Part shown: positions 1-64,000 of the stretch, piece after piece
Numbering within the stretch: position 1 is the first letter of the stretch
Layout: each line of letters opens with the position of its first letter
Made by a program: the position numbers and the translations under genes
The notes under the pieces: model-generated
Databases searched by the model: none
What the model saw: only the letters and a program-made list of their open reading frames with translations
What the model was told of the DNA's origin: nothing
Sequence record: OP557969.1
Reading direction: 5' to 3' (one strand)
Length of the DNA: 64,000 nt

Positions 1-51
1 AAAGTACACATACAGAGAAGTACTAAAACTTATCTCTATATAAGGTAATAT

Positions 52-240
52 ATGAACAATTTTGAGTACTACTTCAATAAACTAAATTCCATAGAACAAA
101 ATATGCACAAAACATATATTAAGTACTATCAATCATCTGCATCTGGAATTAAAAATATATCAATAAAGATTATCACTAACCGTGTACTGACACCTGAACG
201 TGATATGTATATTGATGTACTGAAACTCATCTCTGTGTAA
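52..240 (+). CDS. small hypothetical protein, MNNF paralog 1
   Basis: ORF with RBS-like AAGG; aligns by eye with 251-430 (MNNF...KYY...KNI...LxSV). Confidence 0.75.
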   Translation: MNNFEYYFNKLNSIEQNMHKTYIKYYQSSASGIKNISIKIITNRVLTPERDMYIDVLKLISV

Positions 241-250
241 GGAATAAACT

Positions 251-430
251 ATGAACAATTTCTATATAGAACACATAAACATTAAAGACCGTTTCATGTA
301 CGACACCTTCGTGAAGTACTACAACCTCGCAACTAACAGTACTAAAAATATTAATCTCAATAGCTGCATACACCAAGCACTAACAAAAGATAATCCCTTC
401 AGGGAAATCCTCGCTCTCGCATCTGTATAA
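251..430 (+). CDS. small hypothetical protein, MNNF paralog 2 (59 aa, below ORF-track cutoff)
   Basis: AAGGA RBS; MNNFYIEHINIKDRFMYDTFVKYYNLATNSTKNINL...LALASV. Confidence 0.75.
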   Translation: MNNFYIEHINIKDRFMYDTFVKYYNLATNSTKNINLNSCIHQALTKDNPFREILALASV

Positions 431-441
431 AGGAATCTAAT

Positions 442-1104
442 ATGAAACTTAATCAACACAGCAAACAATACCTTAAGCACTTTAAATACCTCAACAGTAT
501 TCAAGCAGAATCAGTTACATCATCTTATACGTATCACCCGAATATACTAAAGAAACGAAATAAAAAGAAAAAATCCAGAAATGTTCTCGTATCTAAGAAC
601 CTCAAATCGTACTTGAAGAAAAATAATATAGCTCTTGCTTTTATTAGTATCTATAATACTGATTTAAAAGTATTGAGTACTAATACCAGCACAAAAGCAC
701 TAAAGAATGCATCTATCTATATACACATTGATAATATCCCGTGCACTATAATTCTATCTTTCGGGAATGTATACTTCTTCGGGAATTGTAATAGCACCCA
801 TGATATCAGTACTGCACAATTCCAAATCGGAGATATGTACTGCATGGGTTCAGAAAAAATACACGATAACATGCACTTCTTCCAAAAGCAACGTACTAAC
901 GAAACTGATACAGTACTGCAATTCCTCAAAGAACTAGAACACAAAGAATTATCCGACGAAGAAGAATTCATGTACAGTACTGTAATCGATAATCCAGGAC
1001 TCTATAAAAACGCGTACAAACTAACAAAACATGTCCAGGAACTTATCAGTACTGATAAGAAATTTCATCACCTCATTACGTATATAACCTCTACAATGTC
1101 CTAA
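442..1104 (+). CDS. hypothetical protein with family C-like motif
   Basis: 220-aa ORF, AAGGA RBS, LSDEEEFMYSTVID near C-terminus. Confidence 0.75.
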   Translation: MKLNQHSKQYLKHFKYLNSIQAESVTSSYTYHPNILKKRNKKKKSRNVLVSKNLKSYLKKNNIALAFISIYNTDLKVLSTNTSTKALKNASIYIHIDNIPCTIILSFGNVYFFGNCNSTHDISTAQFQIGDMYCMGSEKIHDNMHFFQKQRTNETDTVLQFLKELEHKELSDEEEFMYSTVIDNPGLYKNAYKLTKHVQELISTDKKFHHLITYITSTMS

Positions 1105-1125
1105 CTCTAATATATAGATACTAAT

Positions 1126-1317
1126 ATGAAAAATCAATACAAAGAACTATACACAAAATATTTCCCCCAGTACCTGATCGAACACCTGGAACATACCAGA
1201 AACTTAAACACTAAAATTAATAAAGCAAGATTCATTATGTGCACTAAATCAGTAATAGATACTACCAACTATAATAGCGTACTATATCACATCCTGTACC
1301 TAACATTCGTGTACTAA
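1126..1317 (+). CDS. family A paralog
   Basis: QYKELYT...F.MC...YHILYLTFVY. Confidence 0.8.
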   Translation: MKNQYKELYTKYFPQYLIEHLEHTRNLNTKINKARFIMCTKSVIDTTNYNSVLYHILYLTFVY

Positions 1318-1327
1318 AGAGAACAAT

Positions 1328-1510
1328 ATGCATAAAGAATACTACACAAATAAACTCCCTATGCATCTACAACACCTTATACCAATAAAACCTATTGGCA
1401 TAAAAGATCATGAAAAAATAATGTTCCAACAATGTACTAAGTACACCCTAATAGACGATGACAATCCATATATGCTGTACTATATAATAATGCTAACATT
1501 CAGGTACTAA
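1328..1510 (+). CDS. family A paralog
   Basis: MHKEYYT...FQQC...YYIIMLTFRY. Confidence 0.8.
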   Translation: MHKEYYTNKLPMHLQHLIPIKPIGIKDHEKIMFQQCTKYTLIDDDNPYMLYYIIMLTFRY

Positions 1511-1511
1511 T

Positions 1512-1700
1512 ATGAATAACCACAAAGAATACTACACACAATTCCTCCCCAGCATTTTTGAACACTACGCCAGATATAAAGTCCCTCTGGATAACGAGTT
1601 GGCAGTACTCGGATTCAATAACTGCATAGAACGAAGTATAGAAAATAGTAGTACATATGACCAATTGTTTAACACTATCCTACTTATATTCAGGTACTAA
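1512..1700 (+). CDS. family A paralog
   Basis: HKEYYT...FNNC...ILLIFRY. Confidence 0.8.
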   Translation: MNNHKEYYTQFLPSIFEHYARYKVPLDNELAVLGFNNCIERSIENSSTYDQLFNTILLIFRY

Positions 1701-1701
1701 T

Positions 1702-1890
1702 ATGCATAAAGAATACTACACAAAAGATTTTCCAATGTACCTCAAAACTAATCTATTAGATAAACCCCGCAACATCAATGCTCAAAACGATAAAGTGTAC
1801 TTTACTATGTGCACTAAAGCATGTATACTAGATTTTGATAGCTATCATCGAGTACTGTATCATACCCTGTACCTAGCTTTCGTGTACTAA
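1702..1890 (+). CDS. family A paralog
   Basis: start moved to MHKEYYT; FTMC...YHTLYLAFVY. Confidence 0.8.
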   Translation: MHKEYYTKDFPMYLKTNLLDKPRNINAQNDKVYFTMCTKACILDFDSYHRVLYHTLYLAFVY

Positions 1891-1900
1891 AGAGGCCAAT

Positions 1901-2107
1901 ATGAACGAACAGAAAGAATTTTACACCAAACACCTCAGTACATCAGAACAAATGTTTCTAAGGAGTGTATCACCTTTACGTTTAGATACACCACACGCCA
2001 GAGATTGCTTTAATAATTGTATACGTATTACTCTAGAAGCTTTAGAAAACAATAACAAAAATATTCAGTACTCAGGCGTAATGGGACTAATATTCTTCTA
2101 TGAATAA
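1901..2107 (+). CDS. family A paralog
   Basis: QKEFYT...FNNC; close to 2481-2690. Confidence 0.8.
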   Translation: MNEQKEFYTKHLSTSEQMFLRSVSPLRLDTPHARDCFNNCIRITLEALENNNKNIQYSGVMGLIFFYE

Positions 2108-2288
2108 CAAAGAATTCTACTTAAACCATCTGGAACTAAACTCCCAAATGCTTATACCACTAAAACCAATAGATATCAAGGATAAGAAAAATACCAAACA
2201 ATTCCACTACCACACACTATGTGCTATCAACCCAGATTATAATACATATAAATTGTTCTACATCATCACCCTAATACTCAGGTACTAA
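2100..2288 (+). CDS. family A paralog
   Basis: NKEFY...ITLILRY. Confidence 0.8.
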   Translation: MNNKEFYLNHLELNSQMLIPLKPIDIKDKKNTKQFHYHTLCAINPDYNTYKLFYIITLILRY

Positions 2289-2289
2289 T

Positions 2290-2475
2290 ATGCACAAAGA
2301 ATACTACACACAATTCGTTAAAGAAAACTACAAACACGCCGTACACATAAAACCATTAAATTCTAATGACCCAAATACCATATTCTTGTTTAAGGACGCA
2401 ACACGTACAGTACTCAATACTAAAGATGAACAGGTGCAGTACGTATTCTTACTATTACTTATATACAGACACTAA
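2290..2475 (+). CDS. family A paralog
   Basis: MHKEYYT...LLLIYRH. Confidence 0.8.
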   Translation: MHKEYYTQFVKENYKHAVHIKPLNSNDPNTIFLFKDATRTVLNTKDEQVQYVFLLLLIYRH

Positions 2476-2480
2476 CTAAT

Positions 2481-2690
2481 ATGAATACAGAACATAAAGA
2501 ATTCTATTCCAAACACCTCAGCCCCTCAGAACAAATGTTTATAAGATCTACACCACCATTAAGTACTGATACATATTTCGGCAGAGTATGCTACAATAAA
2601 TGTGTACAAATGACTTTAAACGCAAACGACAATAATAACAGTACTAACATGTACTCAGGTATAATAGGTATACTATTTCTATATGATTAA
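2481..2690 (+). CDS. family A paralog
   Basis: HKEFYS...YNKC; close to 1901-2107. Confidence 0.8.
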   Translation: MNTEHKEFYSKHLSPSEQMFIRSTPPLSTDTYFGRVCYNKCVQMTLNANDNNNSTNMYSGIIGILFLYD

Positions 2691-2865
2691 AGAACATAAA
2701 GACTTCTACATAAGAAAACTAACATTCGTCCCCGTAAAAATATACAAAGAATGCGACCCAAGATTATACCTGTGGCACTTCAATGAGTGCATAAAAGATT
2801 CTATATACCCTAAGAACTACAAAGAACAATTGTGCTCAGTACTAACACTAGTACTATCATATTAA
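2683..2865 (+). CDS. family A paralog
   Basis: HKDFY...FNEC...LTLVLSY. Confidence 0.8.
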   Translation: MIKEHKDFYIRKLTFVPVKIYKECDPRLYLWHFNECIKDSIYPKNYKEQLCSVLTLVLSY

Positions 2866-2878
2866 TAGAGATAATACT

Positions 2879-3082
2879 ATGAATAAAGAACATAAAAACT
2901 TCTATATAAGTAAACTAAAAGAAAATGAACAAGCATGGATTAGAACTATAATAATACTTCCATTTAATAGATACGCACTGAATAGATGTACACAGATTGC
3001 TATAGACCCTTATCCCATTGAAGAGGATGTACAGTACAATCAATACTACTATATCTTAATGCTTATATATAGACCTATATAG
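2879..3082 (+). CDS. family A paralog
   Basis: HKNFY...LNRC...LMLIYRP. Confidence 0.8.
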   Translation: MNKEHKNFYISKLKENEQAWIRTIIILPFNRYALNRCTQIAIDPYPIEEDVQYNQYYYILMLIYRPI

Positions 3083-3099
3083 GAAATTACACAGGCGAA

Positions 3100-3148
3100 T
3101 TGTTAAAATTCAGCCTGCCATACGTCTGTATTGTTAAAATTCAGCCTG
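3100..3148. repeat. 18-bp direct repeat x2
   Basis: TTGTTAAAATTCAGCCTG at 3100-3117 and 3131-3148. Confidence 0.85.
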
Positions 3149-3487
3149 GACAAATTCGATCACCAGGATTCTCTCCAGGCTAAACCACGTAACTCTACAG
3201 AGAAGCTATTAGCTTCTCTTTGTCATATGTAGTCATAAGTAATCATATATAAACATTTAAGTAATCATTTATAATCACAGTAGTGAACAGTAGTGAGTAC
3301 TAGAGTACAGGAATGTGCACGTTTAATCAAGAACGTAGCAGTACTGATATGCCACTAAGTAGGCAGAGGAAGTCTGCCGTACTTTGTAGTTTCCAAGCTC
3401 CTTTTCCATTTTGCAAATTACATCAACTGTAATCAAAAGTAATCACATAATGATTAGTACTGAATTATTACTTTCACCTTAATTTCA

Positions 3488-3560
3488 ATTACCCCTTTAC
3501 CCTTCGGGGTAAATGTATTTTTATCCATTTACCTTTGGGGTAAAATCCCATTACCCCTTG
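3488..3560. repeat. TTACCC(C)/GGGGTAAA repeat cluster with hairpins
   Basis: TTTACCC-TTCG-GGGTAAA, TTTACC-TTTGG-GGTAAA and flanking TTACCCCT copies. Confidence 0.7.
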
Positions 3561-3752
3561 AGGCTCCAGCAAAAAGTTGGAAAGTACTCCATCGTAAATC
3601 TGGATCGTAAAAATTTTGGAGTACCTATGAAATAAAAGTTGGATCTTCGAAAGTTGAAATTTACGTTGGGACGTTTATGATTTGTGGGATATAATGAGTT
3701 TTGTAGCGATACAGTTTATACGATTTTAGAACTGCATAATGAAAGAAAGCTA

Positions 3753-3780
3753 TTGACATTATGATTCAGTACTGTATAAT
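3753..3780 (+). promoter_or_regulatory. sigma70-type promoter with no downstream ORF
   Basis: TTGACA-16 nt-TATAAT. Confidence 0.75.
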
Positions 3781-3785
3781 GTTCT

Positions 3786-3897
3786 ACATAGGGTGATGAC
3801 TTGCCGCAAACATTTCATTGACTCTACCTCCTGTCGTGAGACAGTACAGAAAAGATAGTTCCTCCTGTGGTGGTACATCTTTTTGAACCTCATGTAA
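3786..3897 (+). ncRNA. candidate structured sRNA with two CCUCCU motifs
   Basis: follows promoter; CTGTC-GTGA-GACAG hairpin, AAAAGAT/ATCTTTT hairpin, ends partly complementary. Confidence 0.35.
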
Positions 3898-4170
3898 AAA
3901 AACGTAATAACAGTACTGATATTAACAGAATGGTGTCAGTACTGACTTTAATCTAATACATTATGCCACCAGCACAAGCTGGTGGATTCCCTCTAACAGT
4001 ATTCAGTACTACATGATAGTCTTCATCCTCCTAGGGTAACATAGTGAGGGCTATTGTGGGAGTACTGAATACTCCTTTCAAAAGATAGAATAATGGTATA
4101 GTACCGACGGATTTTGGGCGTAGTTACCCTGGGTGGATTTTGGACGTAGATATGTCTAGCCCTCCAGAAG

Positions 4171-4296
4171 TCTGGAAGTAAAGATGGCTATCTATCTAGA
4201 CGGCTAAACGGCTAGATTTCTAGATGGCTGTATGGCTAGACGTTTGGATGGCTAAACGGCTAGATGGTTACACGTCTGGAAGTATAGACGGCTAAA
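4171..4296. repeat. degenerate short tandem repeats (RYGGCTA), iteron-like
   Basis: about 10 copies of (A/G)(C/T)GGCTA-like units; TCTGGAAGTA twice. Confidence 0.7.
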
Positions 4297-4479
4297 TCAA
4301 AATTTTTATTTTGTTTTTCCAATAGTTCCCCTACCGCGTGAGGATATTTTTCCCCGCAGTATCTGGAGTTAGATTTTTCTGAATCTGGAATCATTATCTA
4401 ATAAACTGGGGGCAATGTCAACCGCCTGGATGAATATTTTTAAAAAAATAATCTAGTACTGAATTTTGGGCGTAACTAT

Positions 4480-4547
4480 GCACCCGGTGGGCTTGAGTCT
4501 TTCTCGACTTGATGGAACTATTATACAGTACTGAAAAAATAAAGCAA
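4480..4547 (-). ncRNA. motif-1 element with own promoter
   Basis: minus-strand TTGCTT-16-TATAAT, then hairpin and CCCACCGGGTGC. Confidence 0.5.
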
Positions 4548-4582
4548 TACCCTGGAAGCAAAAAAATTTTAATTAATTTGCT

Positions 4583-4663
4583 TGCTATTCTGGGCCGTAC
4601 TATGGTACTATTAATTCAGTACTGAGAAAGTGCTTTTACCTGCTAGGGTGCGGGAGTGTATCC
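4583..4663 (+). ncRNA. motif-1 variant with own promoter
   Basis: TTGCTA...TACTAT, then CCTGCTAGGGTGCGGGAGTGTATCC. Confidence 0.45.
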
Positions 4664-4696
4664 TTTTTAAATTTTATGAATTTTGGGCAGATCTCC

Positions 4697-4765
4697 GCAC
4701 CCTGTGGGTTAGTGCCTTGTGTCCGGCTTATGTAGTAATTATACGCTTTTTCAGTACTGAGTCAA
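4697..4765 (-). ncRNA. motif-1 element with own promoter
   Basis: minus-strand TTGACT...TATAAT, then CCCACAGGGTGCGGAG. Confidence 0.5.
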
Positions 4766-5075
4766 TACCTAAAAACAAAATAATTGAAAATAATTTAACG
4801 CGTTTAAACGGCCCGTAAAGCCCTGGAATGATTAGAATGGTGCAAATGTATAGCTTAGGTGTATTAATGCGTTAGAATGCGTCTGAGGCCGTTTTACGGG
4901 GTATAGGGATGATTTAGTGGATTGATTCAGTACTGAATAATAGTACTCCTATATAGAAAGAAAACTATTTTAAAAGTATTTGTAGAAAGTACTTGCACCG
5001 TACTGATAAAAGCGTATAATGTTTTACATCGAGAGCGGGAACACTTCCCGCTACACATTAAGAGAGATTAAAACG

Positions 5076-5438
5076 ATGGCGACTCAAATCAATAAAATTA
5101 TTGCTAACCTGGTTAACTTCCGTGAAGAGATGAAAGGTCTTCCGGCTGAAACGGTAAAAATTCACATTTCAGCTTATCGGGAACTTATTGCAATGTTACC
5201 GCTTAAGCGTGAACAATACGCCGCTACCGTGATGCTTGATGCGATGATCAATAAGATGATCGCCAGTGATTTAACGATGGTTTATCAGTACATGGGCGAA
5301 AATTTCGCGGTGTCTGGTAAGCCAGTACCAGGGATGGCAACTACTGAGGAATTGCACGGTTTAAATTTAAAACAAGATGCATGGGATAATATGCCTCGTT
5401 TCCTGGTATGGGCTGACAGTGGCAAAATTTACAAATAA
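5076..5438 (+). CDS. early hypothetical protein
   Basis: promoter cassette and GAGAG RBS; start moved to MATQINK. Confidence 0.8.
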   Translation: MATQINKIIANLVNFREEMKGLPAETVKIHISAYRELIAMLPLKREQYAATVMLDAMINKMIASDLTMVYQYMGENFAVSGKPVPGMATTEELHGLNLKQDAWDNMPRFLVWADSGKIYK

Positions 5439-5530
5439 GTTTAATAAAGTACTTGCATACTAAGTTAAAACAAGTATAATACTTTCTATCAGGTGGGGAA
5501 TAGTTCCCCACTATATAAGAGGATTAAAAA

Positions 5531-5770
5531 ATGGCTAAATCAAAAATGTTCTTAGGTCACAAAAACAAAACTCATTGGAATGTAAGCCTTTGGATTAATA
5601 ACGATGAATCATTATACCGGTTGGCCCTGGACTTTATTGCCGCCAATACTAATCGCAATGATGCGGCCCGTCATATGATGTTATTTTTAGAACAGACTGG
5701 ACAAGATAAAACACCGGACGGATTCAAATATAGCACTACTGCGATCCGTGCGGCGATGGTTGGAATGTAA
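5531..5770 (+). CDS. early conserved phage protein (HKNKTHWNVSLWINN family), copy 1
   Basis: near-identical N- and C-termini to 7569-7808. Confidence 0.85.
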   Translation: MAKSKMFLGHKNKTHWNVSLWINNDESLYRLALDFIAANTNRNDAARHMMLFLEQTGQDKTPDGFKYSTTAIRAAMVGM

Positions 5771-5860
5771 TAGAATAGAATTTATTTAAAGTACTATCAT
5801 TTTTTGCGATAGTACTTTATAATAGTGTTTTATTCATACACCAACGATAAGGGCAATAGC

Positions 5861-6127
5861 ATGAATATTAAGTATTTTGCGACGCGTGAACAAGCTCGGA
5901 AGGCGGCGAAAGTGGAAGGTGCAACGTTTAAAGATATGGGCATACAATCGGAACGTGGTAAACGTTGGGCCATTGTAAAGCGTAGTACAGCCAGATCATT
6001 ACAGTACTGGTTAGCGGCTTTAAAAAGTCCTGCTAGTGTATCGCGTCGAGTGGTAGAAATAAAGCTCGACCGTAAGGGGAATCGTGTTACCGTGTACCGT
6101 ACTAAAAAGATAGCAGTACTTGAATAA
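5861..6127 (+). CDS. early basic protein, paralog of 18547-18942
   Basis: shared KYFATREQAR..A..EGATFKDMG and DRKGNRVTVY. Confidence 0.75.
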   Translation: MNIKYFATREQARKAAKVEGATFKDMGIQSERGKRWAIVKRSTARSLQYWLAALKSPASVSRRVVEIKLDRKGNRVTVYRTKKIAVLE

Positions 6128-6214
6128 AAAGTACTTGCAAACTATGCTTAAAAGCGTATAATACTTTATATCAGGGCGGGGGAATAGTTCCCGCCTATAA
6201 CCGGGAGTAATAAA

Positions 6215-6445
6215 ATGACTAATATGTATATGACTGAAGTTAAAACCGTAAAAGATACTACCACGAATAAAACTACTTACTTACAGCGGATCTGTGGTGT
6301 CTGGCAACGTATCAGCAAATCAAAGTACTTTAAATTAACATCATATGCCAATCGTTCGGATTCATTCAGTACTGAAATAAAAGGTAATAAAGTACACCAA
6401 TACGGCACTTATTATTATTATAGCCTGGACGCGATTGCAGTATAA
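6215..6445 (+). CDS. early hypothetical protein
   Basis: own promoter cassette and GGAG RBS. Confidence 0.75.
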   Translation: MTNMYMTEVKTVKDTTTNKTTYLQRICGVWQRISKSKYFKLTSYANRSDSFSTEIKGNKVHQYGTYYYYSLDAIAV

Positions 6446-6475
6446 GTAGTTTACAAATCTTTACAATTGCCGGTA

Positions 6476-6555
6476 TTGACTTAAAATGTCAGTACTGGCA
6501 TAATGTATTCATTGGCAGATAAGCCGTGGCCCATAGGGTGCGGAAGTGTATCTAT
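6476..6555 (+). ncRNA. motif-1 element with own promoter
   Basis: TTGACT-17-CATAAT, GGC/GCC hairpin, CCCATAGGGTGCGGAAGTGTATCTA. Confidence 0.5.
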
Positions 6556-6586
6556 AGAAAAATTAGTTTAGTACAGTTACAATTGT

Positions 6587-6648
6587 GCACCCTGTGGGTT
6601 AGCTGTTGTCATGGGGTATATTATGCCAGTACTTGATAATGCTGTCAA
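6587..6648 (-). ncRNA. motif-1 element with own promoter, convergent with 6476
   Basis: minus-strand TTGACA...CATAAT, then CCCACAGGGTGC. Confidence 0.5.
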
Positions 6649-6728
6649 TACTTTTTTACTATTCAGTACTGAAAACTATTTGATAAAAAGTACTTGCAAA
6701 CTATGTTTAAAGGCGTATAATGTTTTAC

Positions 6729-6803
6729 ATCAGGACGGGGAACGAAATAAGTAACTTCCCGTTAAGTAGCCCAGGAGTAAGGCATACGAAAAACTCCCCT
6801 GAT
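6729..6803 (+). ncRNA. motif-2 structured RNA, copy 1
   Basis: starts at promoter +1; ATCAGG/CCTGAT closing stem; GGAGT-AAG-N4-ACGAAAA-ACTCC hairpin; no ORF. Confidence 0.6.
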
Positions 6804-6871
6804 AAAATAGTTTGACAATTGTTTTTAAAAGCGTATAATACTTACATCAACTACTGAATGAGGGTTACAAA

Positions 6872-7483
6872 ATGAAAACTATCACTACTACTACTTATGT
6901 TATGGATTTTTCTGAATTGAACGCAGAACAAAAAACGTCAGCTATCGAACTGGTTCGGGAACGTGAAAAAAACTTAAACGACGATTATTTTTCTGAAAGT
7001 GAAATTGAATACTATAAAGAAACAGTACTACCGGAATATGGCATTAATGACGCAGAAATACAATTCAGTGGTTTTTGGTCGCAAGGTGACGGTGCATCAA
7101 TTAGTACTGACCACGTTGACGCAGTGAAGTTTTTACGTAAGGTAAGAGCATTAACTAAGTATCGCTCAATCCGTCACCTGCTGAATGAAGATGATTTGGC
7201 GATGAGTGTAAAGCGTTCTCACTCCCGCTACTCACATGAGAACACTGTAAGCGGGTACATTGAATCGGCTTACACTGATTTAACCGCAAAACAAGAAACG
7301 TTAGTTAATGAGCTTGAGGAACTGCTCACTGATACTATTCGTGAATTGTCACGCAAGTTATACCGTGATTTAGAGAATGCATATGAGGATCAATTCACTA
7401 CTGAAAACATCGTATCACTGATTGAGGGTAACGAATATCAATTCAATGTTATTGATGGCGTAGTAGAATCAATTGCATATTAA
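6872..7483 (+). CDS. conserved phage/plasmid protein (FSGFWSQGDGA family)
   Basis: 203 aa; motif IQFSGFWSQGDGAS; own promoter. Confidence 0.8.
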   Translation: MKTITTTTYVMDFSELNAEQKTSAIELVREREKNLNDDYFSESEIEYYKETVLPEYGINDAEIQFSGFWSQGDGASISTDHVDAVKFLRKVRALTKYRSIRHLLNEDDLAMSVKRSHSRYSHENTVSGYIESAYTDLTAKQETLVNELEELLTDTIRELSRKLYRDLENAYEDQFTTENIVSLIEGNEYQFNVIDGVVESIAY

Positions 7484-7568
7484 AAAGTACTTGCAAACTA
7501 AGTTTAAAAGCGTATAATACTTTATATCGAGGCGGGGAATGGTTCCCCGCTCAAACGAGGATTTAAAA

Positions 7569-7808
7569 ATGGCTAGTACTAAAACTTACAACGGTCACAA
7601 AAACAAAACTCATTGGAATGTTTCCTTATGGATTAATAACGGTGAGTCATTGTATCGGCTTGCTCAAAGTTGCATCGCACAATGTAAAACTAAAGATATT
7701 GCGGCCCAATGTATGTACCGCAGATTAAAAGCCAACGGTACTACTACAACGCCGGACGGATTCAAGTATAGCACTACGGCGATCCGTGCTGCAATGGTTG
7801 GAATGTAA
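7569..7808 (+). CDS. early conserved phage protein (HKNKTHWNVSLWINN family), copy 2
   Basis: duplicate of 5531-5770; start moved to MASTK. Confidence 0.85.
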   Translation: MASTKTYNGHKNKTHWNVSLWINNGESLYRLAQSCIAQCKTKDIAAQCMYRRLKANGTTTTPDGFKYSTTAIRAAMVGM

Positions 7809-7864
7809 CATTCAGTACTGAATCAATGGCGGGTGTGGTTCCCGCCTTTACTGAGGATTATCTA

Positions 7865-8146
7865 ATGAGTAAAGTAATTAACTATACAGTACTAAGCAAG
7901 TCATTATCTATTAGCCAGTGCACCGATGGTTTTTGGCTGTACGATGAAACGCGTGGTATGAATTTAGCTATGCAGGAGAAAACTCCTGATGCGGCATATC
8001 TTAAAGCACTGGAATACTACCAGAAGCGTTTAACGGAAGTAGAAAACAATTATCAGAATCTCAAAGAGAAAGTAGATAATTTCGTTGGTCAATTCGTTGA
8101 CGATGACGAAGGGCACTACTGCGACCGTTGCGGATCTTACAGTTAA
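7865..8146 (+). CDS. early hypothetical protein with C-terminal CxxC
   Basis: GAGGA RBS; coiled-coil segment; YCDRCG. Confidence 0.75.
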   Translation: MSKVINYTVLSKSLSISQCTDGFWLYDETRGMNLAMQEKTPDAAYLKALEYYQKRLTEVENNYQNLKEKVDNFVGQFVDDDEGHYCDRCGSYS

Positions 8147-8163
8147 GTACTAAGGATTATATA

Positions 8164-8367
8164 ATGAGTGATTTAATTGAACGTATCAAAGAGCTTGAAG
8201 AAAAAGAATTACAGCTAATCGGCTTACAGAATAAAATCTATCATGATTTGGGGAGTTTTATCAATGCTTGGGATAGTGGCGATCCTGATGCGTTACCTGC
8301 TAACCGCCAGGCAATGATCAATGATGTGCGTGGTGTCTTTGAGTATGTTTTAAAGCAATTAAATTAA
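8164..8367 (+). CDS. early hypothetical protein
   Basis: AAGGA RBS; start moved to MSDLIER. Confidence 0.7.
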   Translation: MSDLIERIKELEEKELQLIGLQNKIYHDLGSFINAWDSGDPDALPANRQAMINDVRGVFEYVLKQLN

Positions 8368-8454
8368 AAAAGTACTTGCAATTAGTTTTTAGTACTGTAT
8401 AATGTTTTACATAGAGGGGAGAAAATGGTTCTCCCTAGTAAAGAGGAAAATAAA

Positions 8455-8676
8455 ATGGCTAATATTACTACTCTTTCCCAACTTGAAGCACTGGTTAAAT
8501 CTATGCGGGAACATGCCGACAAAATCGGCGTAAAAGATCCAGCCGTTTGCTTTTGTGACGAATTGAATGATGATACATTGGTAATAGCAGAAGTCCAGGA
8601 CGTTTCTAACTATTCATCGCGTTACACTGGCGGCGTAGCAAATAAAGGTGACTTCTGTTTATACCTTACCAAATAA
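8455..8676 (+). CDS. early hypothetical protein
   Basis: promoter cassette, GAGGA RBS. Confidence 0.75.
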   Translation: MANITTLSQLEALVKSMREHADKIGVKDPAVCFCDELNDDTLVIAEVQDVSNYSSRYTGGVANKGDFCLYLTK

Positions 8677-8677
8677 C

Positions 8678-8710
8678 AACGCGGGGAGATAATAACTCCC
8701 CGTTACTTTT
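8678..8710 (+). terminator. intrinsic terminator
   Basis: CGGGGAG/CTCCCCG stem followed by T-run. Confidence 0.6.
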
Positions 8711-8742
8711 TCAGTACTGAATCATTTAATAGACGGATCTAT

Positions 8743-8812
8743 GCACCCGGTGGGTTAGTGACTGTTTCGTCTTGATGTAGTAATTATGCCAGTACTGGAT
8801 GCGGTTGTCAAG
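8743..8812 (-). ncRNA. motif-1 element with own promoter
   Basis: minus-strand TTGACA...CATAAT, GAC/GTC hairpin, CCCACCGGGTGC. Confidence 0.5.
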
Positions 8813-8924
8813 AACTATTTTTCAAATACTTTTTACTAAAGTACTTGCTAATAGTTTTTAAACGCGTATAATGTTTTACATAGCAAGGGGAAACGGTTTC
8901 CCCTGGTAACTAAGGAATAAGAAA

Positions 8925-9161
8925 ATGATCGAACAAATCAAATCAACGTCTGCGAATGTAACGGGAACGGTATCACACTTTACTAGTGATGAATCGCGGG
9001 GCGTACCCTATTGTGCTGTACATGTAAACACTGAGGGTAACTACTGGTTTACGGTTTACGGATCATATTCATTTGGACGGCCAGGGCATCAAAAAATTCT
9101 GGATAAAGTACAGCCAACGGGTAAAAATATCACTGCTGAAATGTTTTATAAAAAATCATAA
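8925..9161 (+). CDS. early hypothetical protein
   Basis: promoter cassette, AAGGA RBS. Confidence 0.75.
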   Translation: MIEQIKSTSANVTGTVSHFTSDESRGVPYCAVHVNTEGNYWFTVYGSYSFGRPGHQKILDKVQPTGKNITAEMFYKKS

Positions 9162-9245
9162 AGTACTTGATAATAGTTTTTAGTATTGTATAATATTTTA
9201 CATCGCAAGGGGGAGCGGTTCCCCCTGGTAACTAAGGATAATAAA

Positions 9246-9545
9246 ATGAAAATTGCAATCATCGCCCTGGCTTTATCTGTTTCCTCTTTCGCTGTTAATG
9301 CGTCATTAGATGTAAGTAGTGAAAAATTCATTCAGTGCACTGTTGCAATGACCGATGAAAGAACTGGCGAGATTGTATTAAAGGATTTAGAGATCCAGCC
9401 GGAAGCATTTAAAAACGGCCCGTTCCATGAAGAAGACGAAAACGGTAGTACAACAATTTATTATGATGCTAGTACTAAACGCGGTTCGGTCACGGTTATG
9501 GATACTGAGAAAGTAACTCATACAGGCGTTATTAATTGCCGTTGA
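9246..9545 (+). CDS. predicted exported protein with signal peptide
   Basis: MKIAIIALALSVSSFAVNA signal-peptide pattern; two Cys. Confidence 0.75.
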   Translation: MKIAIIALALSVSSFAVNASLDVSSEKFIQCTVAMTDERTGEIVLKDLEIQPEAFKNGPFHEEDENGSTTIYYDASTKRGSVTVMDTEKVTHTGVINCR

Positions 9546-9566
9546 TTGATACTACGGGGTAACATC

Positions 9567-9797
9567 ATGACTAAGCGAATAGTTTTACTTAACGCTGGAA
9601 GTACTACACAACTCCTTAACGCCGTGCATTATGATATTGAAACGAGCGTCAATCTTATCAGTACTGTAGTATTGTTGGACACTGGAAAGGTCGCAAATGA
9701 TAAAGCGATTGCAGGTATACTAACGGATCTTAAACCAGGTTGCAGTACTCCAATAACTTTAAATGATAAAGTGTTTAATATTTTACTAACTGATTAA
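9567..9797 (+). CDS. early hypothetical protein
   Basis: GGGG RBS; ends before terminator. Confidence 0.65.
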   Translation: MTKRIVLLNAGSTTQLLNAVHYDIETSVNLISTVVLLDTGKVANDKAIAGILTDLKPGCSTPITLNDKVFNILLTD

Positions 9798-9803
9798 GTA
9801 CAT

Positions 9804-9825
9804 AGCCCACCAGGTGGGCTTTTTT
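9804..9825 (+). terminator. intrinsic terminator
   Basis: AGCCCAC-CAG-GTGGGCT-TTTTT. Confidence 0.85.
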
Positions 9826-9914
9826 GTTTTTGTAGTATTGTAGTACTGAGATACTTTGAAAATAGTTTTAAAAAAGTAGTTGACATTACCGCAAAAAGGC
9901 GTAGAATGTATTAC

Positions 9915-9987
9915 ATCAAGACGGGGAGCACTAAGTAGACCGCCAGTAAGTCGAACGAAAAACTGGACACGTCGAGAAAACTTTGAT
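9915..9987 (+). ncRNA. motif-2 structured RNA, divergent copy 3
   Basis: ATCAAG/CTTTGAT ends; CCAGT-AAG-N4-ACGAAAA-ACTGG hairpin with compensatory changes. Confidence 0.5.
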
Positions 9988-10030
9988 ACACTAATAAACG
10001 TAAACTAAACTTTAATTGAGGATTTATAAA

Positions 10031-10513
10031 ATGGCGAATGTAAAATCATTTCTGAAAGCACTGATTTCCAACGATACTGCTATTGCGGCTGAACTGCTGG
10101 CGGATCTGGATAACGATACCATGAAAGCAGTACGCAACAATTTTAACATTGCGTACAGTGAAGCTAAAGAACTGCAAGCCAAAAAGGTAGCAGAACTGGA
10201 AGAACAGAAAAAAGCCCGTGAAGAAGAACTACAAGCAACGATTGAAAGTATTCAGGCGGCAGTTGCTGGGTTGGATCTGGATGTAGTTGTAGAAATGGCA
10301 CATAAAGCCCTGGCAGTTAAGTACGGGGAAGATAAGCCAGTAGCTAAACCTAAAAAATGGATTCAGGAACGCGTAACGGTTGTTCTTGATAATGGCGAAG
10401 AACATTTAATTCCCGTGCGTGGTAACTGCATTGCGGTAGTTCTGGATGCTATCAAAGAAAGCGGATTGACTCGCGAGGAATGGATCGAAGCTCACCGCAA
10501 AATTGAAGCATAA
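10031..10513 (+). CDS. H-NS/StpA-like protein lacking the QGR AT-hook
   Basis: coiled-coil N-terminal half; C-terminus DNGEEHLIPVRGNCIAVVLDAIKESGLTREEWI parallels H-NS [34 protein letters not shown]. Confidence 0.55.
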   Translation: MANVKSFLKALISNDTAIAAELLADLDNDTMKAVRNNFNIAYSEAKELQAKKVAELEEQKKAREEELQATIESIQAAVAGLDLDVVVEMAHKALAVKYGEDKPVAKPKKWIQERVTVVLDNGEEHLIPVRGNCIAVVLDAIKESGLTREEWIEAHRKIEA

Positions 10514-10534
10514 CAATTAAAGTACTGAATCACT

Positions 10535-10561
10535 AGCCCACTTCTTATAGTGGGCTTTTTT
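10535..10561 (+). terminator. intrinsic terminator
   Basis: AGCCCACT/AGTGGGCT stem and T-run. Confidence 0.85.
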
Positions 10562-10603
10562 GTGTTTATCGTTTACCAGTCCACTAGCACCGCCTAGAGT
10601 CGA

Positions 10604-10684
10604 TTCTAACGCATTAAACTGATTATCTGATGAATAGCCCTAGCTGGTGGCGTTAATGCCGTTAGAACGCGATTGAGGACGTTT
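10604..10684. repeat. palindromic intergenic element (relatives at 4806-4896, 14953-14977)
   Basis: TTCTAACGCATTAA/TTAATGCCGTTAGAA inverted repeat; shared CGTTAGAA..GC..GAGG.CGTTT arm. Confidence 0.55.
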
Positions 10685-10788
10685 AAAGTATTTTGCAAAA
10701 AGTAATAAAAAGTACTTGCACGATTAAGAGATTAGAGTATAATTAATTACATCAAGACAAGACACCTTAACTAACTGAGGATATAAAG

Positions 10789-10941
10789 ATGAATACTTAT
10801 GAACTGGATTGTTTCACTTTACAAGTAATGTCAGTATGCAGTAAAAAAGATTGGTCATCAAAGGAATTTAAAGCAGTTATTGCGTGTGCAAAACACGGCA
10901 AGACTATCAATGAAACGGCATCAATCATTGATAAACTTTAA
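10789..10941 (+). CDS. small early protein (50 aa), paralog of 14732-14875
   Basis: promoter and GAGGA RBS; C...GK...T..II.K. Confidence 0.7.
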   Translation: MNTYELDCFTLQVMSVCSKKDWSSKEFKAVIACAKHGKTINETASIIDKL

Positions 10942-11012
10942 AAAATAGTTTGACAATAGTTTTAAGTACTGCGATAATACATACATCAACTACTGAATAG
11001 GAATAAAAAACA

Positions 11013-11240
11013 ATGGCTATCGTAATCACTCGCGTAACTGGTACTACTGGCACTGCTTCAACTGTTGCTGTAATTACTAATAAGAAAGGTGCAGAATTAC
11101 ATTTTGCAATGGATAAATGGGCCGTTAATGAGTTTGGTCAGTGGGCAAGTGTAGAATACATTGAAACCTATCAAGTGCCATCGATTAGCTTAACTGATTT
11201 AGGTGTAGAACGTATCCTTTGCCTGGATGAATTAAATTAA
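11013..11240 (+). CDS. early hypothetical protein
   Basis: own promoter, AGGA RBS. Confidence 0.75.
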   Translation: MAIVITRVTGTTGTASTVAVITNKKGAELHFAMDKWAVNEFGQWASVEYIETYQVPSISLTDLGVERILCLDELN

Positions 11241-11326
11241 AAAAGTACTTGCAAAGTAAATCAAATAAAGTATAATACATTACATCAAGGGGAGAAAATG
11301 GTTCTCCCCACTAAGAGGAAACTAAT

Positions 11327-11470
11327 ATGAAAACTTGTCAATGTGGTAAAAAATCTATTACGGGTTTGAAACGGGGCGTTGCACTTTGCCAGTATCATTA
11401 TAATGCTCAAGTATGGGGTAAAGAATGGGCCGACCAGGTGGAAGCAGCAAAGAAAGCAAAAAGTAAGTAA
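11327..11470 (+). CDS. small putative zinc-binding protein (47 aa)
   Basis: promoter cassette, GAGGA RBS; CQC...CQYH. Confidence 0.7.
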   Translation: MKTCQCGKKSITGLKRGVALCQYHYNAQVWGKEWADQVEAAKKAKSK

Positions 11471-11551
11471 AAATATTATCACAGTACTATTGACATAGAT
11501 TGATAGTACTGGCATAATAGATTTTATCAAGACAACTAAGAGGAAATTAAA

Positions 11552-11896
11552 ATGGCTAACATCAATACTATAGCAGCACAAAATATCAACCTGTCTTCTG
11601 TTGAAGTTGTACACATTGCCGCCCGGCGTTGGTTCCAGGCGTCTTATGGTAATACTTATTTCTCTTTAACGGTAGATGTTGAAATCAATGGCGAATTTAT
11701 TGAAGTAGTAAACGTGCCGTTCCAATATGGCTACGGGGATCATTTTGACACTGTAGCAATGGAAGAATTTAGCAAGGTTATTAATATGGAAGGTAAAGAG
11801 TTTTTACGCGGTTCTTATCTTTCCCGTTTTTGCCGTGATAATAATATTACTGTTTATAGTTCTGTTAGTGATGTTAAACGCAAAAAAGATCTTTAA
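11552..11896 (+). CDS. early conserved phage protein, paralog of 18128-18451
   Basis: RW...GNTY.S...F.YGYG...DVKRKKD. Confidence 0.8.
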   Translation: MANINTIAAQNINLSSVEVVHIAARRWFQASYGNTYFSLTVDVEINGEFIEVVNVPFQYGYGDHFDTVAMEEFSKVINMEGKEFLRGSYLSRFCRDNNITVYSSVSDVKRKKDL

Positions 11897-11976
11897 TTAG
11901 CTTTACTTTATGCAGATACTTTGATATAGTGTCTGCATAGGGGAAAGAAATTAAATCAACTTAAGAGGATAGTAAA

Positions 11977-12246
11977 ATGAAAAATATCAGTACTTTAATC
12001 GATGCAGGTACACATGTTCGTCGGTCTATGGTTGCAACCAGTTCTACAAAACAAGTAGCGAGCGGTTATCTTGTATTTGTGCACGATGGTAAACTCCTGG
12101 AACGTTCAATCAATTTTGATGTTAAAAACAATTGCCGTTTTATTATCTTTCGCCGTGAACAATATAAGATCGACATTCCAGCGAAGCCCATTAGCGGGGC
12201 GTACAACGTGCAATCATTGTTTGAGCGTCAACCATACACCTATTAA
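11977..12246 (+). CDS. early hypothetical protein
   Basis: GAGGA RBS. Confidence 0.7.
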   Translation: MKNISTLIDAGTHVRRSMVATSSTKQVASGYLVFVHDGKLLERSINFDVKNNCRFIIFRREQYKIDIPAKPISGAYNVQSLFERQPYTY

Positions 12247-12297
12247 TCAAAACAACGTTAGCGGTCGATTTAGGCCGCTTATACTGGGGATTATATA

Positions 12298-12570
12298 ATG
12301 AATACTAATCAAGTACTGAACGAGATTGAAAGCATCATTAAACCGATGAAGCGTACTGATGCAATGTTAACACCGGAAGAATGCCGCTTATATGAGCGTT
12401 ACAGCGTCGAACAAGTACAGGAAATGGCTATGGCTATCCCTGCCGTTCAACAGCCTGAGAACGCAGTACAGGACGTTACAGGGGATTATAACATCAATCC
12501 AGTACTAGGGAAGATTACACCAATTACCGAAGAACAAAAAGACTACTTAAGCCAGTACTTAAAAGGTTAA
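12298..12570 (+). CDS. early hypothetical protein
   Basis: GGGGA RBS. Confidence 0.7.
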   Translation: MNTNQVLNEIESIIKPMKRTDAMLTPEECRLYERYSVEQVQEMAMAIPAVQQPENAVQDVTGDYNINPVLGKITPITEEQKDYLSQYLKG

Positions 12571-12575
12571 TTAAT

Positions 12576-12785
12576 ATGCTTACTGTACAGGATAAGATCG
12601 ACATCTTAAAGGTTAATATGTATGTGATTGATGCCGTACCTGGTAAAGTATTTGCATACGATGACACCACTGTAAGCAATTTCTACTATAGCCAGGAAGT
12701 GGGGGATCTTTCTGTACAGTCGGTTATTGAAAACGTAGTTAATGCAGCGTATGAGCATTTACTTTCAAATAGTACTTGCAATTAG
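12576..12785 (+). CDS. early hypothetical protein
   Basis: coupled to upstream ORF. Confidence 0.7.
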   Translation: MLTVQDKIDILKVNMYVIDAVPGKVFAYDDTTVSNFYYSQEVGDLSVQSVIENVVNAAYEHLLSNSTCN

Positions 12786-12853
12786 TTTTTAAACGCGTAT
12801 AATGTTTTACATGAAGGGGAGAAATAGTACTCCCACTAATTAAGGAATAGTAA

Positions 12854-13000
12854 ATGAAAGCATCAAAAAAGAGTACTAACAAGAAAGCACGTTCAACTTT
12901 AGATGGGGTATTCCCTTTGCGTTTTGTGGATGAAGTAGTTTCCTACCCGCTGGGCCTTACTCCTGAGATGGTAGAAAGTTTGCGTAAATCTAAAAAATAG
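12854..13000 (+). CDS. small basic early protein (48 aa)
   Basis: promoter cassette, AAGGA RBS; MKASKKSTNKKARSTLDG... Confidence 0.65.
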   Translation: MKASKKSTNKKARSTLDGVFPLRFVDEVVSYPLGLTPEMVESLRKSKK

Positions 13001-13081
13001 TACTTGCAATTAGTTTTTAGTACTGTATAATGTTTTACATGAAGGGGAGAAATGATTCTCCCCAAGAACAGGAGAAACAAA

Positions 13082-13234
13082 ATGAAACAATACAACGCTC
13101 GGTTTGATGTTACTATCGGCAACGGCAAAGGTCAATTCTCTTTCAGTACTCGTAAGAGTTATACAGAAAACTTCTTGCGTAATTGTGCACTGACCGCCGC
13201 ACAAATTAAACATTATTTTCAGGCTAAAAAATGA
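13082..13234 (+). CDS. small early protein
   Basis: promoter cassette, AGGAG RBS; start moved to MKQYNARF. Confidence 0.7.
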   Translation: MKQYNARFDVTIGNGKGQFSFSTRKSYTENFLRNCALTAAQIKHYFQAKK

Positions 13235-13320
13235 AATCATTAGCTTATTATAGTTCGGCCCTGGTCGGTGCATTGATCGCGGCATTGTTAGTAGCTTATC
13301 TATTCTTTATGGTGATTTAA
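13231..13320 (+). CDS. 29-aa single-pass membrane peptide
   Basis: ATGA coupling; MKSLAYYSSALVGALIAALLVAYLFFMVI. Confidence 0.55.
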   Translation: MKSLAYYSSALVGALIAALLVAYLFFMVI

Positions 13321-13458
13321 ATGAATCCTAACGGTATAATTTACAGTACTCCTAAAACGAAAGCAGATAAAGCCAAAGCACGTAAAGCGAAAGTAAAGGA
13401 GTACATCAAGCAAGGCATGACACGAAAGGCGGCAGTACTGAAAGCTAAAAATAAATGA
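13321..13458 (+). CDS. 45-aa Lys/Ala-rich basic protein
   Basis: MNPNGIIYSTPKTKADKAKARKAKVKEYIKQGMTRKAAVLKAKNK. Confidence 0.55.
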   Translation: MNPNGIIYSTPKTKADKAKARKAKVKEYIKQGMTRKAAVLKAKNK

Positions 13459-13459
13459 A

Positions 13460-13496
13460 AAAAGTGGTTGACTTCGGTCAGCCATTTTGCTATTAT
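13460..13496 (+). promoter_or_regulatory. composite terminator hairpin / extended -10 promoter
   Basis: AAAAGTGGTTGAC-TTCG-GTCAGCCATTTT hairpin containing TTGACT-17-(TGC)TATTAT. Confidence 0.7.
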
Positions 13497-13499
13497 ATA

Positions 13500-13548
13500 T
13501 TCATTGAGAGATAGCTCACTAGCCCACGGGGTGCGGGAGTGTATCTAT
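13500..13548 (+). ncRNA. motif-1 element
   Basis: TGAG/CTCA hairpin, then CCCACGGGGTGCGGGAGTGTATCTA. Confidence 0.5.
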
Positions 13549-13678
13549 TATATAAGCATTGAGTACTGAAAACTATTTTAAAAGTATTTGTAGAAAGTAC
13601 TTGCAAACTATCTCAATAGGCGTATAATGTTTTACATCAAGGGGGAAACGGTTTCCCCTAGTAATAAGGAATAAAATC

Positions 13679-14020
13679 ATGACTATTGCAATTGTACAAT
13701 CTAACTTTGAAAACGAAATCATCGCCCAAGCACTGCGTTTAAATGATGGTCGGGCCGAAATTAATTACGGTTTCAATTCAGGCGGTTGTGAAAAATATCA
13801 GTACTTTATAACTGCTGATGGCGGTGTCCTGGGTATTAATACAGTTATTGTAAACATTCAGAAAATTAATTTCAATGATCCAGACGATAGCCAGTTTTAC
13901 ATTATAGGCGTAGACGTGAACTATGAGGATGACTCACTAACTGATGATTACACTGGCGAGAAGTTAGAAAGTGCATACGGTGAAGATGATTATCAGTCAG
14001 TACCGGAAGATTTTGAATAA
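13679..14020 (+). CDS. conserved acidic phage protein (GG...YFITADGGVL...DVNYED...ESAYG family)
   Basis: motifs as named; promoter cassette. Confidence 0.8.
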   Translation: MTIAIVQSNFENEIIAQALRLNDGRAEINYGFNSGGCEKYQYFITADGGVLGINTVIVNIQKINFNDPDDSQFYIIGVDVNYEDDSLTDDYTGEKLESAYGEDDYQSVPEDFE

Positions 14021-14143
14021 TATTAAAAAATAGTTTGACAATAGATTATAGTACTGTATAATATTTTACATGAAGGGCAACGGGAAGTTTTTAAAACTTC
14101 CCTATAGGGAGAATAGTTCTCCCACTAACAGAGAGAAAACAAA

Positions 14144-14356
14144 ATGGCTAATATCTGCACTGTACTGAAAAATGCAAAACAAGTTTTATTTTCTGATCAC
14201 GATCATTTAAACAAGGATATTACTGGCGTTCGGAATATCAAAGATGTAAAAAGTGTTATGGGCATCTATTGCAATATGAAACGTGTTGGAACGTTCGGTA
14301 ATAAATTTCTATACCAAGCGGGGGATTACAATTTTACACTGACTATCATTAACTAA
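14144..14356 (+). CDS. early hypothetical protein
   Basis: promoter with double hairpin leader. Confidence 0.75.
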   Translation: MANICTVLKNAKQVLFSDHDHLNKDITGVRNIKDVKSVMGIYCNMKRVGTFGNKFLYQAGDYNFTLTIIN

Positions 14357-14438
14357 AAATATTATCACAGTACTATTGACATAGATTGATAGTACTGGCA
14401 TAATAGATTTTATCAATTACACTACTAAGGAATTAAAA

Positions 14439-14618
14439 ATGGCTATCATCGCAAAAACTGAAATCATCGGCCTGGATTCTATCATCATGACGTTTGAAGA
14501 TCAAAAAGGTATGTATGTAGTTTCCTATGGTGATTATGTTCGGGAGTATGAAACGGTAGACGAAGCCTTTGAAAGTTACATTCGCCAGGTGAATAAAGCA
14601 TACGACGATTACCGCTAA
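14439..14618 (+). CDS. small early protein (59 aa)
   Basis: promoter, AAGGA RBS; MAIIAKTEIIGLDS... Confidence 0.7.
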   Translation: MAIIAKTEIIGLDSIIMTFEDQKGMYVVSYGDYVREYETVDEAFESYIRQVNKAYDDYR

Positions 14619-14731
14619 AATATATTACCAGTACTATTAAAGATATTGACAACGTTTGATAGTACTGGCATAATAAGTTTTATAAACAGTAGTCAAATAG
14701 TAGTTAACTTAACAAAAGAGAGAGAAACAAA

Positions 14732-14875
14732 ATGATCGCACTGGATTCATTCATCGATGCAGTTCTGGCAAAAACTGGCGAGGATCTGACCGCAGAACAA
14801 TACGCGATGATCGAGCAATGCCAGCAAGACGGTAAATCGGTGAAAGATACTGTTAAGATTATCCGCAAGATGTAA
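14732..14875 (+). CDS. small early protein (47 aa), paralog of 10789-10941
   Basis: GAGAG RBS; QCQQDGKSVKDTVKIIRKM. Confidence 0.7.
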   Translation: MIALDSFIDAVLAKTGEDLTAEQYAMIEQCQQDGKSVKDTVKIIRKM

Positions 14876-14881
14876 GATTAT

Positions 14882-14910
14882 AAGCCCATTAGTTAACGCT
14901 GGTGGGCTTT
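14882..14910 (+). terminator. intrinsic terminator
   Basis: AAGCCCATTAG/CTGGTGGGCTTT stem. Confidence 0.65.
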
Positions 14911-14975
14911 AATCATTTACCCTATACAATGCCAGTACTAAACCGTTTATCTCGTTAGAATGCATTACAGGACGT

Positions 14976-15179
14976 TTGACAATGATTAGCATGAAATCAG
15001 TACAAAAACAAATAGAAACATTATCAAAAATTAAACGTAAACAGTACTCATTAGAATATAATATCAATGGTAACTATCATCTAATGAAAGAGAATAATTT
15101 TATCGTCATTGATGAATCATTGCAAATTATTAGTATAGTACTGAAAGCATTAATTAATGATAGAAAAAGGTTAAAATAA
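14976..15179 (+). CDS. hypothetical protein
   Basis: ORF coupled to the TraR-like gene; start uncertain. Confidence 0.5.
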   Translation: MTMISMKSVQKQIETLSKIKRKQYSLEYNINGNYHLMKENNFIVIDESLQIISIVLKALINDRKRLK

Positions 15180-15436
15180 TGGCAGTAGGATTCGCGAAAG
15201 ATGGAGCCGAGCAAGATGAGATTAACGCAGTTATTCAAGCCGCCGTTAACCACGCTAGAAAGCAAATTAACGCACAAATAGAATCACTGATACATTGCCT
15301 CGACTGCGGCGATAAAATCCCTGAGAATCGCCGACAGGCTGTTAAGGGTTGTAAGTACTGCATAACTTGCCAGGAGGATCATGATAGTACTTTTAAACGT
15401 CCCCCGCGTAATTGTTGGCATAGATCTATGAGATAA
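15179..15436 (+). CDS. traR: DksA/TraR-family C4 zinc-finger protein
   Basis: CLDCGDKIPENRRQAVKGCKYCITCQ = CxxC-IPxxRR-CxxC; acidic N-terminal helix. Confidence 0.9.
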   Translation: MAVGFAKDGAEQDEINAVIQAAVNHARKQINAQIESLIHCLDCGDKIPENRRQAVKGCKYCITCQEDHDSTFKRPPRNCWHRSMR

Positions 15437-15500
15437 AAAGTAATTGACAGTACTGAAAGATAGTGTATAATGTTTTATATCTTAACTGAGGATAGAAATC

Positions 15501-15857
15501 ATGGGAATACAACATATCACGCGGACCACTGACAATGGCGAGATCACTGGTTATCAAGTACAGGGCAAAGTAGCACAATTGCAGTACTGGTTTGTTAAAC
15601 GTGGAATCATTGCACCGGATCTTGATTATGACCGTGTAGCGTTTATTGATTCTCTTTATGTTGATCCTGATAGTCGGGGCAATGGTGAAGGTAACGAATT
15701 AATGAATGCCTTTATTGATGCCGCCGATGATTCAGATTGTATCATCTTAGAATGCGATACGGGAGAAGATAACGCCTTTAATCTTAAAGAATGGTACGAA
15801 GGTTTCGGATTCGAGGTATTGATAGATAGTGAATATCCTATCATGATTTTATCATAG
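15501..15857 (+). CDS. GNAT-family acetyltransferase
   Basis: IDSLYVDPDSRGNGEGNELM (motif A) and WYEGFGF. Confidence 0.85.
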   Translation: MGIQHITRTTDNGEITGYQVQGKVAQLQYWFVKRGIIAPDLDYDRVAFIDSLYVDPDSRGNGEGNELMNAFIDAADDSDCIILECDTGEDNAFNLKEWYEGFGFEVLIDSEYPIMILS

Positions 15858-15936
15858 TACTTGCATTTAGTTTTCAGTACTGTTATAGTACTTGCATCAA
15901 GGGGAAACATCTTCCCCTACTAAGAGGAAATAAAAA

Positions 15937-16125
15937 ATGGAAAACTTATCAAGTATTTTAGTACAAGATGATTTCGGTAATCCTGGAAGTGCTATCATTG
16001 TTCGGGGCAATAAAGCAACGTTTGTTATTGCTGGTGGACCCGTACAGCGTAGCATTAAAAATAATGCTGTTACCATTAATAATGTACGCTATCGCTTAGA
16101 TAAAGAATTAATTCATAAACTGTAA
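15937..16125 (+). CDS. early hypothetical protein
   Basis: promoter cassette, GAGGA RBS. Confidence 0.7.
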   Translation: MENLSSILVQDDFGNPGSAIIVRGNKATFVIAGGPVQRSIKNNAVTINNVRYRLDKELIHKL

Positions 16126-16152
16126 TATTAATTTAATAGAGGATAACAATAA

Positions 16153-16476
16153 ATGTACATTCATACTACTGTCACAAAGGAAGTCCGTTGCCAGTTCGAA
16201 AGTATTCCGGGCGTATGTTTCATCACTGGTACGTTTTCCCCTGGTGATCGTGATAATCCAGTACTGTTACAGTTACGCCATCCATTATGGGATAAAGCAT
16301 TTGATCTGCCGTTGAATGAATTCGCAACCACTGCTGATAAGTACATTAAAAATATTCGCGAGAATGATTGCCTATTCATTAATGCTTTTAGTGATGCCGC
16401 GTTAAGTGAGATCCATGCTGTATTGGTTGCAATCATGGAATCAATGGAGAAAACTATATTCAAACAAGGTGAATAA
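16153..16476 (+). CDS. early hypothetical protein
   Basis: GAGGA RBS. Confidence 0.75.
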   Translation: MYIHTTVTKEVRCQFESIPGVCFITGTFSPGDRDNPVLLQLRHPLWDKAFDLPLNEFATTADKYIKNIRENDCLFINAFSDAALSEIHAVLVAIMESMEKTIFKQGE

Positions 16477-16559
16477 AAACTATTGACAATGCAATCCAGT
16501 ACTGTATAATAGTTTACATGAAGGGGAGAAATGATTCTCCCCACTAAGAGGAAAGAAAA

Positions 16560-16772
16560 ATGCAAGGTCAACTAATCGTTCGTAAATGGTCTGATACTAA
16601 CGAAAAACCGTGGGATGTACAATACATCGCCCCAAATGGTGAATCCAGATATCAACCAGGTGTAACGCATAGTACTGAGCAATTCGCCGCCGCTCATCGC
16701 GAACGTCTGTTACAATCAATGCAGCACGGTTCCGGTGAAAAATTCATTCAGGATCATTGGCTGAAAGATTAA
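16560..16772 (+). CDS. early hypothetical protein
   Basis: promoter cassette, GAGGA RBS. Confidence 0.75.
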   Translation: MQGQLIVRKWSDTNEKPWDVQYIAPNGESRYQPGVTHSTEQFAAAHRERLLQSMQHGSGEKFIQDHWLKD

Positions 16773-16858
16773 AAAGTACTTGCACAGTACTGAATAAAGT
16801 GTATAATGTTTTATATCGGAAGGGGAATAGTTCCCCTCCTAACAAAGAGGAAAGTATA

Positions 16859-17032
16859 ATGGTCCAGGTAGAATTAACAGTACTGAAAGATCTGTTTTAT
16901 CGGATTGGTACTACTGGCGAATATCCGAAGGGTGATAATGCAAAACTTTACGTATCACTCGACTTATGGCAACGCGAACAATTAGCAACGGCCTGGCGTA
17001 AAGGCAAAGCAGATAGCGAGGTGAAAGCATGA
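16859..17032 (+). CDS. small early protein
   Basis: promoter cassette; start moved to MVQVELT. Confidence 0.7.
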   Translation: MVQVELTVLKDLFYRIGTTGEYPKGDNAKLYVSLDLWQREQLATAWRKGKADSEVKA

Positions 17033-17178
17033 AAGAATTCTTATTTGAAGTAGTGTTTCAAGGTGTCGGTAATAACCAACTGATTCGATCAAGTGGTTAT
17101 AATGTTAACCAGGCATGGAATAACATTAAACAAATGTACCCTAACGCTATCACATATCGCAACCCGAAAGAAGTTTAA
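17029..17178 (+). CDS. small early protein (49 aa)
   Basis: GAGG RBS, ATGA coupling; MKEFLFEVVFQG... Confidence 0.65.
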   Translation: MKEFLFEVVFQGVGNNQLIRSSGYNVNQAWNNIKQMYPNAITYRNPKEV

Positions 17179-17188
17179 AAATATTTGA

Positions 17189-17272
17189 AAAAGGGATTGA
17201 CTCCGGTCAGTCCCTTTGCTATTATATACGCATAGAAACAAATCAGCCCACAGGGTGCATAAATGTATCTAT
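17189..17272 (+). ncRNA. terminator/promoter composite followed by motif-1 element
   Basis: AAAGGGATTGAC-TCCG-GTCAGTCCCTTT, TATTAT, then CCCACAGGGTGCATAAATGTATCTA. Confidence 0.5.
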
Positions 17273-17351
17273 TGTTTGCTGGTGGCTAGTACTGAAAACT
17301 ATTTTTAAAAAAGTACTTGCATTGTACTTAGAATCAAGTATAATGTTTTAC

Positions 17352-17424
17352 ATCAGGACGGGGAACGAAATAAGTAACCCCGTTAAGTAGTCCAGGAGTA
17401 AGACATACGAAAAACTCCCCTGAT
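17352..17424 (+). ncRNA. motif-2 structured RNA, copy 2
   Basis: near-identical to 6729-6803, at promoter +1. Confidence 0.6.
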
Positions 17425-17493
17425 AAAATAGTTTGACAATAGAAAGTAAACGAGTATAATACTTACATCAACCACTGATAAGGAAACATTAAA

Positions 17494-17769
17494 ATGCGGA
17501 CTTTACTTACAGCTAACGAAATCGAGCAAGTACTGACTACTAATCTGGAACAATGGAAACGTGAAGCAGATATCCAGGCGGTTCAATGCCTTAACGATAA
17601 GTTAACGCCAGATGACTTAAGCACGATTGTTGATCCACAATTTTATGAAGATATTCACGACACGTCTTTAAGCGTCGAGGATGTACTTGATAAGCACTAC
17701 ATTGATACTGATTTACATGTTTACGGTCGTAAAAACTTTATCACTATTCACGACATTTACAATACTTAA
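17494..17769 (+). CDS. early acidic hypothetical protein
   Basis: promoter, AAGGA RBS. Confidence 0.75.
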   Translation: MRTLLTANEIEQVLTTNLEQWKREADIQAVQCLNDKLTPDDLSTIVDPQFYEDIHDTSLSVEDVLDKHYIDTDLHVYGRKNFITIHDIYNT

Positions 17770-17857
17770 GTATTGACAAAGTATCTTAGTACTGTATAAT
17801 AGTTTACATCAAGTGAGGGGAAACGGTTCCCCTCCTAACAAAGAGAGAGAAATTAAA

Positions 17858-18040
17858 ATGGCTAAGTGCACTATCTGTAAGAAAGAAATCGTATTAGTTC
17901 CAAGTGCCCGTGAACGTGCCGCTCGGTTCGGTGGCAAAGCGTCAGACTATACAAAAATGTTTACTGCCCATGCAGCTTGTCAAGTAGCAAAACGTTCACA
18001 AGAAAGCGTAGAATTAATGCGTAAACTTTCCAAAAAATAA
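17858..18040 (+). CDS. small zinc-binding protein
   Basis: CTIC...HAAC; start moved to MAKC. Confidence 0.75.
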   Translation: MAKCTICKKEIVLVPSARERAARFGGKASDYTKMFTAHAACQVAKRSQESVELMRKLSKK

Positions 18041-18127
18041 GTATTGACAAAGTATCTTAGTACTGTATAATAGTTTACATCAAGCGAGGGGAATGGTTCC
18101 CCTCCTAACAAAGAGAGAGAAATAAAA

Positions 18128-18451
18128 ATGGCTATGATCCTTACCCAGAAAGTAGAACTGAAAATTGTAACCTCCTTTGACATTAAAGTTAATCGGTGGA
18201 CTGATAGCCACGGCAATACTTACCACTCCTGCTACGTGTCCGCATTGATTGGTGATCGCTGGGAAGACCTGGGACACGAAACCTTTACATACGGTTACGG
18301 CACACAAGGCGAGTACACGGGTTTAGAAATCATTAAGGAAACTGTAATAGGTTTCAACCCGAAAGAGAAAGTACTACACAGAATTGAGAAAGAGATCAAC
18401 AAAGAAATTACAGTTCGCTACTACGATGTAAAACGTAAGAAAGACATGTAA
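18128..18451 (+). CDS. paralog of 11552-11896
   Basis: RWTDSHGNTYHS...FTYGYG...DVKRKKDM. Confidence 0.8.
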   Translation: MAMILTQKVELKIVTSFDIKVNRWTDSHGNTYHSCYVSALIGDRWEDLGHETFTYGYGTQGEYTGLEIIKETVIGFNPKEKVLHRIEKEINKEITVRYYDVKRKKDM

Positions 18452-18546
18452 TAGAATCCATTTAAAGTACTATTTGACATTGCCCAGATAGTACTTTATA
18501 ATAGACTCTAACTTGTAGTACTAACTTAACTAATAGGATGTATACC

Positions 18547-18942
18547 ATGATTACTAAATTCTACGCTACCCGTGAAGCTGCCCGTATTGTTGCACGCGAG
18601 GAAGGAGCAGCATTTAAAGACATGGGCAAAGATGCACCGAAAGGTCAACGCTGGGCCGTACAGTTCAAAGAAATCTCTGATATTGTGAATTCACCTGAGC
18701 CAGTACTGACAGCAGCAGAACTAAAACGAGCGGATATGCTGGCGGCAATACTTGACGCACAAGATGAGTTTATCGCTGATTCTGATATCAAAGTACAGGT
18801 AAACCACACCGCATGGACTCACGCGGATCACCTGGCAAACCTTAAGCGTCCAAGTGAACTGATTCGCAACCAGAAAGAGATCCGACATGATCGTAAGGGT
18901 AATCGTGTAACAGTATACAGTAAACGCCGCCAGGTTATCTAA
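18547..18942 (+). CDS. paralog of 5861-6127 with central insertion
   Basis: KFYATREAAR...FKDMG...DRKGNRVTVY. Confidence 0.75.
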   Translation: MITKFYATREAARIVAREEGAAFKDMGKDAPKGQRWAVQFKEISDIVNSPEPVLTAAELKRADMLAAILDAQDEFIADSDIKVQVNHTAWTHADHLANLKRPSELIRNQKEIRHDRKGNRVTVYSKRRQVI

Positions 18943-18964
18943 TAACTTGCAGTACTAACAACAC

Positions 18965-18989
18965 GGCGGGATCAGTTCCCGCCTTTTTT
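18965..18989 (+). terminator. intrinsic terminator
   Basis: GGCGGGA/TCCCGCC stem and T6. Confidence 0.75.
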
Positions 18990-19003
18990 ATAGGACAAAC
19001 AAA

Positions 19004-19258
19004 ATGATTAAGGTTCAACTATATAAAGATAACATCTTACGGGTACACTATAAAGCACCGAAGAGAATCATCACAAAGGCCGTACAGCTTGCTAATGAGT
19101 TTATTAATGGTAACCTATTACCGAGGAAGTTAAGCAACGGGAAACTGCGTGTAATCGATGTGGACACTAACAACAGGATAGTAATCGAGAACACAGGAAA
19201 GATAAACCTTTATGAGCATCAACAATACAATAAGAAAATAAAACTAATATCACGTTGA
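19004..19258 (+). CDS. RelE/ParE-like small protein
   Basis: RKL..G.LRVIDV...RIV...LYEHQQYNK resembles ParE-like phage proteins ending xHExYN. Confidence 0.5.
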   Translation: MIKVQLYKDNILRVHYKAPKRIITKAVQLANEFINGNLLPRKLSNGKLRVIDVDTNNRIVIENTGKINLYEHQQYNKKIKLISR

Positions 19259-19311
19259 CAGTACTCAATTGTTTTAGTATTATGTACACATACCAACACG
19301 GGAGAAACAAA

Positions 19312-19530
19312 ATGAAATTATCTAAAATCGAAAAGAAAACTATTGATGAAGCAGTTAAGCACGGTTATACCTTTCGTAATGATTCACATTTTACCAATTT
19401 TCAACAAGGGTATCGTACTATTAAAAAACTAATTGACAAAGGTTTATTAGTTGAAGTCAATAACGGTAACGGTATCGAGTATCAACCAACACAGGACGCA
19501 TTTTATTTTAAGAAATATAATATTATCTAA
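19312..19530 (+). CDS. small protein, possibly winged-helix
   Basis: TIKKLIDKGLLVEV pattern; start moved to MKLSK. Confidence 0.65.
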   Translation: MKLSKIEKKTIDEAVKHGYTFRNDSHFTNFQQGYRTIKKLIDKGLLVEVNNGNGIEYQPTQDAFYFKKYNII

Positions 19531-19588
19531 TTGACAGTACTCAAATGTTTTAGTACTATATGTACATACCAACACGGGGGGAAACAAA

Positions 19589-19831
19589 ATGATTACTTTA
19601 GAAAAACGTATCAAAGAAACTACATCGCTGGTGGAACTGTTAACAGTACTCAAATGTAAAACAACACCATTCAGCACGCCGGACTTTATTAATATGGTTG
19701 ATGTTAATGGTCGCTATCGTATCACGGTCGAACAAGGAGCGGCGAAAGTATTCAGTACTAAAAACACGAAGGAAGTGATCCACGCCGTTAATGTTAAAAA
19801 AGTAGTTGCCATTGATAGTAAAGTACTGTAA
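19589..19831 (+). CDS. early hypothetical protein
   Basis: leader duplicated from the 19257 cassette. Confidence 0.75.
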   Translation: MITLEKRIKETTSLVELLTVLKCKTTPFSTPDFINMVDVNGRYRITVEQGAAKVFSTKNTKEVIHAVNVKKVVAIDSKVL

Positions 19832-19862
19832 TATAGTTTCATTAACTCAAGGAGAACATGCA

Positions 19863-20447
19863 ATGCGTAATTATACTAAATTCATCCGTACACTGTCAGA
19901 AATGGAAACCAACAAAGAGATCCTTTCAGCTTGTCGGTTAGCTGGCCTGGAGATCATCGGTGCTGGTTCTTCCCGTATAGTTTTCGCTTTAAATGATCGG
20001 TTAGTGATTAAGGTCGCGAATTGTGATGCGGGTGTAGAACAAAATGAAACTGAATGTAAGGTATGGAATTTTTTAGACTATGACCGCCCTCAATTGAAAC
20101 AGTACTTTGCAAAGGTGCATATGCATTTATGCGATCCTGATAATATGTTTATCGTTATGGATCGGTTGAGTACTGCAAGCAAAGGCAGTGTGAAGCACGT
20201 AAACGCGTGCAATGAATTAAAGTACAATATTAAACGTAATGCAATCGAACGCCAGCACCGCTTTGCTGATGCACTACAACACGTTGATGATACATTATCA
20301 ACACTAACGATAAGAGATATCAGAAAACAGAATATCGGCCAGGATCGTAATGGACTTATTAAAGTACTTGATTACGGTTTAACCAGCAATATCTGGAATC
20401 AGTACTATAAAAAGCGTGATGTGGCAGCAAGTAAGGTAACACGATAA
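19863..20447 (+). CDS. Ser/Thr protein-kinase-like protein
   Basis: GAGSSR Gly loop, VIK lysine, QNETE alphaC Glu, DIRKQN catalytic loop, LDYG (DFG-like). Confidence 0.85.
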   Translation: MRNYTKFIRTLSEMETNKEILSACRLAGLEIIGAGSSRIVFALNDRLVIKVANCDAGVEQNETECKVWNFLDYDRPQLKQYFAKVHMHLCDPDNMFIVMDRLSTASKGSVKHVNACNELKYNIKRNAIERQHRFADALQHVDDTLSTLTIRDIRKQNIGQDRNGLIKVLDYGLTSNIWNQYYKKRDVAASKVTR

Positions 20448-20458
20448 AAAAGATTAAA

Positions 20459-20546
20459 AAAGGGATTGACTCCGGTCAGTCCCTTTGCTATTATATATCC
20501 ATTGAGAGATAACTCACTGACCCATAGGGTGCGGAAGTGTATCTAT
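20459..20546 (+). ncRNA. terminator/promoter composite followed by motif-1 element
   Basis: same hairpin-promoter as 17189; CCCATAGGGTGCGGAAGTGTATCTA. Confidence 0.5.
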
Positions 20547-20667
20547 TATATAAGTATTCAGTACTGAAAACTATTTTTAAAAAAGTACTTGCATTGTACT
20601 TAGAATCAAGTATAATGTTTTATATCGAGAGGGGGAATGGTTCTCCCTGGCAATAAGGAATAAAATC

Positions 20668-20889
20668 ATGACTACAATGACTTGCATTTACGCTTCTAAT
20701 CTTCTGAATGATGCGGCCTTTAATGTTGATTCAGAATATCAATGTTATCGGGATGAAAATAAAAAAGTTTTTGTAGTTGATAATAATGGTTTCCATATTG
20801 AATTACAATCCGGCTTCACTGGTGTTGATGGTAAATCAGTATGGGGCGTACAGGATGATAAAGGCACATATCATTTTAAACGTAATTAA
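20668..20889 (+). CDS. early hypothetical protein
   Basis: promoter cassette, AAGGA RBS. Confidence 0.75.
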   Translation: MTTMTCIYASNLLNDAAFNVDSEYQCYRDENKKVFVVDNNGFHIELQSGFTGVDGKSVWGVQDDKGTYHFKRN

Positions 20890-20972
20890 GTATTGACAAA
20901 GTATATCAGTACTGTATAATAGTTTACATCAAGGGGAGAATAGTTCTCCCCGATACTAAAAGGAATAAAATC

Positions 20973-21377
20973 ATGACTACTACTAATCAAGCTCGGTCCA
21001 TCGCCAACGATAAAAATCATGCTGCAATGGTCGCTGGTTACATTGAAGCTATGCAATTCAGTACTGTACACAATGAGAACGGCGATTACCTGGAAGATTA
21101 TGAATTATCAGAGCAAGCCCATCAAGCGGCGGTGATTGCATGTTCTCGCTTCATTGAGAAACACGGTAATGATCTGGAAGTAGTTCGCGGTATGTTTATT
21201 GATTACGGTTATGAGCAAGCTGGTCATGATCTCTTTCTTACTCGCGAAGGTCACGGCACTGGTTTTTGGGATCGTGGTTTAGGTCACTATGGCGATGTAT
21301 TCACGAAGTACTGCGAAGAAATCAACGTTTGCGATCCCTATGTAGGCGATGATAATCTAATCTATATGGGCGAATAA
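20973..21377 (+). CDS. conserved phage protein (AGHDxxLTRxGHGxGFWDRG family)
   Basis: AGHDLFLTREGHGTGFWDRG...YVGDD. Confidence 0.85.
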   Translation: MTTTNQARSIANDKNHAAMVAGYIEAMQFSTVHNENGDYLEDYELSEQAHQAAVIACSRFIEKHGNDLEVVRGMFIDYGYEQAGHDLFLTREGHGTGFWDRGLGHYGDVFTKYCEEINVCDPYVGDDNLIYMGE

Positions 21378-21461
21378 AAGTATTTGACAAAGTATATCAG
21401 TACTGTATAATAGTTTACATCAAGGGGAGAATAGTTCTCCCCACTAAAAGGAAACAAAATT

Positions 21462-21734
21462 ATGTCTAGCTACTCCGCAACTATGATCATCAAAGATATG
21501 AATAACAATCCTACCGCCGCTGGTGGATCGTTCGGTAACATTAACCTAGATGGTCGGTTATCCATGCAATCAGCCATCGATGCAGCGAAAGAAGTTTTTA
21601 AGAATGAATGTACTGTTAGTAAGCTGGATTATATGGGTTTCGCTATCGAGAAAACTACTCGTTTTGTGAACTACAAAAATCCACTGATGATTGATACTAA
21701 CCTGAAAGCTAACGAAGTGGGGTACTTATTATGA
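21462..21734 (+). CDS. early hypothetical protein
   Basis: promoter cassette duplicated from about 20890. Confidence 0.75.
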   Translation: MSSYSATMIIKDMNNNPTAAGGSFGNINLDGRLSMQSAIDAAKEVFKNECTVSKLDYMGFAIEKTTRFVNYKNPLMIDTNLKANEVGYLL

Positions 21735-21922
21735 CAGTAGAAGAAGTTAAAAAAGTACTGGCAGTACTACGATATCATAATCATTGCAAGGTGAAGAATG
21801 ATCCTGATTATCTTGATTCATCCCTGGAGGAAGACACCTTGAACGCTATAAGCCATATGCAGACATTAGCAAAGCGTATGACTGAAAAGAATATGCCGGA
21901 CTATATCGGAAATAAAATTTAA
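21731..21922 (+). CDS. early hypothetical protein
   Basis: ATGA coupling. Confidence 0.7.
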   Translation: MTVEEVKKVLAVLRYHNHCKVKNDPDYLDSSLEEDTLNAISHMQTLAKRMTEKNMPDYIGNKI

Positions 21923-22009
21923 AAAGTACTTGCATTGTAGTTAGATTAACGTATAATGTTTTATATCGAGAGGGGGAAATGGTTTCCCCTCAAGTCCAGG
22001 AGATACACC

Positions 22010-22273
22010 ATGAACACTATCGAAATCACTATCAATGCACACGTATACGACAACGTAGTACTGCAAACTACTATGACCGCCAATGATACCAGTACTTTGC
22101 GGAATACTGTTATTAGTGCCGTATGTGCCGCTATCGGTGATGTCGCCCTGGAAAATGCAAAACACGTAAACGATGGTTTCACTATGTGCAAACGTGATAA
22201 CGCAAAACATATCATCGTGGAAGGTTACGGCGGTGTAGAATTTAATGTTTATATGAAAAAAGTACTTGCATAA
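22010..22273 (+). CDS. early hypothetical protein
   Basis: AGGAG RBS; start moved to MNTIE. Confidence 0.75.
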   Translation: MNTIEITINAHVYDNVVLQTTMTANDTSTLRNTVISAVCAAIGDVALENAKHVNDGFTMCKRDNAKHIIVEGYGGVEFNVYMKKVLA

Positions 22274-22340
22274 TAACTAAAACAAAGTATAATGTTTTGC
22301 ATAGGGGGAGATATCCTCCCCCACTAAAAGGAGTAATAAA

Positions 22341-22565
22341 ATGGCTAACTTTGATGAACTGATGCGGGAAGTAGCTAACCTGGCAGAAGAGAAGAAATCA
22401 TTCGATTCTATCTATAACACCGCTCACCGTGATTCAGTACTGGCATGTAACCAGGATCAAAAAGATGAACTAATCGCCACCTATCATGAAGCATGGAAGT
22501 ACTACCGACAATGGGAGAAAGAAGAAAGTGAGTCTACCATTGACGGCCTCAATAATCTAATCTAA
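22341..22565 (+). CDS. early helical protein
   Basis: promoter cassette, AGGAG RBS. Confidence 0.75.
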   Translation: MANFDELMREVANLAEEKKSFDSIYNTAHRDSVLACNQDQKDELIATYHEAWKYYRQWEKEESESTIDGLNNLI

Positions 22566-22641
22566 AAGTTTTATTTCAGTACTATTGACATAGCTTGATA
22601 GTACTGATGTAATAACTTTACTAACTACAAGGGGAAACATA

Positions 22642-22899
22642 ATGGATCAGTTCACACAATATCGGGTAAATCCACAAGCTATGGCCTACGTAGAAGACCA
22701 TAAAACGTTACCAGTACTGCAACCAGTTAAAGGCCATATCTATCGTGCAATGTCGTGGTGTACGGCCCAGGATGGCTATAAAACCGTAGCCGTGGGTATG
22801 TATTGCGGTGATGGTGAATGGTTTGATCCAAATAATCCGGTAGCCATTGACAGTACTGAAAAAATGAAATGGGCCGACTACATCGAAGATATTTCATAA
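22642..22899 (+). CDS. early hypothetical protein
   Basis: promoter, GGGGA RBS. Confidence 0.75.
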   Translation: MDQFTQYRVNPQAMAYVEDHKTLPVLQPVKGHIYRAMSWCTAQDGYKTVAVGMYCGDGEWFDPNNPVAIDSTEKMKWADYIEDIS

Positions 22900-22989
22900 A
22901 AACTATTTGACAGTACTAACCAGTAATGTATAATGTTTTACATAGAGCGGGGGAATAGTTCTCCCGCCAATAGTTTGGAGTAAAACATT

Positions 22990-23190
22990 ATGTCTATCGC
23001 TATCGCCATGGTTGAAGTACTGAAAGAAGCTAAAGCCAACCAGATCGACGTAAAGATCCAGGAACTACAAAACGGCTTAATCGGCTGTACTTGTACCGCT
23101 GGTGGAGCGGCAGACTATCGAGAACACGAATCACTCGAATCACTGGTTCGGTATCTTACCATGATCGTTGATGATTGGAGAATCATCTAA
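22990..23190 (+). CDS. early hypothetical protein
   Basis: promoter cassette, GGAG RBS. Confidence 0.75.
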   Translation: MSIAIAMVEVLKEAKANQIDVKIQELQNGLIGCTCTAGGAADYREHESLESLVRYLTMIVDDWRII

Positions 23191-23204
23191 CAAAAAAGAA
23201 TAAA

Positions 23205-23288
23205 AAAAGGGATTGACTCCGGTCAGTCCCTTTGCTATTATATACGCATAGACAAAAACTAGCCCACAGGGTGCATAGGTGTATCCAA
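23205..23288 (+). ncRNA. terminator/promoter composite followed by motif-1 element
   Basis: same hairpin-promoter; CCCACAGGGTGCATAGGTGTATCC. Confidence 0.5.
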
Positions 23289-23435
23289 AATATATAGTTA
23301 ATAACGGTGAGTAACTATCTGCTGGTGGAACTAAAACTATTAATAAAAAAGTATTGACAAAGTATATCAGTACTGCAATAATGTATCTCATAGGGCGGCA
23401 ATGGTGCGACGGCCCACAAAGTTAGGAGATTCAAA

Positions 23436-23768
23436 ATGACTACTTCAATCGCTATCGTTAAAGCTTTCATCCGTACTAATGTTTCCTCTGTATTCATCGA
23501 CGGCCTCGACCGTAACGTAGAATACTCAATCATTATCGCACAAACGGCAAACGGTTCTCGGTACATCCTGAATGATAGTGAAGCAAATCACTACTACTTC
23601 ACTAAAGCCACTGGCTTTAAACGCATCGATGCTGATGTAGTATACGCTAAGATGAATAAGCTGGTAGATAAGATTAACGCTAAAGGTACTATAGATTTAC
23701 AGTACTGGACCGAAACCGATCCAGAATATGGATCTCACCGCTACCTGAATCCAGGTATTAAAATGTAA
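23436..23768 (+). CDS. early hypothetical protein
   Basis: promoter, AGGAG RBS. Confidence 0.75.
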   Translation: MTTSIAIVKAFIRTNVSSVFIDGLDRNVEYSIIIAQTANGSRYILNDSEANHYYFTKATGFKRIDADVVYAKMNKLVDKINAKGTIDLQYWTETDPEYGSHRYLNPGIKM

Positions 23769-23857
23769 AAAGTACTTGCATAGTACTTAGATTCATGTAT
23801 AATGTTTTACATAGAGAGGGGGAAATGGTTCTCCCTCCTAAATTAAGGAGTTTTATC

Positions 23858-24259
23858 ATGACCTTCTCAATCACTTCCTTCGCTGACGTTTTAGTACTGG
23901 CTCGGACTTTTGGTAAAGATGCACTGGAGTACGCTGTAAGTAATGGCACTATCCAACCGGAACAGTGCCGCATCATTGGAAACTGCAAACGTTGGGCGGT
24001 TTCCAATACTATTGCACTGGAAAACTTCCACGATGGCAACAATGAATATTCTGTTGATGTAGTATTCGAAGCCGTTGATCTCGGCGGTATCTATAATACT
24101 AACCTGAATGATGTGCGTATCGTTCGCACTGGGTTCGGTGCTTATGATGTATCTATTCGTGAAGCTATGAACACCGGATACATTAGCAAGGACTTACTTG
24201 CTCACATCATGCAGCTGTGTACGGAACGTAACGAAGCACGCACTATCTTAGGGTTGTAA
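23858..24259 (+). CDS. early hypothetical protein
   Basis: promoter cassette, AAGGAG RBS; start moved to MTFSI. Confidence 0.75.
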   Translation: MTFSITSFADVLVLARTFGKDALEYAVSNGTIQPEQCRIIGNCKRWAVSNTIALENFHDGNNEYSVDVVFEAVDLGGIYNTNLNDVRIVRTGFGAYDVSIREAMNTGYISKDLLAHIMQLCTERNEARTILGL

Positions 24260-24327
24260 GCGTTACACATCATCAAACATCATAGGCCGCTCTCTAGCGG
24301 CCTTAACTATATCAGGAGTACATACAC

Positions 24328-24537
24328 ATGATCTATACAGTATACAACGTTCTAGGCACTATTGCAGGCGTACATGATAACGTCGATGGTGCTATGCGTA
24401 CAGTACTGCAACAGGTTCCACTAAAGCCTAAGACCATTAAGCAGATGACAGCACGACTAACCAGGGCGACGGCTGGCGTGGAAGTATGGCAGGACTATGG
24501 GGATACACAGATAATCGTAAGCGTAACGAAGGATTAA
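24328..24537 (+). CDS. hypothetical protein
   Basis: AGGAG RBS. Confidence 0.7.
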   Translation: MIYTVYNVLGTIAGVHDNVDGAMRTVLQQVPLKPKTIKQMTARLTRATAGVEVWQDYGDTQIIVSVTKD

Positions 24538-24564
24538 TGCGTAAAAGGATTTAGTACTGATTCA

Positions 24565-24632
24565 GAAAAAAGTCAAGGCGTTTTTAAAATTATGCGTTAA
24601 AAAAATGCATAGGTAATCCCTTGACTTTTTTG
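24565..24632. repeat. inverted repeat at early-block boundary
   Basis: AAAAAAGTCAAGG ... CCTTGACTTTTTT. Confidence 0.65.
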
Positions 24633-24756
24633 AAATAAAAGGGATTGGACTATGGCAAAATGCGTAGGGGGCTAAAGGGCGGGTAACCTTAGCGACTTCG
24701 ATAAAGGGGTATTACGAATAAAATGTTATTGACTTTTTATATAAATCGTATAAAAT

Positions 24757-24984
24757 ATGATTGATAATAATTTTAAGGGAGTCCCTGTGCGTATTTTAAC
24801 TCAAGCAGAACACCACGAAAGACTTATTAACAATATGGCTATGATAATGTATAAGTCACATAAACGTGGTATTGCCTATAAGCATGAATTAGTACTGGAA
24901 CTATTCATTGGGACTAACTATCAGGAAAGGTATGTCAACGATTGGATTTGGTATTTAATTGAAGATATAACGAGTAAACTATGA
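24757..24984 (+). CDS. family B paralog
   Basis: FIGTNYQE. Confidence 0.85.
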   Translation: MIDNNFKGVPVRILTQAEHHERLINNMAMIMYKSHKRGIAYKHELVLELFIGTNYQERYVNDWIWYLIEDITSKL

Positions 24985-25175
24985 TAATTTTAACTAAAGA
25001 AGAATATCAATCACTGTTACGTAAAAACTACGTAAAGATTTACAATACAGACACACACGTAGAACGAATGGAGTTATACCTTTTGATTACATTGGGAACT
25101 AACTATCAGGAAAGATGGGTGATTCAATATATGGATACATTGAAAAATAAAATATTGTCCACGAGGAAACAATGA
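24981..25175 (+). CDS. family B paralog
   Basis: LGTNYQE. Confidence 0.85.
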   Translation: MIILTKEEYQSLLRKNYVKIYNTDTHVERMELYLLITLGTNYQERWVIQYMDTLKNKILSTRKQ

Positions 25176-25381
25176 AAACTATAACACGAACCAAATCATT
25201 AGGTCTTATCTTGAAATACATGGACTTAATGGTGGATATCAGCAAAGACCTTCCTAAAACTGCAATTGAAGTTGCAAGAGCAGAGTACCGTCTATTAGCA
25301 GTACTGAATACTAACTACCAGGATGAATATGTTGACGATTGGATTCTATCATTAAAAAAAGATATAAAGAGTAAACTATGA
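25172..25381 (+). CDS. family B paralog
   Basis: LNTNYQD. Confidence 0.85.
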   Translation: MKTITRTKSLGLILKYMDLMVDISKDLPKTAIEVARAEYRLLAVLNTNYQDEYVDDWILSLKKDIKSKL

Positions 25382-25590
25382 TTTTTTTAACGCCAGAAGA
25401 ATATAAGAAACGTTTCAATTCTGTCCAGATTGACATTTTACTTATATACAATTCAAATGCAGACCTTGGCTTATCAAGGGTATTAGAAAAAGATTTACTT
25501 ATGGGTGCATTTTTGGATACAGACTTTCAGGTGTATTATGTAGGGGAATACTTAATTGCACTTCAGAATTACATTAAGAGTAAACTATGA
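25378..25590 (+). CDS. family B paralog
   Basis: LDTDFQV; close to 25587. Confidence 0.85.
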   Translation: MIFLTPEEYKKRFNSVQIDILLIYNSNADLGLSRVLEKDLLMGAFLDTDFQVYYVGEYLIALQNYIKSKL

Positions 25591-25799
25591 ATAGCATTAA
25601 CTCAAATCAATATACCGAACGCGTCGCTGCAAGGCAACTTGAAATCCTCATATTATATGAAGAGGCTGATGATTTGAACTTAGCATCAGTATTGGAAAAT
25701 GAAATACTATTGGGTGCATTCCTTGGTACTGACTATCAGGAGCATTTCTTGAATGAGTATATAGTTGCCCTCCAGAAATACATTAAGAGCAAACTATGA
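25587..25799 (+). CDS. family B paralog
   Basis: LGTDYQE. Confidence 0.85.
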   Translation: MNSINSNQYTERVAARQLEILILYEEADDLNLASVLENEILLGAFLGTDYQEHFLNEYIVALQKYIKSKL

Positions 25800-26014
25800 A
25801 ACATTTAAGTAATTACGAGAAGAATAAAATTATCGTTGCTGCAATAAACAAATATTTTACACTTCCTCACACAGAAGGTTTATGTGTAAGGGAACACAGG
25901 ATAAACACCACCGATATACGCATGATGGCTGTACTGGGGACTAACTTTCAGGAAGAGTATGTTGTTGCACACATAGTTGCCCTCACTGATTTAATAAGGG
26001 ACAAATGCAAATGA
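25796..26014 (+). CDS. family B paralog
   Basis: LGTNFQE. Confidence 0.85.
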   Translation: MKHLSNYEKNKIIVAAINKYFTLPHTEGLCVREHRINTTDIRMMAVLGTNFQEEYVVAHIVALTDLIRDKCK

Positions 26015-26229
26015 AAGACATAAACACTCAAGAATATCTTAAACGATTAGAACAAGGGAAGAACTTTAGACTTCAAGTTTACGATGATGAATCACTAACA
26101 TCCAATGAAAAGTATGTTTTACTAACAGACTCATCATTAATACCATTTGTGGGAACGAACTATCAGGAGGTTATGGTAGACAACCACATCACGGCCTTAA
26201 AATGTTATGTCAGGGATTTAGGTAAATGA
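26011..26229 (+). CDS. family B paralog
   Basis: VGTNYQE; ATGA coupling. Confidence 0.85.
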   Translation: MKDINTQEYLKRLEQGKNFRLQVYDDESLTSNEKYVLLTDSSLIPFVGTNYQEVMVDNHITALKCYVRDLGK

Positions 26230-26483
26230 AACACTTAACACTGGATGAATATGAAACTATAGTTCGTAAACTAACCCCTATAGCAAGGATAGTCTACGAT
26301 GACCCCAGCCTTACATGGAACCAAATGCGAGCTAAAGTTAATGAGCTATGGTTGTTGTACTTTATGGGGACTCAATATCAAGAGAAATATTGTACCGAGT
26401 ATATTGAACAACTAATGAATGTTATACAGGATAAACTAGATGATTATTGGCTCACAAAGCATGAAGATTTTATCAGGGGTTGA
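26226..26483 (+). CDS. family B paralog
   Basis: MGTQYQE. Confidence 0.85.
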   Translation: MKHLTLDEYETIVRKLTPIARIVYDDPSLTWNQMRAKVNELWLLYFMGTQYQEKYCTEYIEQLMNVIQDKLDDYWLTKHEDFIRG

Positions 26484-26727
26484 GTATCAGACTGCCCTCT
26501 TCTCTCTTCTAAACACCCTCCGCACGAACAATAAACTTTATAATTCCAGTACTGCTGATATTGTCAACGCTGATGTATATCTTAATAAATTTATAGGGAC
26601 TAACTATCAAGAACTGTTTGTTTTACGATATATCTCTACATTAAGAAACGAAATATCAGATAAAACCCGTCAAGCCAGAAGAGAATGGAAGAATGCGACA
26701 AAGACTAAATCACAAAATGTATTGTAA
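26461..26727 (+). CDS. family B paralog
   Basis: IGTNYQE; start moved to MKILS. Confidence 0.8.
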   Translation: MKILSGVEYQTALFSLLNTLRTNNKLYNSSTADIVNADVYLNKFIGTNYQELFVLRYISTLRNEISDKTRQARREWKNATKTKSQNVL

Positions 26728-26944
26728 ACTATTACAGGAACTGGCACAGAAACACTATGATACAATATCTTCCATATTACCCTATGATATCATGCGTTTA
26801 ATTCATAGTGAGGCAGAGATGTTAGTACTGATGACCGGTACTGATAAAATAGCAATCACCAGATCGATAGAGCAATATATTGATGCACACTGTCAATGTA
26901 TTAGAACTGAGATATGGAGGCGAGTAAATGAAAGTACTGAATGA
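26693..26944 (+). CDS. divergent family B paralog
   Basis: MTGTDK variant. Confidence 0.7.
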   Translation: MRQRLNHKMYCKLLQELAQKHYDTISSILPYDIMRLIHSEAEMLVLMTGTDKIAITRSIEQYIDAHCQCIRTEIWRRVNESTE

Positions 26945-27143
26945 GTTTCAGTATCATTGGAGGTTACAAGCAATAAGAGGGAAAGTTGTTAGTATTTCTT
27001 TAGACAAGTCTATTGCACAAGAGGACAAATGTGTTATAATAGCTGAAATGAAGTTGGGTGCTTTCGTAGGGACAAACTATCAAAACATCTACACAGACGT
27101 ATTATTAAGTGCCTTACGCAACAAGGTGTTATCCAGAGAATGA
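26928..27143 (+). CDS. family B paralog
   Basis: VGTNYQN. Confidence 0.85.
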   Translation: MKVLNEFQYHWRLQAIRGKVVSISLDKSIAQEDKCVIIAEMKLGAFVGTNYQNIYTDVLLSALRNKVLSRE

Positions 27144-27358
27144 GAAAATTAATAGGTTACGAATATGTTAAGCTTCTGAAAACCTGTAGTAGTAGCAGGG
27201 TAAAGATTCAATCTGATAAGAGCATCCCTGCCAACCTAAAACATGTAATGATAGCTGAACTCTATGCAGGGGCACTCATAGGGACAAACTATCAACAAAT
27301 GTATATAGACATGTGGGTTGATGCATTAGTCAAGGAGATCCGAAGTAAATGCAAATGA
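27140..27358 (+). CDS. family B paralog
   Basis: IGTNYQQ. Confidence 0.85.
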   Translation: MRKLIGYEYVKLLKTCSSSRVKIQSDKSIPANLKHVMIAELYAGALIGTNYQQMYIDMWVDALVKEIRSKCK

Positions 27359-27567
27359 TTAATTTAAGTAAAGATGAATATTATGTTCGTCTTGCAAAAA
27401 CTTATCCAGCACGTAACGCCGTTTATAATAGTAACATTATTGAACGCTCAAAGAAGTTGATCGTAGTAAATGAGATTAAGATGCTTTCAGTCTTAGGAAC
27501 AAACTATCAAGAGAAAGCTGTACTGTTGTTAATTGATGCCCTCAAGAGAGAGATACAAAGTAAATGA
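27355..27567 (+). CDS. family B paralog
   Basis: LGTNYQE. Confidence 0.85.
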   Translation: MINLSKDEYYVRLAKTYPARNAVYNSNIIERSKKLIVVNEIKMLSVLGTNYQEKAVLLLIDALKREIQSK

Positions 27568-27800
27568 TTCATTTATCTTACCATGAATATCAAAAACGTT
27601 TAAATGCATCAAGGAATATAAGGATTCAAATCTTCAATAATAAAAGATTGAAATCTGAAGCCAAAAAAATCAAAATGATAGAAGCAGAGTTATGCAACTT
27701 CCTGGGGACGAACTATCAGGATGATAAGGTAACAAACTATCTTAGAGAACTAATGATTAGTATCAAGAGTAAATGCAATGCTTTGGAGAATAAAAAATGA
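27564..27800 (+). CDS. family B paralog
   Basis: LGTNYQD. Confidence 0.85.
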   Translation: MIHLSYHEYQKRLNASRNIRIQIFNNKRLKSEAKKIKMIEAELCNFLGTNYQDDKVTNYLRELMISIKSKCNALENKK

Positions 27801-28054
27801 TCAATTTAAGTAAAGATGAATATACCGAGCGTATGACAAAAATTACGCACAAACGTAATACAATCTATCACAACCAAGAAATTCAACACAGTAAGAAAAT
27901 GATCATGATGCGTGAGTTAAAGATGGGTGTATTCTTGGGAACAAACTATCAAGAGCCAGAAGTAAATCGCTTAATTGCTGAGTTACTAATGGAAATCAAA
28001 GGTAAGCTGTACTTTTATCAAATGACCCAACCACTGAGGTGTACTGAACGATGA
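27797..28054 (+). CDS. family B paralog
   Basis: LGTNYQE. Confidence 0.85.
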   Translation: MINLSKDEYTERMTKITHKRNTIYHNQEIQHSKKMIMMRELKMGVFLGTNYQEPEVNRLIAELLMEIKGKLYFYQMTQPLRCTER

Positions 28055-28311
28055 GTACTATGAGTACTATGAATAAAATTAATAACATCAGATTATCAGA
28101 AAGATTTGATAGAATTGGTGAAGCCAGTAGAAGATACAATAGGGAATATGGTCATTTAAGCTTTTCTTTGGAAAAGAGATATGAACTTGAAGCAGAGTTT
28201 AAAATGCAGAGTCTCTTAGGTACACAGTACCAAGATCATTATGTAGAAAATTGGATTTCACTTCTAATCCAATCAATTTATGTAAGGAGTATTAAATGCA
28301 AAATGGAATGA
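28051..28311 (+). CDS. family B paralog
   Basis: LGTQYQD. Confidence 0.85.
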   Translation: MSTMSTMNKINNIRLSERFDRIGEASRRYNREYGHLSFSLEKRYELEAEFKMQSLLGTQYQDHYVENWISLLIQSIYVRSIKCKME

Positions 28312-28526
28312 TATACTTAACCAACGAAGAATTTCAAGAAAAAATGATTAAATCAGGTAAGATTACTCTTGAACATATACCAAATCAATCAGTATATGAA
28401 GTAGCAGCGAATGTATTGTTTCAGAAGCTACCTTACTTTCTGGGAACAGATAAACAAGAATTTTTGGTACAAAATATGATTGAGCATCTTCTAATGAGTA
28501 TTAGGGAAAAAGTAAATGCAACATGA
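28308..28526 (+). CDS. family B paralog
   Basis: LGTDKQE. Confidence 0.85.
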   Translation: MIYLTNEEFQEKMIKSGKITLEHIPNQSVYEVAANVLFQKLPYFLGTDKQEFLVQNMIEHLLMSIREKVNAT

Positions 28527-28776
28527 AATTATATACTTAACACATGATGAGTTAAAAGAAAGACTAGATAAATCCAAAAGACTTACAAATCAACTTCCTC
28601 ACAACCCAAACCAAACCCCAGCGGAAAGGAGTGCAGAAGTTTTATTCCAGTCTTTGTCATACCTTCTTGGAACTGATAGGCAGGAGTATCACGTTGAACG
28701 TATAATTAAATATCTTAAAATTACTATTCAGGAAAAGATATATGAACATCAATATAAAAATCTTGACGGTCAATGA
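28516..28776 (+). CDS. family B paralog
   Basis: LGTDRQE. Confidence 0.85.
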   Translation: MQHEIIYLTHDELKERLDKSKRLTNQLPHNPNQTPAERSAEVLFQSLSYLLGTDRQEYHVERIIKYLKITIQEKIYEHQYKNLDGQ

Positions 28777-28993
28777 ATATCATAATATTATAATGAAGAC
28801 TAATAGTGCAATTTCTAAAAAATCAAATCCAAAATACATACTGGAGCACACATTTGAAGAACGTCAATTAGCTTTAGTTGAAGCAAAACTTCTTGCACTC
28901 CTAGGAACAAACTATCAAGAAGAGTACGTTAGAAAACTAATATACCTTTTAACTAAACACATCAGGAAAAGAAATGCAGTACTTGACCGATGA
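28742..28993 (+). CDS. family B paralog
   Basis: LGTNYQE. Confidence 0.85.
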   Translation: MNINIKILTVNEYHNIIMKTNSAISKKSNPKYILEHTFEERQLALVEAKLLALLGTNYQEEYVRKLIYLLTKHIRKRNAVLDR

Positions 28994-29183
28994 CGAATAC
29001 GGTGTTATCATCCTTGATGTTATCAATAAAGAATACCACAGGAAACAACGTTACGCTTGTTATGAAGATAAGCAGCTTTCTATAGCTGAACAACAATTAG
29101 TTCATTTATTAGGAACAAACTATCAAGAACAATGCACTGAACGTTACCTGTATCTTCTGTCGAGGAAAGCACAAAGATTATGA
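28974..29183 (+). CDS. family B paralog
   Basis: LGTNYQE. Confidence 0.85.
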   Translation: MQYLTDDEYGVIILDVINKEYHRKQRYACYEDKQLSIAEQQLVHLLGTNYQEQCTERYLYLLSRKAQRL

Positions 29184-29395
29184 AAATTTTAAGCCACAGT
29201 GAACAAACAGAATTGTTAATCTTTAATACAAGTAAATTCTTAAACATAACATTGTCTGATATAGATGAGGATGAAAAAGAGTTACTTAGAGCAGATTTAA
29301 GAGTTCTTTTATATATTGGAACTAACTTCCAAGAGCAATTCGTCGAGGACTACATCGATGAACTAAAGTCTGCTATCCAACGGAAATACAAATGA
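29180..29395 (+). CDS. family B paralog
   Basis: IGTNFQE. Confidence 0.85.
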   Translation: MKILSHSEQTELLIFNTSKFLNITLSDIDEDEKELLRADLRVLLYIGTNFQEQFVEDYIDELKSAIQRKYK

Positions 29396-29628
29396 AAATT
29401 CTTTCAAGTTCTGAATACCACGAACTATTAAGTAGTTTAATTCTAAAGTTGTTTATAACAAAAAGCACAAAATTACCGGATGAAGAAGTACGTGTTCTAG
29501 TAAGTGAAGTATATGTTAAAGCTACTCTAGGAACTAATTATCAAGAATGTAATATTAATGATTATATCAATGATCTAAAAAGGTATATACAAAACAAATG
29601 CGAATCATTACCGAAGAAGAATACCTAA
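29392..29628 (+). CDS. family B paralog
   Basis: LGTNYQE; close to 29598. Confidence 0.85.
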   Translation: MKILSSSEYHELLSSLILKLFITKSTKLPDEEVRVLVSEVYVKATLGTNYQECNINDYINDLKRYIQNKCESLPKKNT

Positions 29629-29834
29629 CAATCATAAATGGACTATTTTTGAAGTTATTTGCCATTAACACATCAAAAATACCAGATACTGATAAAATTA
29701 TTAAGTTAAATGAAATCTACGTTCAAGCTACTCTAGGAACTAACTATCAAGATGCCAATATGTATAATTACATTAATACACTCAAAAGGGTAATAAAATT
29801 AAAATGTACAAACAGCCAATACACAAACCTCTAG
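29598..29834 (+). CDS. family B paralog
   Basis: LGTNYQD. Confidence 0.85.
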   Translation: MRIITEEEYLTIINGLFLKLFAINTSKIPDTDKIIKLNEIYVQATLGTNYQDANMYNYINTLKRVIKLKCTNSQYTNL

Positions 29835-30034
29835 GAACAGCAGAATACATTGAACTAATGGCAGCAAACTTCTCATCCTTTCAGAAACTGATGCAAGAAT
29901 CAAATAATGATTTAGAATATCATATCAAAAGTTCAGATTTAAGATTGCTACTCACTCTAGGAACAGACAGTCAGTACCAATTCGTACAGGAACATATTAG
30001 AGCACTTTTAAATGGCATCAGGGATAAACTATGA
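29804..30034 (+). CDS. family B paralog
   Basis: LGTDSQY. Confidence 0.8.
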   Translation: MYKQPIHKPLGTAEYIELMAANFSSFQKLMQESNNDLEYHIKSSDLRLLLTLGTDSQYQFVQEHIRALLNGIRDKL

Positions 30035-30246
30035 AGGTAATATCAAACCAAGAGTACTTGGCACTATTCAGAAAAAATAGTCAAGAATTTCTGAATATTG
30101 ATATGAGGACTGATATAAGTGAACTTCAGAAAAATCTTTTGCGTTCAGAGATGATAGTACTGACACTCTTAGGAACACAGCATCAAGAGAGAACTGTTGA
30201 TTCATATATTGAGATTCTTAAGAAGCTTATACAGGAAAAACTATGA
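30031..30246 (+). CDS. family B paralog
   Basis: LGTQHQE. Confidence 0.85.
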   Translation: MKVISNQEYLALFRKNSQEFLNIDMRTDISELQKNLLRSEMIVLTLLGTQHQERTVDSYIEILKKLIQEKL

Positions 30247-30464
30247 GAATCATAACACAAACAGACATATTTAAGTTAGCAAGGGAACATACATCTGAAA
30301 TTGATGCTATAGTATCAAAAAGTTACAATGACCCTTATACACAAGATGTACACTACAATGAATTATGGGTGTATATACTTTTAGGTACAAATTATCAAGA
30401 GTACGCATTACAGAAGTATTTGTTAGCTTTACGTGATGCTACTGCTAATGGAGTGATTGTTTAA
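30243..30464 (+). CDS. family B paralog
   Basis: LGTNYQE. Confidence 0.85.
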   Translation: MRIITQTDIFKLAREHTSEIDAIVSKSYNDPYTQDVHYNELWVYILLGTNYQEYALQKYLLALRDATANGVIV

Positions 30465-30465
30465 T

Positions 30466-30708
30466 ATGAAAGTACTATCTGAATTACAAATGGGACAGAG
30501 ATTTAATAAGTACTATCATTTACTGAAACCTATACAGAGGATTAAATGTTCTTATGATGAGAAACAGGTTTTAATTTATGAGCACAAGTTCTTTGTATCA
30601 TTAGGTACGAATCATCAAGAGTACTATTTGAAGTTGTACTTGATTACATTAATAGATTTAATTCACTATAAAACCAAACAAGCTAATAAAGAGAAATATG
30701 AAAACTAA
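30466..30708 (+). CDS. family B paralog
   Basis: LGTNHQE. Confidence 0.85.
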   Translation: MKVLSELQMGQRFNKYYHLLKPIQRIKCSYDEKQVLIYEHKFFVSLGTNHQEYYLKLYLITLIDLIHYKTKQANKEKYEN

Positions 30709-31042
30709 TATACAACTCAAGGTGTATAAATCCTATGAACATATATATATCAAAAGTAGTCTATGTAGAGATGTAATGGACTACAAGGGTAAGCCATTCA
30801 CAATTACGTATGATTCTTATATTAATGATTTATATATATCATTTGTTAATTACGAAAATAAAATATACAAGCACGTTGATATTAAAGATTTAAGTACTTT
30901 ATCTGAAGAGGAATACTTTCAAGAATCATTAGTATGGGATTTAGAATTTCCTATGCCATTAGTACATAAAATGATAGTACTAATGAAAGAAGCTAAACAG
31001 AAGCCTAATGGTGATTATGAAGAACACATCGTTGAGTATTAA
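30698..31042 (+). CDS. family C paralog (short type)
   Basis: LSEEEYFQESLVWD. Confidence 0.85.
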   Translation: MKTNIQLKVYKSYEHIYIKSSLCRDVMDYKGKPFTITYDSYINDLYISFVNYENKIYKHVDIKDLSTLSEEEYFQESLVWDLEFPMPLVHKMIVLMKEAKQKPNGDYEEHIVEY

Positions 31043-31258
31043 ATGAAAAGATTATCATACAAAGATTACACCAATCTTATCAGGACTTTACAACCAGAAA
31101 TTAGAAGAATTAATTCTCTTCCTATATCTAATGAAGAATGTTCAGTACTGAAAGATGAGTTAATCTTAAAACACACAGTAGGAACAAACTATCAAGCTGA
31201 TAGTGTTCGATATTTAATTTGGGGGTTGATGTGTCAAATAAAGTCCAAGTGCTATTGA
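31043..31258 (+). CDS. family B paralog
   Basis: VGTNYQA. Confidence 0.85.
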   Translation: MKRLSYKDYTNLIRTLQPEIRRINSLPISNEECSVLKDELILKHTVGTNYQADSVRYLIWGLMCQIKSKCY

Positions 31259-31322
31259 CAGTACTTGACGGAGCTTTTCATTACTGATATAGTACACTAA
31301 CGTTAATCATAGGGTAGAAATT

Positions 31323-31568
31323 ATGTTAAAATTTTTAAATTTCCTTATCGTCTTGTGTATTGTTCTTGGGATTGCACCGTTTGTACTGGTGTATATGGAT
31401 TCAGATGAAATGCAAAAGATGAATTGCACAAGGACAGGACAGAGTAGAGAAGAGACGATTCTTATGCCTGTTACGGTTATTGTTAACAACATGCCCATTA
31501 CAAACATGGTCCCTACCCTAACGACAACGTACCAGTACTCTTGTACAGACGGGGAGAGGTGGAGATAA
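31323..31568 (+). CDS. N-terminally anchored membrane protein
   Basis: hydrophobic N-terminus, two Cys; upstream TTGAC promoter. Confidence 0.75.
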   Translation: MLKFLNFLIVLCIVLGIAPFVLVYMDSDEMQKMNCTRTGQSREETILMPVTVIVNNMPITNMVPTLTTTYQYSCTDGERWR

Positions 31569-31891
31569 TGCGTAAGTTCAATTGTATTGTACGTAAGAAT
31601 TCATGTTATATTGTAGTAGCTGATTTTAATACAGGTTCTGGGTTGAAGATATTTGAGTACAGAAAATGTAATAATTCTTTTCATTGGAAATTAGGTGCAA
31701 GAAAAACAAAAACAATTTCAGTACCGAATTTATGTTCTATCTCTGAAGAAGAAGAGTTTCAGTACATGTTAGTACATGATGTTTCTTTAGGATTTACATT
31801 TGGAGATATGAAGGAAGTACAAAAGCAGATGATTGCACATTGTCATCTTCCAAAGAATTTTGTTCAACACGTATGTGAATTCCACATATAA
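31568..31891 (+). CDS. family C paralog (short type)
   Basis: ISEEEEFQYMLVHD. Confidence 0.8.
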   Translation: MRKFNCIVRKNSCYIVVADFNTGSGLKIFEYRKCNNSFHWKLGARKTKTISVPNLCSISEEEEFQYMLVHDVSLGFTFGDMKEVQKQMIAHCHLPKNFVQHVCEFHI

Positions 31892-31900
31892 GAGAATAAT

Positions 31901-32212
31901 ATGAAATTTAATATAGCAAAAACATCGAGTATATGTATTTTTGGTTATGCAGAAGAGTTAGGTGATATTGACATTCTTTTGTACAAAAAGGATGGTGTTA
32001 TGCATTTCAAGTACCAAGATGAAGAGGCAGACAATTATCCTTTACCTAATTTAGTACAAATACAGGAAGAGGAATTATTCCAGTACAGTTTAGTATACGA
32101 CATTGATATTTGCACGATGCCAGTATTAATTAATATACAAAAAGTGATGCTCGATATGTATGATAAGCTAATACAAGGTATGTCAGGGAGGATCATTGAA
32201 ATCGATATATAA
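31901..32212 (+). CDS. family C paralog (short type)
   Basis: IQEEELFQYSLVYD. Confidence 0.85.
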   Translation: MKFNIAKTSSICIFGYAEELGDIDILLYKKDGVMHFKYQDEEADNYPLPNLVQIQEEELFQYSLVYDIDICTMPVLINIQKVMLDMYDKLIQGMSGRIIEIDI

Positions 32213-32408
32213 GAATTTACCTAATGCATATATGTTGAAGTACAAAGAGTTTATTAAAGATGTATATGTAGATCCTTTCAATATAAAATTATCAGAGTTC
32301 GATGTATTATTTTATCTAGGGACAATAGTACAGGACCAATACGTTAATAATCTAATAAGGTGTTTGAAAAAGGAGATACAATGCAGACCCAAATGTACAA
32401 AAAAATAA
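32196..32408 (+). CDS. family B paralog
   Basis: LGTIVQD. Confidence 0.75.
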   Translation: MKSIYKNLPNAYMLKYKEFIKDVYVDPFNIKLSEFDVLFYLGTIVQDQYVNNLIRCLKKEIQCRPKCTKK

Positions 32409-32644
32409 ACCGTTATTTGTATGCATCAAAGTACAGGGATTTTTGTTTACAAGGAGGTGAGGACGATTTCGGTCTGAGGTTATCGGAATTTAATATGTTA
32501 TTTTATCTTGGTACATCCGTACAAGAAGAAATGGTTCAGAAATTTCTCAATAACCTTGTACAAAAAATTAATATTCAAATTATGATGCATAAATTACAGA
32601 ATGAGATAAATGAATATGAATCTAGAAATAGTTCAGGATCTTAA
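32381..32644 (+). CDS. family B paralog
   Basis: LGTSVQE. Confidence 0.8.
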   Translation: MQTQMYKKINRYLYASKYRDFCLQGGEDDFGLRLSEFNMLFYLGTSVQEEMVQKFLNNLVQKINIQIMMHKLQNEINEYESRNSSGS

Positions 32645-33005
32645 AAAAGTAATATTTCTTTTGAATACAAGAAGCTCTTTATATAAGGAGTTCAAAGATA
32701 AGGATAGTTCTTTTAAACCAGTATGTATAGAATTCAATGATTTAATTACAGATGCATTGTTTGAATTTTCCGAGAAATATCAAGATACAGTGTTTGGTGT
32801 TAGGAATGCTATTCATCCAATTACAGGCACAAGGAAGATAACGTTATCTCATTTTACATTTGACAATAAAGATTTATTCAGTTATAATCCCAGTACATCT
32901 TTATATTTTATTCCAAAAGGAGACAAGAATAGTCCGATTCATTACGGATGGATTATATCTTATGTAGTGCAAGGAAAGGAGTATCCTATCAAATGGCACG
33001 ATTAG
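32610..33005 (+). CDS. hypothetical protein
   Basis: 131-aa coupled ORF. Confidence 0.7.
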   Translation: MNMNLEIVQDLKKVIFLLNTRSSLYKEFKDKDSSFKPVCIEFNDLITDALFEFSEKYQDTVFGVRNAIHPITGTRKITLSHFTFDNKDLFSYNPSTSLYFIPKGDKNSPIHYGWIISYVVQGKEYPIKWHD

Positions 33006-33145
33006 GACAGGAAGATTATAGTTTAAATATATTATTAAGAAATATTAATGCGGATTATTGTGTATGGGTTAAGAATCGAGACATGATGTATTATGATTTT
33101 TATTTAGATTATGCCATCAAACGCTTTTTAAGAGAAGAATATTAA
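32993..33145 (+). CDS. small hypothetical protein
   Basis: AAGGAG RBS before MARLG. Confidence 0.55.
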   Translation: MARLGQEDYSLNILLRNINADYCVWVKNRDMMYYDFYLDYAIKRFLREEY

Positions 33146-33329
33146 TGAAAGTGGTTAATACAAAAGCAATAAATGATTTAAATGATTCTTTATTAGTAAG
33201 TATTAAGTTGTATTATAATATTCATTTAAAGGGTGGTATTAACGATTTTAGTTATTACTTAAGTGCAATATCACAAGAGCATTTAAATTATCAAGATCAT
33301 TTATTACATCCAAATCATTAAGGCAAATT

Positions 33330-33890
33330 ATGAATGAGATAGAGTTATTATCACACAAGATTAGTACAATAGCTACAGTACTGAACAACAAAAATAAAGT
33401 ACATAGTTCCTTTTTAAGAATTAATAAAGTTGGTAGTAGTTTATATTTGGAAGTAAAAGCGGGTTTTGCAGGACAGTACAATGATAAAATCAAAGAAGAA
33501 GTTAAGGGAAATGAAGATGCTTTCATTGAGGTTTGTGCAACAGTTGGTTCAAATCCAATTTCAGTATCACCGTTAATGCGAAATGAAAATTCAGAATTTG
33601 ATTCCAGTTTCGAAGGTTATTTGTGGTACAATTATGGTGATAATTATTTTATATATCAGAATTCCAAAACGAATTATAGTGAAGAAGGTATAAAATTCAT
33701 TGATCCTTACAATGAAGCAGAAGTATTTCAGAAATCCCTAATATACAATACAAATCAAATGAAGTATCTTATGTTGTTTAGTACAATGCATTTGAATCCA
33801 TTGAAAGATAATTTAAAATTTTTCATTCGTTTAGAATTAGTTGATATTACTTATGATCTTTTAATCCAAGGAAGTAGTTATGAAGTATAA
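33330..33890 (+). CDS. family C paralog (long type)
   Basis: NEAEVFQKSLIYN. Confidence 0.8.
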   Translation: MNEIELLSHKISTIATVLNNKNKVHSSFLRINKVGSSLYLEVKAGFAGQYNDKIKEEVKGNEDAFIEVCATVGSNPISVSPLMRNENSEFDSSFEGYLWYNYGDNYFIYQNSKTNYSEEGIKFIDPYNEAEVFQKSLIYNTNQMKYLMLFSTMHLNPLKDNLKFFIRLELVDITYDLLIQGSSYEV

Positions 33891-34194
33891 AATGATGTAT
33901 ACACCATCATTAGTATATGTAGAATTAGAATCAAATGATAATGGGTGGAATTTCATTAAACATATCGATACCAATACATGGTACATGGCTCACTTGGATA
34001 ATAATGTGGTATCAGACCATTTTATGGATTTCAATATCTTAGATGAAGATGAATTTTTCCAAATGCAATTGGTGCTTGACACAAATGGTTTTGATATGGT
34101 ATTATTAAAGAATATACAGAAAGCTGTTGATGAATTAATAGCTGAACATAATTTGAGCGAAATAAGGATTAGTTATGACCTCGAAGTACTGTGA
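33880..34194 (+). CDS. family C paralog (short type)
   Basis: LDEDEFFQMQLVLD. Confidence 0.8.
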   Translation: MKYKMMYTPSLVYVELESNDNGWNFIKHIDTNTWYMAHLDNNVVSDHFMDFNILDEDEFFQMQLVLDTNGFDMVLLKNIQKAVDELIAEHNLSEIRISYDLEVL

Positions 34195-34525
34195 GTTTGA
34201 AATTAATAAGTTAAGAGAATGGTTTTATAATATTGAAATTGAGGCCATTCCTTATCATACATATGAACAAAGTGATTTACAATGTATTGATATTAGGGAG
34301 TTGTACAAATATTATCAAAGTGCGTTAGAGATGCATAAATTATTTTTGAGTACGGATTTCTTTATGCAGTATAATTTTGAGGAATATAATAATTATAACT
34401 TAGTACAGAAATACGTAGTAGCAAAGTACATGTACATTCAAGGTATTAAAGGTTGTATTGAATTCAATACTGTTCTTGCTTTAGTTGAGGTAATTTTATG
34501 TACAGCATGTGCATATCTAATTTAG
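34175..34525 (+). CDS. hypothetical protein
   Basis: coupled ORF. Confidence 0.7.
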   Translation: MTSKYCEFEINKLREWFYNIEIEAIPYHTYEQSDLQCIDIRELYKYYQSALEMHKLFLSTDFFMQYNFEEYNNYNLVQKYVVAKYMYIQGIKGCIEFNTVLALVEVILCTACAYLI

Positions 34526-35016
34526 AGTTTAGTTTAGATGCAGCCTTTAAATTTGCACATAAGATAGAAACAATATATAGTTTTTTTAGTGAAGTTTATG
34601 AAGTTTGTGCTAAACGATATATCGATACAATAGACATTAGCAATAAGTTCGATGTATGGCACAAAACAATCCAAAGCAAAAAGCAGTGTGCAGCAGTTTT
34701 TAGTGTTTTATCATTTAATCCCAGCAATTGTTACCCAGAGAAGCATGAACGTTATCCCAATGACGACATGTGGTTTGTGTACAAAGAAGATGCTGATATG
34801 TCGTCATTTGAAGTTCCTGATAATTTTGATATCAGTGATTTAACAGAAGAGTGGTGGTTCCAGCAGAATTTAGTACATGATGATATTGATTTATTTTTCT
34901 ATATCGTGTTCAAAATACTTTATCACAACAATATAGTTAAAGATAGTGTATCGTTTTCATGTCTATATATTGATGAGTTGTTCGAAGATATCAAAAATCT
35001 CAAGCCTGTATCGTAA
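34498..35016 (+). CDS. family C paralog (long type)
   Basis: LTEEWWFQQNLVHD. Confidence 0.8.
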   Translation: MYSMCISNLEFSLDAAFKFAHKIETIYSFFSEVYEVCAKRYIDTIDISNKFDVWHKTIQSKKQCAAVFSVLSFNPSNCYPEKHERYPNDDMWFVYKEDADMSSFEVPDNFDISDLTEEWWFQQNLVHDDIDLFFYIVFKILYHNNIVKDSVSFSCLYIDELFEDIKNLKPVS

Positions 35017-35031
35017 GATATGGGCTTTTTT
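35002..35031 (+). terminator. intrinsic terminator
   Basis: AAGCCTGTATC-GTAA-GATATGGGCTT and T-run. Confidence 0.75.
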
Positions 35032-35087
35032 GTTTGACTCAAGTACAAATGAATGGTACAATGTGAAATCATTTTAAGGAGAACCCT

Positions 35088-35636
35088 ATGGAAAATTTTC
35101 AAATACCACAAGATTACGATACAGCGAAAGAGATGGTACACAAGGTTCATTACATTTTTAATGAATTAATTATTGCAAATTCATCCTGTATGCAAATTGA
35201 GTTAAAGGGTATTAATAGTGAAGAAGTTTTTTTGGCTTCTCCAAGTTCAATTATTCCGTTGTATGGTATGGACCGTTTATGGTTCATGAGAGATGCACCA
35301 ATTGACAGGTACAAAATACAAAAAAAATCAGAGAATGATTTTCTTTATGATTATTTTAATATTTCATTACAAGCACACGATATAAGTACAATGAGTGCAG
35401 AGGAATATTTTCAGCACAGTACAGTGTATAGTCCAGAAGAAATCTTTGTTGTTATGCTTGTTGCAAAATTGAGTACTGTTGATTTTGGGACGTACCCAAA
35501 TAAATCATTCAAGATTATTATTCCTGCATTTGTTGATCTTTATGATTTCATTGTGCACAAGAAAGAAAGTACAGTGTACGATATGCAGCGTTCAAATATC
35601 AGTTTAATTGCAGTAAGTGCAGGGGAATTAAAATGA
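35088..35636 (+). CDS. family C paralog (long type)
   Basis: MSAEEYFQHSTVYS; AAGGAG RBS; upstream promoter. Confidence 0.85.
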   Translation: MENFQIPQDYDTAKEMVHKVHYIFNELIIANSSCMQIELKGINSEEVFLASPSSIIPLYGMDRLWFMRDAPIDRYKIQKKSENDFLYDYFNISLQAHDISTMSAEEYFQHSTVYSPEEIFVVMLVAKLSTVDFGTYPNKSFKIIIPAFVDLYDFIVHKKESTVYDMQRSNISLIAVSAGELK

Positions 35637-36241
35637 ACATAGACCAATTAATGAAGTACAGTAAAAGTACAGTTCCAGTACTAAGTAAAGTGTTAGATGC
35701 CTTCACTGCTAAGTACCCTGAAGGTTCAGAGTTAAATATTCCTTTTACTACACCAGGGATTGATGATACTTACATGGTACACATTGGTAGTTCAGGTATT
35801 GTTTTGAAGCAAAAGTACAGTGATAGTGAATATTATGGTTTGAAACTGGATAAAATTTCAGGAGAGAAGACACCTTTTGAGTTTTGGATTCCGAATAGTA
35901 TTGAATCATGGAATACACATATTAATAAGAGAGACGAAGGTAATATTTCTCTTGTAAATTATAAGGAAAAAAGATTTGACGTATTTTATTATTACAGTAC
36001 AGATACGTTTCCAGAAGAGATTTATTTAAATTCAGAGATGTATGAAGATATTGAATCATTTTTCTTTCAGTTATCATTGGTACATGATATCATGCCATTG
36101 CAAGCGTTCAGGGATGAAATAAATTTAGCGAAAGAGATTTCGGATATGTTACCTGAATTTAGTGTTCTTTATGGTAGTAGAGCTTTACCTGAAAATGTGT
36201 ATATAGAATTTATTTCTTGTGTTCAAGGATTGAATATATAA
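35633..36241 (+). CDS. family C paralog (long type)
   Basis: DIESFFFQLSLVHD. Confidence 0.8.
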   Translation: MNIDQLMKYSKSTVPVLSKVLDAFTAKYPEGSELNIPFTTPGIDDTYMVHIGSSGIVLKQKYSDSEYYGLKLDKISGEKTPFEFWIPNSIESWNTHINKRDEGNISLVNYKEKRFDVFYYYSTDTFPEEIYLNSEMYEDIESFFFQLSLVHDIMPLQAFRDEINLAKEISDMLPEFSVLYGSRALPENVYIEFISCVQGLNI

Positions 36242-36242
36242 T

Positions 36243-36437
36243 ATGAACGAAGATGATATCAAAAAAAGGCATACGAAGTTTGAACTGCTCCCTGACGAAA
36301 TCCACATTGATATAGTTAATTTTAACATCAAAGCGTCCTTGCATCCTATATCACAAGATGATTTTGACAACAGAGTGCTTAACATAGTGGTGATTTTGTG
36401 CTATAATCATTTCAGTGAATATTTTAACAAAAGATGA
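36243..36437 (+). CDS. small hypothetical protein
   Basis: coupled ORF. Confidence 0.65.
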   Translation: MNEDDIKKRHTKFELLPDEIHIDIVNFNIKASLHPISQDDFDNRVLNIVVILCYNHFSEYFNKR

Positions 36438-36966
36438 GGTACATATGTATCAGCACACGTACAATACATCATATGAGTATGGGTACAGCATTTTGAAGAT
36501 TATCAAAGCGTTAGAGGGTGGATTGCTTAGTCATAAGTACACCAGAGTAGGTGACAATTGGTTCAGAAATGATGATGATGAGTTCAGAAGTCATAAAATC
36601 GTTTACAGTAATAATTACAGTGCTAATTATCTTCAGGATGTGGTTATGTGCTTTGAATACGTGTTACAGTTCAGGGGTTCCATCAGACCAGAGTTAAGAG
36701 AACACATGTACATTCGATACCTACCAATGCTTGAGGATGAGAAATCAATATTCAATTCAGTACACCACAGAGTACGAGATAGAACATTCAGGAATATTTT
36801 GGAAGATGAAGCTGCCTATTTTCAGCGATCATTGATTGATGCTCCTGATGTGTTACAGATGCAGAATTTGTATAATGTATTAGATGCGAACATCGATACT
36901 GATATCTTTTTTTCCTTAAGTGATTATGAAACATGTTTGGAAGATTTAAAGGAAATAGGATTATGA
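36415..36966 (+). CDS. family C paralog (long type)
   Basis: EDEAAYFQRSLID. Confidence 0.8.
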   Translation: MNILTKDEVHMYQHTYNTSYEYGYSILKIIKALEGGLLSHKYTRVGDNWFRNDDDEFRSHKIVYSNNYSANYLQDVVMCFEYVLQFRGSIRPELREHMYIRYLPMLEDEKSIFNSVHHRVRDRTFRNILEDEAAYFQRSLIDAPDVLQMQNLYNVLDANIDTDIFFSLSDYETCLEDLKEIGL

Positions 36967-37307
36967 GTGGATTTACAGTATATATAGTAAACGTCAGTAC
37001 AGATGGTAGTTTAATTGAATTTGATGTAGTTGATGACGATGATAATGCATATGGTATTAAGGTGCAAGACAATGTTGTGCAGTTCAGTACAAGAACAAAT
37101 TACGAAAATCCAGTTCCTGTTCCTAATTTCATAGAAGACGAAGCTGTACGATTCCAATACGAAACTGCCTTTGACAATATAGCGATGCATATTATTATGC
37201 AACACAGTTTAGTTCAATTAGTTCCTTTATTTAGACAAAATGTATATGTACATGAATTGTCGATTAATAACGTTCAAAGTTCCGTTTTGTTCGGCACAAA
37301 TATGTAA
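36963..37307 (+). CDS. family C paralog (short type)
   Basis: EDEAVRFQYETAFD. Confidence 0.75.
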   Translation: MSGFTVYIVNVSTDGSLIEFDVVDDDDNAYGIKVQDNVVQFSTRTNYENPVPVPNFIEDEAVRFQYETAFDNIAMHIIMQHSLVQLVPLFRQNVYVHELSINNVQSSVLFGTNM

Positions 37308-37316
37308 GGAAGGATA

Positions 37317-37859
37317 ATGAGTTTATTAGATACCATAGAAAAAGACAGAAGTGCCATTAAGAGATTAAAAAATCTGGTTCTGTGTATTGTGAACAACGTT
37401 GAAAAGTTTGAAGTCCAAGGAAGAATTGGTGATATTTCACATACAGGAATAAAATCCCTGAAGTCAGATTTATTAATTCATAAGGAAGATAAATTATTAT
37501 TTGTATTGAGTTCAGATTTATTGGTTGCAAGTAATGGTTTCAATTCGGTATCAACACAAGATGGTAGTACTGGATTATATCTATCACAGGGTGTACAGAC
37601 GAATGAACATAAGTGTTTTAGTTCAAGAGTACAGAATCCCTTTAAGTTTAATACAGAACAAGCTACAGAGCTTTTTGAGGCTTCAGAAGAGATGTTATTT
37701 CAGTACAAAATGGTCTATACAGATTTTGAAATACGATGCCTATACGCTGTTAAGCATTATGTACAAGAGTTCGAAGATTTAAATTATCTTTTAGTTCGAA
37801 CGAATACGAAGAACATTGACATATTAGAAGATTACATTTCAACAGTTGTTAGTGTGTAA
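37317..37859 (+). CDS. family C paralog (long type)
   Basis: ASEEMLFQYKMVY. Confidence 0.8.
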   Translation: MSLLDTIEKDRSAIKRLKNLVLCIVNNVEKFEVQGRIGDISHTGIKSLKSDLLIHKEDKLLFVLSSDLLVASNGFNSVSTQDGSTGLYLSQGVQTNEHKCFSSRVQNPFKFNTEQATELFEASEEMLFQYKMVYTDFEIRCLYAVKHYVQEFEDLNYLLVRTNTKNIDILEDYISTVVSV

Positions 37860-37872
37860 TGGGATGTTGCTT

Positions 37873-38034
37873 ATGAAGGAGTTATTTGATGAACAGTTCA
37901 ATGTATTAATGGATAATATTCTTTTTTATAGCCTTGGTAGTAAACGAGGAAATCGTGCTTACAATATAGATTACATATTAACTGTGTTGAGTTCACAGTA
38001 CACATATGCTGTGCAGAGGACATATTATGAATAG
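37873..38034 (+). CDS. small hypothetical protein
   Basis: short ORF in operon; start uncertain. Confidence 0.55.
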   Translation: MKELFDEQFNVLMDNILFYSLGSKRGNRAYNIDYILTVLSSQYTYAVQRTYYE

Positions 38035-38212
38035 TTATAGTGGTGTTGCTAAGGAGAAGTTAAATTGTAGTTTAGATTTTGGCTTAAATGATTTTCTTAC
38101 GTGCACAATGTTCAGGAATGATGATTATGAACAATCCGTAATTTCGTTGTATAGATATTTTGAAATAATTTACACAAGATACCTTAGAAGGTTAGAGGGA
38201 TTGGAATTATGA
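38027..38212 (+). CDS. small hypothetical protein
   Basis: GAGGA RBS. Confidence 0.6.
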   Translation: MNSYSGVAKEKLNCSLDFGLNDFLTCTMFRNDDYEQSVISLYRYFEIIYTRYLRRLEGLEL

Positions 38213-38427
38213 TTTATGAACAAAAAGTACCAAGTGGTTATAGTGTTGATGGTTTTGAATTCATGATGGATTTGGTTTTAAAGAATACATTAGTAGTACA
38301 CCGTGCATTACCGGACCATGTAGATAGTGCGGTTCAACGAATAATGAATGTATACGAGATGACGAGTCGAAAGCTTTGTGCAATGAAAAGGATTGAAGAA
38401 ATCAAGCGTTCTAGGATGAATAATTAG
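38209..38427 (+). CDS. small hypothetical protein
   Basis: ATGA coupling. Confidence 0.65.
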   Translation: MIYEQKVPSGYSVDGFEFMMDLVLKNTLVVHRALPDHVDSAVQRIMNVYEMTSRKLCAMKRIEEIKRSRMNN

Positions 38428-38567
38428 AGACGTTTCGTATGATGTATTCAAACGTACAATAAAACAATACTATATAACTTTTTATAATTGATATTTTTTA
38501 AAAAATACACAATCACAACGTGCTCCTTTTATTGGAATTTACCTTATTAATTATAGTTGAGGGGAAG

Positions 38568-38945
38568 ATGGAAATGAAATATAAAGATTTTCATATAGGG
38601 ACATGGATGTACACTGGTGAGTTTATTACGTGCTGTAATTTATACAAGCGTGATTTAAACTACTCAAGGGAGAAGGTTATAAAGTTCGCAGATTCACAAT
38701 TTTATTTTATGGAGTTAAGTACTGGAATTCGTGTTAAATCAACCGTTATGCTGGATTATACAGTTCTGGATGAGGCACAATTATTTCAGGAGTCATTAGT
38801 ATTTGATAAGAAGTACAACTGTACATTAGAAGAGATAGTTGAAATCCAGCGTAGGATCAAATTTATTCACAAGGATTGTATCGATAAATGGTGTAAAACT
38901 GGTGAAACTAATTTTAGTAATTATTTCAATCTAGGGGAAGAGTGA
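38568..38945 (+). CDS. family C paralog (CNLxK subgroup)
   Basis: LDEAQLFQESLVFDKKYNCTLEE. Confidence 0.85.
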   Translation: MEMKYKDFHIGTWMYTGEFITCCNLYKRDLNYSREKVIKFADSQFYFMELSTGIRVKSTVMLDYTVLDEAQLFQESLVFDKKYNCTLEEIVEIQRRIKFIHKDCIDKWCKTGETNFSNYFNLGEE

Positions 38946-39301
38946 TGGAATTTGATTTTGTAATATCAGTACATTCTTTCAAGAATAGTTTTCAGTACTT
39001 TTGTAATTTAAACAAAGGTGATTTAATGCACAGTGCAAATGAGTATATTCATTACACTGCTGGTAAATTTACATTTATTGATTACGATTCATTACAGTAT
39101 CCACATCAGGATATGCCGGACTTTACATTAATGGATGAGGCCGAACTATTCCAAGCTGCATTAGTATTCGATAAGAAGTACTTGTGTACACTAGAAGAAG
39201 TAATTGCCATACAAAATGAAATAAAAGAGTATGCTGCTTTGAATAAATCCAATGTAAGTATTAATCAAGAATACAAATTCAATATAGGAATTACAGAATG
39301 A
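38942..39301 (+). CDS. family C paralog (CNLxK subgroup)
   Basis: MDEAELFQAALVFDKKYLCTLEE. Confidence 0.85.
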   Translation: MMEFDFVISVHSFKNSFQYFCNLNKGDLMHSANEYIHYTAGKFTFIDYDSLQYPHQDMPDFTLMDEAELFQAALVFDKKYLCTLEEVIAIQNEIKEYAALNKSNVSINQEYKFNIGITE

Positions 39302-39663
39302 CATTTGATTATTCGATATACGTTTGCAAGTCCAGAACGGGGTGGGATTTGTGCTGTAATCTTGTCAAGGGTGACTCGGAACATGAGTTGAGTTTATATA
39401 TTCAGTACTCGGATTTGTGTTTTAATTTTATTGATGTATTGTATGATGACTTCGACTATAACTCTGAAAGTATTACAGATTATACAGTACTGGATGATGC
39501 TGAACTATTTCAAGCTTCTTTGGTGTTTGACAAGAATAAGTACTCATGTACAATAGAAGATATGATTTTTATACAAAATGAAATGAAGAGATATGTCAAA
39601 GAAAACACCTTTGATACATCTACACCAACAACAAGTAATTATTATTTCAATACAGGTGAGTAA
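39298..39663 (+). CDS. family C paralog (CNLxK subgroup)
   Basis: LDDAELFQASLVFD. Confidence 0.85.
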   Translation: MTFDYSIYVCKSRTGWDLCCNLVKGDSEHELSLYIQYSDLCFNFIDVLYDDFDYNSESITDYTVLDDAELFQASLVFDKNKYSCTIEDMIFIQNEMKRYVKENTFDTSTPTTSNYYFNTGE

Positions 39664-39664
39664 T

Positions 39665-40006
39665 ATGGAATATGATTTTTCTATTTATATGCCTATAATT
39701 AGTTCACAAGATGTGTATTGTAATCTTAATAAAGGTGATTACGAACACAAAATGGATCAGTACATTAAATTTAATGGTGCGTACTTTAGCTTCATTGATT
39801 ATCAGGCCAAAGGATCAGTTGTAGAAAATATGAAAGACTATACAACAGTACATGGTGAGGCTGAAATATTTCAAGAGTCATTAATATTCGACAAGAAGTA
39901 CTTGTGTACTCTAGAGGAAGTAATTGAACTCCAACAGAAGATGAAAGAATATAGAAGAATCTACACAGAGACTGGTTCCAAAGATAGGTATCGTTTTAAG
40001 CTATGA
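39665..40006 (+). CDS. family C paralog (CNLxK subgroup)
   Basis: GEAEIFQESLIFDKKYLCTLEE. Confidence 0.85.
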   Translation: MEYDFSIYMPIISSQDVYCNLNKGDYEHKMDQYIKFNGAYFSFIDYQAKGSVVENMKDYTTVHGEAEIFQESLIFDKKYLCTLEEVIELQQKMKEYRRIYTETGSKDRYRFKL

Positions 40007-40188
40007 ATAAAAAAGAACAAATGGAATCATTCATGAATACAATACTTCGACGATTCGTAATTGATATTAGACATAACAACATTACCAGGAATGACATGTG
40101 CTTCGGTACATATAATATTAGTGAATTGTATATAGCTAATATTCACATGGTGTACCGAGATTATATCCAGACACTACACGGGAGTTGA
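40003..40188 (+). CDS. small hypothetical protein
   Basis: ATGA coupling. Confidence 0.65.
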   Translation: MNKKEQMESFMNTILRRFVIDIRHNNITRNDMCFGTYNISELYIANIHMVYRDYIQTLHGS

Positions 40189-40189
40189 T

Positions 40190-40660
40190 ATGAGTTTTGA
40201 AAGAGCATTAGAAATTGCTAAGTTAATTGATGTATGTAAAAAAGAAATAGTGCTCAACAGACTCAATGGGTATCTATTCAAGGAAGGTAAATCTTATTGC
40301 CGAATGATATACGATGACAGTAGTGAATATATTCACATGTATGAAGAAAATCTTGATGAATCTGAAACAACACTCACTGGGTGTGATGTTAATCTGGAAG
40401 ATAATTACATGTACTTCTGTCGTGATGCTGATATTTTAATACAAGAAACATCATATCAAACTGGGAATCCAGAGGTATATCTTCCATATTCAGTACTGGA
40501 TAATGACTGGGGAAGTGAAGAGTTCTACTTCCAGCAGAATACTATCTACGATGAAGATGTACTTGACAAGCTTGTCATTCTGTGGTACTTTAAGAACACT
40601 GATACTCCTAACTTCTATATAGATTTGGATCTACTAAGAGTTATTAATGAGGATATATGA
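40190..40660 (+). CDS. family C paralog (WxxEEYYFQ subgroup)
   Basis: WGSEEFYFQQNTIYD...LWYFK. Confidence 0.85.
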   Translation: MSFERALEIAKLIDVCKKEIVLNRLNGYLFKEGKSYCRMIYDDSSEYIHMYEENLDESETTLTGCDVNLEDNYMYFCRDADILIQETSYQTGNPEVYLPYSVLDNDWGSEEFYFQQNTIYDEDVLDKLVILWYFKNTDTPNFYIDLDLLRVINEDI

Positions 40661-41097
40661 GTTTAGTAAGTGCACTTGAACTGGCACACAAAATACACAA
40701 CTTCCATGATAAAATAAAAAGTGGGTTTTATGGTGATAACGTAAGTGAATTTGGTAATGAGTATTATCTATCAAGTTCAAATACATACGCTGATGATATT
40801 TTACTTATGGGTCATGATAAAGACAATACTATACAGTACTCTTCATGTAGTCAATATGCTAGTTTTATGGTATATATTCCAGGAACTAAGATTACTTTTG
40901 ACACATCAAATACACCTGTTGACTTCGGGGTACTTGATGGTCCATGGGGTACTGAAGAGTATTACTTCCAACAGAGTCTTATTTTTAGCCAAGAGATGCT
41001 TGATACCTTGGTTGTGTTGTGGTACTTTAAAGAATTGAATTTTGAACCATTCTTTCTTGACTGGGGAGCATGTGAGTATTTAAGTTCAGGAGAATAA
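40657..41097 (+). CDS. family C paralog (WxxEEYYFQ subgroup)
   Basis: GPWGTEEYYFQQSLIF. Confidence 0.85.
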   Translation: MSLVSALELAHKIHNFHDKIKSGFYGDNVSEFGNEYYLSSSNTYADDILLMGHDKDNTIQYSSCSQYASFMVYIPGTKITFDTSNTPVDFGVLDGPWGTEEYYFQQSLIFSQEMLDTLVVLWYFKELNFEPFFLDWGACEYLSSGE

Positions 41098-41099
41098 TA

Positions 41100-41567
41100 A
41101 TGTCATTGCGAAGTGCATTGAAAGAAGCAAAGAAGATCCATAATTACATGATTATGGTACAAGAAGGTTCCGTGCCTGGTGTATATAAAACATCTGATAC
41201 TGAATTTTTCGTAAAAGATCGAGATGATTATGATGAGTCAGAGATATGTGCAGAAACGTTAGTACTGCACATTGATACGGATGATACTGATGACTGTGAA
41301 TATCAGATGCACAATCAATACCTTAGTTATTATAGGGATGAAGATATTATAATTTACACTCCTGATTACGATGATGATAACATAATCATTCCGTATTCAG
41401 TTCTGGAAGGTCCATGGGATAGTGAAGAATATTATTTCCAGCAAAGTACTGTGTATAATGAAGATGTTTTAGATGTTATTGTAATTATGTGGTACTTTAA
41501 AAGTATTGATTCTGACAGTTTCTATTTCGATTATGAATACGTAGAGAATACTGTAGGGGGAAGATAA
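41100..41567 (+). CDS. family C paralog (WxxEEYYFQ subgroup)
   Basis: GPWDSEEYYFQQSTVY. Confidence 0.85.
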   Translation: MSLRSALKEAKKIHNYMIMVQEGSVPGVYKTSDTEFFVKDRDDYDESEICAETLVLHIDTDDTDDCEYQMHNQYLSYYRDEDIIIYTPDYDDDNIIIPYSVLEGPWDSEEYYFQQSTVYNEDVLDVIVIMWYFKSIDSDSFYFDYEYVENTVGGR

Positions 41568-42010
41568 TGTCATTACAAAGTGCTCTTGAAAAAGCAAAAG
41601 AACTTCATGCATATATTGAAGATATTAAGGCTGGGAAGTTCGAAGAAATATACAAAGCCGAGAATGGTAACTACTACAAGGATAGTGATTTTGCTACAAC
41701 TACAGTTATTCTTGGGTTGAATTCCAAAAGTCCAGTAGACTTTTCTCAATACAATCCAGATGCAGAATTTATTAGTTATGCTTATGGTGGCGAAATCCGT
41801 TTTTATAATCGCAGCAGACCTTTAAAATTGAACTTTGAAGTACTGAAAGGTCCGTGGGATAGTGAAGAGTACTACTTCCAGAATAGAACTTTGTATGATG
41901 ATGAAGTTCTAGATACTTTAGTTATTATGTGGTACTTTAAAAGTATTGATAGTACAAGATTTTATTTGGATTATGAATATGTACGTGAAGTTTATAAGGG
42001 TAAACGATGA
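41567..42010 (+). CDS. family C paralog (WxxEEYYFQ subgroup)
   Basis: GPWDSEEYYFQNRTLYD. Confidence 0.85.
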   Translation: MSLQSALEKAKELHAYIEDIKAGKFEEIYKAENGNYYKDSDFATTTVILGLNSKSPVDFSQYNPDAEFISYAYGGEIRFYNRSRPLKLNFEVLKGPWDSEEYYFQNRTLYDDEVLDTLVIMWYFKSIDSTRFYLDYEYVREVYKGKR

Positions 42011-42321
42011 AATTCTTATACAATATTCAGTACATTCCGGGTACAATTAGTTTAATGTATTTCTTCGACCATGATAATTTCCAACATCTTGCAGTTAGGA
42101 GATGTAATGAATCTTTAATGATCGAATATCTTCACGATTGTGATTATCTTCCTGACTTACTTGAATGTGATTACAGAGATGAGCATGAATCATTTCTGTT
42201 TCAGGAATCACTTGTATGGGACAAGAGAATAAATTTTTATGTTTTACTTGAGATACAAAAACAAGTAAAGTACTACTGGGATTACTTAATCACCCAAGAC
42301 TATATAGAGATTGAAATATAA
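42007..42321 (+). CDS. family C paralog (short type)
   Basis: HESFLFQESLVWD. Confidence 0.8.
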   Translation: MKFLYNIQYIPGTISLMYFFDHDNFQHLAVRRCNESLMIEYLHDCDYLPDLLECDYRDEHESFLFQESLVWDKRINFYVLLEIQKQVKYYWDYLITQDYIEIEI

Positions 42322-42764
42322 TGTACGAAAGTGATCTTAAGCACGCTGAAGAATTAGTTAATATAGTAAAGTTCTTTCAAAATAATGTAAAGTACTTAGA
42401 CTATAAAGGGGCTTATATTAGTACTATAAGTGTTGGTACAGATATTCTAGGATTAGGCAATGAATATAAGTACGAGTCCCATGATTATGACTTGGAATTC
42501 AAGTACTTCGTATGGGATTCTGGAACTTTCTATTCTATAGATGAAGATGGCAAATATTTTGAATTCACAGAAGAAGAAGTTCTATTCTTAAATTCAGAAG
42601 ATGCTTACTTTCAATATAGTACTATATACCCAAACGCGGCGTTAAGAGCTTTAGTAGTTTTTAATGCATTTCTGAAAGAGAACTTTAACAATTCTATATT
42701 CATTGATTTAGATTATGTATATGAACTAAATCAGGTGATATATATGGAGTCCAGAAAAGAATGA
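42321..42764 (+). CDS. family C paralog (long type)
   Basis: NSEDAYFQYSTIY. Confidence 0.85.
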   Translation: MYESDLKHAEELVNIVKFFQNNVKYLDYKGAYISTISVGTDILGLGNEYKYESHDYDLEFKYFVWDSGTFYSIDEDGKYFEFTEEEVLFLNSEDAYFQYSTIYPNAALRALVVFNAFLKENFNNSIFIDLDYVYELNQVIYMESRKE

Positions 42765-43216
42765 GTTATGAAAGTGCACTAAAAAAGGCTAATGATATTC
42801 TACGCGTTGTTCAGTTCTTAAAGGACTATCCTGTTTATGTAGATGATGAACGCAGAGAAGTTTCTAATGGCACGAAGATTACAATTGATTCTTTATTTGA
42901 CACTAGCAGCAACAACTGTAGTACTATTGAATTAGCATACGATTATATTTCATTGAACAGAAAATATGATGAAGTTACGATAGAGCGTCATGAGGATGAA
43001 GAATCTTTTAAAATTTCTGATATTTTATCCCTGAGTACTGAAGAAGGGTACTTCCAGGGAAGTACTCTTTATAATGAAGAAACACTTGACAATCTATGTA
43101 CATTTAGTGTACTATATCAGAAGTCAGTACTGGATATATTTTATCTAGACACTGAAAAACTTGATAGGTTAGTTGATTTCGTTACTATAGAAGAGGCATC
43201 CTTTGAGAAAAATTAA
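42761..43216 (+). CDS. family C paralog (long type)
   Basis: STEEGYFQGSTLY. Confidence 0.85.
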   Translation: MSYESALKKANDILRVVQFLKDYPVYVDDERREVSNGTKITIDSLFDTSSNNCSTIELAYDYISLNRKYDEVTIERHEDEESFKISDILSLSTEEGYFQGSTLYNEETLDNLCTFSVLYQKSVLDIFYLDTEKLDRLVDFVTIEEASFEKN

Positions 43217-43739
43217 CATTAATGATTATGATGCATTACAAGATTTATCAAAAAAGATTCGCACTATCGTACCAGTACTGAAGAAATGCAGTACTGGATT
43301 AATCGATCCTAGTACAGTTATTAGTGAGAAGTACAATTTTCATAAACTGTTACAAGGGAATGGTGCATTCCAGAAGTGTGAGATACGTGAGACACACGTA
43401 ATTGATACATCATTGTTTTCTATTGGTGCACCTGTGTCGAATAATACTATTTTCCTAGACAACGCTGGAAATATTCAACAATTAACATTTAAGAAAAGGA
43501 AAAAGAACAATAACATTGGTGTGTATGCGATGAAGTGGGGTCAACCTGATTTGAAGCGTGAAATTCACATCCCTAAGTACAATTACAATGCATTTGACGA
43601 ACAGTGTTTTCAACTATCGTGTACTGACCCTGACTATGCTATCATTCAGTTCTATATGGAATTGCAGATTGCATTTAACAGTAATTTGTATATTAACTTA
43701 TTGGCGATGAACATCGATGAAGTATTCAAAAACATTTAA
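43203..43739 (+). CDS. family C paralog (long type)
   Basis: FDEQCFQLSCTD. Confidence 0.75.
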   Translation: MRKININDYDALQDLSKKIRTIVPVLKKCSTGLIDPSTVISEKYNFHKLLQGNGAFQKCEIRETHVIDTSLFSIGAPVSNNTIFLDNAGNIQQLTFKKRKKNNNIGVYAMKWGQPDLKREIHIPKYNYNAFDEQCFQLSCTDPDYAIIQFYMELQIAFNSNLYINLLAMNIDEVFKNI

Positions 43740-43935
43740 TCGAATTGAATACATGAGAACTGTGAGTGCAGTGTGGGACATATGGTTCACTACTAAACCA
43801 AAAATGGATTACCATGACTTTAAGCTATTGTTCTTCGTTGGCTCTAACAAACAGGATGTTGCAATGAAGGGTTATATTCAGCACTTACAGGAACTAATCC
43901 AGAAGAGAATATATGAAAATAATAGACCAAGATGA
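43717..43935 (+). CDS. family B paralog (outlier)
   Basis: FVGSNKQD. Confidence 0.75.
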   Translation: MKYSKTFNRIEYMRTVSAVWDIWFTTKPKMDYHDFKLLFFVGSNKQDVAMKGYIQHLQELIQKRIYENNRPR

Positions 43936-44104
43936 TATTGCTAAACTATTCAATATATATTCTTCTAAAATGATGCAAATCGACTCATATAGTACTGAAT
44001 TCAAAGAATTAAAAGTACTGATGTATTTGGGTACACAACATCAGGAACAAGTTGTTAAAGAATATATTGATTCATTACAGAAGGATATACGTTATGTACA
44101 ATGA
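43913..44104 (+). CDS. family B paralog (outlier)
   Basis: YLGTQHQE. Confidence 0.8.
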   Translation: MKIIDQDDIAKLFNIYSSKMMQIDSYSTEFKELKVLMYLGTQHQEQVVKEYIDSLQKDIRYVQ

Positions 44105-44648
44105 GCTTGACTTAGCATTTGAACGTGTAAAAATCTTCATTGAAACTTATCTTATGCACAAAACTATATTGAAAACAAAAGGAATATGGTTCACTGATAA
44201 ATTTCTTACTATGGCTAAGAGAGATGGAATGGAACATCTTTACTGTACAGATAGTGCCAGAATTTCAGTACTGAATTATGATGAAAGTGTATCATCTGGT
44301 ACTAGTTTAATTTCGACATATAATGATAATATTACTAGTATTATGTATACTAAAAATTGTTCAAATGTTTCTGTATATAAAAACTGTGATAGTTCATTAT
44401 CGTACAATATCGATCAGTACTTTTATCCTAATACAGAAGAAAACATCTTTCAAAATAGTCTTATATTGGATGATACATCTAATAAATGTATATATCTTTA
44501 TAATAAATTAAAAGAGTACATTGATAACAGTTCAATTAGAACTAATACATTCAGTGTTTCTGTTTTAAATTATAATAAGGAAGATGTGTTTTATTATACA
44601 GAAATTGAAAGAATACATACAATGTATAAGGAACTACTATGTTATTAA
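44094..44648 (+). CDS. family C paralog (long type)
   Basis: NTEENIFQNSLILD. Confidence 0.8.
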   Translation: MYNELDLAFERVKIFIETYLMHKTILKTKGIWFTDKFLTMAKRDGMEHLYCTDSARISVLNYDESVSSGTSLISTYNDNITSIMYTKNCSNVSVYKNCDSSLSYNIDQYFYPNTEENIFQNSLILDDTSNKCIYLYNKLKEYIDNSSIRTNTFSVSVLNYNKEDVFYYTEIERIHTMYKELLCY

Positions 44649-45241
44649 ATGCAAATAAATGTTGTAGTGCTGATGTTCATGTATATTTTAAGAAATTAGT
44701 CAATGATATCATCTATATGCAAGAAATCATTTATCACAAAAGAATGGACTTAGAAAAAGCATTAGCTCAGTTCTCTTTTAATCTAGATGGTGATATATCT
44801 TTAGATGGTGATGGGTTACGTATAACATTAGACAGCAATTCCAATAGAGTTTTCTTTTGGATAGATAATAAATTATGTTCCTCAATTTGTCGCACTTTTT
44901 ATAACCCTATTTCGGACTTGTATCAATTGGTTTATTCGAAAGGTGCGGTTGAAGCATCATATGGTGATAGTTTTGCACTAGGGAAGTCCATTCCATATAT
45001 GCAAACATTTGATATTGAATTAGTCAGTACTGATGAAGATGTAATGTTCACAAATGATCTAACGATGCAGCGTGAATCTGCAATGAGATATATAACAAAT
45101 TCAATGCATACCTTCTTTAAAATAGCAGAATTTGATAATGTATATATATCAAATGTAAATATTTTCACTGACTTGTGTCAGTTTTTGAGAAATATTTTTG
45201 ATTTTGATGAAAGATATTCTAAGTTTTATACTGAGGTTTAA
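44639..45241 (+). CDS. divergent family C-like protein
   Basis: TDEDVMFTNDL (weak motif). Confidence 0.7.
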   Translation: MLLNANKCCSADVHVYFKKLVNDIIYMQEIIYHKRMDLEKALAQFSFNLDGDISLDGDGLRITLDSNSNRVFFWIDNKLCSSICRTFYNPISDLYQLVYSKGAVEASYGDSFALGKSIPYMQTFDIELVSTDEDVMFTNDLTMQRESAMRYITNSMHTFFKIAEFDNVYISNVNIFTDLCQFLRNIFDFDERYSKFYTEV

Positions 45242-45246
45242 ATCAA

Positions 45247-45606
45247 ATGAATACCATTAGTATTACGTACTACACAACTAAAAAATACGTTTGTTGTTTA
45301 CTTTCTTTGAAGACTAATGATGATATGTTCAATAATGTGGCATATACATTAGAATTGTCAGAAGATGGTTTTCAATGTCATGAAGCATACTCAAATACAC
45401 GTGAAGATACAATTGATACTACGCTCATGCAAGAGGATGAATTATTTCAAGAAAGTTTAGTATGGGATAAAAAGTACTATTGTGATTTTGATTTTCTATG
45501 TTTAATCCAGAAAGAAATGAAAAGGATCTTCGACAATTATCCAGTGAAGAGATTAAGTTCTGGACCAGAGCAGTACAGGAGGATGATATTCCGATATGAA
45601 GACTAG
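45247..45606 (+). CDS. family C paralog (short type)
   Basis: MQEDELFQESLVWDKKYYC. Confidence 0.85.
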   Translation: MNTISITYYTTKKYVCCLLSLKTNDDMFNNVAYTLELSEDGFQCHEAYSNTREDTIDTTLMQEDELFQESLVWDKKYYCDFDFLCLIQKEMKRIFDNYPVKRLSSGPEQYRRMIFRYED

Positions 45607-45931
45607 ATTAGTAAAAGTAATGTATGCTACACATATTAAACTACTTCTTGTGAAATTTGATTATAATAAAAAACACAATGAGTTTTATACTTTAATTCGT
45701 AATGAAGAATCATTTTCATTGAGATGTAATAATATACCAATGAAAATAAACGATTACACCACATTAGATGAGGGAGAACTATTCCAAGAATCATTAGTTA
45801 TTGATAGTAATATAAAAATAGATATAGAAATTATTAAGCAGTACCAGACGTTATTAAACAAAATTATGAATTGTTATCCCTGTAGAATAGAAGGTAATAT
45901 GCAATTTAAATCGAAAATGTACGAGTTGTGA
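45596..45931 (+). CDS. family C paralog (short type)
   Basis: LDEGELFQESLVID. Confidence 0.85.
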   Translation: MKTRLVKVMYATHIKLLLVKFDYNKKHNEFYTLIRNEESFSLRCNNIPMKINDYTTLDEGELFQESLVIDSNIKIDIEIIKQYQTLLNKIMNCYPCRIEGNMQFKSKMYEL

Positions 45932-45938
45932 GGTTTTT

Positions 45939-46475
45939 ATGTTAGATAAAATAATCAATACTGGAACACCATACAACCATCTTAAGTTGGATACATTTGA
46001 GTCAGCATTAAGTACTGCCCAAGATATAATTGATATTATTAAGTACATTAAAGAAAATAAGATAAAATGTTTAAAAAAGATAAATCATTCAATGTACAAA
46101 GATGACGACATTCATGTATCAGTTCTAAAGCCAAAAGATAAAGTAAATGGGAGAGATTTTTATAATAATAGTGGACAGTATGAATGCGAATATGACCCAG
46201 AATTTCGTGGCGGGTTCATGTGCTACAGTAAAAATGACACATCACATATTGAGATACGTACAATAAACGGTGGTATAACTAGATTGGAGTTCATTGATAT
46301 AGTTTTAAATCAGGAAAATTACTTCCAACAAACATTAATTTATCCTTCTTATTATGTAGGAGTACTATTCATGTACAAGTACTTCTATGTGCACTTAAAT
46401 GAAGATTTCTATATAGACTTAGAAGATTACCAATTAGTATGGGAAGAAATGATAGAACTTCGCAATAACACTTGA
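45939..46475 (+). CDS. family C paralog (long type)
   Basis: LNQENYFQQTLIY. Confidence 0.85.
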   Translation: MLDKIINTGTPYNHLKLDTFESALSTAQDIIDIIKYIKENKIKCLKKINHSMYKDDDIHVSVLKPKDKVNGRDFYNNSGQYECEYDPEFRGGFMCYSKNDTSHIEIRTINGGITRLEFIDIVLNQENYFQQTLIYPSYYVGVLFMYKYFYVHLNEDFYIDLEDYQLVWEEMIELRNNT

Positions 46476-46501
46476 CCCCCACCAAATCTTTGTGATATAA
46501 T
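46472..46501 (+). promoter_or_regulatory. sigma70-type promoter
   Basis: TTGACC-18-TATAAT with TG extension. Confidence 0.6.
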
Positions 46502-46534
46502 CTCTTTAAATTAATTGTAAAGGGTTATATCGCA

Positions 46535-47008
46535 ATGTCACCAGACCTCAATTTCGATAATGCACAAAAAATCGCACAATATATCATTAAACTTCATAAG
46601 TTTCTCATAACAGTTAAAGAGGATATAATTCTACCCAAAGGTAAACTTTATGTGGGCAAAAATTATTTGTCATATCGTGGAAATTTATTGTATACTACAG
46701 ATGAAAATTTCTGTGGTATTCGTGTAATTGACGATGTACCAACAGGAAACTTTATCTCATATTGTTTCCGTACATCTAGTCGTTTTAAGTACTATCATCC
46801 TAGATATGATGATGAACATGACACATTTGATGTTAGGACAGAAGAAGATTTTTTCCAGAACAGTACTTTACACGATGAGAGAATTGTGTTGAGTTCTACA
46901 ATTTTTACAGTTCTTAAAGATGAACTCAACGACGCAAATGATAGATTCTATATGGATTTAAACTTCGTAGATGAAATTATGGAGTACATGGAGACGAATG
47001 GTTTATGA
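46535..47008 (+). CDS. family C paralog (long type)
   Basis: RTEEDFFQNSTLHD. Confidence 0.85.
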   Translation: MSPDLNFDNAQKIAQYIIKLHKFLITVKEDIILPKGKLYVGKNYLSYRGNLLYTTDENFCGIRVIDDVPTGNFISYCFRTSSRFKYYHPRYDDEHDTFDVRTEEDFFQNSTLHDERIVLSSTIFTVLKDELNDANDRFYMDLNFVDEIMEYMETNGL

Positions 47009-47475
47009 TTACAACAACATATGATTACGATGGTGTTTTGGAATTTGCATCTAACATTCATCGCATTGCTAAGGAGTTCAGAAGTCCCGAACCGTTTGGT
47101 GGAATGTTCCATTATGACATGTTCAGTTCACCCAAAGGAAAACTTGCCTATAAAAATAATAAGGGTAATCAAGTATATGCTGAAATCTTTGACGATAATG
47201 ACTTTCACTACAAAGCCGAATACATTTCATATTGTCCTGGGTCTGATTTGAAGATTTATATTGATAGGGATAAAGAAAATGTATTTGTTCCATATACTGA
47301 TTTAGTCTTCATGTCAGAGGAAATGTACTTTCAGGAATCATTGATTCATGATATAAAAGTTCTTAATGCTATATTATTATATGGTACACTACTTAATTAT
47401 TACAAATACAATCAAAGATTCTTTTTAGATTTAGAAGTATACTATATATGCGTGGATTATTTGAATGCAAAATAA
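47005..47475 (+). CDS. family C paralog (long type)
   Basis: MSEEMYFQESLIHD. Confidence 0.85.
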   Translation: MITTTYDYDGVLEFASNIHRIAKEFRSPEPFGGMFHYDMFSSPKGKLAYKNNKGNQVYAEIFDDNDFHYKAEYISYCPGSDLKIYIDRDKENVFVPYTDLVFMSEEMYFQESLIHDIKVLNAILLYGTLLNYYKYNQRFFLDLEVYYICVDYLNAK

Positions 47476-47827
47476 GAAAACAATTCAGTACATCACTGAT
47501 GGCAATGAATACTTTGCTTCAAGATATGAATTCAGTGAGGGTCATTTCGTAACTTATATACCTGAATATAATCAGTTTTATCTCCAGATTTACCAAAAAG
47601 ATTCCAATATAAATGAATTATATACCGAAATAAAAATCCCAGATTATAGTACTTTATCAGAAGAGGAATTGTTTCAGGAGAGCACGATCAGTACTGAAGA
47701 TGTATACGAACTAATTGAATATCAGAAGGTACTTAAATATTTCCATAAATCACATGATATAGAAATGGATATGGTTAAACCGTGGCGTTATAATACATAT
47801 GAGGTAAATTATGTTAGAAATGATTAA
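47465..47827 (+). CDS. family C paralog (short type)
   Basis: LSEEELFQESTI. Confidence 0.85.
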   Translation: MQNKKTIQYITDGNEYFASRYEFSEGHFVTYIPEYNQFYLQIYQKDSNINELYTEIKIPDYSTLSEEELFQESTISTEDVYELIEYQKVLKYFHKSHDIEMDMVKPWRYNTYEVNYVRND

Positions 47828-48224
47828 AATCATACAACGCTGTCTTGTTGACAAATATGGTATATATGGATATAGTTTAAGTGCTCCTATTGACAAAAAC
47901 AAAACAACCTATGTAAGCTATAATGCAGTGCGTGGGTTTGATATATTCATTAGTACTAATCATCAAATTAAACAAGCTAAAGATGTGTCTATGATGGCCC
48001 CTGACGAGTTGTTTCAGTACAGCTTAGTTCTTCCTACATGTATCGATATACATCGTCTAGGAGCTATACAGAAGGTTTTACGTGAACATAAAATACTACC
48101 TAATAAAATTACACACATCCCAGAAACAATCTTCAAAACCATAGAAGTAGAAACCCCTGATTATATGTTAAGTGATGATGAGTTCTACGAGAAGCACTTC
48201 CCTGGTAAAGTTTGGAGAGACTAA
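47811..48224 (+). CDS. family C paralog (short type)
   Basis: MAPDELFQYSLVL. Confidence 0.8.
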   Translation: MLEMIKIIQRCLVDKYGIYGYSLSAPIDKNKTTYVSYNAVRGFDIFISTNHQIKQAKDVSMMAPDELFQYSLVLPTCIDIHRLGAIQKVLREHKILPNKITHIPETIFKTIEVETPDYMLSDDEFYEKHFPGKVWRD

Positions 48225-48691
48225 TGAACCGAAAGTACAGAGAAACTATGAAGTTCACTAAGGAGTGTTTAGAGGTAGTTGATTTCATTTTCGATAACAA
48301 AGACTCTCTGGGTCATCACTTCGTAATTACAAAGAAAGAAGATAAGAGATACAAGTGTCAAAGACTAGGATACAGTATTGAGTTCTCCTTAATGAGTGAT
48401 GGAATGATTAACTCCTTATATGAATGTGGGAAGACTGATTACATTTCATTTAGATCATGGAGTGATAATATAATGTTCTTGAGTCCTAATGGAAGTAAAT
48501 ATCCATTTCTTAATGATTTATCAGAAGAAAGTTACTTTCAAAATAGTTTAATTTACACAGAAAAAGAACTCAAGATGCTATTCATTATGTCGTACTTTAA
48601 AAAGTACTGCAAATTTAAATTATTATCTTTTGAGATTTCATCAATGAAAGTATTCATTAAAAATGTAAAAGAATTAAAGAGGGTTTTTTGA
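48224..48691 (+). CDS. family C paralog (long type)
   Basis: LSEESYFQNSLIY. Confidence 0.85.
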   Translation: MNRKYRETMKFTKECLEVVDFIFDNKDSLGHHFVITKKEDKRYKCQRLGYSIEFSLMSDGMINSLYECGKTDYISFRSWSDNIMFLSPNGSKYPFLNDLSEESYFQNSLIYTEKELKMLFIMSYFKKYCKFKLLSFEISSMKVFIKNVKELKRVF

Positions 48692-49233
48692 TGTACATAG
48701 AAAATGATAATGTAAAATGCATTTCTGACATTTGTATAAAATTAATGAAAATTTTCATTAACCCAAAATACAAGACTCGTTTATTACGTCATAACATTGA
48801 TGAACATTGTGTAATTACTATTTTAGGTAGTATGCTTGATGTAAAGTACGATGGAAAAATTCTTTTTGGTATAAGAGAAGAAAAGATTGAAGATTCCTTC
48901 TTTACTCCTAAAGATAAATTTGAACCTTCTGATTATAAAGTAATTATTCGTGATGATACACTATACATTAGTAGTGATTATTCCAACTTTTTGGACCAAA
49001 TATATACTGAAAATGTTGACTACTATCATGAATTATTAGATTTACCAAAAACTGACATAGATATGGAGAGAATTAAATTTTCATTATCATATAATGAGTT
49101 CTTAGGTATACAAACATATTATTCACTCAAAGGAAAGATTCCACCTTCTATGTATATAAGGATTGAGATTGGTAATGTATTCAATGAAAAAGTTCTATCA
49201 ATTGCTGATAAAATATTGAGGGTTGAATTATGA
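48691..49233 (+). CDS. divergent family C-like protein
   Basis: same size and layout; MERIKFSLSY weak motif. Confidence 0.7.
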   Translation: MYIENDNVKCISDICIKLMKIFINPKYKTRLLRHNIDEHCVITILGSMLDVKYDGKILFGIREEKIEDSFFTPKDKFEPSDYKVIIRDDTLYISSDYSNFLDQIYTENVDYYHELLDLPKTDIDMERIKFSLSYNEFLGIQTYYSLKGKIPPSMYIRIEIGNVFNEKVLSIADKILRVEL

Positions 49234-49802
49234 ATATTATGAATTTTACAAATTACCAATTTCATAGGCTTGAATTTCGTCATTGTGTTGCATTTGCAAA
49301 AACATTGATGTGTATCATTGACACTCTTTCAAACAAATCATTTCTAAAGGATAATGATTTATTTCTGAAAAAAAATCGTGTGGCATCATCCGATGTCGGT
49401 GTCGAACTATATGTTGAGATCAGTGTTGATACGGAAGATAGTTCAAGAGTGGGGTGTATTGGCACTATTGGTACACATTGTTTTACATGGAATCCAAATA
49501 CAAGTCAAGTTCGTATTGATAGAAACAATTCACGTTGGGTTAATCTTAGTACTGAACCCGATTTAGAATCAGTAATGTTTCAGTTGAGTTTAATACACGA
49601 ACCTAATGAACTTCTTTATATTATTGTATTCAGTTATCTTTCACAAAATTACGATAAACCAACAGGGTTTTTCATAGAATCGGATATAGATGAAATTATG
49701 GAAGAGATTCCTAGTTTAAAGCATATTTTAGTACAGAAAGATTTCTATGAAGACTTCAGAGATTTATATGACATGCACTTAGGGTTATTTAAGAATGGAT
49801 AA
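49230..49802 (+). CDS. family C paralog (long type)
   Basis: DLESVMFQLSLIHE. Confidence 0.8.
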   Translation: MNIMNFTNYQFHRLEFRHCVAFAKTLMCIIDTLSNKSFLKDNDLFLKKNRVASSDVGVELYVEISVDTEDSSRVGCIGTIGTHCFTWNPNTSQVRIDRNNSRWVNLSTEPDLESVMFQLSLIHEPNELLYIIVFSYLSQNYDKPTGFFIESDIDEIMEEIPSLKHILVQKDFYEDFRDLYDMHLGLFKNG

Positions 49803-50313
49803 AGATGGTATTCTAATTAGACTAATTAAGAGTTTGATGAAGTTCACAAATAATGATGTCGATACATACAAAGTTGGGGATATTGAATTCAAATCATTTG
49901 GTATGTACGGTGAAGCCAAAACATATTATGCATCAATAAAATTACAAGAATCACACGAAATGTTAATATCGTTATCATACGAAGATGTTGACCCAAGATG
50001 GAGTTCCAGTATCTCGTTATCGAGAATGGTAATTCGTAATAATCACCGATACATTTCGTCAAGGAATACTCCTAACTTGTTTGATATTGTTTTGAATGAA
50101 AATACCAACCCTATATCTAAACATGATATCGTACCTTTAACTGATGAAGTTCGTTTTCAGTTGAGCACCATTTGTGACGAAGATGTAATATCATGTATGA
50201 AAATTTACGAGAAGGTTGGGAGTGATATTCCCATGAACTATTACCTAACCATCGATGGAACGTACATCCGAGATGATGTTCTTGTGTACATTGACAGTGT
50301 TTTACCAAAATAA
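49795..50313 (+). CDS. family C paralog (long type)
   Basis: TDEVRFQLSTICD. Confidence 0.8.
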   Translation: MDKDGILIRLIKSLMKFTNNDVDTYKVGDIEFKSFGMYGEAKTYYASIKLQESHEMLISLSYEDVDPRWSSSISLSRMVIRNNHRYISSRNTPNLFDIVLNENTNPISKHDIVPLTDEVRFQLSTICDEDVISCMKIYEKVGSDIPMNYYLTIDGTYIRDDVLVYIDSVLPK

Positions 50314-50333
50314 AGACCCGTATGGGTCTTTTT
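50312..50333 (+). terminator. intrinsic terminator
   Basis: AAAGACCC-GTAT-GGGTCTTT and T-run. Confidence 0.8.
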
Positions 50334-50400
50334 GTGTTTTAGGCTTTACATAAGCATTCAGGTGTGTTATACTTGATTTTAAATAAAATTGGAGGAATAT

Positions 50401-50964
50401 ATGAGTACTGAATTAATTAAAGAAGTCACATTACTTCTGAAACATTGTTTTAAGTACATTCCTGATACTGGTTCACGCCAGTACATTAAAGTTAATGAGA
50501 AATATAACATTAATGTCTTAAAGAATGAAACCGTTAACAGTTATGCAAACATTGAGTTAGATGTTGAGGACAAATACACAGCATTACACATCATTTCGTC
50601 AGGCGATAGAAAACAAGATTATCGTTCTACATTTTATGATGAGAGTGTTACTGTTGGTTATAACTTTCATAAAAATAAAATTGCGTACAAGAATACATAC
50701 ACACATGAAGTAATTGAAGAGTACAATTATAAAATTAAAAAAGACGAGTACGATGTACTTTTATTCAATGCGAACCTCATACATAATGCTTGCACAGTTC
50801 GCAATCTTATGTTAGCATATGAAATTCCAAAGGTGATAGAAAGAAATGAATTGATAATCTTCAAAACTATTTTAAAATTCAGTACAGAAGAATTAGAAGA
50901 ACTAGTACTGGCTCTTAAGATGTTCATCAATGAATATGTGCCTGTTAAATTAGAGGACTTATAA
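50401..50964 (+). CDS. divergent family C-like protein
   Basis: GGAGG RBS; YDVLLFNANLIHN. Confidence 0.75.
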   Translation: MSTELIKEVTLLLKHCFKYIPDTGSRQYIKVNEKYNINVLKNETVNSYANIELDVEDKYTALHIISSGDRKQDYRSTFYDESVTVGYNFHKNKIAYKNTYTHEVIEEYNYKIKKDEYDVLLFNANLIHNACTVRNLMLAYEIPKVIERNELIIFKTILKFSTEELEELVLALKMFINEYVPVKLEDL

Positions 50965-51548
50965 TGCAAGCTGAACACATTCAAATTATGAATTTGATGC
51001 ATGACATTGCGGAACTATCTGATAAGTACGATATTACTGTTCATGAGTCTATTGGAAATTATCGACTTAAAGTTGAAAACAAATCACCACATCGTTTTGG
51101 TTCTGTGACACTGGAGTCTTATAAAGATTACGGTTATGGAACGGCAAAAAAGGGTTTCTGGGATACTATGGCAATGTATATACGTACATCAAGACGTAGA
51201 GAACAAATCGGTTCAATTACGCCAAATATGATATTTGTCAATGCTGTACACAGTGATATTAATCGAATTGTTGAATCTAATTTTGGTGACGTTGAGAACG
51301 ATACATATTTGGAAATTCCACCAGAACTAGACCAATGTGAAGACATTCGTGAAGCATACATTTTCCAGAGATCATTACTTAACAACTTCAATGAGTTTCA
51401 GTACTTGATGCTTTGTTATGAAGCTGCAAAAGCTATTAAGACTGGTGAATTGGTAATGTATAATAATTTCATTAACTGCAAATCCGATACACTTAAAGAG
51501 TTACACACTGCCATCAAAAACATCAAGGATACATATGAACGCTTATAG
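50964..51548 (+). CDS. family C paralog (long type)
   Basis: REAYIFQRSLLN. Confidence 0.8.
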   Translation: MQAEHIQIMNLMHDIAELSDKYDITVHESIGNYRLKVENKSPHRFGSVTLESYKDYGYGTAKKGFWDTMAMYIRTSRRREQIGSITPNMIFVNAVHSDINRIVESNFGDVENDTYLEIPPELDQCEDIREAYIFQRSLLNNFNEFQYLMLCYEAAKAIKTGELVMYNNFINCKSDTLKELHTAIKNIKDTYERL

Positions 51549-52113
51549 TTATATGACAGAACGTCATCAGATATTATATGATATCAGTACTAAAATGTTA
51601 TCAATCGTTAATAGTGGAAAAGAAATTGAAAAACAATACCTCATCCGTGATGTAGCAATTTCATCTAAATGTTGGTCCAATGAATATTACAACCACGGTA
51701 TTCTTACGATTTCTGGTGCTAGAAATATTTGTATTGTAAAAAATAAAAACAAAAGTAATGAAGAGTGTGAGATTAGAACCGATATACAAATTAAGGATGA
51801 TGGAAGTTTTTCACACTACCCATTTCATATTAGTACTATTGGTGTTTTATATAATATTAAAGTACTATTCGGTGATGAAGAGTATAAGTTAAAATATATC
51901 GACCCAGAATCGAGTACAGTCCAAGAAGACCTGTTTCAGATGAGCACAATTATGCCCGAAGAAGTTCTTAGTACTGTTGTTTTTTGTAGTTTAATTTATC
52001 ACGAATACAAAAAGAACCAATTCGATTTCCACATGATAGGAACGTACATCTTCAATAATTTGAATGTAGATCGTTTAAAAGCATTAAATTCAGCAATGGA
52101 TAAGGTGCTATAA
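51535..52113 (+). CDS. family C paralog (long type)
   Basis: VQEDLFQMSTIM. Confidence 0.8.
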   Translation: MNAYSYMTERHQILYDISTKMLSIVNSGKEIEKQYLIRDVAISSKCWSNEYYNHGILTISGARNICIVKNKNKSNEECEIRTDIQIKDDGSFSHYPFHISTIGVLYNIKVLFGDEEYKLKYIDPESSTVQEDLFQMSTIMPEEVLSTVVFCSLIYHEYKKNQFDFHMIGTYIFNNLNVDRLKALNSAMDKVL

Positions 52114-52541
52114 TGACAAGAGATGATTGTTTGTACATATGGGATGTAGTTGAAAATACACTTTCAAATCCAGAAAAATATAAAACACAAAAAAGACAGC
52201 GACATAAAACATGGATAGATTTGTTCGTTGAGGACATACACGCAGTGACTATTTGGGATTCACCGAGGGCATCAGCATCTACTCTATTGGACAATGAATG
52301 TATTGATTGCATTAATTCCACTTTTCATCTACACGGTTCTACAATTTTCGGTACATTTCTGGATATTGAAAATAAAGATGATATTGATTCACTTGCGTTA
52401 CAATATCAAGTACTGTATAATACTAAATTAATTTATGATTTAGTTCTAGCTTCTTATGTGTATAAATTAATGAAGAAATATAATTATATTTCTGTTTCAG
52501 TTTATACTAAGGATATTCTTTCATTAAGAGACAAAACATGA
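52113..52541 (+). CDS. divergent family C-like protein
   Basis: IDSLALQYQVLY. Confidence 0.7.
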   Translation: MTRDDCLYIWDVVENTLSNPEKYKTQKRQRHKTWIDLFVEDIHAVTIWDSPRASASTLLDNECIDCINSTFHLHGSTIFGTFLDIENKDDIDSLALQYQVLYNTKLIYDLVLASYVYKLMKKYNYISVSVYTKDILSLRDKT

Positions 52542-53047
52542 ATTTATTAAATGCACGCGAATTGGTTGAGATGTATGAGATATTGTCTACATATAAAAAT
52601 TCACCTGACGATGTAATTATCAACAAAAAGTTCCATGTCAGTGTTGATCATATGACAAATATAGATATGATTTCTTTGGTTGAAAGTAATAAGTCAGGTC
52701 TTGAACGTGATATCATGCGTTTGATTTATATTCCCAAACCATCATATCCTAATGATAGTTCAATTAGTAATGAGACTTTTATATATAATCCTTATACTGA
52801 TTGTACTTTAGTTTCGGTATCGAATCAGAAACAAGATACTTTTCAATTCATCTATACCAGTACTGATAACCTTGAAGAAATCGAATTCCAAAATAATACA
52901 TTAAGTCCATGTGGAAGTATTATTGCATTCATGTCATATCTGTGGTCAATCAAATCAGATACCATAGTATATAGTTCAAATTATACACAGGATTGTATTG
53001 TTGAATCATTTAAAGTTCTAAAGGAATACTATGAAAATAACAAATGA
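52538..53047 (+). CDS. family C paralog (long type)
   Basis: LEEIEFQNNTL. Confidence 0.8.
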   Translation: MNLLNARELVEMYEILSTYKNSPDDVIINKKFHVSVDHMTNIDMISLVESNKSGLERDIMRLIYIPKPSYPNDSSISNETFIYNPYTDCTLVSVSNQKQDTFQFIYTSTDNLEEIEFQNNTLSPCGSIIAFMSYLWSIKSDTIVYSSNYTQDCIVESFKVLKEYYENNK

Positions 53048-53612
53048 TTTTATTAAAAGTTTAGTACACCCTATGCTTAGTGTTATGAAAAAATCACAGT
53101 CTCTACCTGAAGATAACGATTACAAGTATAATCGTTTTGATTCAGATGTGTTTTGTATTGAAATGGAAATTAATAACAATCGTGATTTTTATTTAAAATT
53201 CAAAGAATCTTCAAGTTCGTACTACAATTTTGACATGAATTTCAAAATGGACACAAATATTGAAGAAAACGCAATTTCAAATCATATTAGTAGAAATGGT
53301 TTTATGTATAGATCTAATATGCATAATAATAAAAAAAGTGTTAGATCTAAATGGAACCAGCAATTCACTAAAATTTGTGAAATTGATAGCAGTACTTTTG
53401 GTGAAGAACAATATTTTCAATTAAGCACAATTCATGAACTACCACCATATGATTTTGTTAAAACATGGTTTGATATTCATAATATAATTGATGAAACAAT
53501 TGAACTTCCATTTAGTTTATCAATATCATATACTGCAACTAAAACGTTTATTTTTACTGAAGATATGATTATGAAAAAAATATGGGCAATGCTCCCTCTT
53601 ATGAGTGATTAA
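53031..53612 (+). CDS. family C paralog (long type)
   Basis: FGEEQYFQLSTIHE. Confidence 0.85.
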   Translation: MKITNDFIKSLVHPMLSVMKKSQSLPEDNDYKYNRFDSDVFCIEMEINNNRDFYLKFKESSSSYYNFDMNFKMDTNIEENAISNHISRNGFMYRSNMHNNKKSVRSKWNQQFTKICEIDSSTFGEEQYFQLSTIHELPPYDFVKTWFDIHNIIDETIELPFSLSISYTATKTFIFTEDMIMKKIWAMLPLMSD

Positions 53613-53624
53613 CGGAGAAACTAC

Positions 53625-54176
53625 ATGAATCAAAGTCATGATCTTTTTAAATTATGTGCATCCAAAGATGTTGAAGGATGGACAGATAAAGTCAATACAA
53701 TCATCAATAGATTCCGAGTCTTTAGTGCTCGTGCACGAAGTGATGGTTCTATGAATTTCAAATATTCAATGACAATTGATGGTGTTGTAATTCATGTAGA
53801 TGAAGAAAAACTATCTATTAATCTACATGATTCATGTGTATTTGCTATTCATCAAAAGATGGGTTCAGGATGGGGTTGCAACAACATGAACTCAAAAGCA
53901 TTCTTTTGGGTTGGTCATTACAATACAGTTCTTGATCCTTCCATCAAATCCAATCTATTAGTTAATAATATCGTTTATGATTTATCGTATCCAGAAGAGT
54001 CACATTTTCAATTGAGTACATTACATAATTTAGTCAAATATGAAGATTGTGTCAAAGCATTAGAATTATGTCATTCAATTGATCTTAAAGATAAGTTGAT
54101 ACAAATTTACCCGTTGTTCTTCCATGAAGAAGTACAATGCACACTTGAACATATTTTATATGGGTACGATAAATGA
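53625..54176 (+). CDS. family C paralog (long type)
   Basis: PEESHFQLSTLHN. Confidence 0.85.
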   Translation: MNQSHDLFKLCASKDVEGWTDKVNTIINRFRVFSARARSDGSMNFKYSMTIDGVVIHVDEEKLSINLHDSCVFAIHQKMGSGWGCNNMNSKAFFWVGHYNTVLDPSIKSNLLVNNIVYDLSYPEESHFQLSTLHNLVKYEDCVKALELCHSIDLKDKLIQIYPLFFHEEVQCTLEHILYGYDK

Positions 54177-54775
54177 GAAAAAGTTACCAAGAAGCTATTG
54201 ACCTAATTCGAGAAGTTATTAAGGTTGCACCAGGTGCAATAGCATTCAAGAAGTCTCTATATAAGAAATATGGTCCCATGTCAAGTATGTGCTGTCAAAA
54301 GAAACGTAGTAAATTCACTACGCAGTACTGGCATGACTCTATTATCTTGAGTAATGAACATCAGCGTATTTTAACAATCGAATCAGTAGATAATCAATAT
54401 GGGGAAGGATTGATTTGTATTCCTGACTATGATGAAATTAATTTCAATTGTGGGGATTATGAGACAACATTATTATTACACGAGGGTTATCCTGAAGGTG
54501 ATGTAATGGCAGAGTATAATCCAAAAACAAAAATACTGAAACGTGGTATACAGTTCAAAATCGATAACAAAGATGATGTGGAAGCTGCACTAATGCAACT
54601 GAGTACAAGCGAACCTATCTCTATTGATGTAGAAGAGTTATGGGGAATCATTTCAGTACTTAATGAGTGTTATAAAATTAAATCATTGCATAAGTACTCT
54701 ATAATTTTACATACTAATTGTGCAATGATAAAATGTAAGAACATACAAGAGATGGTGGTTCCAGATGAACTTTAA
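54173..54775 (+). CDS. family C paralog (long type)
   Basis: VEAALMQLSTSE. Confidence 0.75.
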   Translation: MRKSYQEAIDLIREVIKVAPGAIAFKKSLYKKYGPMSSMCCQKKRSKFTTQYWHDSIILSNEHQRILTIESVDNQYGEGLICIPDYDEINFNCGDYETTLLLHEGYPEGDVMAEYNPKTKILKRGIQFKIDNKDDVEAALMQLSTSEPISIDVEELWGIISVLNECYKIKSLHKYSIILHTNCAMIKCKNIQEMVVPDEL

Positions 54776-55349
54776 AGAAATAGAAAGTAAAATTAAGTAC
54801 TTCAAAGATATCAAAAAACTTTGGGAAAAGTATAAAATTGTTTATCAATTCCAAGATGATGATACTGTTCAAACCATTGATATTAGTATTCGTGTGAAGT
54901 TCAAGAATGGTAGTTATGGTGAAGTTAAATTGAATTCTATGGGTGTATATCTTAGAGACTATGATGGTTCCACTCTTGCACAATTTGACTTCACACCTGA
55001 CCCTGATGATATGTTACTGAGTGAAATCAATGCGTATGACCTTGAGATGTTTGGTGGGAAACCTTTATTATTCCGCTTATCAGATGAATGGGATGAGGTT
55101 TACTACACATACAAAGATGGAGTGATTCGAGACGTGAATGATGAGGTTGTAAATGATATGGAAGAACGTCTATTCCAAGAATCATGTGTGTCATCTGAGT
55201 CATATACATACCAATACCTACTTGACATGTTCGATTTGTATAGTAAAATAGATTCAGAAATGGGTACATTGGGTATTCATTATCTCACAATAAATGACTA
55301 TGCTCAACTCGAAACCGCAGTGAAAGCATTATCTAAAGTTCTGAAATAG
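54765..55349 (+). CDS. family C paralog (long type)
   Basis: MEERLFQESCV. Confidence 0.8.
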   Translation: MNFKEIESKIKYFKDIKKLWEKYKIVYQFQDDDTVQTIDISIRVKFKNGSYGEVKLNSMGVYLRDYDGSTLAQFDFTPDPDDMLLSEINAYDLEMFGGKPLLFRLSDEWDEVYYTYKDGVIRDVNDEVVNDMEERLFQESCVSSESYTYQYLLDMFDLYSKIDSEMGTLGIHYLTINDYAQLETAVKALSKVLK

Positions 55350-55358
55350 GAATGAATT

Positions 55359-55772
55359 ATGAAACTGTATCATGCGAGTACTGTAAAAATTGATAACTTT
55401 TATATCCCGTATGGTGGCCTTCATATGGGAGGTAAACACAGTGCACTTGAAGCTGCATTACGCAAGCTAAGAAGCCCACTGAACGTTGTTGCCGCTGATA
55501 CAGTATACTTGCATACTTTAGAAGTTGATGTTGACAACGTGCTTCTATGGGAGGATTTGGGTAGTGATGATGAGTGGCGTTCACTAATTGAACATTGTAA
55601 TTCTAAAGGTTACGATGCTGTTCAATACACAAATGAATACGAGCCGGATAATGTTCCTAGTTATATGATTTGGGATACGTCTAAGGTTCGCATTGTCGAA
55701 GTTGATGCTATGCATATGGATGATGCAGAAATGATCATCGAAGATTTCCTTGATGAATATGAAGGTGTATAA
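55359..55772 (+). CDS. ADP-ribosyltransferase-fold protein (PolyVal-ART-like)
   Basis: LYHAS start, GLHMG strand, GYDAVQY and SYMIWDTSKVRI terminal motifs. Confidence 0.6.
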   Translation: MKLYHASTVKIDNFYIPYGGLHMGGKHSALEAALRKLRSPLNVVAADTVYLHTLEVDVDNVLLWEDLGSDDEWRSLIEHCNSKGYDAVQYTNEYEPDNVPSYMIWDTSKVRIVEVDAMHMDDAEMIIEDFLDEYEGV

Positions 55773-56290
55773 TGATTGAACCTATGACAGTACTAGCACG
55801 TACTAAATTATTATTGAAGATTGGTGAGATATTAACTGATATTTTGTACAGTGAGATTGATATACATGAATTATGCATTATACAACCATGGGAATTAACC
55901 AAATTCTCTGCGTTCTATCGTTTATCATATAAAGGGGAAACAGTTCTGGACTGGAACCCCAAAGCCAGATTTATGGAGTATGCAGCTTTATATGGAACAT
56001 GTGGTGGAATAACAAATGATTTTAAAGAAATTAAAACTCAAACAGCGTCACATGAATTTAATGATTTATTATATCCAGAATTTAAGTTAACAGAAGAATC
56101 ATTATTCCAGCACTCATTAATTTTAAAAGATCTTAATGATTTAGAGTACTACAAAGAATTAGTAGATATTTTTATGAATACACGACTTTCAAAAGATATT
56201 GTGATATTCTGGTATACAGAGCATGTTACGGAGGAATTGCTTACTGAATTTCTTCTAAATATGACAGCTATAAAGGAGAAGTTATGTTAG
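55772..56290 (+). CDS. family C paralog (long type)
   Basis: LTEESLFQHSLIL. Confidence 0.8.
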   Translation: MIEPMTVLARTKLLLKIGEILTDILYSEIDIHELCIIQPWELTKFSAFYRLSYKGETVLDWNPKARFMEYAALYGTCGGITNDFKEIKTQTASHEFNDLLYPEFKLTEESLFQHSLILKDLNDLEYYKELVDIFMNTRLSKDIVIFWYTEHVTEELLTEFLLNMTAIKEKLC

Positions 56291-56757
56291 ATATTTTAGG
56301 AAACATCGATACTGCAAATTATTTTATCCAAGACGCACTGTTTAATACACTACAAAAAGGTTTAGAAGTTCGTCACAATGTATACCAAGGTGATGGTTAT
56401 TTCGTTGATATTATTGAGGCACGAAAGAATACGTTTAATCTTAACGTTACGACGCTTGGAAGACAGAACATTGCACGAATTTTAGTAAGTAAAGATGAAA
56501 TTGTATTAAGATACAGTGCTAAGTTTATGCTGACTTACAAGAAAAAAACTGACATGTTCAGTACTAATTTATTTGATGAGCCATTTGACCTTGAAGATAT
56601 TGAAGCTACTTTCTTCACTCAAAGTACTATGGTAAAATACACTGATGTTCAATTTTCAGCAGACGTTATGTCTGAAACATTACAAATGATCAAGGTATTA
56701 TTTTATGCTTTTGAGCAATTTAGAGAAGAAAGAAATAAGGTTAACAACCACAGATGA
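56284..56757 (+). CDS. family C paralog
   Basis: DIEATFFTQSTMV. Confidence 0.75.
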   Translation: MLDILGNIDTANYFIQDALFNTLQKGLEVRHNVYQGDGYFVDIIEARKNTFNLNVTTLGRQNIARILVSKDEIVLRYSAKFMLTYKKKTDMFSTNLFDEPFDLEDIEATFFTQSTMVKYTDVQFSADVMSETLQMIKVLFYAFEQFREERNKVNNHR

Positions 56758-57118
56758 ACTAATAGAGGCGATTACTAAGGATTCAAAATACCATAAAGGG
56801 ATTCGTCTATACTTTATAGATACTGGCTCAATGGAAGGTACATACATTTATGGCTCACAATCTTTGTCTTATGTTGTAATACCAAATAAAAATGTAAAAA
56901 TCTTTTTAGGTTCAAGTAAAAAAGCGTTCTTGACAGTTAATGACAACAGTGTTATTATGAATTCCTTGGGTCATGACAAGGTAGAAATTGATCTAAACAC
57001 ATTAGAAGAAATGGATTTTTTTCAGTACGAGTGTTTAGGCGTTGACTTACATGGTATCAGTAGTGATATGATAAAATCATTAATTAAATATTTCAAGGGT
57101 GTTTATAAATGTATCTAA
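56705..57118 (+). CDS. family C paralog
   Basis: LEEMDFFQYECL; start uncertain. Confidence 0.7.
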   Translation: MLLSNLEKKEIRLTTTDELIEAITKDSKYHKGIRLYFIDTGSMEGTYIYGSQSLSYVVIPNKNVKIFLGSSKKAFLTVNDNSVIMNSLGHDKVEIDLNTLEEMDFFQYECLGVDLHGISSDMIKSLIKYFKGVYKCI

Positions 57119-57606
57119 CAAAATCGATGAAAAATTCATTTGATAAGATCAAGAGTGTTCTTGGTGGTGAGCATATTACTAGTGTGACTCAAACGGCTGA
57201 CCAAATTCAATGCAGTTCAAATGATTATACTGTAATTCTAGGTTTACATAGTCTACGTTTGACAATAGTAAATAATATTGACAACACTGCAATTGTAATA
57301 ACACCATGCCATATCAAAAATGAAAATGGTGTATATCTTCATCATATGGGAACAGTATTTCATATTTTTAATACAAATGAAAATATTGTTAAAGAATACA
57401 ATACACTTAATATTGATTCAGGTGAATTATTTCAAATGAGCACGTTGTACTCATGTAATTTTACAGATACTTCACGTATTTTACCATTCTTCTTAGAAAT
57501 TATTAAGAAAATGGAAAATTTAAAACGTGAATACAATAAAGAAATGGTTCCTGAAGCTATATTAAATATTACTAATGCTATAGAGAAGTATAATTCAGTG
57601 ACTTAA
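57109..57606 (+). CDS. family C paralog
   Basis: IDSGELFQMSTLY. Confidence 0.8.
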   Translation: MYLTKSMKNSFDKIKSVLGGEHITSVTQTADQIQCSSNDYTVILGLHSLRLTIVNNIDNTAIVITPCHIKNENGVYLHHMGTVFHIFNTNENIVKEYNTLNIDSGELFQMSTLYSCNFTDTSRILPFFLEIIKKMENLKREYNKEMVPEAILNITNAIEKYNSVT

Positions 57607-57648
57607 TAAAAACGCACATGGAGTGCATGAGAAGATCAAGGATAGATC

Positions 57649-58122
57649 ATGGAGATTAAAACCGTTGAAAATGGGGAAATTGATGACATTTTAGAGTTGG
57701 ATGCCTTCAAAGTTCATGATATAATGTTCAATGTGAAAGACATTATTCAATGTCTGTTTTTGTGCAGCAAGACTATGCATGACTTTTTTCACAACCCAAA
57801 TACAAATGTTTTTATACTAACAATCAGTACTGAAAGCTCGTTCATCATGGGTATGCCTATGAGTACGAATGAACAGTATATTGATTGTGTTATTCGCAAT
57901 AACGATAGTATTACACCTCAATCTGAAGTACGTAAAAAGAAAAACACTTACACAATCAAAGATGATAAAATTATGATGTGCTGTAGTAAGGGGTTTATAT
58001 TAGATAATTTTATTGTCAAAGATAGTTATCATGACTTTAAAGTTTCCGAAAACCAATCTAATGTAGTTCTTTATGCAAGTGACATAGAAAGTCTAACAGT
58101 AAAAGATCCCAGTTTGGAGTAA
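57649..58122 (+). CDS. hypothetical protein
   Basis: AAGGA RBS, 157 aa. Confidence 0.75.
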   Translation: MEIKTVENGEIDDILELDAFKVHDIMFNVKDIIQCLFLCSKTMHDFFHNPNTNVFILTISTESSFIMGMPMSTNEQYIDCVIRNNDSITPQSEVRKKKNTYTIKDDKIMMCCSKGFILDNFIVKDSYHDFKVSENQSNVVLYASDIESLTVKDPSLE

Positions 58123-58124
58123 TT

Positions 58125-58256
58125 ATGTCGAAGAAAGTTAATAATTTCGTACAGAAACACATGAATGAGTTTAATAAACCTCAAACACATGTGGATCGTA
58201 AAAAAGAAATGAAAAATGGTAAAGTAAAACATAAGTCGAGATTTATTCTCGACTAA
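58125..58256 (+). CDS. small basic protein (43 aa) of a type widespread in myoviruses
   Basis: NNFVQKHMNEFNKPQTHVDRKKEMKNGKVKHK; GGAG RBS. Confidence 0.65.
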   Translation: MSKKVNNFVQKHMNEFNKPQTHVDRKKEMKNGKVKHKSRFILD

Positions 58257-58285
58257 TTTTTTGTCCAAATTTATGGAGATTGTAT

Positions 58286-59134
58286 ATGTTAGATAGTACA
58301 GAATTTCGCAACTTCAAAAAGTATTCAGTACTTGAACATATCAACGAATTTCTGAATTCTCCAACACCATTTGGTATCAGTACATCAGATTCATACGATG
58401 GATATAGAATCTTCACATGTAATGACTTTCAAATTTCTGTCAAAAAAGGTACTTCAAAAGAAGTTGCAATTCGTGATGTAGTACTGTATAGCGATTCTTC
58501 CATTTCTTACTGTCATGATGTGAACAATTTTGAATCTCTTTCAACACCTAATTGTTCATACTACAAATCCCATGACACGATGATGTATAAAGAACAACAT
58601 ATCAATGGCGTTTCGTTCTATAAAACTAGCAGTGATAAATCATATACATCTAGAGATGATTTTGGAAAATACACATGTACTATGTACACGGATAATGAAA
58701 AAACAAATTACACTCATTCATTCGAGTCCAAATTCAAAGAAAGTGAAGTTTCAAATATCACTATACAAGAACAGGTATCAGAAGGCATTGTTTATCGTAG
58801 CACTGCATTCTTTCGCATGAAAGATATTGAATCTGGTAGGCCAATGATGTATAATATTGATATATACATGCAAGGTGAAATATCTGAAGTAGTGATTAGT
58901 GTTGGATATCGTACTAGCTTCACATTTACGATAAACTCACCAGATGCATCATTGGTACACCTCTTTGACAAATTGTATACATTCCAAGTTGAGTTTTGTC
59001 TCAATTCAAACGAATATCAAATATTCGATATATTAAAAAGTAATATCATTAATAAATTAGAATATTACTATAAGTTGGGTGGGAAGATGAGTATAGTTAA
59101 TACAATGATACATAATATAAAAGAAACATTATAA
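58286..59134 (+). CDS. beta-rich hypothetical protein
   Basis: GGAG RBS, about 282 aa. Confidence 0.75.
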   Translation: MLDSTEFRNFKKYSVLEHINEFLNSPTPFGISTSDSYDGYRIFTCNDFQISVKKGTSKEVAIRDVVLYSDSSISYCHDVNNFESLSTPNCSYYKSHDTMMYKEQHINGVSFYKTSSDKSYTSRDDFGKYTCTMYTDNEKTNYTHSFESKFKESEVSNITIQEQVSEGIVYRSTAFFRMKDIESGRPMMYNIDIYMQGEISEVVISVGYRTSFTFTINSPDASLVHLFDKLYTFQVEFCLNSNEYQIFDILKSNIINKLEYYYKLGGKMSIVNTMIHNIKETL

Positions 59135-59150
59135 ATCTGGAGGATTTGGT

Positions 59151-59444
59151 ATGGATACTAAATTCAAAATTATTTTTAAAACGAAGCCGTATATACCATA
59201 TACTGCCGAACGTTTTATACCACCTGGTGCAGAGGAAATTATTCACCAAGATGGTACAAAGTTATATCTAGTTCCATGTTCATATGAACGTGCAGTAGAA
59301 ATGCTACTCATGAATTCTAAACTATGCACAAATAAGTATATTAGTTACCTATATAATGAACATATCTTAGAGTTCAATGATGAAAATATGTTTATTCTTG
59401 CAATTGAAGATTTTAATAAATGGTTTGAATTTATTAAAGTCTAA
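59151..59444 (+). CDS. hypothetical protein
   Basis: GGAGG RBS. Confidence 0.75.
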   Translation: MDTKFKIIFKTKPYIPYTAERFIPPGAEEIIHQDGTKLYLVPCSYERAVEMLLMNSKLCTNKYISYLYNEHILEFNDENMFILAIEDFNKWFEFIKV

Positions 59445-59516
59445 TGAAAAAAATAATGTGGACAAATTAAATCCCTGTGATATAATGTTCGCATCTTTTT
59501 GATAACGGAGATATAG

Positions 59517-59903
59517 ATGAATACAAGTTCAATCCTAAAAGCAATTGGTGGTGTTTTACTCATTGAGGTGAAAGGTGAACCAAAACTATGCTGTTTAGAA
59601 GATATGAAGAACACAAAACACTTCAGTACTGGTCAGATTTTCAATGCAATTCGCGTTCTGAATGACAAATCCATTGCTGATTATGGTAAAGTTTGGCCTG
59701 TATATCAAAATTCTGATGGTGAGATCAGTTCTGATTGGAAAACAATTGAAGAAGTTCGACAAAATTGTGATTGTGATTGGGACTTTATCGTTGAAGTATG
59801 TGACCAACTACAAGAAGATGTACCAGAAATCGTAGAACGAAAGGAAGTTCTGGCAAATCTAGAAAAATTCCGTAATGGAACACTCCAATACGACACAATC
59901 TAA
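59517..59903 (+). CDS. hypothetical protein
   Basis: upstream TGATATAAT promoter, GGAG RBS. Confidence 0.75.
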   Translation: MNTSSILKAIGGVLLIEVKGEPKLCCLEDMKNTKHFSTGQIFNAIRVLNDKSIADYGKVWPVYQNSDGEISSDWKTIEEVRQNCDCDWDFIVEVCDQLQEDVPEIVERKEVLANLEKFRNGTLQYDTI

Positions 59904-59952
59904 TCTGCTTATTTAAAAATAGCTAGTTAACATTATATAAAAGGAATTTAAA

Positions 59953-60258
59953 ATGGAAGACAATGGAATGAAATTTGATATGTTTGAGGGTGTGCCTGAG
60001 TTTGATTTTAACAAACTTGAAGAAGGTGAAGCCACTGAACTTGTCAGTGTTACGCTTAAAGCTGATACTAAAAAGAAATATTCACCATCAGTTCGTGCAC
60101 GCTCAAAAGAAGAATATGAAACATTTATTGAGAGTATTCATTATGAAACATTCTATCACAAAGATGGAACTCCATATGAAGTACGTGTAACAGTTCTGAA
60201 GCCTGAAGTAAACCCAATGGAAAATCTACGTCCTGTTTACTGCTGGGCAAGCCACTAA
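59953..60258 (+). CDS. hypothetical protein
   Basis: AAGGA RBS; followed by terminator. Confidence 0.75.
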   Translation: MEDNGMKFDMFEGVPEFDFNKLEEGEATELVSVTLKADTKKKYSPSVRARSKEEYETFIESIHYETFYHKDGTPYEVRVTVLKPEVNPMENLRPVYCWASH

Positions 60259-60266
60259 TAAACCAT

Positions 60267-60298
60267 AGGACGGGATATAATATCTCGTCCTTTTTTTT
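60267..60298 (+). terminator. intrinsic terminator
   Basis: AGGACGGGATA/TATCTCGTCCT and T8. Confidence 0.85.
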
Positions 60299-60310
60299 GT
60301 CTGGAGATAT

Positions 60311-61159
60311 ATGAAACTTTATCTAATCGTTGACTACAGTAAGGGTTATTATGACTACGCAGAAGAATCTGAAGGGTATTGCTCGTCTACTAATGTCAAT
60401 GTACGCACCAGTAGTACACATGAGCATGAATCTATTACAAATCTAAAAGATTTTATTGCATATCGAGCATTTGAAAAGAATTTCTGTCGTAGTAGATATT
60501 CGAAGTTTGAGTACCCGTTAATTGATGTTCCTGATGAATTGATGTTCCAGTTAATGCTCACTGGAGTACAAGATTATGATTACATTGCGTACAATCACAT
60601 TACTAAGAAAATTTATATCGGTACGTCAACGCATGACATTTCTATGTATGCATCATGCCCCGATGATCGAATGAATGATAGAAAATCATACTATAGTGGT
60701 TCAGTTGGTTCAAATGTTCCATCAAATAAAAATTTATTCTTTGAGTACGAGTTTGATAATCATCGAGGGAAAACAGACCGAGAAGATTATTGTACTGAAA
60801 TTAATAGTTCAAATGGATATGAAGAAGTGAAAGAAGCAATAATGCCATATATCCTAGACAAGTACTACAAAGATTTTCAGTACTGTAGTAATTTTCTAAT
60901 CCGAAATTCTATCAAAATCGGTCGTCAAAGCACTGCATTCTCTAAGTACTACAATGATTCCCCTGTTGCTGAAAATGAATACTGTAATGTTCTCTCAATC
61001 CCACGTGAAGATATGGTATTCATGTTCACATCTTTCATTGAAGATGATGAGTTGTATGTAAAAAACAAGCACAGGTTCATGCTAAGTAATATTGAGGTTA
61101 TGAGAAGCTTAAGTGCAGATATATTAACGAATTTCACTGAAAAAACAGAATACAACTGA
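60311..61159 (+). CDS. hypothetical protein with internal family C-like motif
   Basis: 282 aa; VPDELMFQLML. Confidence 0.75.
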   Translation: MKLYLIVDYSKGYYDYAEESEGYCSSTNVNVRTSSTHEHESITNLKDFIAYRAFEKNFCRSRYSKFEYPLIDVPDELMFQLMLTGVQDYDYIAYNHITKKIYIGTSTHDISMYASCPDDRMNDRKSYYSGSVGSNVPSNKNLFFEYEFDNHRGKTDREDYCTEINSSNGYEEVKEAIMPYILDKYYKDFQYCSNFLIRNSIKIGRQSTAFSKYYNDSPVAENEYCNVLSIPREDMVFMFTSFIEDDELYVKNKHRFMLSNIEVMRSLSADILTNFTEKTEYN

Positions 61160-61187
61160 GACATACCATAAGTTTATGATATAATAT

Positions 61188-61220
61188 AAGGTGACAGCAG
61201 AATATGTTGTCACCTTTTTT
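61188..61220 (+). terminator. intrinsic terminator
   Basis: AAGGTGACAGCA/TGTTGTCACCTT and T-run. Confidence 0.8.
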
Positions 61221-61760
61221 AATCCTGAAAGGTTCCTTTAAAGGAAACGTTTAAAACCTAATCCACTCGAAAATGTAGAGGGTAGATGAGTAGTCCTTTC
61301 AGTACGAACAGCAGATGAAACCCGTTAGATGATGGCATAGTTTGAACCACTCACGGCAATGCGGCTGTATAAAGAACTCCAATAGGATAAAGAGAGTTCC
61401 TCGATAGACATATAAGGATCGCACCTTACCAATTATCTAAGGGAGATTTCATGAGAAATATGCGGTCGGAATTATACAATATAGTTGCGTCCAAATTTTG
61501 TGAAATCAAATACAAGTACTGGTCATATGGTATTTGTATTATGTGTTGGGATGTTTAAGACCAACGACCGTTGCTACAAGAACCGCGATAGAGAGAAACC
61601 GAGCAACCCGCTTTCGTCTCGTATGAGAATTCGTGATATGAACTATGTGAAGACCACCAGCGTCAAATTTTTTTGTTCTTTCCCCTGCGGGGGGATGAAA
61701 TATGCTCAAACAAACCTCGTCAATATTAATTAAAAGAATTATTATTACTTGTAGAATTTG
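61221..61760. ncRNA. candidate long structured non-coding element
   Basis: about 540 nt without a credible ORF, GC-richer than flanks, several hairpins. Confidence 0.3.
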
Positions 61761-61843
61761 ACATGCGTAGCATGGATAATTCTACTGGTGTTGATGTAAT
61801 CAACATCACGTATATATTCATTGAAGTTTCCACAGGAATAATG

Positions 61844-62386
61844 ATGGCATTTATTAAAAAACAAAAAACATTTACCTATAAGACTTTGGATTTTATTGAT
61901 TGCGAAAATCAAACACAGAATGAAGATAACTTTACTGGATTTGTTGTTATTAAAGAAAAAGGATGTATTTCGTATATCAAGGAATTACAAAATGGAATTG
62001 AAGTAACGTCGGTTAAATTACTTCCTACACAAAAGCCAACAATATCCAAAGCACAATATGGTAATTATTTTGAGGAAAGATATAGTAATAATTTAATAAG
62101 TGTTAAGGCTCATATTATAAAAGGAGAACTAGAAGGAGAATATAGAAAATTCAATCCACAAGGAAAATGTGTTTGGGTTAAATACTTCAATTCAGGAAAT
62201 GATGTAACATCTGAAATAATTGAGTTTTTAGGTTTAACATGTACCCCTGAAACTCTTCATGACTACAAATTTAATGCTGAAGAAGAGTTTAATCTGATGA
62301 TGCGTTATGGAACACATTTTAAATTTTTATATGAATATAACATTGACAGTGGTGTTTTTGATAGGATAGTACAAAACTGTCTTTAA
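61844..62386 (+). CDS. MORN-variant-repeat-like protein with family C-like motif
   Basis: GELEGEYRKFNPQGKCVWVKYFNSG; NAEEEFNLMMRYG. Confidence 0.65.
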   Translation: MAFIKKQKTFTYKTLDFIDCENQTQNEDNFTGFVVIKEKGCISYIKELQNGIEVTSVKLLPTQKPTISKAQYGNYFEERYSNNLISVKAHIIKGELEGEYRKFNPQGKCVWVKYFNSGNDVTSEIIEFLGLTCTPETLHDYKFNAEEEFNLMMRYGTHFKFLYEYNIDSGVFDRIVQNCL

Positions 62387-62402
62387 CAAAAGGATTTATA
62401 AC

Positions 62403-62927
62403 ATGTCGAAGAAGGATACTTCGAAGAAAAAGCAATCAGTACATTTCAGTACTGGAAAAGATAACTGGACAACTCCAAAGGATTTCTTTGAAGAGTTGGA
62501 TGAGTTATGGGGATTCACACTTGATGCTGCTTGTGTTGATGAGACGGCATTATGTGAAAATTATTTTACACCAAATGACGATTCTCTATCACAGGATTGG
62601 GGAAAGAATATAGTTTGGTTAAACCCGCCATATAGTGATTTGAAAACATGGTTATCTAAAGCAGTAGATGCGTATAATAAAGGAGCAACAGTCGTAATTC
62701 TAGTTCCATCACGAACTGATACAATAGCCTTCCATGAATATGCTGCAAAAGTTTGTGATTGTATTTGTTTCATTAAAGGAAGATTACGATTTGGTATCCC
62801 AGAAGAACCAGAGAAGAAGACAGATTCAGCACCATTTCCTTCATGTCTTATAGTTCTTGATAATTACTTAACTACTGCTAAAATAAATTATCTTAAATCT
62901 ATTGGGTTGGTAATGAAGAAACTATGA
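62403..62927 (+). CDS. dam: phage DNA N6-adenine methyltransferase
   Basis: WTTP...FTLDAAC...SQDW...VWLNPPYS...RLRF; NPPY motif IV (T1/HP1-type Dam family). Confidence 0.9.
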   Translation: MSKKDTSKKKQSVHFSTGKDNWTTPKDFFEELDELWGFTLDAACVDETALCENYFTPNDDSLSQDWGKNIVWLNPPYSDLKTWLSKAVDAYNKGATVVILVPSRTDTIAFHEYAAKVCDCICFIKGRLRFGIPEEPEKKTDSAPFPSCLIVLDNYLTTAKINYLKSIGLVMKKL

Positions 62928-63457
62928 AAGAAACATGTATTTTATCATTTATGAGATGTAACCCTGTACATAATGGACATGGTTTAGTTTTTGAAAAGGC
63001 CAAAACATTACAAGAACAGTACAATGCTGATTTGAAAATATATCTAAGTACCAGTACTGACAATATAAAAAACCAACTCCCACCTGAACTAAAAATGTAT
63101 TATACAGAGGGATTTTATCCTTCAGTACAAGAGAACATCTACACCGAAGACAATCTATTTGATATAATGAGAGAACTGGATGGAAAATACTTAGATGTAT
63201 TTTTCATATGTGGTTCAGACCGTATTGAATCTTTTCAGAAAACTCTTGACAGTTACAATGGGAAATTATATAATTTTTGTAATATAAAAGCAATTCAAGC
63301 AGGTATTGATCGCCAATCAAGTCAATATAGTTCAACACAAATGCGTAACTTCGCAAAAAATGAAGATTTTGATAATTTTCGAGAATTTTTACCAGGTAAT
63401 GATGAGGACTTAAAAATTCAATTATTTGAAGATGTTATCAAATACATGAGGAAATAA
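62924..63457 (+). CDS. cytidylyltransferase-like (HIGH-family) nucleotidyltransferase
   Basis: RCNPVHNGH (HxGH), CGSDR, SSTQMR (KMSKS-like). Confidence 0.85.
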   Translation: MKETCILSFMRCNPVHNGHGLVFEKAKTLQEQYNADLKIYLSTSTDNIKNQLPPELKMYYTEGFYPSVQENIYTEDNLFDIMRELDGKYLDVFFICGSDRIESFQKTLDSYNGKLYNFCNIKAIQAGIDRQSSQYSSTQMRNFAKNEDFDNFREFLPGNDEDLKIQLFEDVIKYMRK

Positions 63458-63459
63458 CT

Positions 63460-63753
63460 ATGACAGTACTGTTCAAAACTAATCCAGTTCTTTGGGAACA
63501 AAATGAGCAAGCAGGATTCCGTTCTATCCATGTTGAATACAAGGGTAACACGGTAGTTGCAATTATTGCTAATAAAACTTTAGGAAAATGGACTGCACAA
63601 GTTGTTCCTATGGGATATTCTTATACATCTGATGAGGTAGAATTTTTGGCTGATCTTTATCGTCAAATGCCTTTTATCATTAATGTTCTAGAACAAAGTG
63701 ATACATTAACACATGAAGATGTAATCAACTTTCTTGGAAACTTACATGTGTGA
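63460..63753 (+). CDS. hypothetical protein
   Basis: GAGGA RBS. Confidence 0.75.
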   Translation: MTVLFKTNPVLWEQNEQAGFRSIHVEYKGNTVVAIIANKTLGKWTAQVVPMGYSYTSDEVEFLADLYRQMPFIINVLEQSDTLTHEDVINFLGNLHV

Positions 63754-64000
63754 TGTGATTAATCTTACTGGATATTTTTTACAAGAATCAATGATTAAAT
63801 TTAGTGAACACTTTCCAGTACTGGATGGTATAGAAATGTGGCATGTTAAGCCACTTTTCAACTCTTTCAGTAAAGAGCACAAAATGTTATTGACAGAAGC
63901 GAGTAAATCTAATAACATATGTGAAATCAAGATTGGTGTGAATGTCTATAAAGGGTTGGTAATCTTTTTTGACAATAACAGCAATTATTTTTATATTGTT
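63746..64000 (+). CDS. partial ORF with hydrophobic segment, runs off window
   Basis: MCDVINLTG...GLVIFLTITAIIFI; no stop in window. Confidence 0.55.
   Translation, partial: MCDVINLTGYFLQESMIKFSEHFPVLDGIEMWHVKPLFNSFSKEHKMLLTEASKSNNICEIKIGVNVYKGLVIFFDNNSNYFYIV

Follow-up and report, generated by a model that had tools for sequence, protein, structure and literature searches.

The palindrome AGTACT is the most over-represented hexamer in the genome of Escherichia phage ph0011, where it is spread through coding and intergenic DNA and recurs at defined positions within most of the early promoters. We propose that this word, whose full form is roughly TTCAGTACTGAA, may be the recognition sequence of a putative twofold-symmetric DNA-binding protein of the RaK2 clade, a reading to which we assign a probability of about 0.45. 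The analysis covers a window of 64,000 bases (the whole stretch of DNA first described), the complete genome of 348,217 bp and a set of related phages.

1-64000: the window, from Escherichia phage ph0011 (OP557969.1), a RaK2/PBECO4-like jumbo myovirus.
1..64000, no strand assigned: field of AGTACT sites, 248 copies by count, 60 of them in the form CAGTACTG.

The 248 copies in the window compare with 19-21 expected from a first-order Markov model (18.8) or base composition (21.4), and with 44 and 98 under second- and third-order models, respectively. The longer form CAGTACTG, with its 60 copies, is expected 0.7 times. Across the complete genome AGTACT occurs 748 times, against 92-118 expected, and CAGTACTG 168 times, against about 4; when hexamers are ranked by z-score AGTACT stands first in both the window and the genome. 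A preliminary description of this DNA had claimed both an over-representation of AGTACT and a contrast with other palindromes, and the counts bear out the two claims, since 25 other 6-bp palindromes have no copy at all in the window. The density of sites is about 6 per kb in bases 1-24,500 and about 2.4 per kb in bases 24,500-64,000. Literature searches for an AGTACT word in phages returned no match.

The excess is independent of coding. When synonymous codons were shuffled within our own open reading frame calls, 194±12 copies were obtained compared with the 637 observed in coding DNA (z=38), and permutation of whole codons gave 120±12. All three reading frames are used (324, 128 and 181 sites), and the word is also dense between genes, at 4.4 per kb overall and 11.8 per kb in bases 1-24,500, where 0.34 per kb would be expected. 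Markov-corrected scores and codon-shuffled controls had been suggested at the outset as the check on the enrichment; the 6-12-fold excess withstands both, and the Markov models and the two kinds of codon shuffle rule out codon or dinucleotide usage as its cause.

The enrichment is also specific and symmetric. Words that differ from AGTACT at one position occur at 0.4-2.0 times expectation, compared with 6.4 times for AGTACT itself. The preceding base is C at 43% of sites and the following base is G at 47%; further out, positions -4 to -2 are T-rich and positions +2 to +4 A-rich, so that the excess extends symmetrically to TTCAGTACTGAA. This preference for C and G holds in intergenic DNA and in most reading frames, the departure being frame 1, in which G at +1 falls to 24%. 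In a comparison with phage Turkey3, full conservation holds for 82% of AGTACT sites, whereas the share is 61% for hexamers overall and 68% for neighbouring ones; the corresponding values for PBECO4 are 81%, 55% and 65%. This conservation, as judged from sequence comparison, points to purifying selection on the sites. The spacing between sites has a maximum at 20-22 bp, and in RaK2 a spacing of 20 is found 19 times, against 2.5 expected.

In the early region the word takes fixed positions.

5400..23400, plus strand: early-gene cassettes, each with a strong sigma70-like promoter, most with AGTACT at -39, at -29/-30 or at -19/-20.
8371..8396, plus strand: two-site promoter; the first copy of AGTACT, at 8371, shares sequence with the -35 element (TTGCAA at 8376), and the second, at 8391, adjoins the -10 element (TATAAT at 8398).
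11483..11510, plus strand: two-site promoter; the first copy of AGTACT (11483) is just upstream of TTGACA, and the second (11505) has GG-CATAAT directly after it.
15449..15454, plus strand: promoter of the third register; the final base of the -35 element is also the first of AGTACT (TTGAC-AGTACT).

Of the 40 sigma70-like promoters on the plus strand of bases 1-24,600, 29 have AGTACT within their core, and five have it twice. With the -10 hexamer placed at -12 to -7, the first base of the word falls at -39 in 10 cases, at -19 or -20 in 16, at -29 or -30 in three and at -42 or -43 in three, which places the site adjoining the -35 element, just past it, or directly 5' of the -10 element. Fixed promoter positions of this kind had been claimed beforehand, and the three arrangements then named, AGTAC-TTGCA, AGTACTG-TATAAT and AGTACTGG-CATAAT, are all present. 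In the two-site promoter at 8371..8396 the starts of the two words are 20 bp apart; that at 11483..11510 is repeated identically in the cassette at 14369-14396, and the TTGAC-AGTACT arrangement recurs at 22912 and 19260. The registers -41 to -39, -31 to -29 and -20/-19 are common to ph0011, RaK2, GAP32 and Yen9-03, which represent four genera; in PA5oct none of them is present.

How widely is this signature shared? AGTACT is in excess in each of the nine RaK2-like genomes tested. Those in which the other words were counted lack GCGC and have many Chi sites, with 13-18 forward copies against about one expected. In PA5oct, Atu_ph07 and XacN1, by contrast, AGTACT is depleted. The nine genomes are those whose capsid protein is at least 80% identical, and they include that of XbC2, a phage with a Xanthomonas host label; for PA5oct and Atu_ph07 the capsid identity is only 59-67%. 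On these sequence comparisons, the signature tracks phage phylogeny. Escherichia coli K-12 has 400 copies in 4.64 Mb, a threefold depletion and 1/25 of the phage density. The preliminary description had proposed a window-wide binding or regulatory signal. The specificity, symmetric flanks, site conservation and operator-like positions fit a signal of this nature, which extends beyond the window to the whole genome and the clade.

Palindromic operators that overlap sigma70 promoters are used by phage repressors, and the TF1 protein of phage SPO1 binds preferred sites at early promoters. The RaK2-like phages resemble these systems in having a twofold-symmetric site over the -35 and -10 elements of early promoters, at defined positions and often paired about two helical turns apart. 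They differ from repressor operators in the number of sites (some 750-1200 per genome, most of them intragenic), in the shortness of the core (6-12 bp) and in that the cognate repressor is putative. We infer that a protein binds AGTACT, that it is of phage origin, and that its binding has consequences for phage DNA. In the early region, where the word lies over or next to the -35 and -10 elements, it often occurs as a pair of copies spaced 20-22 bp, which puts both on one face of the helix. A protein bound there would block sigma70 RNA polymerase, because its sites overlap or abut these elements, and could thus shut off or tune early transcription. Over the rest of the genome an even distribution of about 2 sites per kb would load the same protein across all of the phage DNA. 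The host chromosome, with 25 times fewer sites per base, would not be loaded, and phage DNA would thereby carry a label of 'self' in its sequence, with no need for base modification. Against this reading, a repressor would need far fewer than the thousand or so sites that each genome carries, and methylation of AGTACT could yield part of the same pattern.

The search for a reader of the word covered 120 small core proteins compared with Pfam and 28 compared with PHROGs, and returned no DNA-binding family; no DNA-binding domain could be recognised in any of the conserved small basic proteins, and no cognate DNA-binding protein emerged from the conserved small proteins scanned. The phage also encodes a sigma factor, at genome position 313766-314731. 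Two paralogous early gene products were examined as candidates.

18547..18942, plus strand: basic early protein, phrog_8127.

This protein has a paralogue at 5861-6127, and the promoters of the two genes are the most AGTACT-rich, with 2-3 sites. The AlphaFold model of the phrog_8127 protein (pLDDT 75, pTM 0.31) gave single-helix matches only, with Z no higher than 3.6, and no DNA-binding fold, and a search of the ESM Atlas was uninformative (top scores 0.76-0.77). Two other candidates were dropped on finding homologues in PA5oct: a 236-residue protein with a weak C2H2-like finger, considered as reader, and a C5-cytosine methyltransferase (PF00145), considered as a correlate.

Other explanations have to be weighed against a bound protein, two of which invoke phage enzymes.

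62403..62927, plus strand: Dam-family (PF05869) N6-adenine methyltransferase with an intact NPPY motif, candidate writer.
309080-309679 (genome position): clade-specific PD-(D/E)xK protein, with D99, E108 and K110 invariant.

If AGTACT were the target of the methyltransferase, its methylation state could serve as both self mark and promoter switch, with incoming, fully methylated DNA acting differently from newly replicated DNA. The enzyme is conserved with its motif intact, and each of the nine enriched genomes encodes it, whereas PA5oct, Atu_ph07 and XacN1 lack it. Methylated adenines in sites that adjoin the -35 and -10 elements could influence how sigma70 binds, and methylation of RaK2 DNA has been reported (PMC3622015). 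Phylogeny confounds the co-occurrence, however, since 119 core proteins have the same distribution when PA5oct is the sole outgroup. A scan of contigs found 17 bacterial loci with distant homologues (26-51% identity); AGTACT is not in excess at any of these loci, and no enteric prophage is among them. No relative with a solved structure was found, and no nuclease gene lies beside 62403-62927, as a ScaI-type restriction-modification system would require. Moreover, being a methylation target would account for tolerance of the sites but not for their being ten times too frequent and set in symmetric flanks that extend beyond the core. The enzyme co-occurs with the signature and its role as candidate writer is neither supported nor excluded; methylation as the explanation of the word we regard as unlikely. 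A phage restriction-like nuclease or nickase that acts at AGTACT in replication, recombination or packaging, for example the PD-(D/E)xK protein, seems very unlikely. Type II enzymes typically recognise a strict 6-bp palindrome and discriminate only weakly between flanks, as seen here, and in IMG/VR this protein is restricted to RaK2-like genomes. Its model (pLDDT 81) has a nuclease fold, with structural matches to I-Ssp6803I (Z 7.1), Hjc (Z 6.7), DpnI (Z 6.1) and further restriction enzymes, although these scores are too low to indicate more than a common fold. Nothing links it to AGTACT in preference to GCGC, DNA junctions or a homing site, and no connection to GCGC emerged either. The gene, the sole clade-specific PD-(D/E)xK gene found, lies about 100 kb from the methyltransferase gene, and a nuclease leaves the promoter registers unaccounted for.

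Could the reader instead belong to the host? A protein of the Enterobacterales, such as a nucleoid-associated factor, might read AGTACT, the phages having gathered sites to recruit it or soak it up. With one exception, the enriched phages have host labels from the Enterobacterales, their Pseudomonas, Agrobacterium and Xanthomonas relatives being depleted, and the same genomes have accumulated a host signal in the Chi copies counted above. The exception is the Xanthomonas-labelled XbC2, and E. coli itself is depleted in the word. To our knowledge no host factor other than SlmA has an AGTACT word. The palindromic SlmA-binding sequence of E. coli, GTGAGTACTCAC, has AGTACT as its core, identical to the phage word (PMC3020112). 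SlmA, however, requires G at position 1, T at position 2 and a purine at position 3 as flanks of an AGYRCT core. These flanks are not enriched in the phages, which have 0-1 full site per genome and prefer C at position 3, and the immediate flank is disfavoured, GAGTACTC being the rarest, with 4 copies against 168 for CAGTACTG. These requirements rule out SlmA as the reader, and we consider a host factor in general to be quite improbable. An excess that arises from biased mutation or repair, of the very-short-patch type or as proposed for the cyanobacterial repeat HIP1, would need no protein that uses the sites. GCGC is absent from these genomes, GTAC is its double-deamination product and GTGCAC is mildly enriched. 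The deamination neighbours and intermediates, however, are neither depleted nor unusual (AGTATT 1.16, AATACT 0.90, AGTGCT 1.63 and AGCACT 1.81 times expectation), and on this ground such a bias is rejected. In addition, conversion of the approximately 31 expected AGCGCT sites cannot give 748 copies of AGTACT, the enrichment is limited to A..T flanks, GGTACC and CGTACG being absent altogether, and the fixed promoter registers and site conservation indicate selection. We thus judge this explanation to be highly improbable.

The reading of AGTACT as the site of a phage DNA-binding protein may form part of a broader scheme in which RaK2-like phages separate their own DNA from that of the host by sequence words, being GCGC-free and AGTACT-dense, with Chi added against RecBCD. 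A GCGC-free genome would let a phage nuclease destroy the host chromosome, while a phage protein would coat, regulate or protect the AGTACT-dense phage DNA alone; the effectors would be the clade-specific PD-(D/E)xK and HNH nucleases, the latter encoded at genome position 114797-115414, and the putative AGTACT reader. This scheme is speculative, and we think it unlikely to prove correct. If the word does have a protein reader, that protein would be a global regulator or organiser, with about a thousand sites per genome, for a whole clade of 350-kb phages now under consideration for therapy. It would add a modification-free means of labelling viral DNA as self to the chemical labels of T4-type phages. 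AGTACT also provides a practical handle, in that a simple probe could capture the reader and ScaI digestion could reveal modification, and the AGTACT-dense, GCGC-free signature could flag these phages, and satellites that mimic them, in metagenomes.

Two known words invite comparison. Like HIP1 (GCGATCGC) of the cyanobacteria, AGTACT is a short palindrome far in excess of expectation genome-wide after controls, in all reading frames as well as non-coding DNA; it too is conserved across related genomes and is found together with a methyltransferase gene. It differs from HIP1 in belonging to a lytic phage genome otherwise purged of palindromes, in its fixed early-promoter positions, in the host's 25-fold lower density and in that its methylation here is a candidate only. 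Chi (GCTGGTGG), the self signal for RecBCD, is likewise an over-represented word that marks its own DNA without chemical modification, and is itself enriched in these phages. Chi, however, is asymmetric and orientation-dependent and occurs about once per 5 kb, whereas AGTACT is palindromic and occurs once per 350-460 bp.

The window comes from Escherichia phage ph0011 (OP557969.1; genus Asteriusvirus), a jumbo myovirus of the PBECO4/121Q/RaK2-like type, and corresponds exactly to bases 1-64000 of its 348,217-bp genome. The full genome was reassembled from fetched pieces, and 593 ORFs were called in it here (93% coding). Tightly packed + strand ORFs form two long series (24757-31258 and 33330-58122) with almost no intergenic DNA, and these ORFs are alike in size, at about 70 aa and roughly 150-200 aa.

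The observation made on the six-base palindrome AGTACT in the preliminary description is confirmed, and we conclude that the word is a selected, symmetric signal at the level of the DNA. It occurs 248 times in the window, compared with 21 copies expected from base composition and 19, 44 and 98 from first-, second- and third-order Markov models. In the whole genome its 748 copies (92-118 expected) place it first among hexamers by z-score, and the word CAGTACTG is found 60 times in the window (0.7 expected) and 168 times genome-wide (about 4 expected). Coding regions hold 637 copies of AGTACT, compared with 194±12 after synonymous codons are shuffled within genes (z=38) and 120±12 after whole codons are permuted; the gap between these controls suggests that protein sequences, too, have been bent towards the word. 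All reading frames contribute (324/128/181), and there are intergenic copies as well. The over-representation claimed from inspection thus survives the Markov models and both shuffles, and its contrast with the depletion of other palindromes is genuine as well. Twenty-five other 6-bp palindromes are missing from the window, and GGTACC and CGTACG from the whole genome, implying that the phage purges restriction-type palindromes generally while accumulating AGTACT.

The signal is symmetric in its flanks. The preceding base is C at 43% of sites and the following base G at 47%, with T-rich positions at -4 to -2 and A-rich positions at +2 to +4; a weaker A/T phasing reaches beyond these near flanks. 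The C/G preference is present intergenically and in most frames, the exception being frame 1, where a following G (24%) is not preferred. The 12-mer TTCAGTACTGAA occurs 19 times (0.03 expected). One-mismatch neighbours of AGTACT remain at 0.4-2.0 times expectation, so the specificity for the hexamer is strict. The sites are also under selection: in Turkey3, which is 90% identical across the window, 82% of AGTACT sites are fully conserved, against 61% of all hexamers and 68% of hexamers 12-18 bp away, and for PBECO4 the corresponding values are 81%, 55% and 65%.

Among related phages, enrichment was gauged by comparing AGTACT with its reversed control word.

Counts of AGTACT and of the control word in phage genomes
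RaK2: 937, 142 (enriched)
GAP32: 1011, 169 (enriched)
Turkey3: 981, 136 (enriched)
PBECO4: 891, 135 (enriched)
CBB: 1235, 187 (enriched)
Munch: 850, 149 (enriched)
Yen9-03: 1012, 136 (enriched)
PA5oct: 15, 40 (distant relative, depleted)
Atu_ph07: 25, 82 (distant relative, depleted)
XacN1: 0, 127 (distant relative, depleted)

XbC2 (Mimasvirus, labelled a Xanthomonas phage) is likewise enriched, with 176 copies of CAGTACTG against 2 of the control. Enrichment coincides exactly with possession of a capsid protein that shares at least 80% identity with its ph0011 counterpart. E. coli K-12 has 400 AGTACT sites in 4.64 Mb (control word, 1147), so that a single phage genome carries nearly twice the total of the host chromosome.

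The proposal that AGTACT occupies fixed positions in early promoters is borne out. About 50 small early genes lie between 5,400 and 23,400, each preceded by a strong sigma70-like promoter, and of 40 promoter-like sites located between bases 1 and 24,600, 29 have the word inside the core, five of them in two copies.

Registers of AGTACT (position of its first base, the -10 hexamer being -12 to -7)
-42/-43
-39: overlapping the -35 element, AGTAC-TTGCAA
-29/-30: TTGAC-AGTACT
-19/-20: AGTACT-G-TATAAT or AGTACT-GG-CATAAT

The same registers predominate in RaK2, GAP32 and Yersinia phage fHe-Yen9-03; PA5oct lacks them. The distance from one site to the next shows a peak at 20-22 bp. Relative to start codons, site density in the early region peaks at 12-18 per kb between -80 and -40, and in the rest of the genome it is flat at about 2 per kb, which indicates two tiers, operator-like sites in early promoters plus a uniform spread across the genome.

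Other features of the early region
6446-6600, 13455-13600, 17184-17330, 20453-20600, 23200-23345: repeated unit in which its own promoter (TTGACT...TATTAT) precedes a conserved non-coding element some 70 nt long
15179-15436: early protein with a DksA/TraR C4 zinc finger (PF01258, E=1e-11)
19004-19258: small basic early protein matching a ParE-like toxin domain (PF24732, E=4.6e-11), conserved across the clade
14362-14644, 16125-16483, 17763-18035: early cassettes omitted entirely from metagenome contigs, which break at the repeated promoter sequence

Four of the five repeated-unit promoter cores lack AGTACT, the exception being 6446-6600. The non-coding element may represent a small-RNA family; it has no Rfam match, and no tRNA was found within the window. 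The zinc-finger protein may modulate the RNA polymerase secondary channel. Many early transcripts open with a conserved GC-rich hairpin, GGGGAGAA-TAGT-TCTCCCC, just 5' of the ribosome-binding site, found between promoters and start codons from 5480 to 23000. All or part of the window is present in assembled contigs from 20 public runs (animal gut, manure, wastewater), six of them RNA libraries. In the four contig sets compared, strains vary, with cassettes gained or lost at the repeated promoters; the skipped cassettes and their break points indicate recombination there.

What, then, might read AGTACT? The reading we favour, with a probability of about 0.45, is that a putative phage-encoded dimeric protein binds it, and would serve as an operator-binding factor at early promoters while marking phage DNA genome-wide through the scattered sites. 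Several genes were considered in this connection.

Genes considered in ph0011
5861-6127, 18547-18942: basic early paralogues of phrog_8127, to which the most site-rich promoters belong
62403-62927 (+): Dam-family N6-adenine methyltransferase (PF05869, E=7e-33), with NPPY and other invariant motifs
114797-115414: conserved HNH protein
287301-289181: C5-cytosine methyltransferase frame
309080-309679: clade-specific PD-(D/E)xK protein with invariant D/E/K residues
313766-314731: clade-specific sigma70-family factor

When conserved small proteins were scanned against Pfam and PHROGs, no DNA-binding family emerged, and the phrog_8127 model (pLDDT 75, pTM 0.31) gave no informative structural match. 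SlmA, whose site is GTGAGTACTCAC and whose half-sites each require G, T, purine, A, G (PMC3020112), was rejected as reader because the required flanks are rare (0-1 qualifying site per phage genome) and G next to the core is disfavoured.

That the word is instead methylated by the Dam-family enzyme seems unlikely. The enzyme does follow the enrichment (nine of nine enriched genomes, none of three others), but 119 proteins core to four enriched genera lack a PA5oct homologue, and 17 bacterial loci with methyltransferase homologues 26-51% identical have no AGTACT excess. Given this shared phylogenetic pattern and the null homologue loci, a role as writer is neither supported nor refuted. No relative of solved structure was found for the enzyme. 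RaK2 DNA has been stated, without data being shown, to be methylated, with two methyltransferases encoded (PMC3622015). Reading by a host factor is quite improbable in our estimation, a nuclease or nickase site very improbable, and we give hardly any credence to an excess arising from repair bias. The PD-(D/E)xK model (pLDDT 81) matches I-Ssp6803I, Hjc, DpnI and other restriction enzymes (Z 5-7); such a predicted structure speaks for a nuclease fold and says nothing of specificity.

The C5-cytosine methyltransferase has a homologue in PA5oct. Its frame is 626 aa in ph0011, compared with about 300 aa in RaK2 and GAP32, and its Pfam match falls in three pieces, a sequence pattern that suggests an inserted element.

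GCGC is absent from ph0011 (282 expected), the only 4-mer so strongly avoided, and from all four fully fetched genomes of the enriched genera (ph0011, RaK2, GAP32, Yen9-03), compared with 337 copies in PA5oct. The PD-(D/E)xK and HNH proteins are candidate nucleases that could conceivably explain this absence. AGGCCT, CTCGAG, CTGCAG, GAGCTC, GCATGC, TCCGGA and the non-palindromic GAGCCC are also missing from all four; GGTACC (KpnI), at zero in ph0011 and GAP32, occurs 49 times in RaK2 (25 expected). The same four genomes carry 13-18 forward Chi octamers each (about 1 expected) and PA5oct none. In ph0011 the E. coli Chi octamer occurs 18 times in forward and 6 times in reverse orientation, where about 1 copy would be expected on each strand, and nine of the forward copies lie in the first 24 kb.

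Chi copies in the window
3966-3985, 10643, 14898, 16030, 17278, 19627, 21519, 23098, 23321, 61654

Follow-up and report, generated by a model that had tools for sequence, protein, structure and literature searches.

In T4-type phages, terminators and early promoters recur as repeated composites, the PeSL cassettes (Arbiol et al. 2010, PMC2839356; Comeau et al. 2014, PMC4122927), and in the Pseudomonas jumbo phage PA5oct two RNAs, ncRNA001 and ncRNA002, were seen by RNA-seq to be among the most abundant transcripts (PMC7318152). The RaK2-like phages are also members of the T4 superfamily, with a T4-like replisome (PMC5259590). The stretch of DNA analysed here (the ‘window’, 64 kb) is part of one of these, Escherichia phage ph0011 (OP557969.1; Asteriusvirus), a 348-kb E. 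coli jumbo phage. Homology to the annotated direct terminal repeat of phage vB_Ec-M-J (DTR, 1–21525) allows us to place the putative limits of a ~21-kb repeat within the window (Table 1), the G+C content being 38% inside this interval and 31–33% outside; it encloses every copy of the element described below.

The core motif CCCANNGGGTGC has nine exact matches in the window against 0.01 expected from shuffles, 0/100 of which reach nine; all nine lie at the positions and on the strands given for a shared core in the initial annotation. A tenth copy, a variant previously put near 4639, is real and better placed at 4640 as CTGCTAGGGTGC, anchored on GGGTGC at 4646–4651. The compensatory CCT/AGG change once read into this copy is a lone case, requiring a one-base shift of the alignment, and provides no evidence of covariation; the claimed RTGTATCY continuation is seen in the + copies. 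Pattern and model searches gave no further matches to the core or module in the rest of the window. All ten copies sit in ORF-free gaps, no annotated CDS in the GenBank record overlaps any of them, and no ORF or protein family was found that accounts for their sequences.

Table 1. Coordinates of the inferred terminal repeat and the ten module copies in the window (cores match CCCANNGGGTGC, except at 4640)
Feature	Interval	Strand	Promoter	Core	H1 stem	H2 partner	Neighbouring features
Inferred direct terminal repeat	~3359–24689	.					Basis: homology to vB_Ec-M-J DTR
Copy 4480	4468–4547	-	-35 4542–4547, -10 4520–4525	4480–4491 (CCCACCGGGTGC)	AGUC/GACU	ACGCCC	Directed at left physical end of terminal repeat
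Variant copy 4640	4582–4663	+	TTGCTA-18-TACTAT (weaker)	4640–4651 (CTGCTAGGGTGC)	AGUACU/AGUGCU	GTATCC	Convergent with 4697, offset 57
Copy 4697	4685–4765	-	4765–4738	4697–4708	GCC/GGC	CTGCCC	Convergent with 4640, offset 57
Copy 6530	6476–6553	+	6476–6504, TG-extended CATAAT	6530–6541	GGC/GCC	GTATCT	Convergent with 6587, offset 57
Copy 6587	6575–6648	-	6648–6620	6587–6598	None; A-rich 5′ end	GTAACT	Convergent with 6530, offset 57
Copy 8743	8672–8811	-	8811–8783; inferred start ~8776	8743–8754	GAC/GUC	CCGTCT	Intrinsic terminator 8702–8682, common to + gene 8425–8676; predicted RNA ~100 nt
Copy 13523	13461–13546	+	-10 TATTAT ending 13496	13523–13534	UGAG/CUCA	GTATCT	Terminator-like hairpin 13461–13488 overlapping -35; PeSL-like fusion 13461–13496; second promoter 13601–13628; gene 13679–14020
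Copy 17247	17190–17270	+		17247–17258	None	GTATCT	12-bp hairpin 17190–17217 across -35; PeSL-like fusion 17190–17225; Chi site 17278; second promoter; gene 17494–17769
Copy 20521	20459–20544	+		20521–20532	UGAG/CUCA	GTATCT	12-bp hairpin 20459–20486 across -35; PeSL-like fusion 20459–20494; second promoter; gene 20668–20889
Copy 23263	23206–23286	+		23263–23274	None	GTATCC	12-bp hairpin 23206–23233 across -35; PeSL-like fusion 23206–23241; Chi site 23321; promoter 23354–23382; gene 23436–23768; ~1.4 kb from right edge of terminal repeat

Each copy has its own sigma70-type promoter in the same orientation, as originally proposed; TTGAC(A/T), a 16–18 nt spacer and TATAAT/TATTAT/TG-n-CATAAT, the promoter of the variant 4640 copy being weaker. 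The -10 hexamer ends 21–29 nt upstream of the core at all window copies, and a sigma70 promoter ends at this same distance in 70/72 copies taken from eight genomes or contigs; the module is found within about 15–25 nt of the inferred transcript start, and always in the sense orientation.

Extending the search to related jumbo phages, as had been suggested, we find ~96 modules in at least ten RaK2-like genomes, with 8–12 copies per terminal repeat in ph0011 and in relatives that infect at least five other host genera. In CBB the 11 copies all lie within its annotated 22.5-kb repeat, and RaK2 has eight exact copies plus one variant; model searches returned 91 and 33 matches, taking in GAP32, PHA46, BF, 121Q and metagenomic jumbo contigs. 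All matches from whole-contig pattern scans fall in a single ~20-kb stretch per genome. Neither the final 50 kb of ph0011 nor 24 kb of DNA outside the repeat of an Erwinia relative gave a match. Across more than 90 copies from ph0011 and its relatives the core reads CCCAYNGGGTGC, and this 12-mer is undrifted across phages of six host genera, whilst stems, loops, promoters and neighbouring genes drift. The data support a real family of conserved non-coding elements, each coupled to a promoter.

Working along the predicted RNA from its 5′ end, the module consists of a hairpin (H1), a YUAR linker, a second hairpin (P1) and an alternative helix (H2). H1 combines a variable stem of 3–5 bp with a conserved A-rich loop of 6–8 nt; more than 20 different stems occur amongst the copies, and all four stem pairs are changed on both sides (73 such cells), giving a covariation score of 0.652 compared to 0.278 in shuffles, with 0/500 shuffles reaching the observed value. 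The variable 5′ hairpins listed in the initial annotation are present, and its picture of a variable 5′ arm joined to a constant handle is a fair description, the arm being this covarying hairpin. P1, R-CCC-(3–4 nt loop)-GGG-U, is almost invariant, is closed by an R-U pair and is 98% paired; in about ten copies its loop is 4 nt instead of 3, and such one-base insertions are easier to reconcile with a hairpin than with a linear DNA site. In H2, the GGGUG of the core pairs with a downstream YRYCY after a fixed 7-nt gap, mainly through G.U pairs, with pairing at 89–92% in one register versus 25–69% in the others; the partner columns opposite G, U and G are pyrimidine, purine and pyrimidine, each in 93/93 copies, loop columns carry all four bases, and the core variants GGAUGC and GGGUAC convert G.U pairs to A-U pairs. 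Since H1 also includes G.U and U.G pairs, the two helices make sense on the transcribed strand only.

That said, one loop column outside the proposed pairs is also purine-only, so purine-only or pyrimidine-only columns are not in themselves proof of pairing. Furthermore, the invariance of the core's 5′ strand leaves P1 and H2 unable to show double-sided covariation, and, as the two are mutually exclusive, at least one may reflect a constraint on sequence rather than pairing. Selection at the RNA level is visible in the module.

Downstream of the core we see three contexts: an intrinsic terminator belonging to the copy itself, a convergent pair at fixed offset, or a second promoter followed by a gene. 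In about 9–13 of the 72 copies the core is followed ~40 nt on by a GC-rich intrinsic terminator, predicting RNAs of 85–100 nt, and RNAalifold recovered both P1 and the terminator; in the window, copy 8743 has this layout of a stand-alone small-RNA gene. Convergent pairs form a 12–16 bp inverted repeat, the hairpin of which has no following U-run, and minus-strand copies lie directly downstream of + terminators. About a third of copies are terminator-less and continue into another promoter and a gene, as at 13523, 17247, 20521 and 23263, where the second promoter lies within about 60–80 nt and the gene starts 135–235 nt after the core. The claim that no RBS or ORF follows thus stands for the element itself and for the six left-hand copies, and fails for these four. 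For terminator-less, gene-preceding copies a cis-acting leader is no worse a fit than an RNA acting in trans, and this third of the family may be leaders rather than stand-alone sRNAs.

Our favoured explanation, to which we give about even weight, is that the copies represent a non-coding RNA module that is coupled to a promoter and found specifically in the direct terminal repeats of RaK2-like jumbo phages. They are best read, from sequence, as one family of small RNAs or leaders, abundant and immediate-early, with a core that probably serves as a handle for a protein. The family appears to be undescribed: with a gathering score or E ≤ 1 as threshold there is no match to Rfam 15, the 64-kb window giving no gathering-level matches and the interval 3000–25000 only two chance-level ones, neither overlapping an element; nor did we find a described match in the literature. 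Under this explanation, host sigma70 RNA polymerase would fire from the near-consensus promoter once the terminal repeat enters the cell, with the A of a conserved CAU as first nucleotide of the transcript. The 5′-terminal H1, the folding of which is shown by covariation, would probably protect the 5′ end; the YUAR linker and P1, running on into GC, would follow, with GGGUG alternatively engaged in H2. A copy with its own terminator or a convergent twin would yield a short RNA of about 60–110 nt, and a copy before a gene a 5′ leader upstream of that gene's own promoter. As the 12-mer is undrifted across six host genera whilst its surroundings drift, the invariant hairpin would serve as the handle by which a conserved protein binds, a protein more likely to come from the host than from the phage. 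Among 40 proteins of the repeat none was recognisable as RNA-binding, which counts against this explanation.

With 8–12 copies, doubled by the repeat, the phage could then swamp the cell with this handle within minutes of the start of infection, as a decoy or regulator in host takeover. The sponge/decoy idea put forward initially is compatible with the data; it is tentative, and we regard as possible rather than probable either a high-copy immediate-early RNA decoy system or, equally novel, a new class of nut-like processive antitermination in a T4-superfamily phage. If the decoy reading is true, up to about twenty gene copies of one invariant hairpin per injected genome would titrate or re-programme a conserved enterobacterial protein in the first minutes of infection—candidates being an RNA chaperone, a ribonuclease, an RNA-sensing defence protein or RNA polymerase itself.

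Amongst the other explanations, cis-acting control of elongation is unlikely: nascent H1 and core RNA, or the core in the non-template strand, would modify host RNA polymerase, either alone (as HK022 put) or via a factor (as lambda nut/N or ops/RfaH), causing pausing or terminator read-through and hence an immediate-early to delayed-early switch. The constant sense placement near the transcript start is as expected, as is the nut-like architecture of a variable-stem, purine-rich-loop hairpin adjoining an invariant short sequence; predicted intrinsic terminators are abundant throughout the early region, the third of copies that precede genes with their own element-free promoter would create two transcript classes, and invariance across host genera fits the polymerase or a Nus factor as target. 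However, read-through would be useless for copies that meet a terminator 40 nt on or a convergent twin and would give antisense RNA to upstream genes, and the repeat's genes have their own promoters at intervals of a few hundred bases, making the need for read-through not obvious. A boxA consensus (CGCUCUUA-like) is absent beside H1, YUAR-CCCAYNGGGUGC adjoining it in all copies, and the core does not match the ops consensus GGCGGTAGnnTG. No N-like N-terminal arginine-rich motif was found in the 58 annotated proteins of window 52–24537, and 40 proteins of the repeat gave no relevant Pfam domain and no NusG-like domain; the lack of an Rfam match also counts against this explanation.

An improbable alternative is that the double-stranded 12-mer is a DNA operator, bound by a phage or host protein that ends early transcription as a roadblock or repressor. 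An exact sequence constant over many copies and genera, always promoter-proximal and partially palindromic (CCC-N3-GGG), is what a multi-copy protein site would look like; against this, one-base spacer insertions are tolerated in about ten copies, the distance to the -10 varies, orientation to the promoter is strictly fixed, and conservation of the flanks is strand-specific and RNA-like (H1 covariation, the wobble-compatible H2 partner and G.U pairs).

Of similarly low probability is a PeSL-like mobile promoter-terminator cassette or insulator that punctuates and shuffles small early genes, its RNA having no trans function; opposing promoters and inverted-repeat cores would mainly block read-through via collision or a long hairpin. 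The four right-hand + copies carry a 12-bp stem with a UCCG/UUCG loop and a U-run over the -35, a layout matching the described PeSL composite (PMC4122927, PMC2839356), and the modules sit between small ORFan genes. The minus-strand copies just past + terminators and the inverted repeat of the pairs also fit, although the pair hairpin lacks a U-run, the stem-loop covers the -35 in only some copies, and a promoter/terminator role needs neither an invariant 12-mer nor a covarying transcribed 5′ hairpin.

Very improbable indeed are replication origins that work through R-loops, like T4 oriF/oriG, in which a transcript hybridised in a downstream A+T-rich unwinding region primes the leading strand: the T4-like replisome and the order of promoter, G-rich RNA segment and A+T-rich DNA would suit, but convergent pairs would send forks at each other, several copies reach a terminator after 40 nt, 8–12 origins in 20 kb is implausible, and T4 origins are not known to have a conserved motif of this kind. 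A guide-like RNA, also proposed initially, is unlikely because the variable arm forms a hairpin, its A-rich loop conserved, instead of free sequence, and lacks complementary targets in the window. As to RNA anti-CRISPRs, which mimic solitary CRISPR repeats, the enterobacterial type I-E and I-F repeats are not known to resemble the core. For the suggested DNA hairpin signal in genome injection, nothing speaks except location in the terminal repeat. With regard to base-pairing sRNAs, complements of the core occur in the phage window only at partner copies, and the core, unlike a seed, puts up with loop changes and a 1-nt insertion; the intrinsic terminator with U-tail of Hfq-type sRNAs is seen in the minority of copies noted above and is missing from the others.

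Of the described systems, the PeSLs share with our module a repeated composite of terminator and early sigma70 promoter that separates small ORFan genes in a phage of the T4 superfamily, and the stem described for the nt-1 phage pair (A3-4G3-loop-C3T3-4) resembles AAAGGG...CCCTTT here; PeSL-like fusions are found at the right-hand window copies and at many + copies in relatives, the six left-hand copies having no such stem-loop over the -35. Here, in contrast, the defining part (H1, core, H2) lies downstream of the start site, a conserved transcribed RNA module being absent from PeSLs as described (PMC2839356, PMC4122927), in most copies no stem-loop covers the -35, and the family keeps to the terminal repeat. 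Like lambda nut (boxA + boxB) and HK022 put, the modules are promoter-proximal RNA elements of (predicted) early phage transcripts, with a small hairpin of variable stem and purine-rich loop adjoining conserved sequence; unlike nut, the loops are of 6–8 nt and not GNRA-like pentaloops, there are 8–12 copies on both strands rather than two, and several copies meet a terminator or convergent twin at once. The ops/RfaH elements are likewise 12-nt, orientation-specific, near-invariant 5′ leader elements, Enterobacterales-wide and with a tiny hairpin possible, although their sequence is unrelated to the core and our copies are many, some with no operon downstream. Finally, the PA5oct ncRNAs are 236 and 451 nt, single-copy and annotated without a known promoter, and show no sequence or motif similarity to the module (best model score 4.3 bits, filters off); what they have in common with the RNAs predicted here is that both are ORF-less and encoded in the long direct terminal repeat of related jumbo phages.

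The window corresponds to positions 1-64000 of record OP557969.1, the 348,217-bp genome of Escherichia phage ph0011 (Asteriusvirus, RaK2-like); its segment 4000-9000 is 100% identical to positions 4000-9000 of ph0011 and shares 90-93% identity with further RaK2-like jumbo coliphages, G17, Sharanji and SP27 among them. Long direct terminal repeats are known in relatives with determined ends (see the table), that of Sharanji measuring 20,668 bp (PMC11895373). Because the vB_Ec-M-J repeat aligns from window position 3359 (its base 1) to ~24689 (its last base), and because G+C content is 38% between these points compared with 31-33% outside them, we take 3359-24689 (21.3 kb) as the putative terminal repeat of ph0011. 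It holds all ten window copies of the module described here: a sigma70 promoter joined to a short non-coding RNA with a near-invariant 12-base hairpin core.

The initial annotation had listed nine exact copies of this core and one variant. The sequence CCCANNGGGTGC does occur nine times, at the same positions and on the same strands (0.01 expected), and the tenth copy is real, reading CTGCTAGGGTGC at 4640-4651 when anchored on GGGTGC; all ten lie between annotated genes in the GenBank annotation of ph0011. The promoters proposed alongside were likewise recovered, with a sigma70-type promoter in the same orientation at every window copy: TTGAC(A/T), a 16-18 nt spacer and then TATAAT, TATTAT or a TG-extended CATAAT, with 21-29 nt separating the end of the -10 element from the core.

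Coordinates of terminal repeats, module copies and associated sequence features (window numbering unless a phage is named; strand in brackets)
Feature	Position	Detail
Terminal repeat, vB_Ec-M-J	1-21525	
Terminal repeat, fENko-Kae01	1-19736	
Terminal repeat, CBB	1-22456	
Intergenic gap	3082-5076	cores 4480 (-), 4640 (+), 4697 (-)
Intergenic gap	6445-6872	cores 6530 (+), 6587 (-)
Intergenic gap	8676-8925	core 8743 (-), terminator type; predicted start ~8776, terminator 8702-8682
Intergenic gap	13234-13679	core 13523 (+)
Intergenic gap	17178-17494	core 17247 (+)
Intergenic gap	20447-20668	core 20521 (+)
Intergenic gap	23190-23436	core 23263 (+)
TTGCAA-16-TATAAT promoters	13601-13628, 11249-11276, 12776-12803, 13004-13031, 6135-6162	others also present
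Palindrome CAGTACTG	3767, 3911, 3937, 4526, 4617, 4752, 6490, 8790	examples
Chi sites (+)	3978, 10643, 14898, 16030, 17278, 19627, 21519, 23098, 23321	
Chi sites (-)	3966, 61654	

Beyond ph0011, the exact 12-mer is found 11 times in Pectobacterium phage CBB, with 11/11 copies inside the annotated repeat, and eight times, together with one variant, within 17 kb in Klebsiella phage RaK2. A sequence-only covariance model built from 28 copies gave 91 matches in ph0011, CBB, RaK2, GAP32, Salmonella phage PHA46, 121Q and metagenomic jumbo contigs, and 33 further matches in additional IMG/VR loci, Serratia phage BF among them; the total comes to ~96 distinct copies from at least 10 genomes. The module has no match in the remainder of the window outside the terminal repeat, in the last 50 kb of ph0011, or in 24 kb of non-repeat DNA from an Erwinia relative. 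Whole-contig pattern scans of IMG/VR place each jumbo genome's matches within a single ~20-kb stretch, or at the two ends of records that include the repeat twice, and BLAST with one element returns only jumbo phages of Escherichia, Klebsiella, Salmonella, Erwinia, Pectobacterium, Cronobacter and Serratia. Among single matches to a 14-base pattern in small contigs, most were set aside as chance, failing to match the covariance model, and the match in a further locus, L013, is an unrelated hairpin. Two GC-rich IMG/VR contigs, L018 (14740-14950) and L022, were also rejected: they belong to unrelated high-GC phage whose iterated TGACCCACTGGGTGCA repeats include the same 12-mer by chance, and are probably iteron or operator arrays rather than the jumbo-phage module.

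Starting at the 5′ end of the predicted RNA, a conserved CAU is located ~7 nt downstream of the -10 element, and we infer that its A is the transcript start. There follows a variable hairpin (H1) of 3-5 bp that ends 4-5 nt 5′ of the core; it is present in ~82/96 copies with more than 20 different stems, has conserved A-rich loops (AGAACAA, AGAUAA, GCGAAA, GAGAAA), and is followed by a YUAR linker. Copies without the stem retain an A-rich stretch. Covariation was scored over 36 copies in one register; as these had been chosen for having at least 3 of the 4 pairs, the paired percentage is circular, but compensation is not. In these copies, double-sided changes occur at 4/4 stem pairs (73 cells), and the score of 0.652 compares with 0.278 in shuffles (0/500 as high) and with 0.09-0.17 in controls where the partner strand was slid by 1-3 columns. 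This register-specific count replaced a ‘longest stem’ statistic, by which real and shuffled sequences were not separable. H1 contains both G.U and U.G pairs, thus indicating the transcribed strand.

The core itself can form an invariant hairpin (P1), R-CCC-(AYN)-GGG-U, which is 98% paired and closed by A-U or G.U. Its loop has 4 nt in ~10 copies (for example UAGA, UAUA, UCAA, AAAA or AUUA), and this tolerance of one extra nucleotide between CCC and GGG is more in keeping with a hairpin than with a linear double-stranded site. In an alternative helix (H2), GGGUG pairs with a YRYCY run after a fixed 7-nt gap, made up of the core C and six loop bases; 89-92% of cells are paired in this register compared with 25-69% in others. 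The partner columns opposite G5, U4 and G2 are pyrimidine, purine and pyrimidine in 93/93 copies each, with a minor allele at 14-30%; all four bases occur in the loop columns, with one loop column likewise purine-only. Only two substitutions of GGGUG were seen (GGAUGC and GGGUAC), both changing a G.U to an A-U pair, and since three of the five H2 pairs are G.U in the consensus, this helix exists only as RNA of this strand. Neither P1 nor H2 has double-sided covariation, as the 5′ strand never varies. The two helices share the GGG and are mutually exclusive, with RNAalifold choosing P1 plus the terminator for ten terminator-type copies; in our reading, the core is a two-state element or else combines one true helix with one sequence constraint.

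Three arrangements recur among 72 copies surveyed with 150 nt of downstream sequence each. In the terminator type (~9-13 of 72), a GC-rich stem and U-run lie ~40 nt 3′ of the core, giving predicted RNAs of 85-100 nt; the preceding + gene usually ends at this same stem, a bidirectional terminator. Convergent pairs, two modules facing each other, account for 26/72 copies. Their most frequent core-to-core offset is 57 nt, which occurs in two pairs of ph0011 (4640/4697, 6530/6587), in three of CBB and also in other genomes, and longer pairs, with 56-68 nt from the end of the first core to the beginning of the second, several times contain a central AT-flanked hairpin. In the leader type (26/72), a gene lies 3′ of the module, preceded by a TTGCAA-16-TATAAT promoter and, upstream of that, an A/T-rich UP-like element. 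The four right-hand + copies of the window are of this type; in these, the module's own -35 falls within a 12-bp stem that has a UCCG or UUCG loop and a U-run, a PeSL-like composite of terminator and promoter (PMC4122927).

Other features of the region deserve mention. The terminal repeat is densely filled with tiny + strand genes and with perfect TTGACA-16-TATAAT promoters, ~10 of them between 14 and 23 kb. The second, TTGCAA promoter class, with AAAACTATTTTTAAAAAAGTAC as the UP-like element upstream, is likewise predicted to give transcripts starting CAU and then a hairpin, so 5′-terminal hairpins seem general among early transcripts here. In the 64 kb there are 60 occurrences of the palindrome CAGTACTG and, on each strand, more than 110 of AGTACTG; the palindrome is often in promoter spacers just 5′ of the -10, providing the TG of the extended -10, and often ~25 nt 3′ of the RNA module, as AGTACTGAAAA. 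A 2-kb stretch without ORF (3082-5076) runs across the left edge of the terminal repeat, with direct repeats ATTGTTAAAATTCAGCCTG at ~3100 and 3131, just beyond the boundary, a run of iteron-like GGCTAGA/GGCTAAAC repeats at ~4185-4295, and, at ~4102-4165, degenerate remnants of the RNA module; they may serve as signals for packaging or replication. The E. coli Chi sequence GCTGGTGG is found 11 times in the window against 0.49 expected, ten times within the putative repeat, nine of these on the + strand. The + sites are oriented to stop RecBCD coming from the right end, and the - site ~600 nt from the left end would stop RecBCD coming from the left; the arrangement looks like end protection of a linear genome.

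The window contains no tRNA or tmRNA, and no relevant Rfam family matches the elements, at the gathering threshold or at E <= 1. A literature search with the exact 12-mer returned only unrelated papers, without phage context, and the motif is not described in the CBB, Sharanji and PA5oct genome papers or in a 2026 jumbo-phage review. A coding explanation was rejected: no annotated ph0011 CDS covers the elements, and three mechanical ORFs over them have no PHROG. In relatives, short CDSs are annotated directly over convergent pairs (CBB gp007; several of <50 aa in the PHA46 locus), and are probably annotation artefacts. CBB gp007 (3793-3966 of its locus, L007) matches a PHROG end to end, which we take to be a family derived from this very CDS and so no independent evidence for a gene. 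A guide-like RNA, one of the roles suggested in the initial annotation, is unlikely, the phage window having no guide or antisense target complementary to the core.

As to a protein partner, a Pfam search of 40 repeat proteins gave no RNA-binding, NusG/KOW, Hfq, CsrA or ProQ domain, and no N-like arginine-rich peptide was found among the annotated proteins of the terminal repeat. Recognisable domains (15179-15436, 15501-15857, 19004-19258, 19863-20447) comprise a DksA/TraR C4 zinc finger, its protein likely an RNA polymerase secondary-channel binder, a GNAT acetyltransferase, a ParE-like toxin domain and a weak protein-kinase match. A very basic 88-aa protein (5861-6127, net charge +15), whose gene precedes the 6530/6587 pair by ~400 nt, has no Pfam or PDB relative, and has in common with the protein at 18547-18942 a basic C-terminal motif, EI(K/R)xDRKGNRVTVY; it is possibly a nucleic-acid binder.

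We consider it firmly supported that RaK2-like jumbo phages carry, specifically in their terminal repeat, a conserved, promoter-coupled, non-coding module under RNA-level selection; many copies are likely stand-alone small-RNA genes. We infer that the invariant hairpin is a protein-binding handle, as its sequence is frozen across phages with only about a third of proteins in common (PMC5259590) while its surroundings drift, as changes in loop sequence and length are tolerated, unlike in an antisense seed, and as the window holds no complementary target. High copy number, strong promoters and a first-entering location suggest a decoy or regulator during host takeover.

Elongation control of the nut/put/ops kind would explain why the module always stands near the 5′ end and why leader-type copies exist, but fits poorly with the terminator-type and paired ones. 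Loop insertions, variable spacing, fixed orientation and the strand-specific pairing pattern all speak against a double-stranded DNA operator, and a pure PeSL-like cassette or insulator leaves the invariant transcribed core unexplained. R-loop origins are unlikely in view of the convergent pairs and of the terminators that follow at once.

Isolation of RaK2-like jumbo phages (Asteriusvirus, Alcyoneusvirus, Mimasvirus, Eneladusvirus) is under way for therapy and biocontrol, and their 20-kb terminal repeats are annotated almost throughout as ‘hypothetical’. The module is the most conserved sequence of the repeat, outliving neighbouring genes over at least six host genera, and predicts ~10 discrete, very abundant early RNAs, an entry point to the start of infection. 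The 12-nt hairpin is directly usable as bait for the partner that a protein-binding handle would have; should this be a host factor, the module would add a new case of host takeover by means of RNA. The covariance model is ready for annotation of new genomes, where short spurious CDSs are now called over some copies.

The closest experimental precedent is PA5oct, a related jumbo phage with abundant ORF-less RNAs in its terminal repeat; these lack the module motif and were rejected as homologues. Early promoter cassettes and non-coding RNAs of phages are already known; a module of this kind, present in many copies, confined to the repeat and built around an invariant hairpin, is not.

Follow-up and report, generated by a model that had tools for sequence, protein, structure and literature searches.

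Which RNA is encoded three times at the starts of early transcripts in this phage, where else does it occur, and what could it do? The window, i.e., the whole 64-kb stretch of DNA analysed here, belongs to an Asteriusvirus (Rak2-like jumbo coliphage). It contains exactly three copies of the motif (Table 1), which score 56.6–58.5 bits with the core covariance model (filters off), and the next-best score in the 64 kb is 9.2 bits. The features given for these copies in a preliminary description are all present in the sequence at the positions listed, including the common words ACGGGGA, TAAGTAG, and AGTAAG-N4-ACGAAAAACT (three perfect matches to the last pattern in 64 kb), the paired ends (ATCAGG/CCTGAT in copies 1 and 2, ATCAAG/CTTTGAT in copy 3), and the flip of the hairpin stem from GGAGT/ACTCC (copies 1, 2) to CCAGT/ACTGG (copy 3). 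An additional inner end pairing (GACG/CGTC) exists in copy 3. The copies are separated by 3.1 and 7.4 kb and each has its own promoter before it; a type III antitoxin RNA (ToxI-like) was rejected because the copies are far apart behind their own promoters and form no tandem array. We found that the three copies are members of a widespread phage RNA of ~65–75 nt, which host RNA polymerase synthesises from the first bases onwards at strong early promoters. This RNA is apparently undescribed so far, strongly conserved, and folded.

Table 1 Positions of the motif copies, their helices, and neighbouring features in the window
Feature	Position	Strand	Detail
Copy 1, motif	6729..6803	+	57.1 bits (core covariance model)
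Copy 1, first promoter	6694..6721	+	TTGCAA-16-TATAAT; inferred start 6729
Copy 1, P0	6729-6734/6798-6803		
Copy 1, P1 hairpin	6735-6762		
Copy 1, UAAGUAG	6763-6769		
Copy 1, PK2	G6769-C6771/G6781-C6783		
Copy 1, P2	6774-6778/6793-6797		
Copy 1, L3	6784-6792		A-rich
Copy 1, second promoter	6812..6839	+	TTGACA-16-TATAAT; then gene 6872-7483
Terminator-like hairpin	9804..9828	+	Intrinsic type, with T run; upstream of copy 3 unit
Copy 3, motif	9915..9987	+	56.6 bits (core covariance model)
Copy 3, first promoter	9880..9907	+	TTGACA-16-TAGAAT; inferred start 9915
Copy 3, P0 outer	9915-9920/9981-9987		
Copy 3, P0 inner	9920-9923/9970-9973		GACG/CGTC
Copy 3, UAAGUAG	9932-9938		
Copy 3, PK2	G9938-C9940/G9950-C9952		
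Copy 3, P2	9943-9947/9962-9966		
Copy 3, second promoter	9983..10011	+	Decayed; TTGATA-17-TAAACT
Copy 3, gene led	10031..10513	+	160 aa; terminator behind at 10535-10556
Copy 2, motif	17352..17424	+	58.5 bits (core covariance model)
Copy 2, first promoter	17317..17344	+	TTGCAT-16-TATAAT; inferred start 17352
Copy 2, P0	17352-17357/17419-17424		
Copy 2, P1 hairpin	17358-17383		
Copy 2, UAAGUAG	17384-17390		
Copy 2, PK2	G17390-C17392/G17402-C17404		
Copy 2, P2	17395-17399/17414-17418		
Copy 2, second promoter	17433..17460	+	TTGACA-16-TATAAT; then 91-aa gene 17494-17769

A promoter scan agreed with the earlier statement that every copy begins at +1 of an early promoter, in each case a strong one of the sigma-70 type. 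The spacing between the -10 element and the start (7 nt) and the initial ATCRRG are those of T7 A1, which has its annotated start (498) at the A of ATCGAG. The new promoter reported right behind copies 1 and 2 is a perfect consensus at both, and the decayed promoter of copy 3 aligns with these two. Thus, two of the three copies have a strong, motif-less promoter directly behind them.

The core of the RNA (order: UAAGUA-GNC-(A)G-stem-(A)UAA-GNC-NNACGAAAAA-stem) is an H-type pseudoknot, in which S1 is GNC/GNC and S2 is a 4–5 bp hairpin (P2), together with invariant unpaired UAAGUA and (A)UAA and an A-rich ACGAAAAA strand. This core is clamped by a closing helix between the tail behind P2 and a segment farther upstream: in jumbo phages, the segment is the transcript's 5' end (helix P0), and in T7-like phages it is the loop of a hairpin that lies upstream (helix PK1). 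Three helices, the P2 hairpin, the GNC/GNC pseudoknot (PK2), and the closing helix, are supported by covariation. Among 25 distinct sequences, the inner three pairs of P2 show 100% pairing with 5–11 double changes each (swaps: CG/GC, CG/GC/UA, and UA/AU) and zero unpaired cells, and the middle pair of PK2, a 3-bp helix inside the P2 hairpin, is AU in 16, UA in five, CG in three, and other in one. The three copies in the window each have a different middle pair (C-G in copy 1, U-A in copy 2, A-U in copy 3). When IMG/VR was scanned with a non-A demanded after TAAGTAG and the partner position left free, the partner was complementary in 8 of 8 matches. For PK1 of T7-like phages, at least seven different complementary sequence pairs were found with covariation at 5/6 pairs, and the observed score was reached by none of 500 shuffles; P0 has different complementary sequences in nine subtypes. 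The proposal that selection for pairing maintains a structured RNA, initially made from the stem flip, is therefore strengthened by homologues that preserve the pairs and by the covariation of two further helices. The helices of copy 1 are based on its MFE fold and pair counts, and those of copy 3, which is without the P1 hairpin, on a duplex test among others; the MFE fold has a z of -2.99 for copy 2 and is weak for copy 3 (z -0.3). The stem of the AGT/ACT helix described previously was retained, but its innermost T-A pair varies (ACGAAAACCTCC in 121Q, EJP2, and A73) and is not conserved in relatives, so that the solid stem comprises 4 bp.

The search of phage genomes suggested in the preliminary description revealed that the motif is common to T7-like phages and not private to the window phage. 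Its core is present in 485 T7-like phage records, one per genome, where it is the best-conserved block in the early non-coding region. The T7 copy (536-593) lies between promoters A1 and A2, downstream of A1, the first major early promoter of this phage. Other Rak2-like jumbo phages have the core as well, and so do the ~145-kb Justusliebigvirus and Vequintavirinae phages. The motif-bearing phages are unrelated and their hosts fall in one group (Enterobacterales plus Aeromonas). The motif is always in sense orientation, 0–40 nt from a sigma-70 start; the T7-like form, with another hairpin before it, begins ~40 nt into the transcript. It was not found in bacterial chromosomes, with zero matches in 5,426 E. 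coli genomes.

Most copies lie between tandem promoters, and the A tract and tail of the T7 copy reach into the UP region and -35 hexamer of A2, as might be expected of a signal in the DNA, be it a site that serves the second promoter (UP element or regulator site) or just a promoter module that was duplicated and has no function as RNA. However, the gap between the motif and the next -35 hexamer is variable (T7: 0, window: 8, K1F: 9, LIMElight: ~35, Munch: ~45 nt), two contigs (L207 and L208) have the order promoter, motif, 12–25 nt, boxA, and first gene with no second promoter, and it is complementarity rather than sequence that is conserved in three helices. A DNA-level role is accordingly exceedingly unlikely.

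The RNA had initially not been recognised as a known riboswitch or ribozyme, in agreement with Rfam 15 (4227 models), for which no match at or above a family gathering threshold exists in the 64-kb window. At E<=10, the element alone returned only noise (RT-7: 8 bits, PepN thermometer: 12.6 bits), and no description of the motif was found in the searchable literature. In T7-like phages, the pairing of a hairpin loop with a downstream strand followed by UAAGUAG resembles the P1-pseudoknot-UAAAUAG arrangement of the pistol ribozyme, which would favour a self-cleaving ribozyme that trims the leader. Self-cleavage is nevertheless scarcely credible, given that no Rfam ribozyme model (pistol, hammerhead, twister, others) matches even at E<=10, the helix order is unlike that of pistol, and T7 A1 leader RNAs have long been mapped with intact triphosphate ends.

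Copy 3 had been described as the leader of an H-NS-like gene. It does lead a 160-aa gene, but the H-NS-like label is weakly supported: the protein combines a coiled-coil N-terminal part with a weakly H-NS-like C-terminal part, has no Pfam match at E<=0.1, and, as a profile built from three homologues, matches the H-NS C-terminal region weakly over 38 residues (2l93_A: E=0.38, 1hnr_A: E=1.1). Homologues of this gene stand behind the motif in Munch, Hallingskeid, and EJP2 (E 1.6e-15 to Munch), and the motif is linked to the H-NS-like gene in three jumbo-phage lineages. The downstream gene varies between copies and phages, with different genes in muut and outra. A riboswitch or protein-operated switch that regulates the downstream promoter or gene in cis (e.g., autoregulation of the H-NS-like gene) would agree with the 5' leader location, the aptamer-like pseudoknot core, and the recurrence of one gene family behind copy 3 of Asteriusvirus and in the three phages named above. 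It is very unlikely in view of the changing downstream genes and the distance to the first gene of T7 (~330 nt and two promoters); moreover, there is no expression platform, neither a linked terminator nor a helix sequestering a Shine-Dalgarno, the tail is not a Shine-Dalgarno, and no riboswitch model matches.

A simple G+C-rich 5' hairpin opens nearly every other early transcript of the window phage, and ACGGGGA...TCCCGT is a large-loop variant of it; the leader from the second promoter of copy 1 is without this hairpin. That such a hairpin occupies the same place elsewhere, that it recurs in modified form as the P1 hairpin of the motif, and that the first six bases of the jumbo-phage form are paired in P0 would suit an RNA stabiliser, a tightly folded knot that conceals the 5' triphosphate and blocks 5'-end-dependent entry or scanning by RNase E, with longer-lived early mRNAs as a result. 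Yet a plain hairpin suffices on the other promoters, a barrier would not need strict conservation of ~20 unpaired nucleotides across distant phages, and the T7-like motif is preceded by ~40 nt that include another hairpin; we consider stabilisation clearly improbable.

Because unrelated phages share the motif and the downstream gene is not constant, a partner must be encoded by the host or be a small molecule. In the most likely of the readings considered, which is tentative and a real possibility without being probable, the motif may be a leader element that works co-transcriptionally, its target being host RNA polymerase or the elongation factors that go with it; the main rivals are the stabiliser just described and a decoy for a host factor or ligand. 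The RNA would fold while leaving the polymerase and act in cis on the transcribing enzyme or its elongation factors, with the invariant unpaired nucleotides as the putative contact surface for a conserved enterobacterial partner. Early transcription could thereby become more processive (anti-pausing, anti-termination, or anti-Rho), the same job in the same position as that of the HK022 put RNA and nut/boxA leaders. Speaking for elongation control are the promoter-proximal position, the likeness to put, and boxA in T7-like leaders, which have a perfect rrn-type boxA (GCTCTTTAACAA) 60–380 nt downstream of the motif. On the other side, the motif is found on few early starts in the window (3 of 25 regex-matched starts) and in T7 on A1 transcripts only, whereas A2 and A3 transcripts travel the same road. 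The units behind the copies in the window are short (0.6–3 kb) and have good terminators at their ends, so that there is no evident need for read-through. The window is also without boxA (GCTCTTTAACAA-like sites: none with <2 mismatches, count equal to chance), and nothing resembling the motif exists in the immunity region of HK022 (24-34 kb), where the best core-model (R1) score in the search for putL/putR homology was 6.4 bits. In addition, pseudoknots of the H type whose third strand is A-rich are typical of small ligand-binding aptamers, too.

The aptamer-like architecture, with invariant unpaired nucleotides in a pseudoknot, also suggests a decoy or sponge in trans: an abundant leader RNA of the first minute that binds a conserved protein of the host (RNA-binding regulator, nuclease, or silencing factor) or a small signalling molecule and so titrates it, i.e., an RNA-only takeover or anti-defence device. 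This would be consistent with the very strong promoters, with the ‘stand-alone’ copies 1 and 2, behind which a fresh promoter serves the next gene, with carriage by unrelated phages of one host group, and with the linkage to the H-NS-like gene. However, no terminator or processing site sets a 3' end behind the motif, the motif of L207 and L208 is a plain part of an mRNA leader, and host mimicry was not found among the 5,426 E. coli genomes, making titration in trans rather unlikely.

We give slightly less than an even chance to a class of phage RNA that is new and has a biochemical activity of its own. It would be either a second put-like RNA, structurally unrelated to put, that reprograms E. 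coli RNA polymerase without a protein, or the first RNA aptamer or sponge of lytic phages (T7 included), which would neutralise a conserved factor or signalling molecule of the host within seconds of infection. Few viruses have been studied as thoroughly as T7, whose A1 promoter and initial transcribed region serve as a standard template in transcription biochemistry. A conserved double-pseudoknot RNA in the A1 leader has apparently been overlooked, and it is shared with unrelated jumbo and rV5-like coliphages. Should RNA polymerase be its target, elongation would have a second protein-free RNA regulator, one that bears on the many experiments done with T7 A1 templates; a decoy role would open up the subject of host takeover or anti-defence by RNA alone in lytic phages. 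Either reading is directly testable in T7 and E. coli K-12, and the motif is a candidate for a new Rfam family with >500 members.

Several known systems share features with the motif. In the pistol ribozyme, the loop of a hairpin pairs with a strand farther downstream to give a 5–6 bp pseudoknot, and the hairpin is followed by a purine-rich linker; the motif is similar in its loop pseudoknot and linker but has a closed hairpin between the linker and the pseudoknot strand. The small aptamers preQ1-I, SAM-II, guanidine-III, and fluoride have the same S1-L1-S2-L2-S1'-A-rich L3-S2' topology and a ~30-nt core, whereas the motif has an extra clamping helix, no expression platform, and no Rfam match. 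Nut-type leaders (lambda boxA-boxB; rrn boxB-boxA-boxC) are likewise leader RNAs directly behind strong, often tandem promoters, and the order motif then boxA in L207 and L208 therefore puts the motif in the place of boxB in rrn leaders; however, nut-type leaders have a simple hairpin, and the motif implies no N-like protein. The put RNA of HK022, ~70 nt long, begins with position +3 of the PL transcript and works without any phage protein; its binding target is the beta' zinc-binding domain (PMC9378689). As a cis-acting processive antiterminator (putL, putR), it resembles the motif in being a multi-helix RNA of ~70 nt with non-canonical tertiary pairing that starts a few nt from an early sigma-70 promoter start and has no associated phage protein, host RNA polymerase being the putative partner of the motif. 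It consists of two stem-loops and a triplex, in contrast to the H-type pseudoknot of the motif, for which the activity is only a candidate. Finally, the pseudoknot in the T4 gene 32 mRNA leader is likewise a phage 5' leader pseudoknot that, as the motif might, could nucleate protein binding, although it autoregulates one gene, whereas the motif precedes unrelated genes in unrelated phages.

The window carries three copies of a folded RNA motif, and both the finding and the structural reading of the preliminary description are correct. Window positions 6000-18000 match ph0011 (an Escherichia phage of the genus Asteriusvirus, a Rak2-like jumbo myovirus of ~348 kb) at 99.6% identity with equal coordinates, and form an early region of short plus-strand genes, most of which have a strong sigma-70 promoter to themselves. 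A direct check bore out the positions and alignment of the copies: the pattern AGTAAG-N4-ACGAAAAACT occurs three times without mismatch in the window, with no further near match, and a covariance model of the motif core, built from homologues after the copies were first checked and run here with filters off, returned exactly the three copies (56.6-58.5 bits; next match 9.2 bits). Folded alone, copies 1 and 2 adopt the shape proposed for them (z = -1.9 and -3.0), and copy 3 has no thermodynamic distinction (z = -0.3). In every copy, ATCRRG begins 7 nt past the -10 hexamer; because this spacing and the start bases match those of the early T7 promoter A1 (ATCGAG; annotated start 498), a start of the copies at +1, as claimed, is supported. 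The new promoters described directly after copies 1 and 2 are likewise present, each with perfect consensus.

The motif is not private to the window phage. Using copies 1 and 2 as blastn queries, we matched 45 phage records, comprising Asteriusvirus and the unrelated 142-146-kb Justusliebigvirus/Vequintavirinae phages muut, outra, EmilieFrey, and A73, and copy 3 matched T7-like Yersinia phages (at about 553-587) and further Rak2-like jumbo phages (Munch, 7t3, fENko-Kae01, and Hallingskeid). The T7 version, located between early promoters A1 and A2 (start 626), matched 485 records at one place each, among them T7 (540-593), T3, phiYeO3-12, K1F, LIMElight, GAP227, Kc318, and an Aeromonas phage; scans of IMG/VR and metagenomes added further variants. 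No host copy was found by blastn in 5,426 E. coli genomes, and 185,579 species genomes (one per bacterial species) gave 15 pattern matches, one of them real by covariance model. This locus (CAXYYW010000111.1, 2,728 nt), binned as an 'uncultured bacterium' MAG, bears a top-scoring T7-like motif (65 bits) and is probably a mis-binned phage fragment. The loose pattern TAAGTAG-N8-30-ACGAAAAA occurs in at least 118 IMG/VR stretches, and none of the 78 run against the covariance model (L030-L107) scored. Because the loci of copies 1 and 3 lie inside annotated direct terminal repeats in some Asteriusvirus records (vB_Ec-M-J, G17, BF17, and others) and are twice as frequent per record there, these copies probably lie close to the genome end, inside the terminal repeat of the packaged DNA, like the T7 copy.

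The fold is well supported by covariation. The common core consists of UAAGUA-GNC-(A)G, the 5' strand of hairpin P2, (A)UAA-GNC-NNACGAAAAA, and the 3' strand of P2. Homologues, which might have broken the P2 pairing, keep all three inner variable pairs in 25/25 distinct sequences (CG:20/GC:5; CG:19/GC:5/UA:1; UA:13/AU:11/UG:1); shifting the partner by one column lowers pairing from 96% to ~31%, and the covariation score was reached by 0/500 shuffles. Of the AGU/ACU helix proposed earlier, the hairpin stands by covariation and the innermost U-A pair does not, being absent from 121Q, EJP2, and A73. In CMSTMSU (L182; record UNVERIFIED_ORG), P2 is GAGU/ACUC versus GGAGU/ACUCC, one base fewer per strand, which reads as a compensated shortening. 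We newly recognize here a second helix, PK2, in which the GNC ending UAAGUAG-N-C pairs with the GNC of the P2 loop. Its flanking G-C and C-G pairs are invariant, and the middle pair is AU in 16, UA in 5, and CG in 3 of the same 25 sequences, with EmilieFrey (C/A) as the one exception; C-G, A-U, and U-A all occur among the window copies. An IMG/VR scan in which TAAGTAG had to be followed by a base other than A, with the partner position free, returned complementary bases in 8/8 cases (7 U-A, 1 C-G), from Asteriusvirus, K1F-like contigs, and one further podophage lineage. P2 and PK2 form an H-type pseudoknot, with the conserved A-rich ACGAAAAA as its third strand. A mini-hairpin in the P2 loop (UC/GA) suggested by RNAfold was rejected in favor of PK2, as the U covaries with the base that follows UAAGUAG and not with the A.

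A further helix clamps the tail that follows P2. In T7-like phages, the loop of an upstream hairpin, P1 (CCGG-loop-CCGG and variants), pairs with 5-6 nt located 2 nt after P2, with two-sided changes in 5/6 pairs among 22 sequences and a score reached by 0/500 shuffles. RNAalifold returned both P1 and P2 from the P1-bearing jumbo-phage forms. The tail pairs with the first transcript bases (P0) in jumbo phages and two podophage contigs; free-energy folding recovered P0 in 7/8 further representatives, and its duplex energy was better than that of most shuffles in each of nine subtypes.

Within the early non-coding region, conservation across 45 distinct T7-like sequences is highest from UAAGUAG through P2, above that of the A1 and A2 hexamers (-35 and -10), in loci gathered with patterns that fix part of this block. 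Proximity to the next promoter could suggest an UP element or other DNA signal, and in T7 the tail overlaps the A2 -35 hexamer. This reading was rejected because the spacing to the -35 varies (8 nt in the window, 9 in K1F, ~35 in LIMElight, and ~45 in Munch). Two phage loci, L207 and L208, have no second promoter, their order being promoter, motif, 12-25 nt, boxA, and first gene, which breaks any 'tandem promoter' rule. Wherever K1F-type tails depart from TTGACA, the P1 loop has altered along with them. A DNA-level signal is accordingly hardly credible.

Within the window's first 24 kb, at least 15 early transcripts start with AUMRRG (M = A/C, R = A/G; compare AUCGAG of T7 A1) and continue into a G+C-rich hairpin (RGGGGAA-3/5 nt-UUCCCCY, -11 to -16 kcal/mol), behind which lies a Shine-Dalgarno sequence. 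This common hairpin is probably a standard 5' stabilizer. The ACGGGGA...UCCCGU of copies 1 and 2 is the same hairpin with a large loop, and the motif-specific part is everything 3' of it. The motif could itself serve as a 5'-end or RNase E barrier, and P0 does engage the first bases of the transcript; with a hairpin of this kind already common to the early leaders, we consider such a role improbable. A second leader type, AUCAACYACUGAWWRGG, lacks the 5' hairpin and lies behind the promoters directly after copies 1 and 2 and behind one other promoter. Each of three 28-nt hairpin repeats overlaps a promoter-like site (TTGACT-17-TATTAT), and one lies ~135 nt upstream of copy 2.

Positions and pairings of the motif copies and associated features
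Feature	Source	Position	Detail
Motif copy 1	window	6729-6803	
Motif copy 2	window	17352-17424	
Motif copy 3	window	9915-9987	
Consensus promoter	window	6812-6839	behind copy 1
Consensus promoter	window	17433-17460	behind copy 2
Decayed second promoter	window	9983-10011	behind copy 3
Starts with AUMRRG and 5' hairpin	window	5488, 6170, 7526, 8411, 11284, 13636, 17808, 18079, 20624, 20928, 21419, 21965, 22301, 22942, 23811	
Second leader type	window	6846, 10985, 17467	
28-nt near-perfect hairpin	window	13461-13488, 17190-17217, 20459-20486	AAAGGGATTGACTCCGGTCAGTCCCTTT
Early-protein family behind motif	window; L144; L145	10031-10513; 3783-4370; 12167-12793	coiled-coil N-terminal, weakly H-NS-like C-terminal
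Module common to Asteriusvirus and 146-kb Justusliebigvirus	window; muut (L143)	17317-17769; 2960-3418	
Perfect boxA	T7 (L146)	~815	
Perfect boxA	GAP227, Kc318 (L150/L151)		
Perfect boxA	L207; L208	4166-4177; 928-940	
P1-loop/tail	T7		GUCAA/UUGAC
P1-loop/tail	other T7-like		GAUUAG/CUAAUC, GUCAUC/GAUGAC, GUCAC/GUGAC, GCUAA/UUAGC, GUCAAG/CUUGAC, GUCGGU/ACCGAC
P0	copies 1, 2		AUCAGG/CCUGAU
P0	copy 3		AUCAAG/CUUUGAU + GACG/CGUC
P0	EJP2		AUCAA/UUGAU
P0	Munch		CGGC/GCCG
P0	L174		CGGC/GUCG
P0	Hallingskeid		CAUC..CGG/CCG..GAUG
P0	L161		AUG..CGG/CCG..CAU
P0	L208, L207		ACCGAA or AUCGAA with UUUCGGU

The motif had been described as no recognizable ribozyme or riboswitch, and an Rfam search agreed, with nothing at the gathering threshold or at E<=10; a tRNA/tmRNA scan found nothing. 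T7 contains a hammerhead-like CUGAU...CGAAA that is not conserved in the jumbo-phage copies, and a ribozyme is extremely unlikely. A riboswitch-like cis regulator would suit a folded leader placed before early genes, but in view of the Rfam result we think it very doubtful. A leader peptide or a stop-codon block in three frames was dismissed on inspection (no start codon; stops in two frames only). In the searchable literature, queried also with the sequence as DNA and RNA and with the older T7 literature outside its scope, T7 A1 appears solely as a transcription template. The motif is a new RNA class of >500 members, T7 included.

The genes behind the motif vary. Munch (E = 1.6e-15) and Hallingskeid have homologues of the 160-aa gene led by copy 3, directly behind the motif, and a second copy in EJP2 precedes a gene with a similar N-terminus; the family is conserved in this place across three divergent Rak2-like lineages. 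The gene behind copy 3, earlier labelled 'H-NS-like', has a profile that only weakly resembles the H-NS C-terminal domain, and no Pfam family; Pfam gave no significant family for any of the five genes that follow the motif. In the copy 2 module, promoter and motif are followed by a further promoter and a 91-aa gene. Muut shares this module, with the protein 94.5% identical, which points to a putative recent horizontal exchange of early-gene cassettes; in outra and EmilieFrey the same module leads to a different gene. No phage gene accompanies the motif everywhere in the phages compared, therefore any partner would be host-encoded or a small molecule.

The motif is a conserved knotted RNA that the host polymerase produces at the outset of transcription from the earliest strong promoters. 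We tentatively suggest that it may act in cis on its own polymerase: the RNA would work while attached to, or beside, the transcribing enzyme and could improve processivity or resistance to Rho or terminators. Against this stand the short downstream units and the presence of the motif at only one T7 promoter and three window promoters. Action in trans, as a decoy or sponge that takes up a conserved host protein or ligand, seems to us rather unlikely. Action in cis is suggested because nut, put, and boxA have such a role at exactly the same position. The HK022 antiterminator RNA put, which needs no phage protein (PMC9378689), resembles the motif in size and position; it is not a homologue, since searching the HK022 immunity region with the core model gives no match. 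BoxA is at chance level in the window, and in T7-like early leaders a perfect rrn-type boxA (GCTCTTTAACAA) lies 60-380 nt downstream of the motif. The cis reading also draws on these early regions being otherwise rrn-like, with strong promoters in tandem, a boxA, and RNase III sites. Loci L207 and L208 have boxA directly after the motif and a boxC-like UCUGUG after boxA, so that, compared with rrn leaders, the motif stands where boxB would precede boxA, a replacement that likewise argues for action on the transcribing polymerase.
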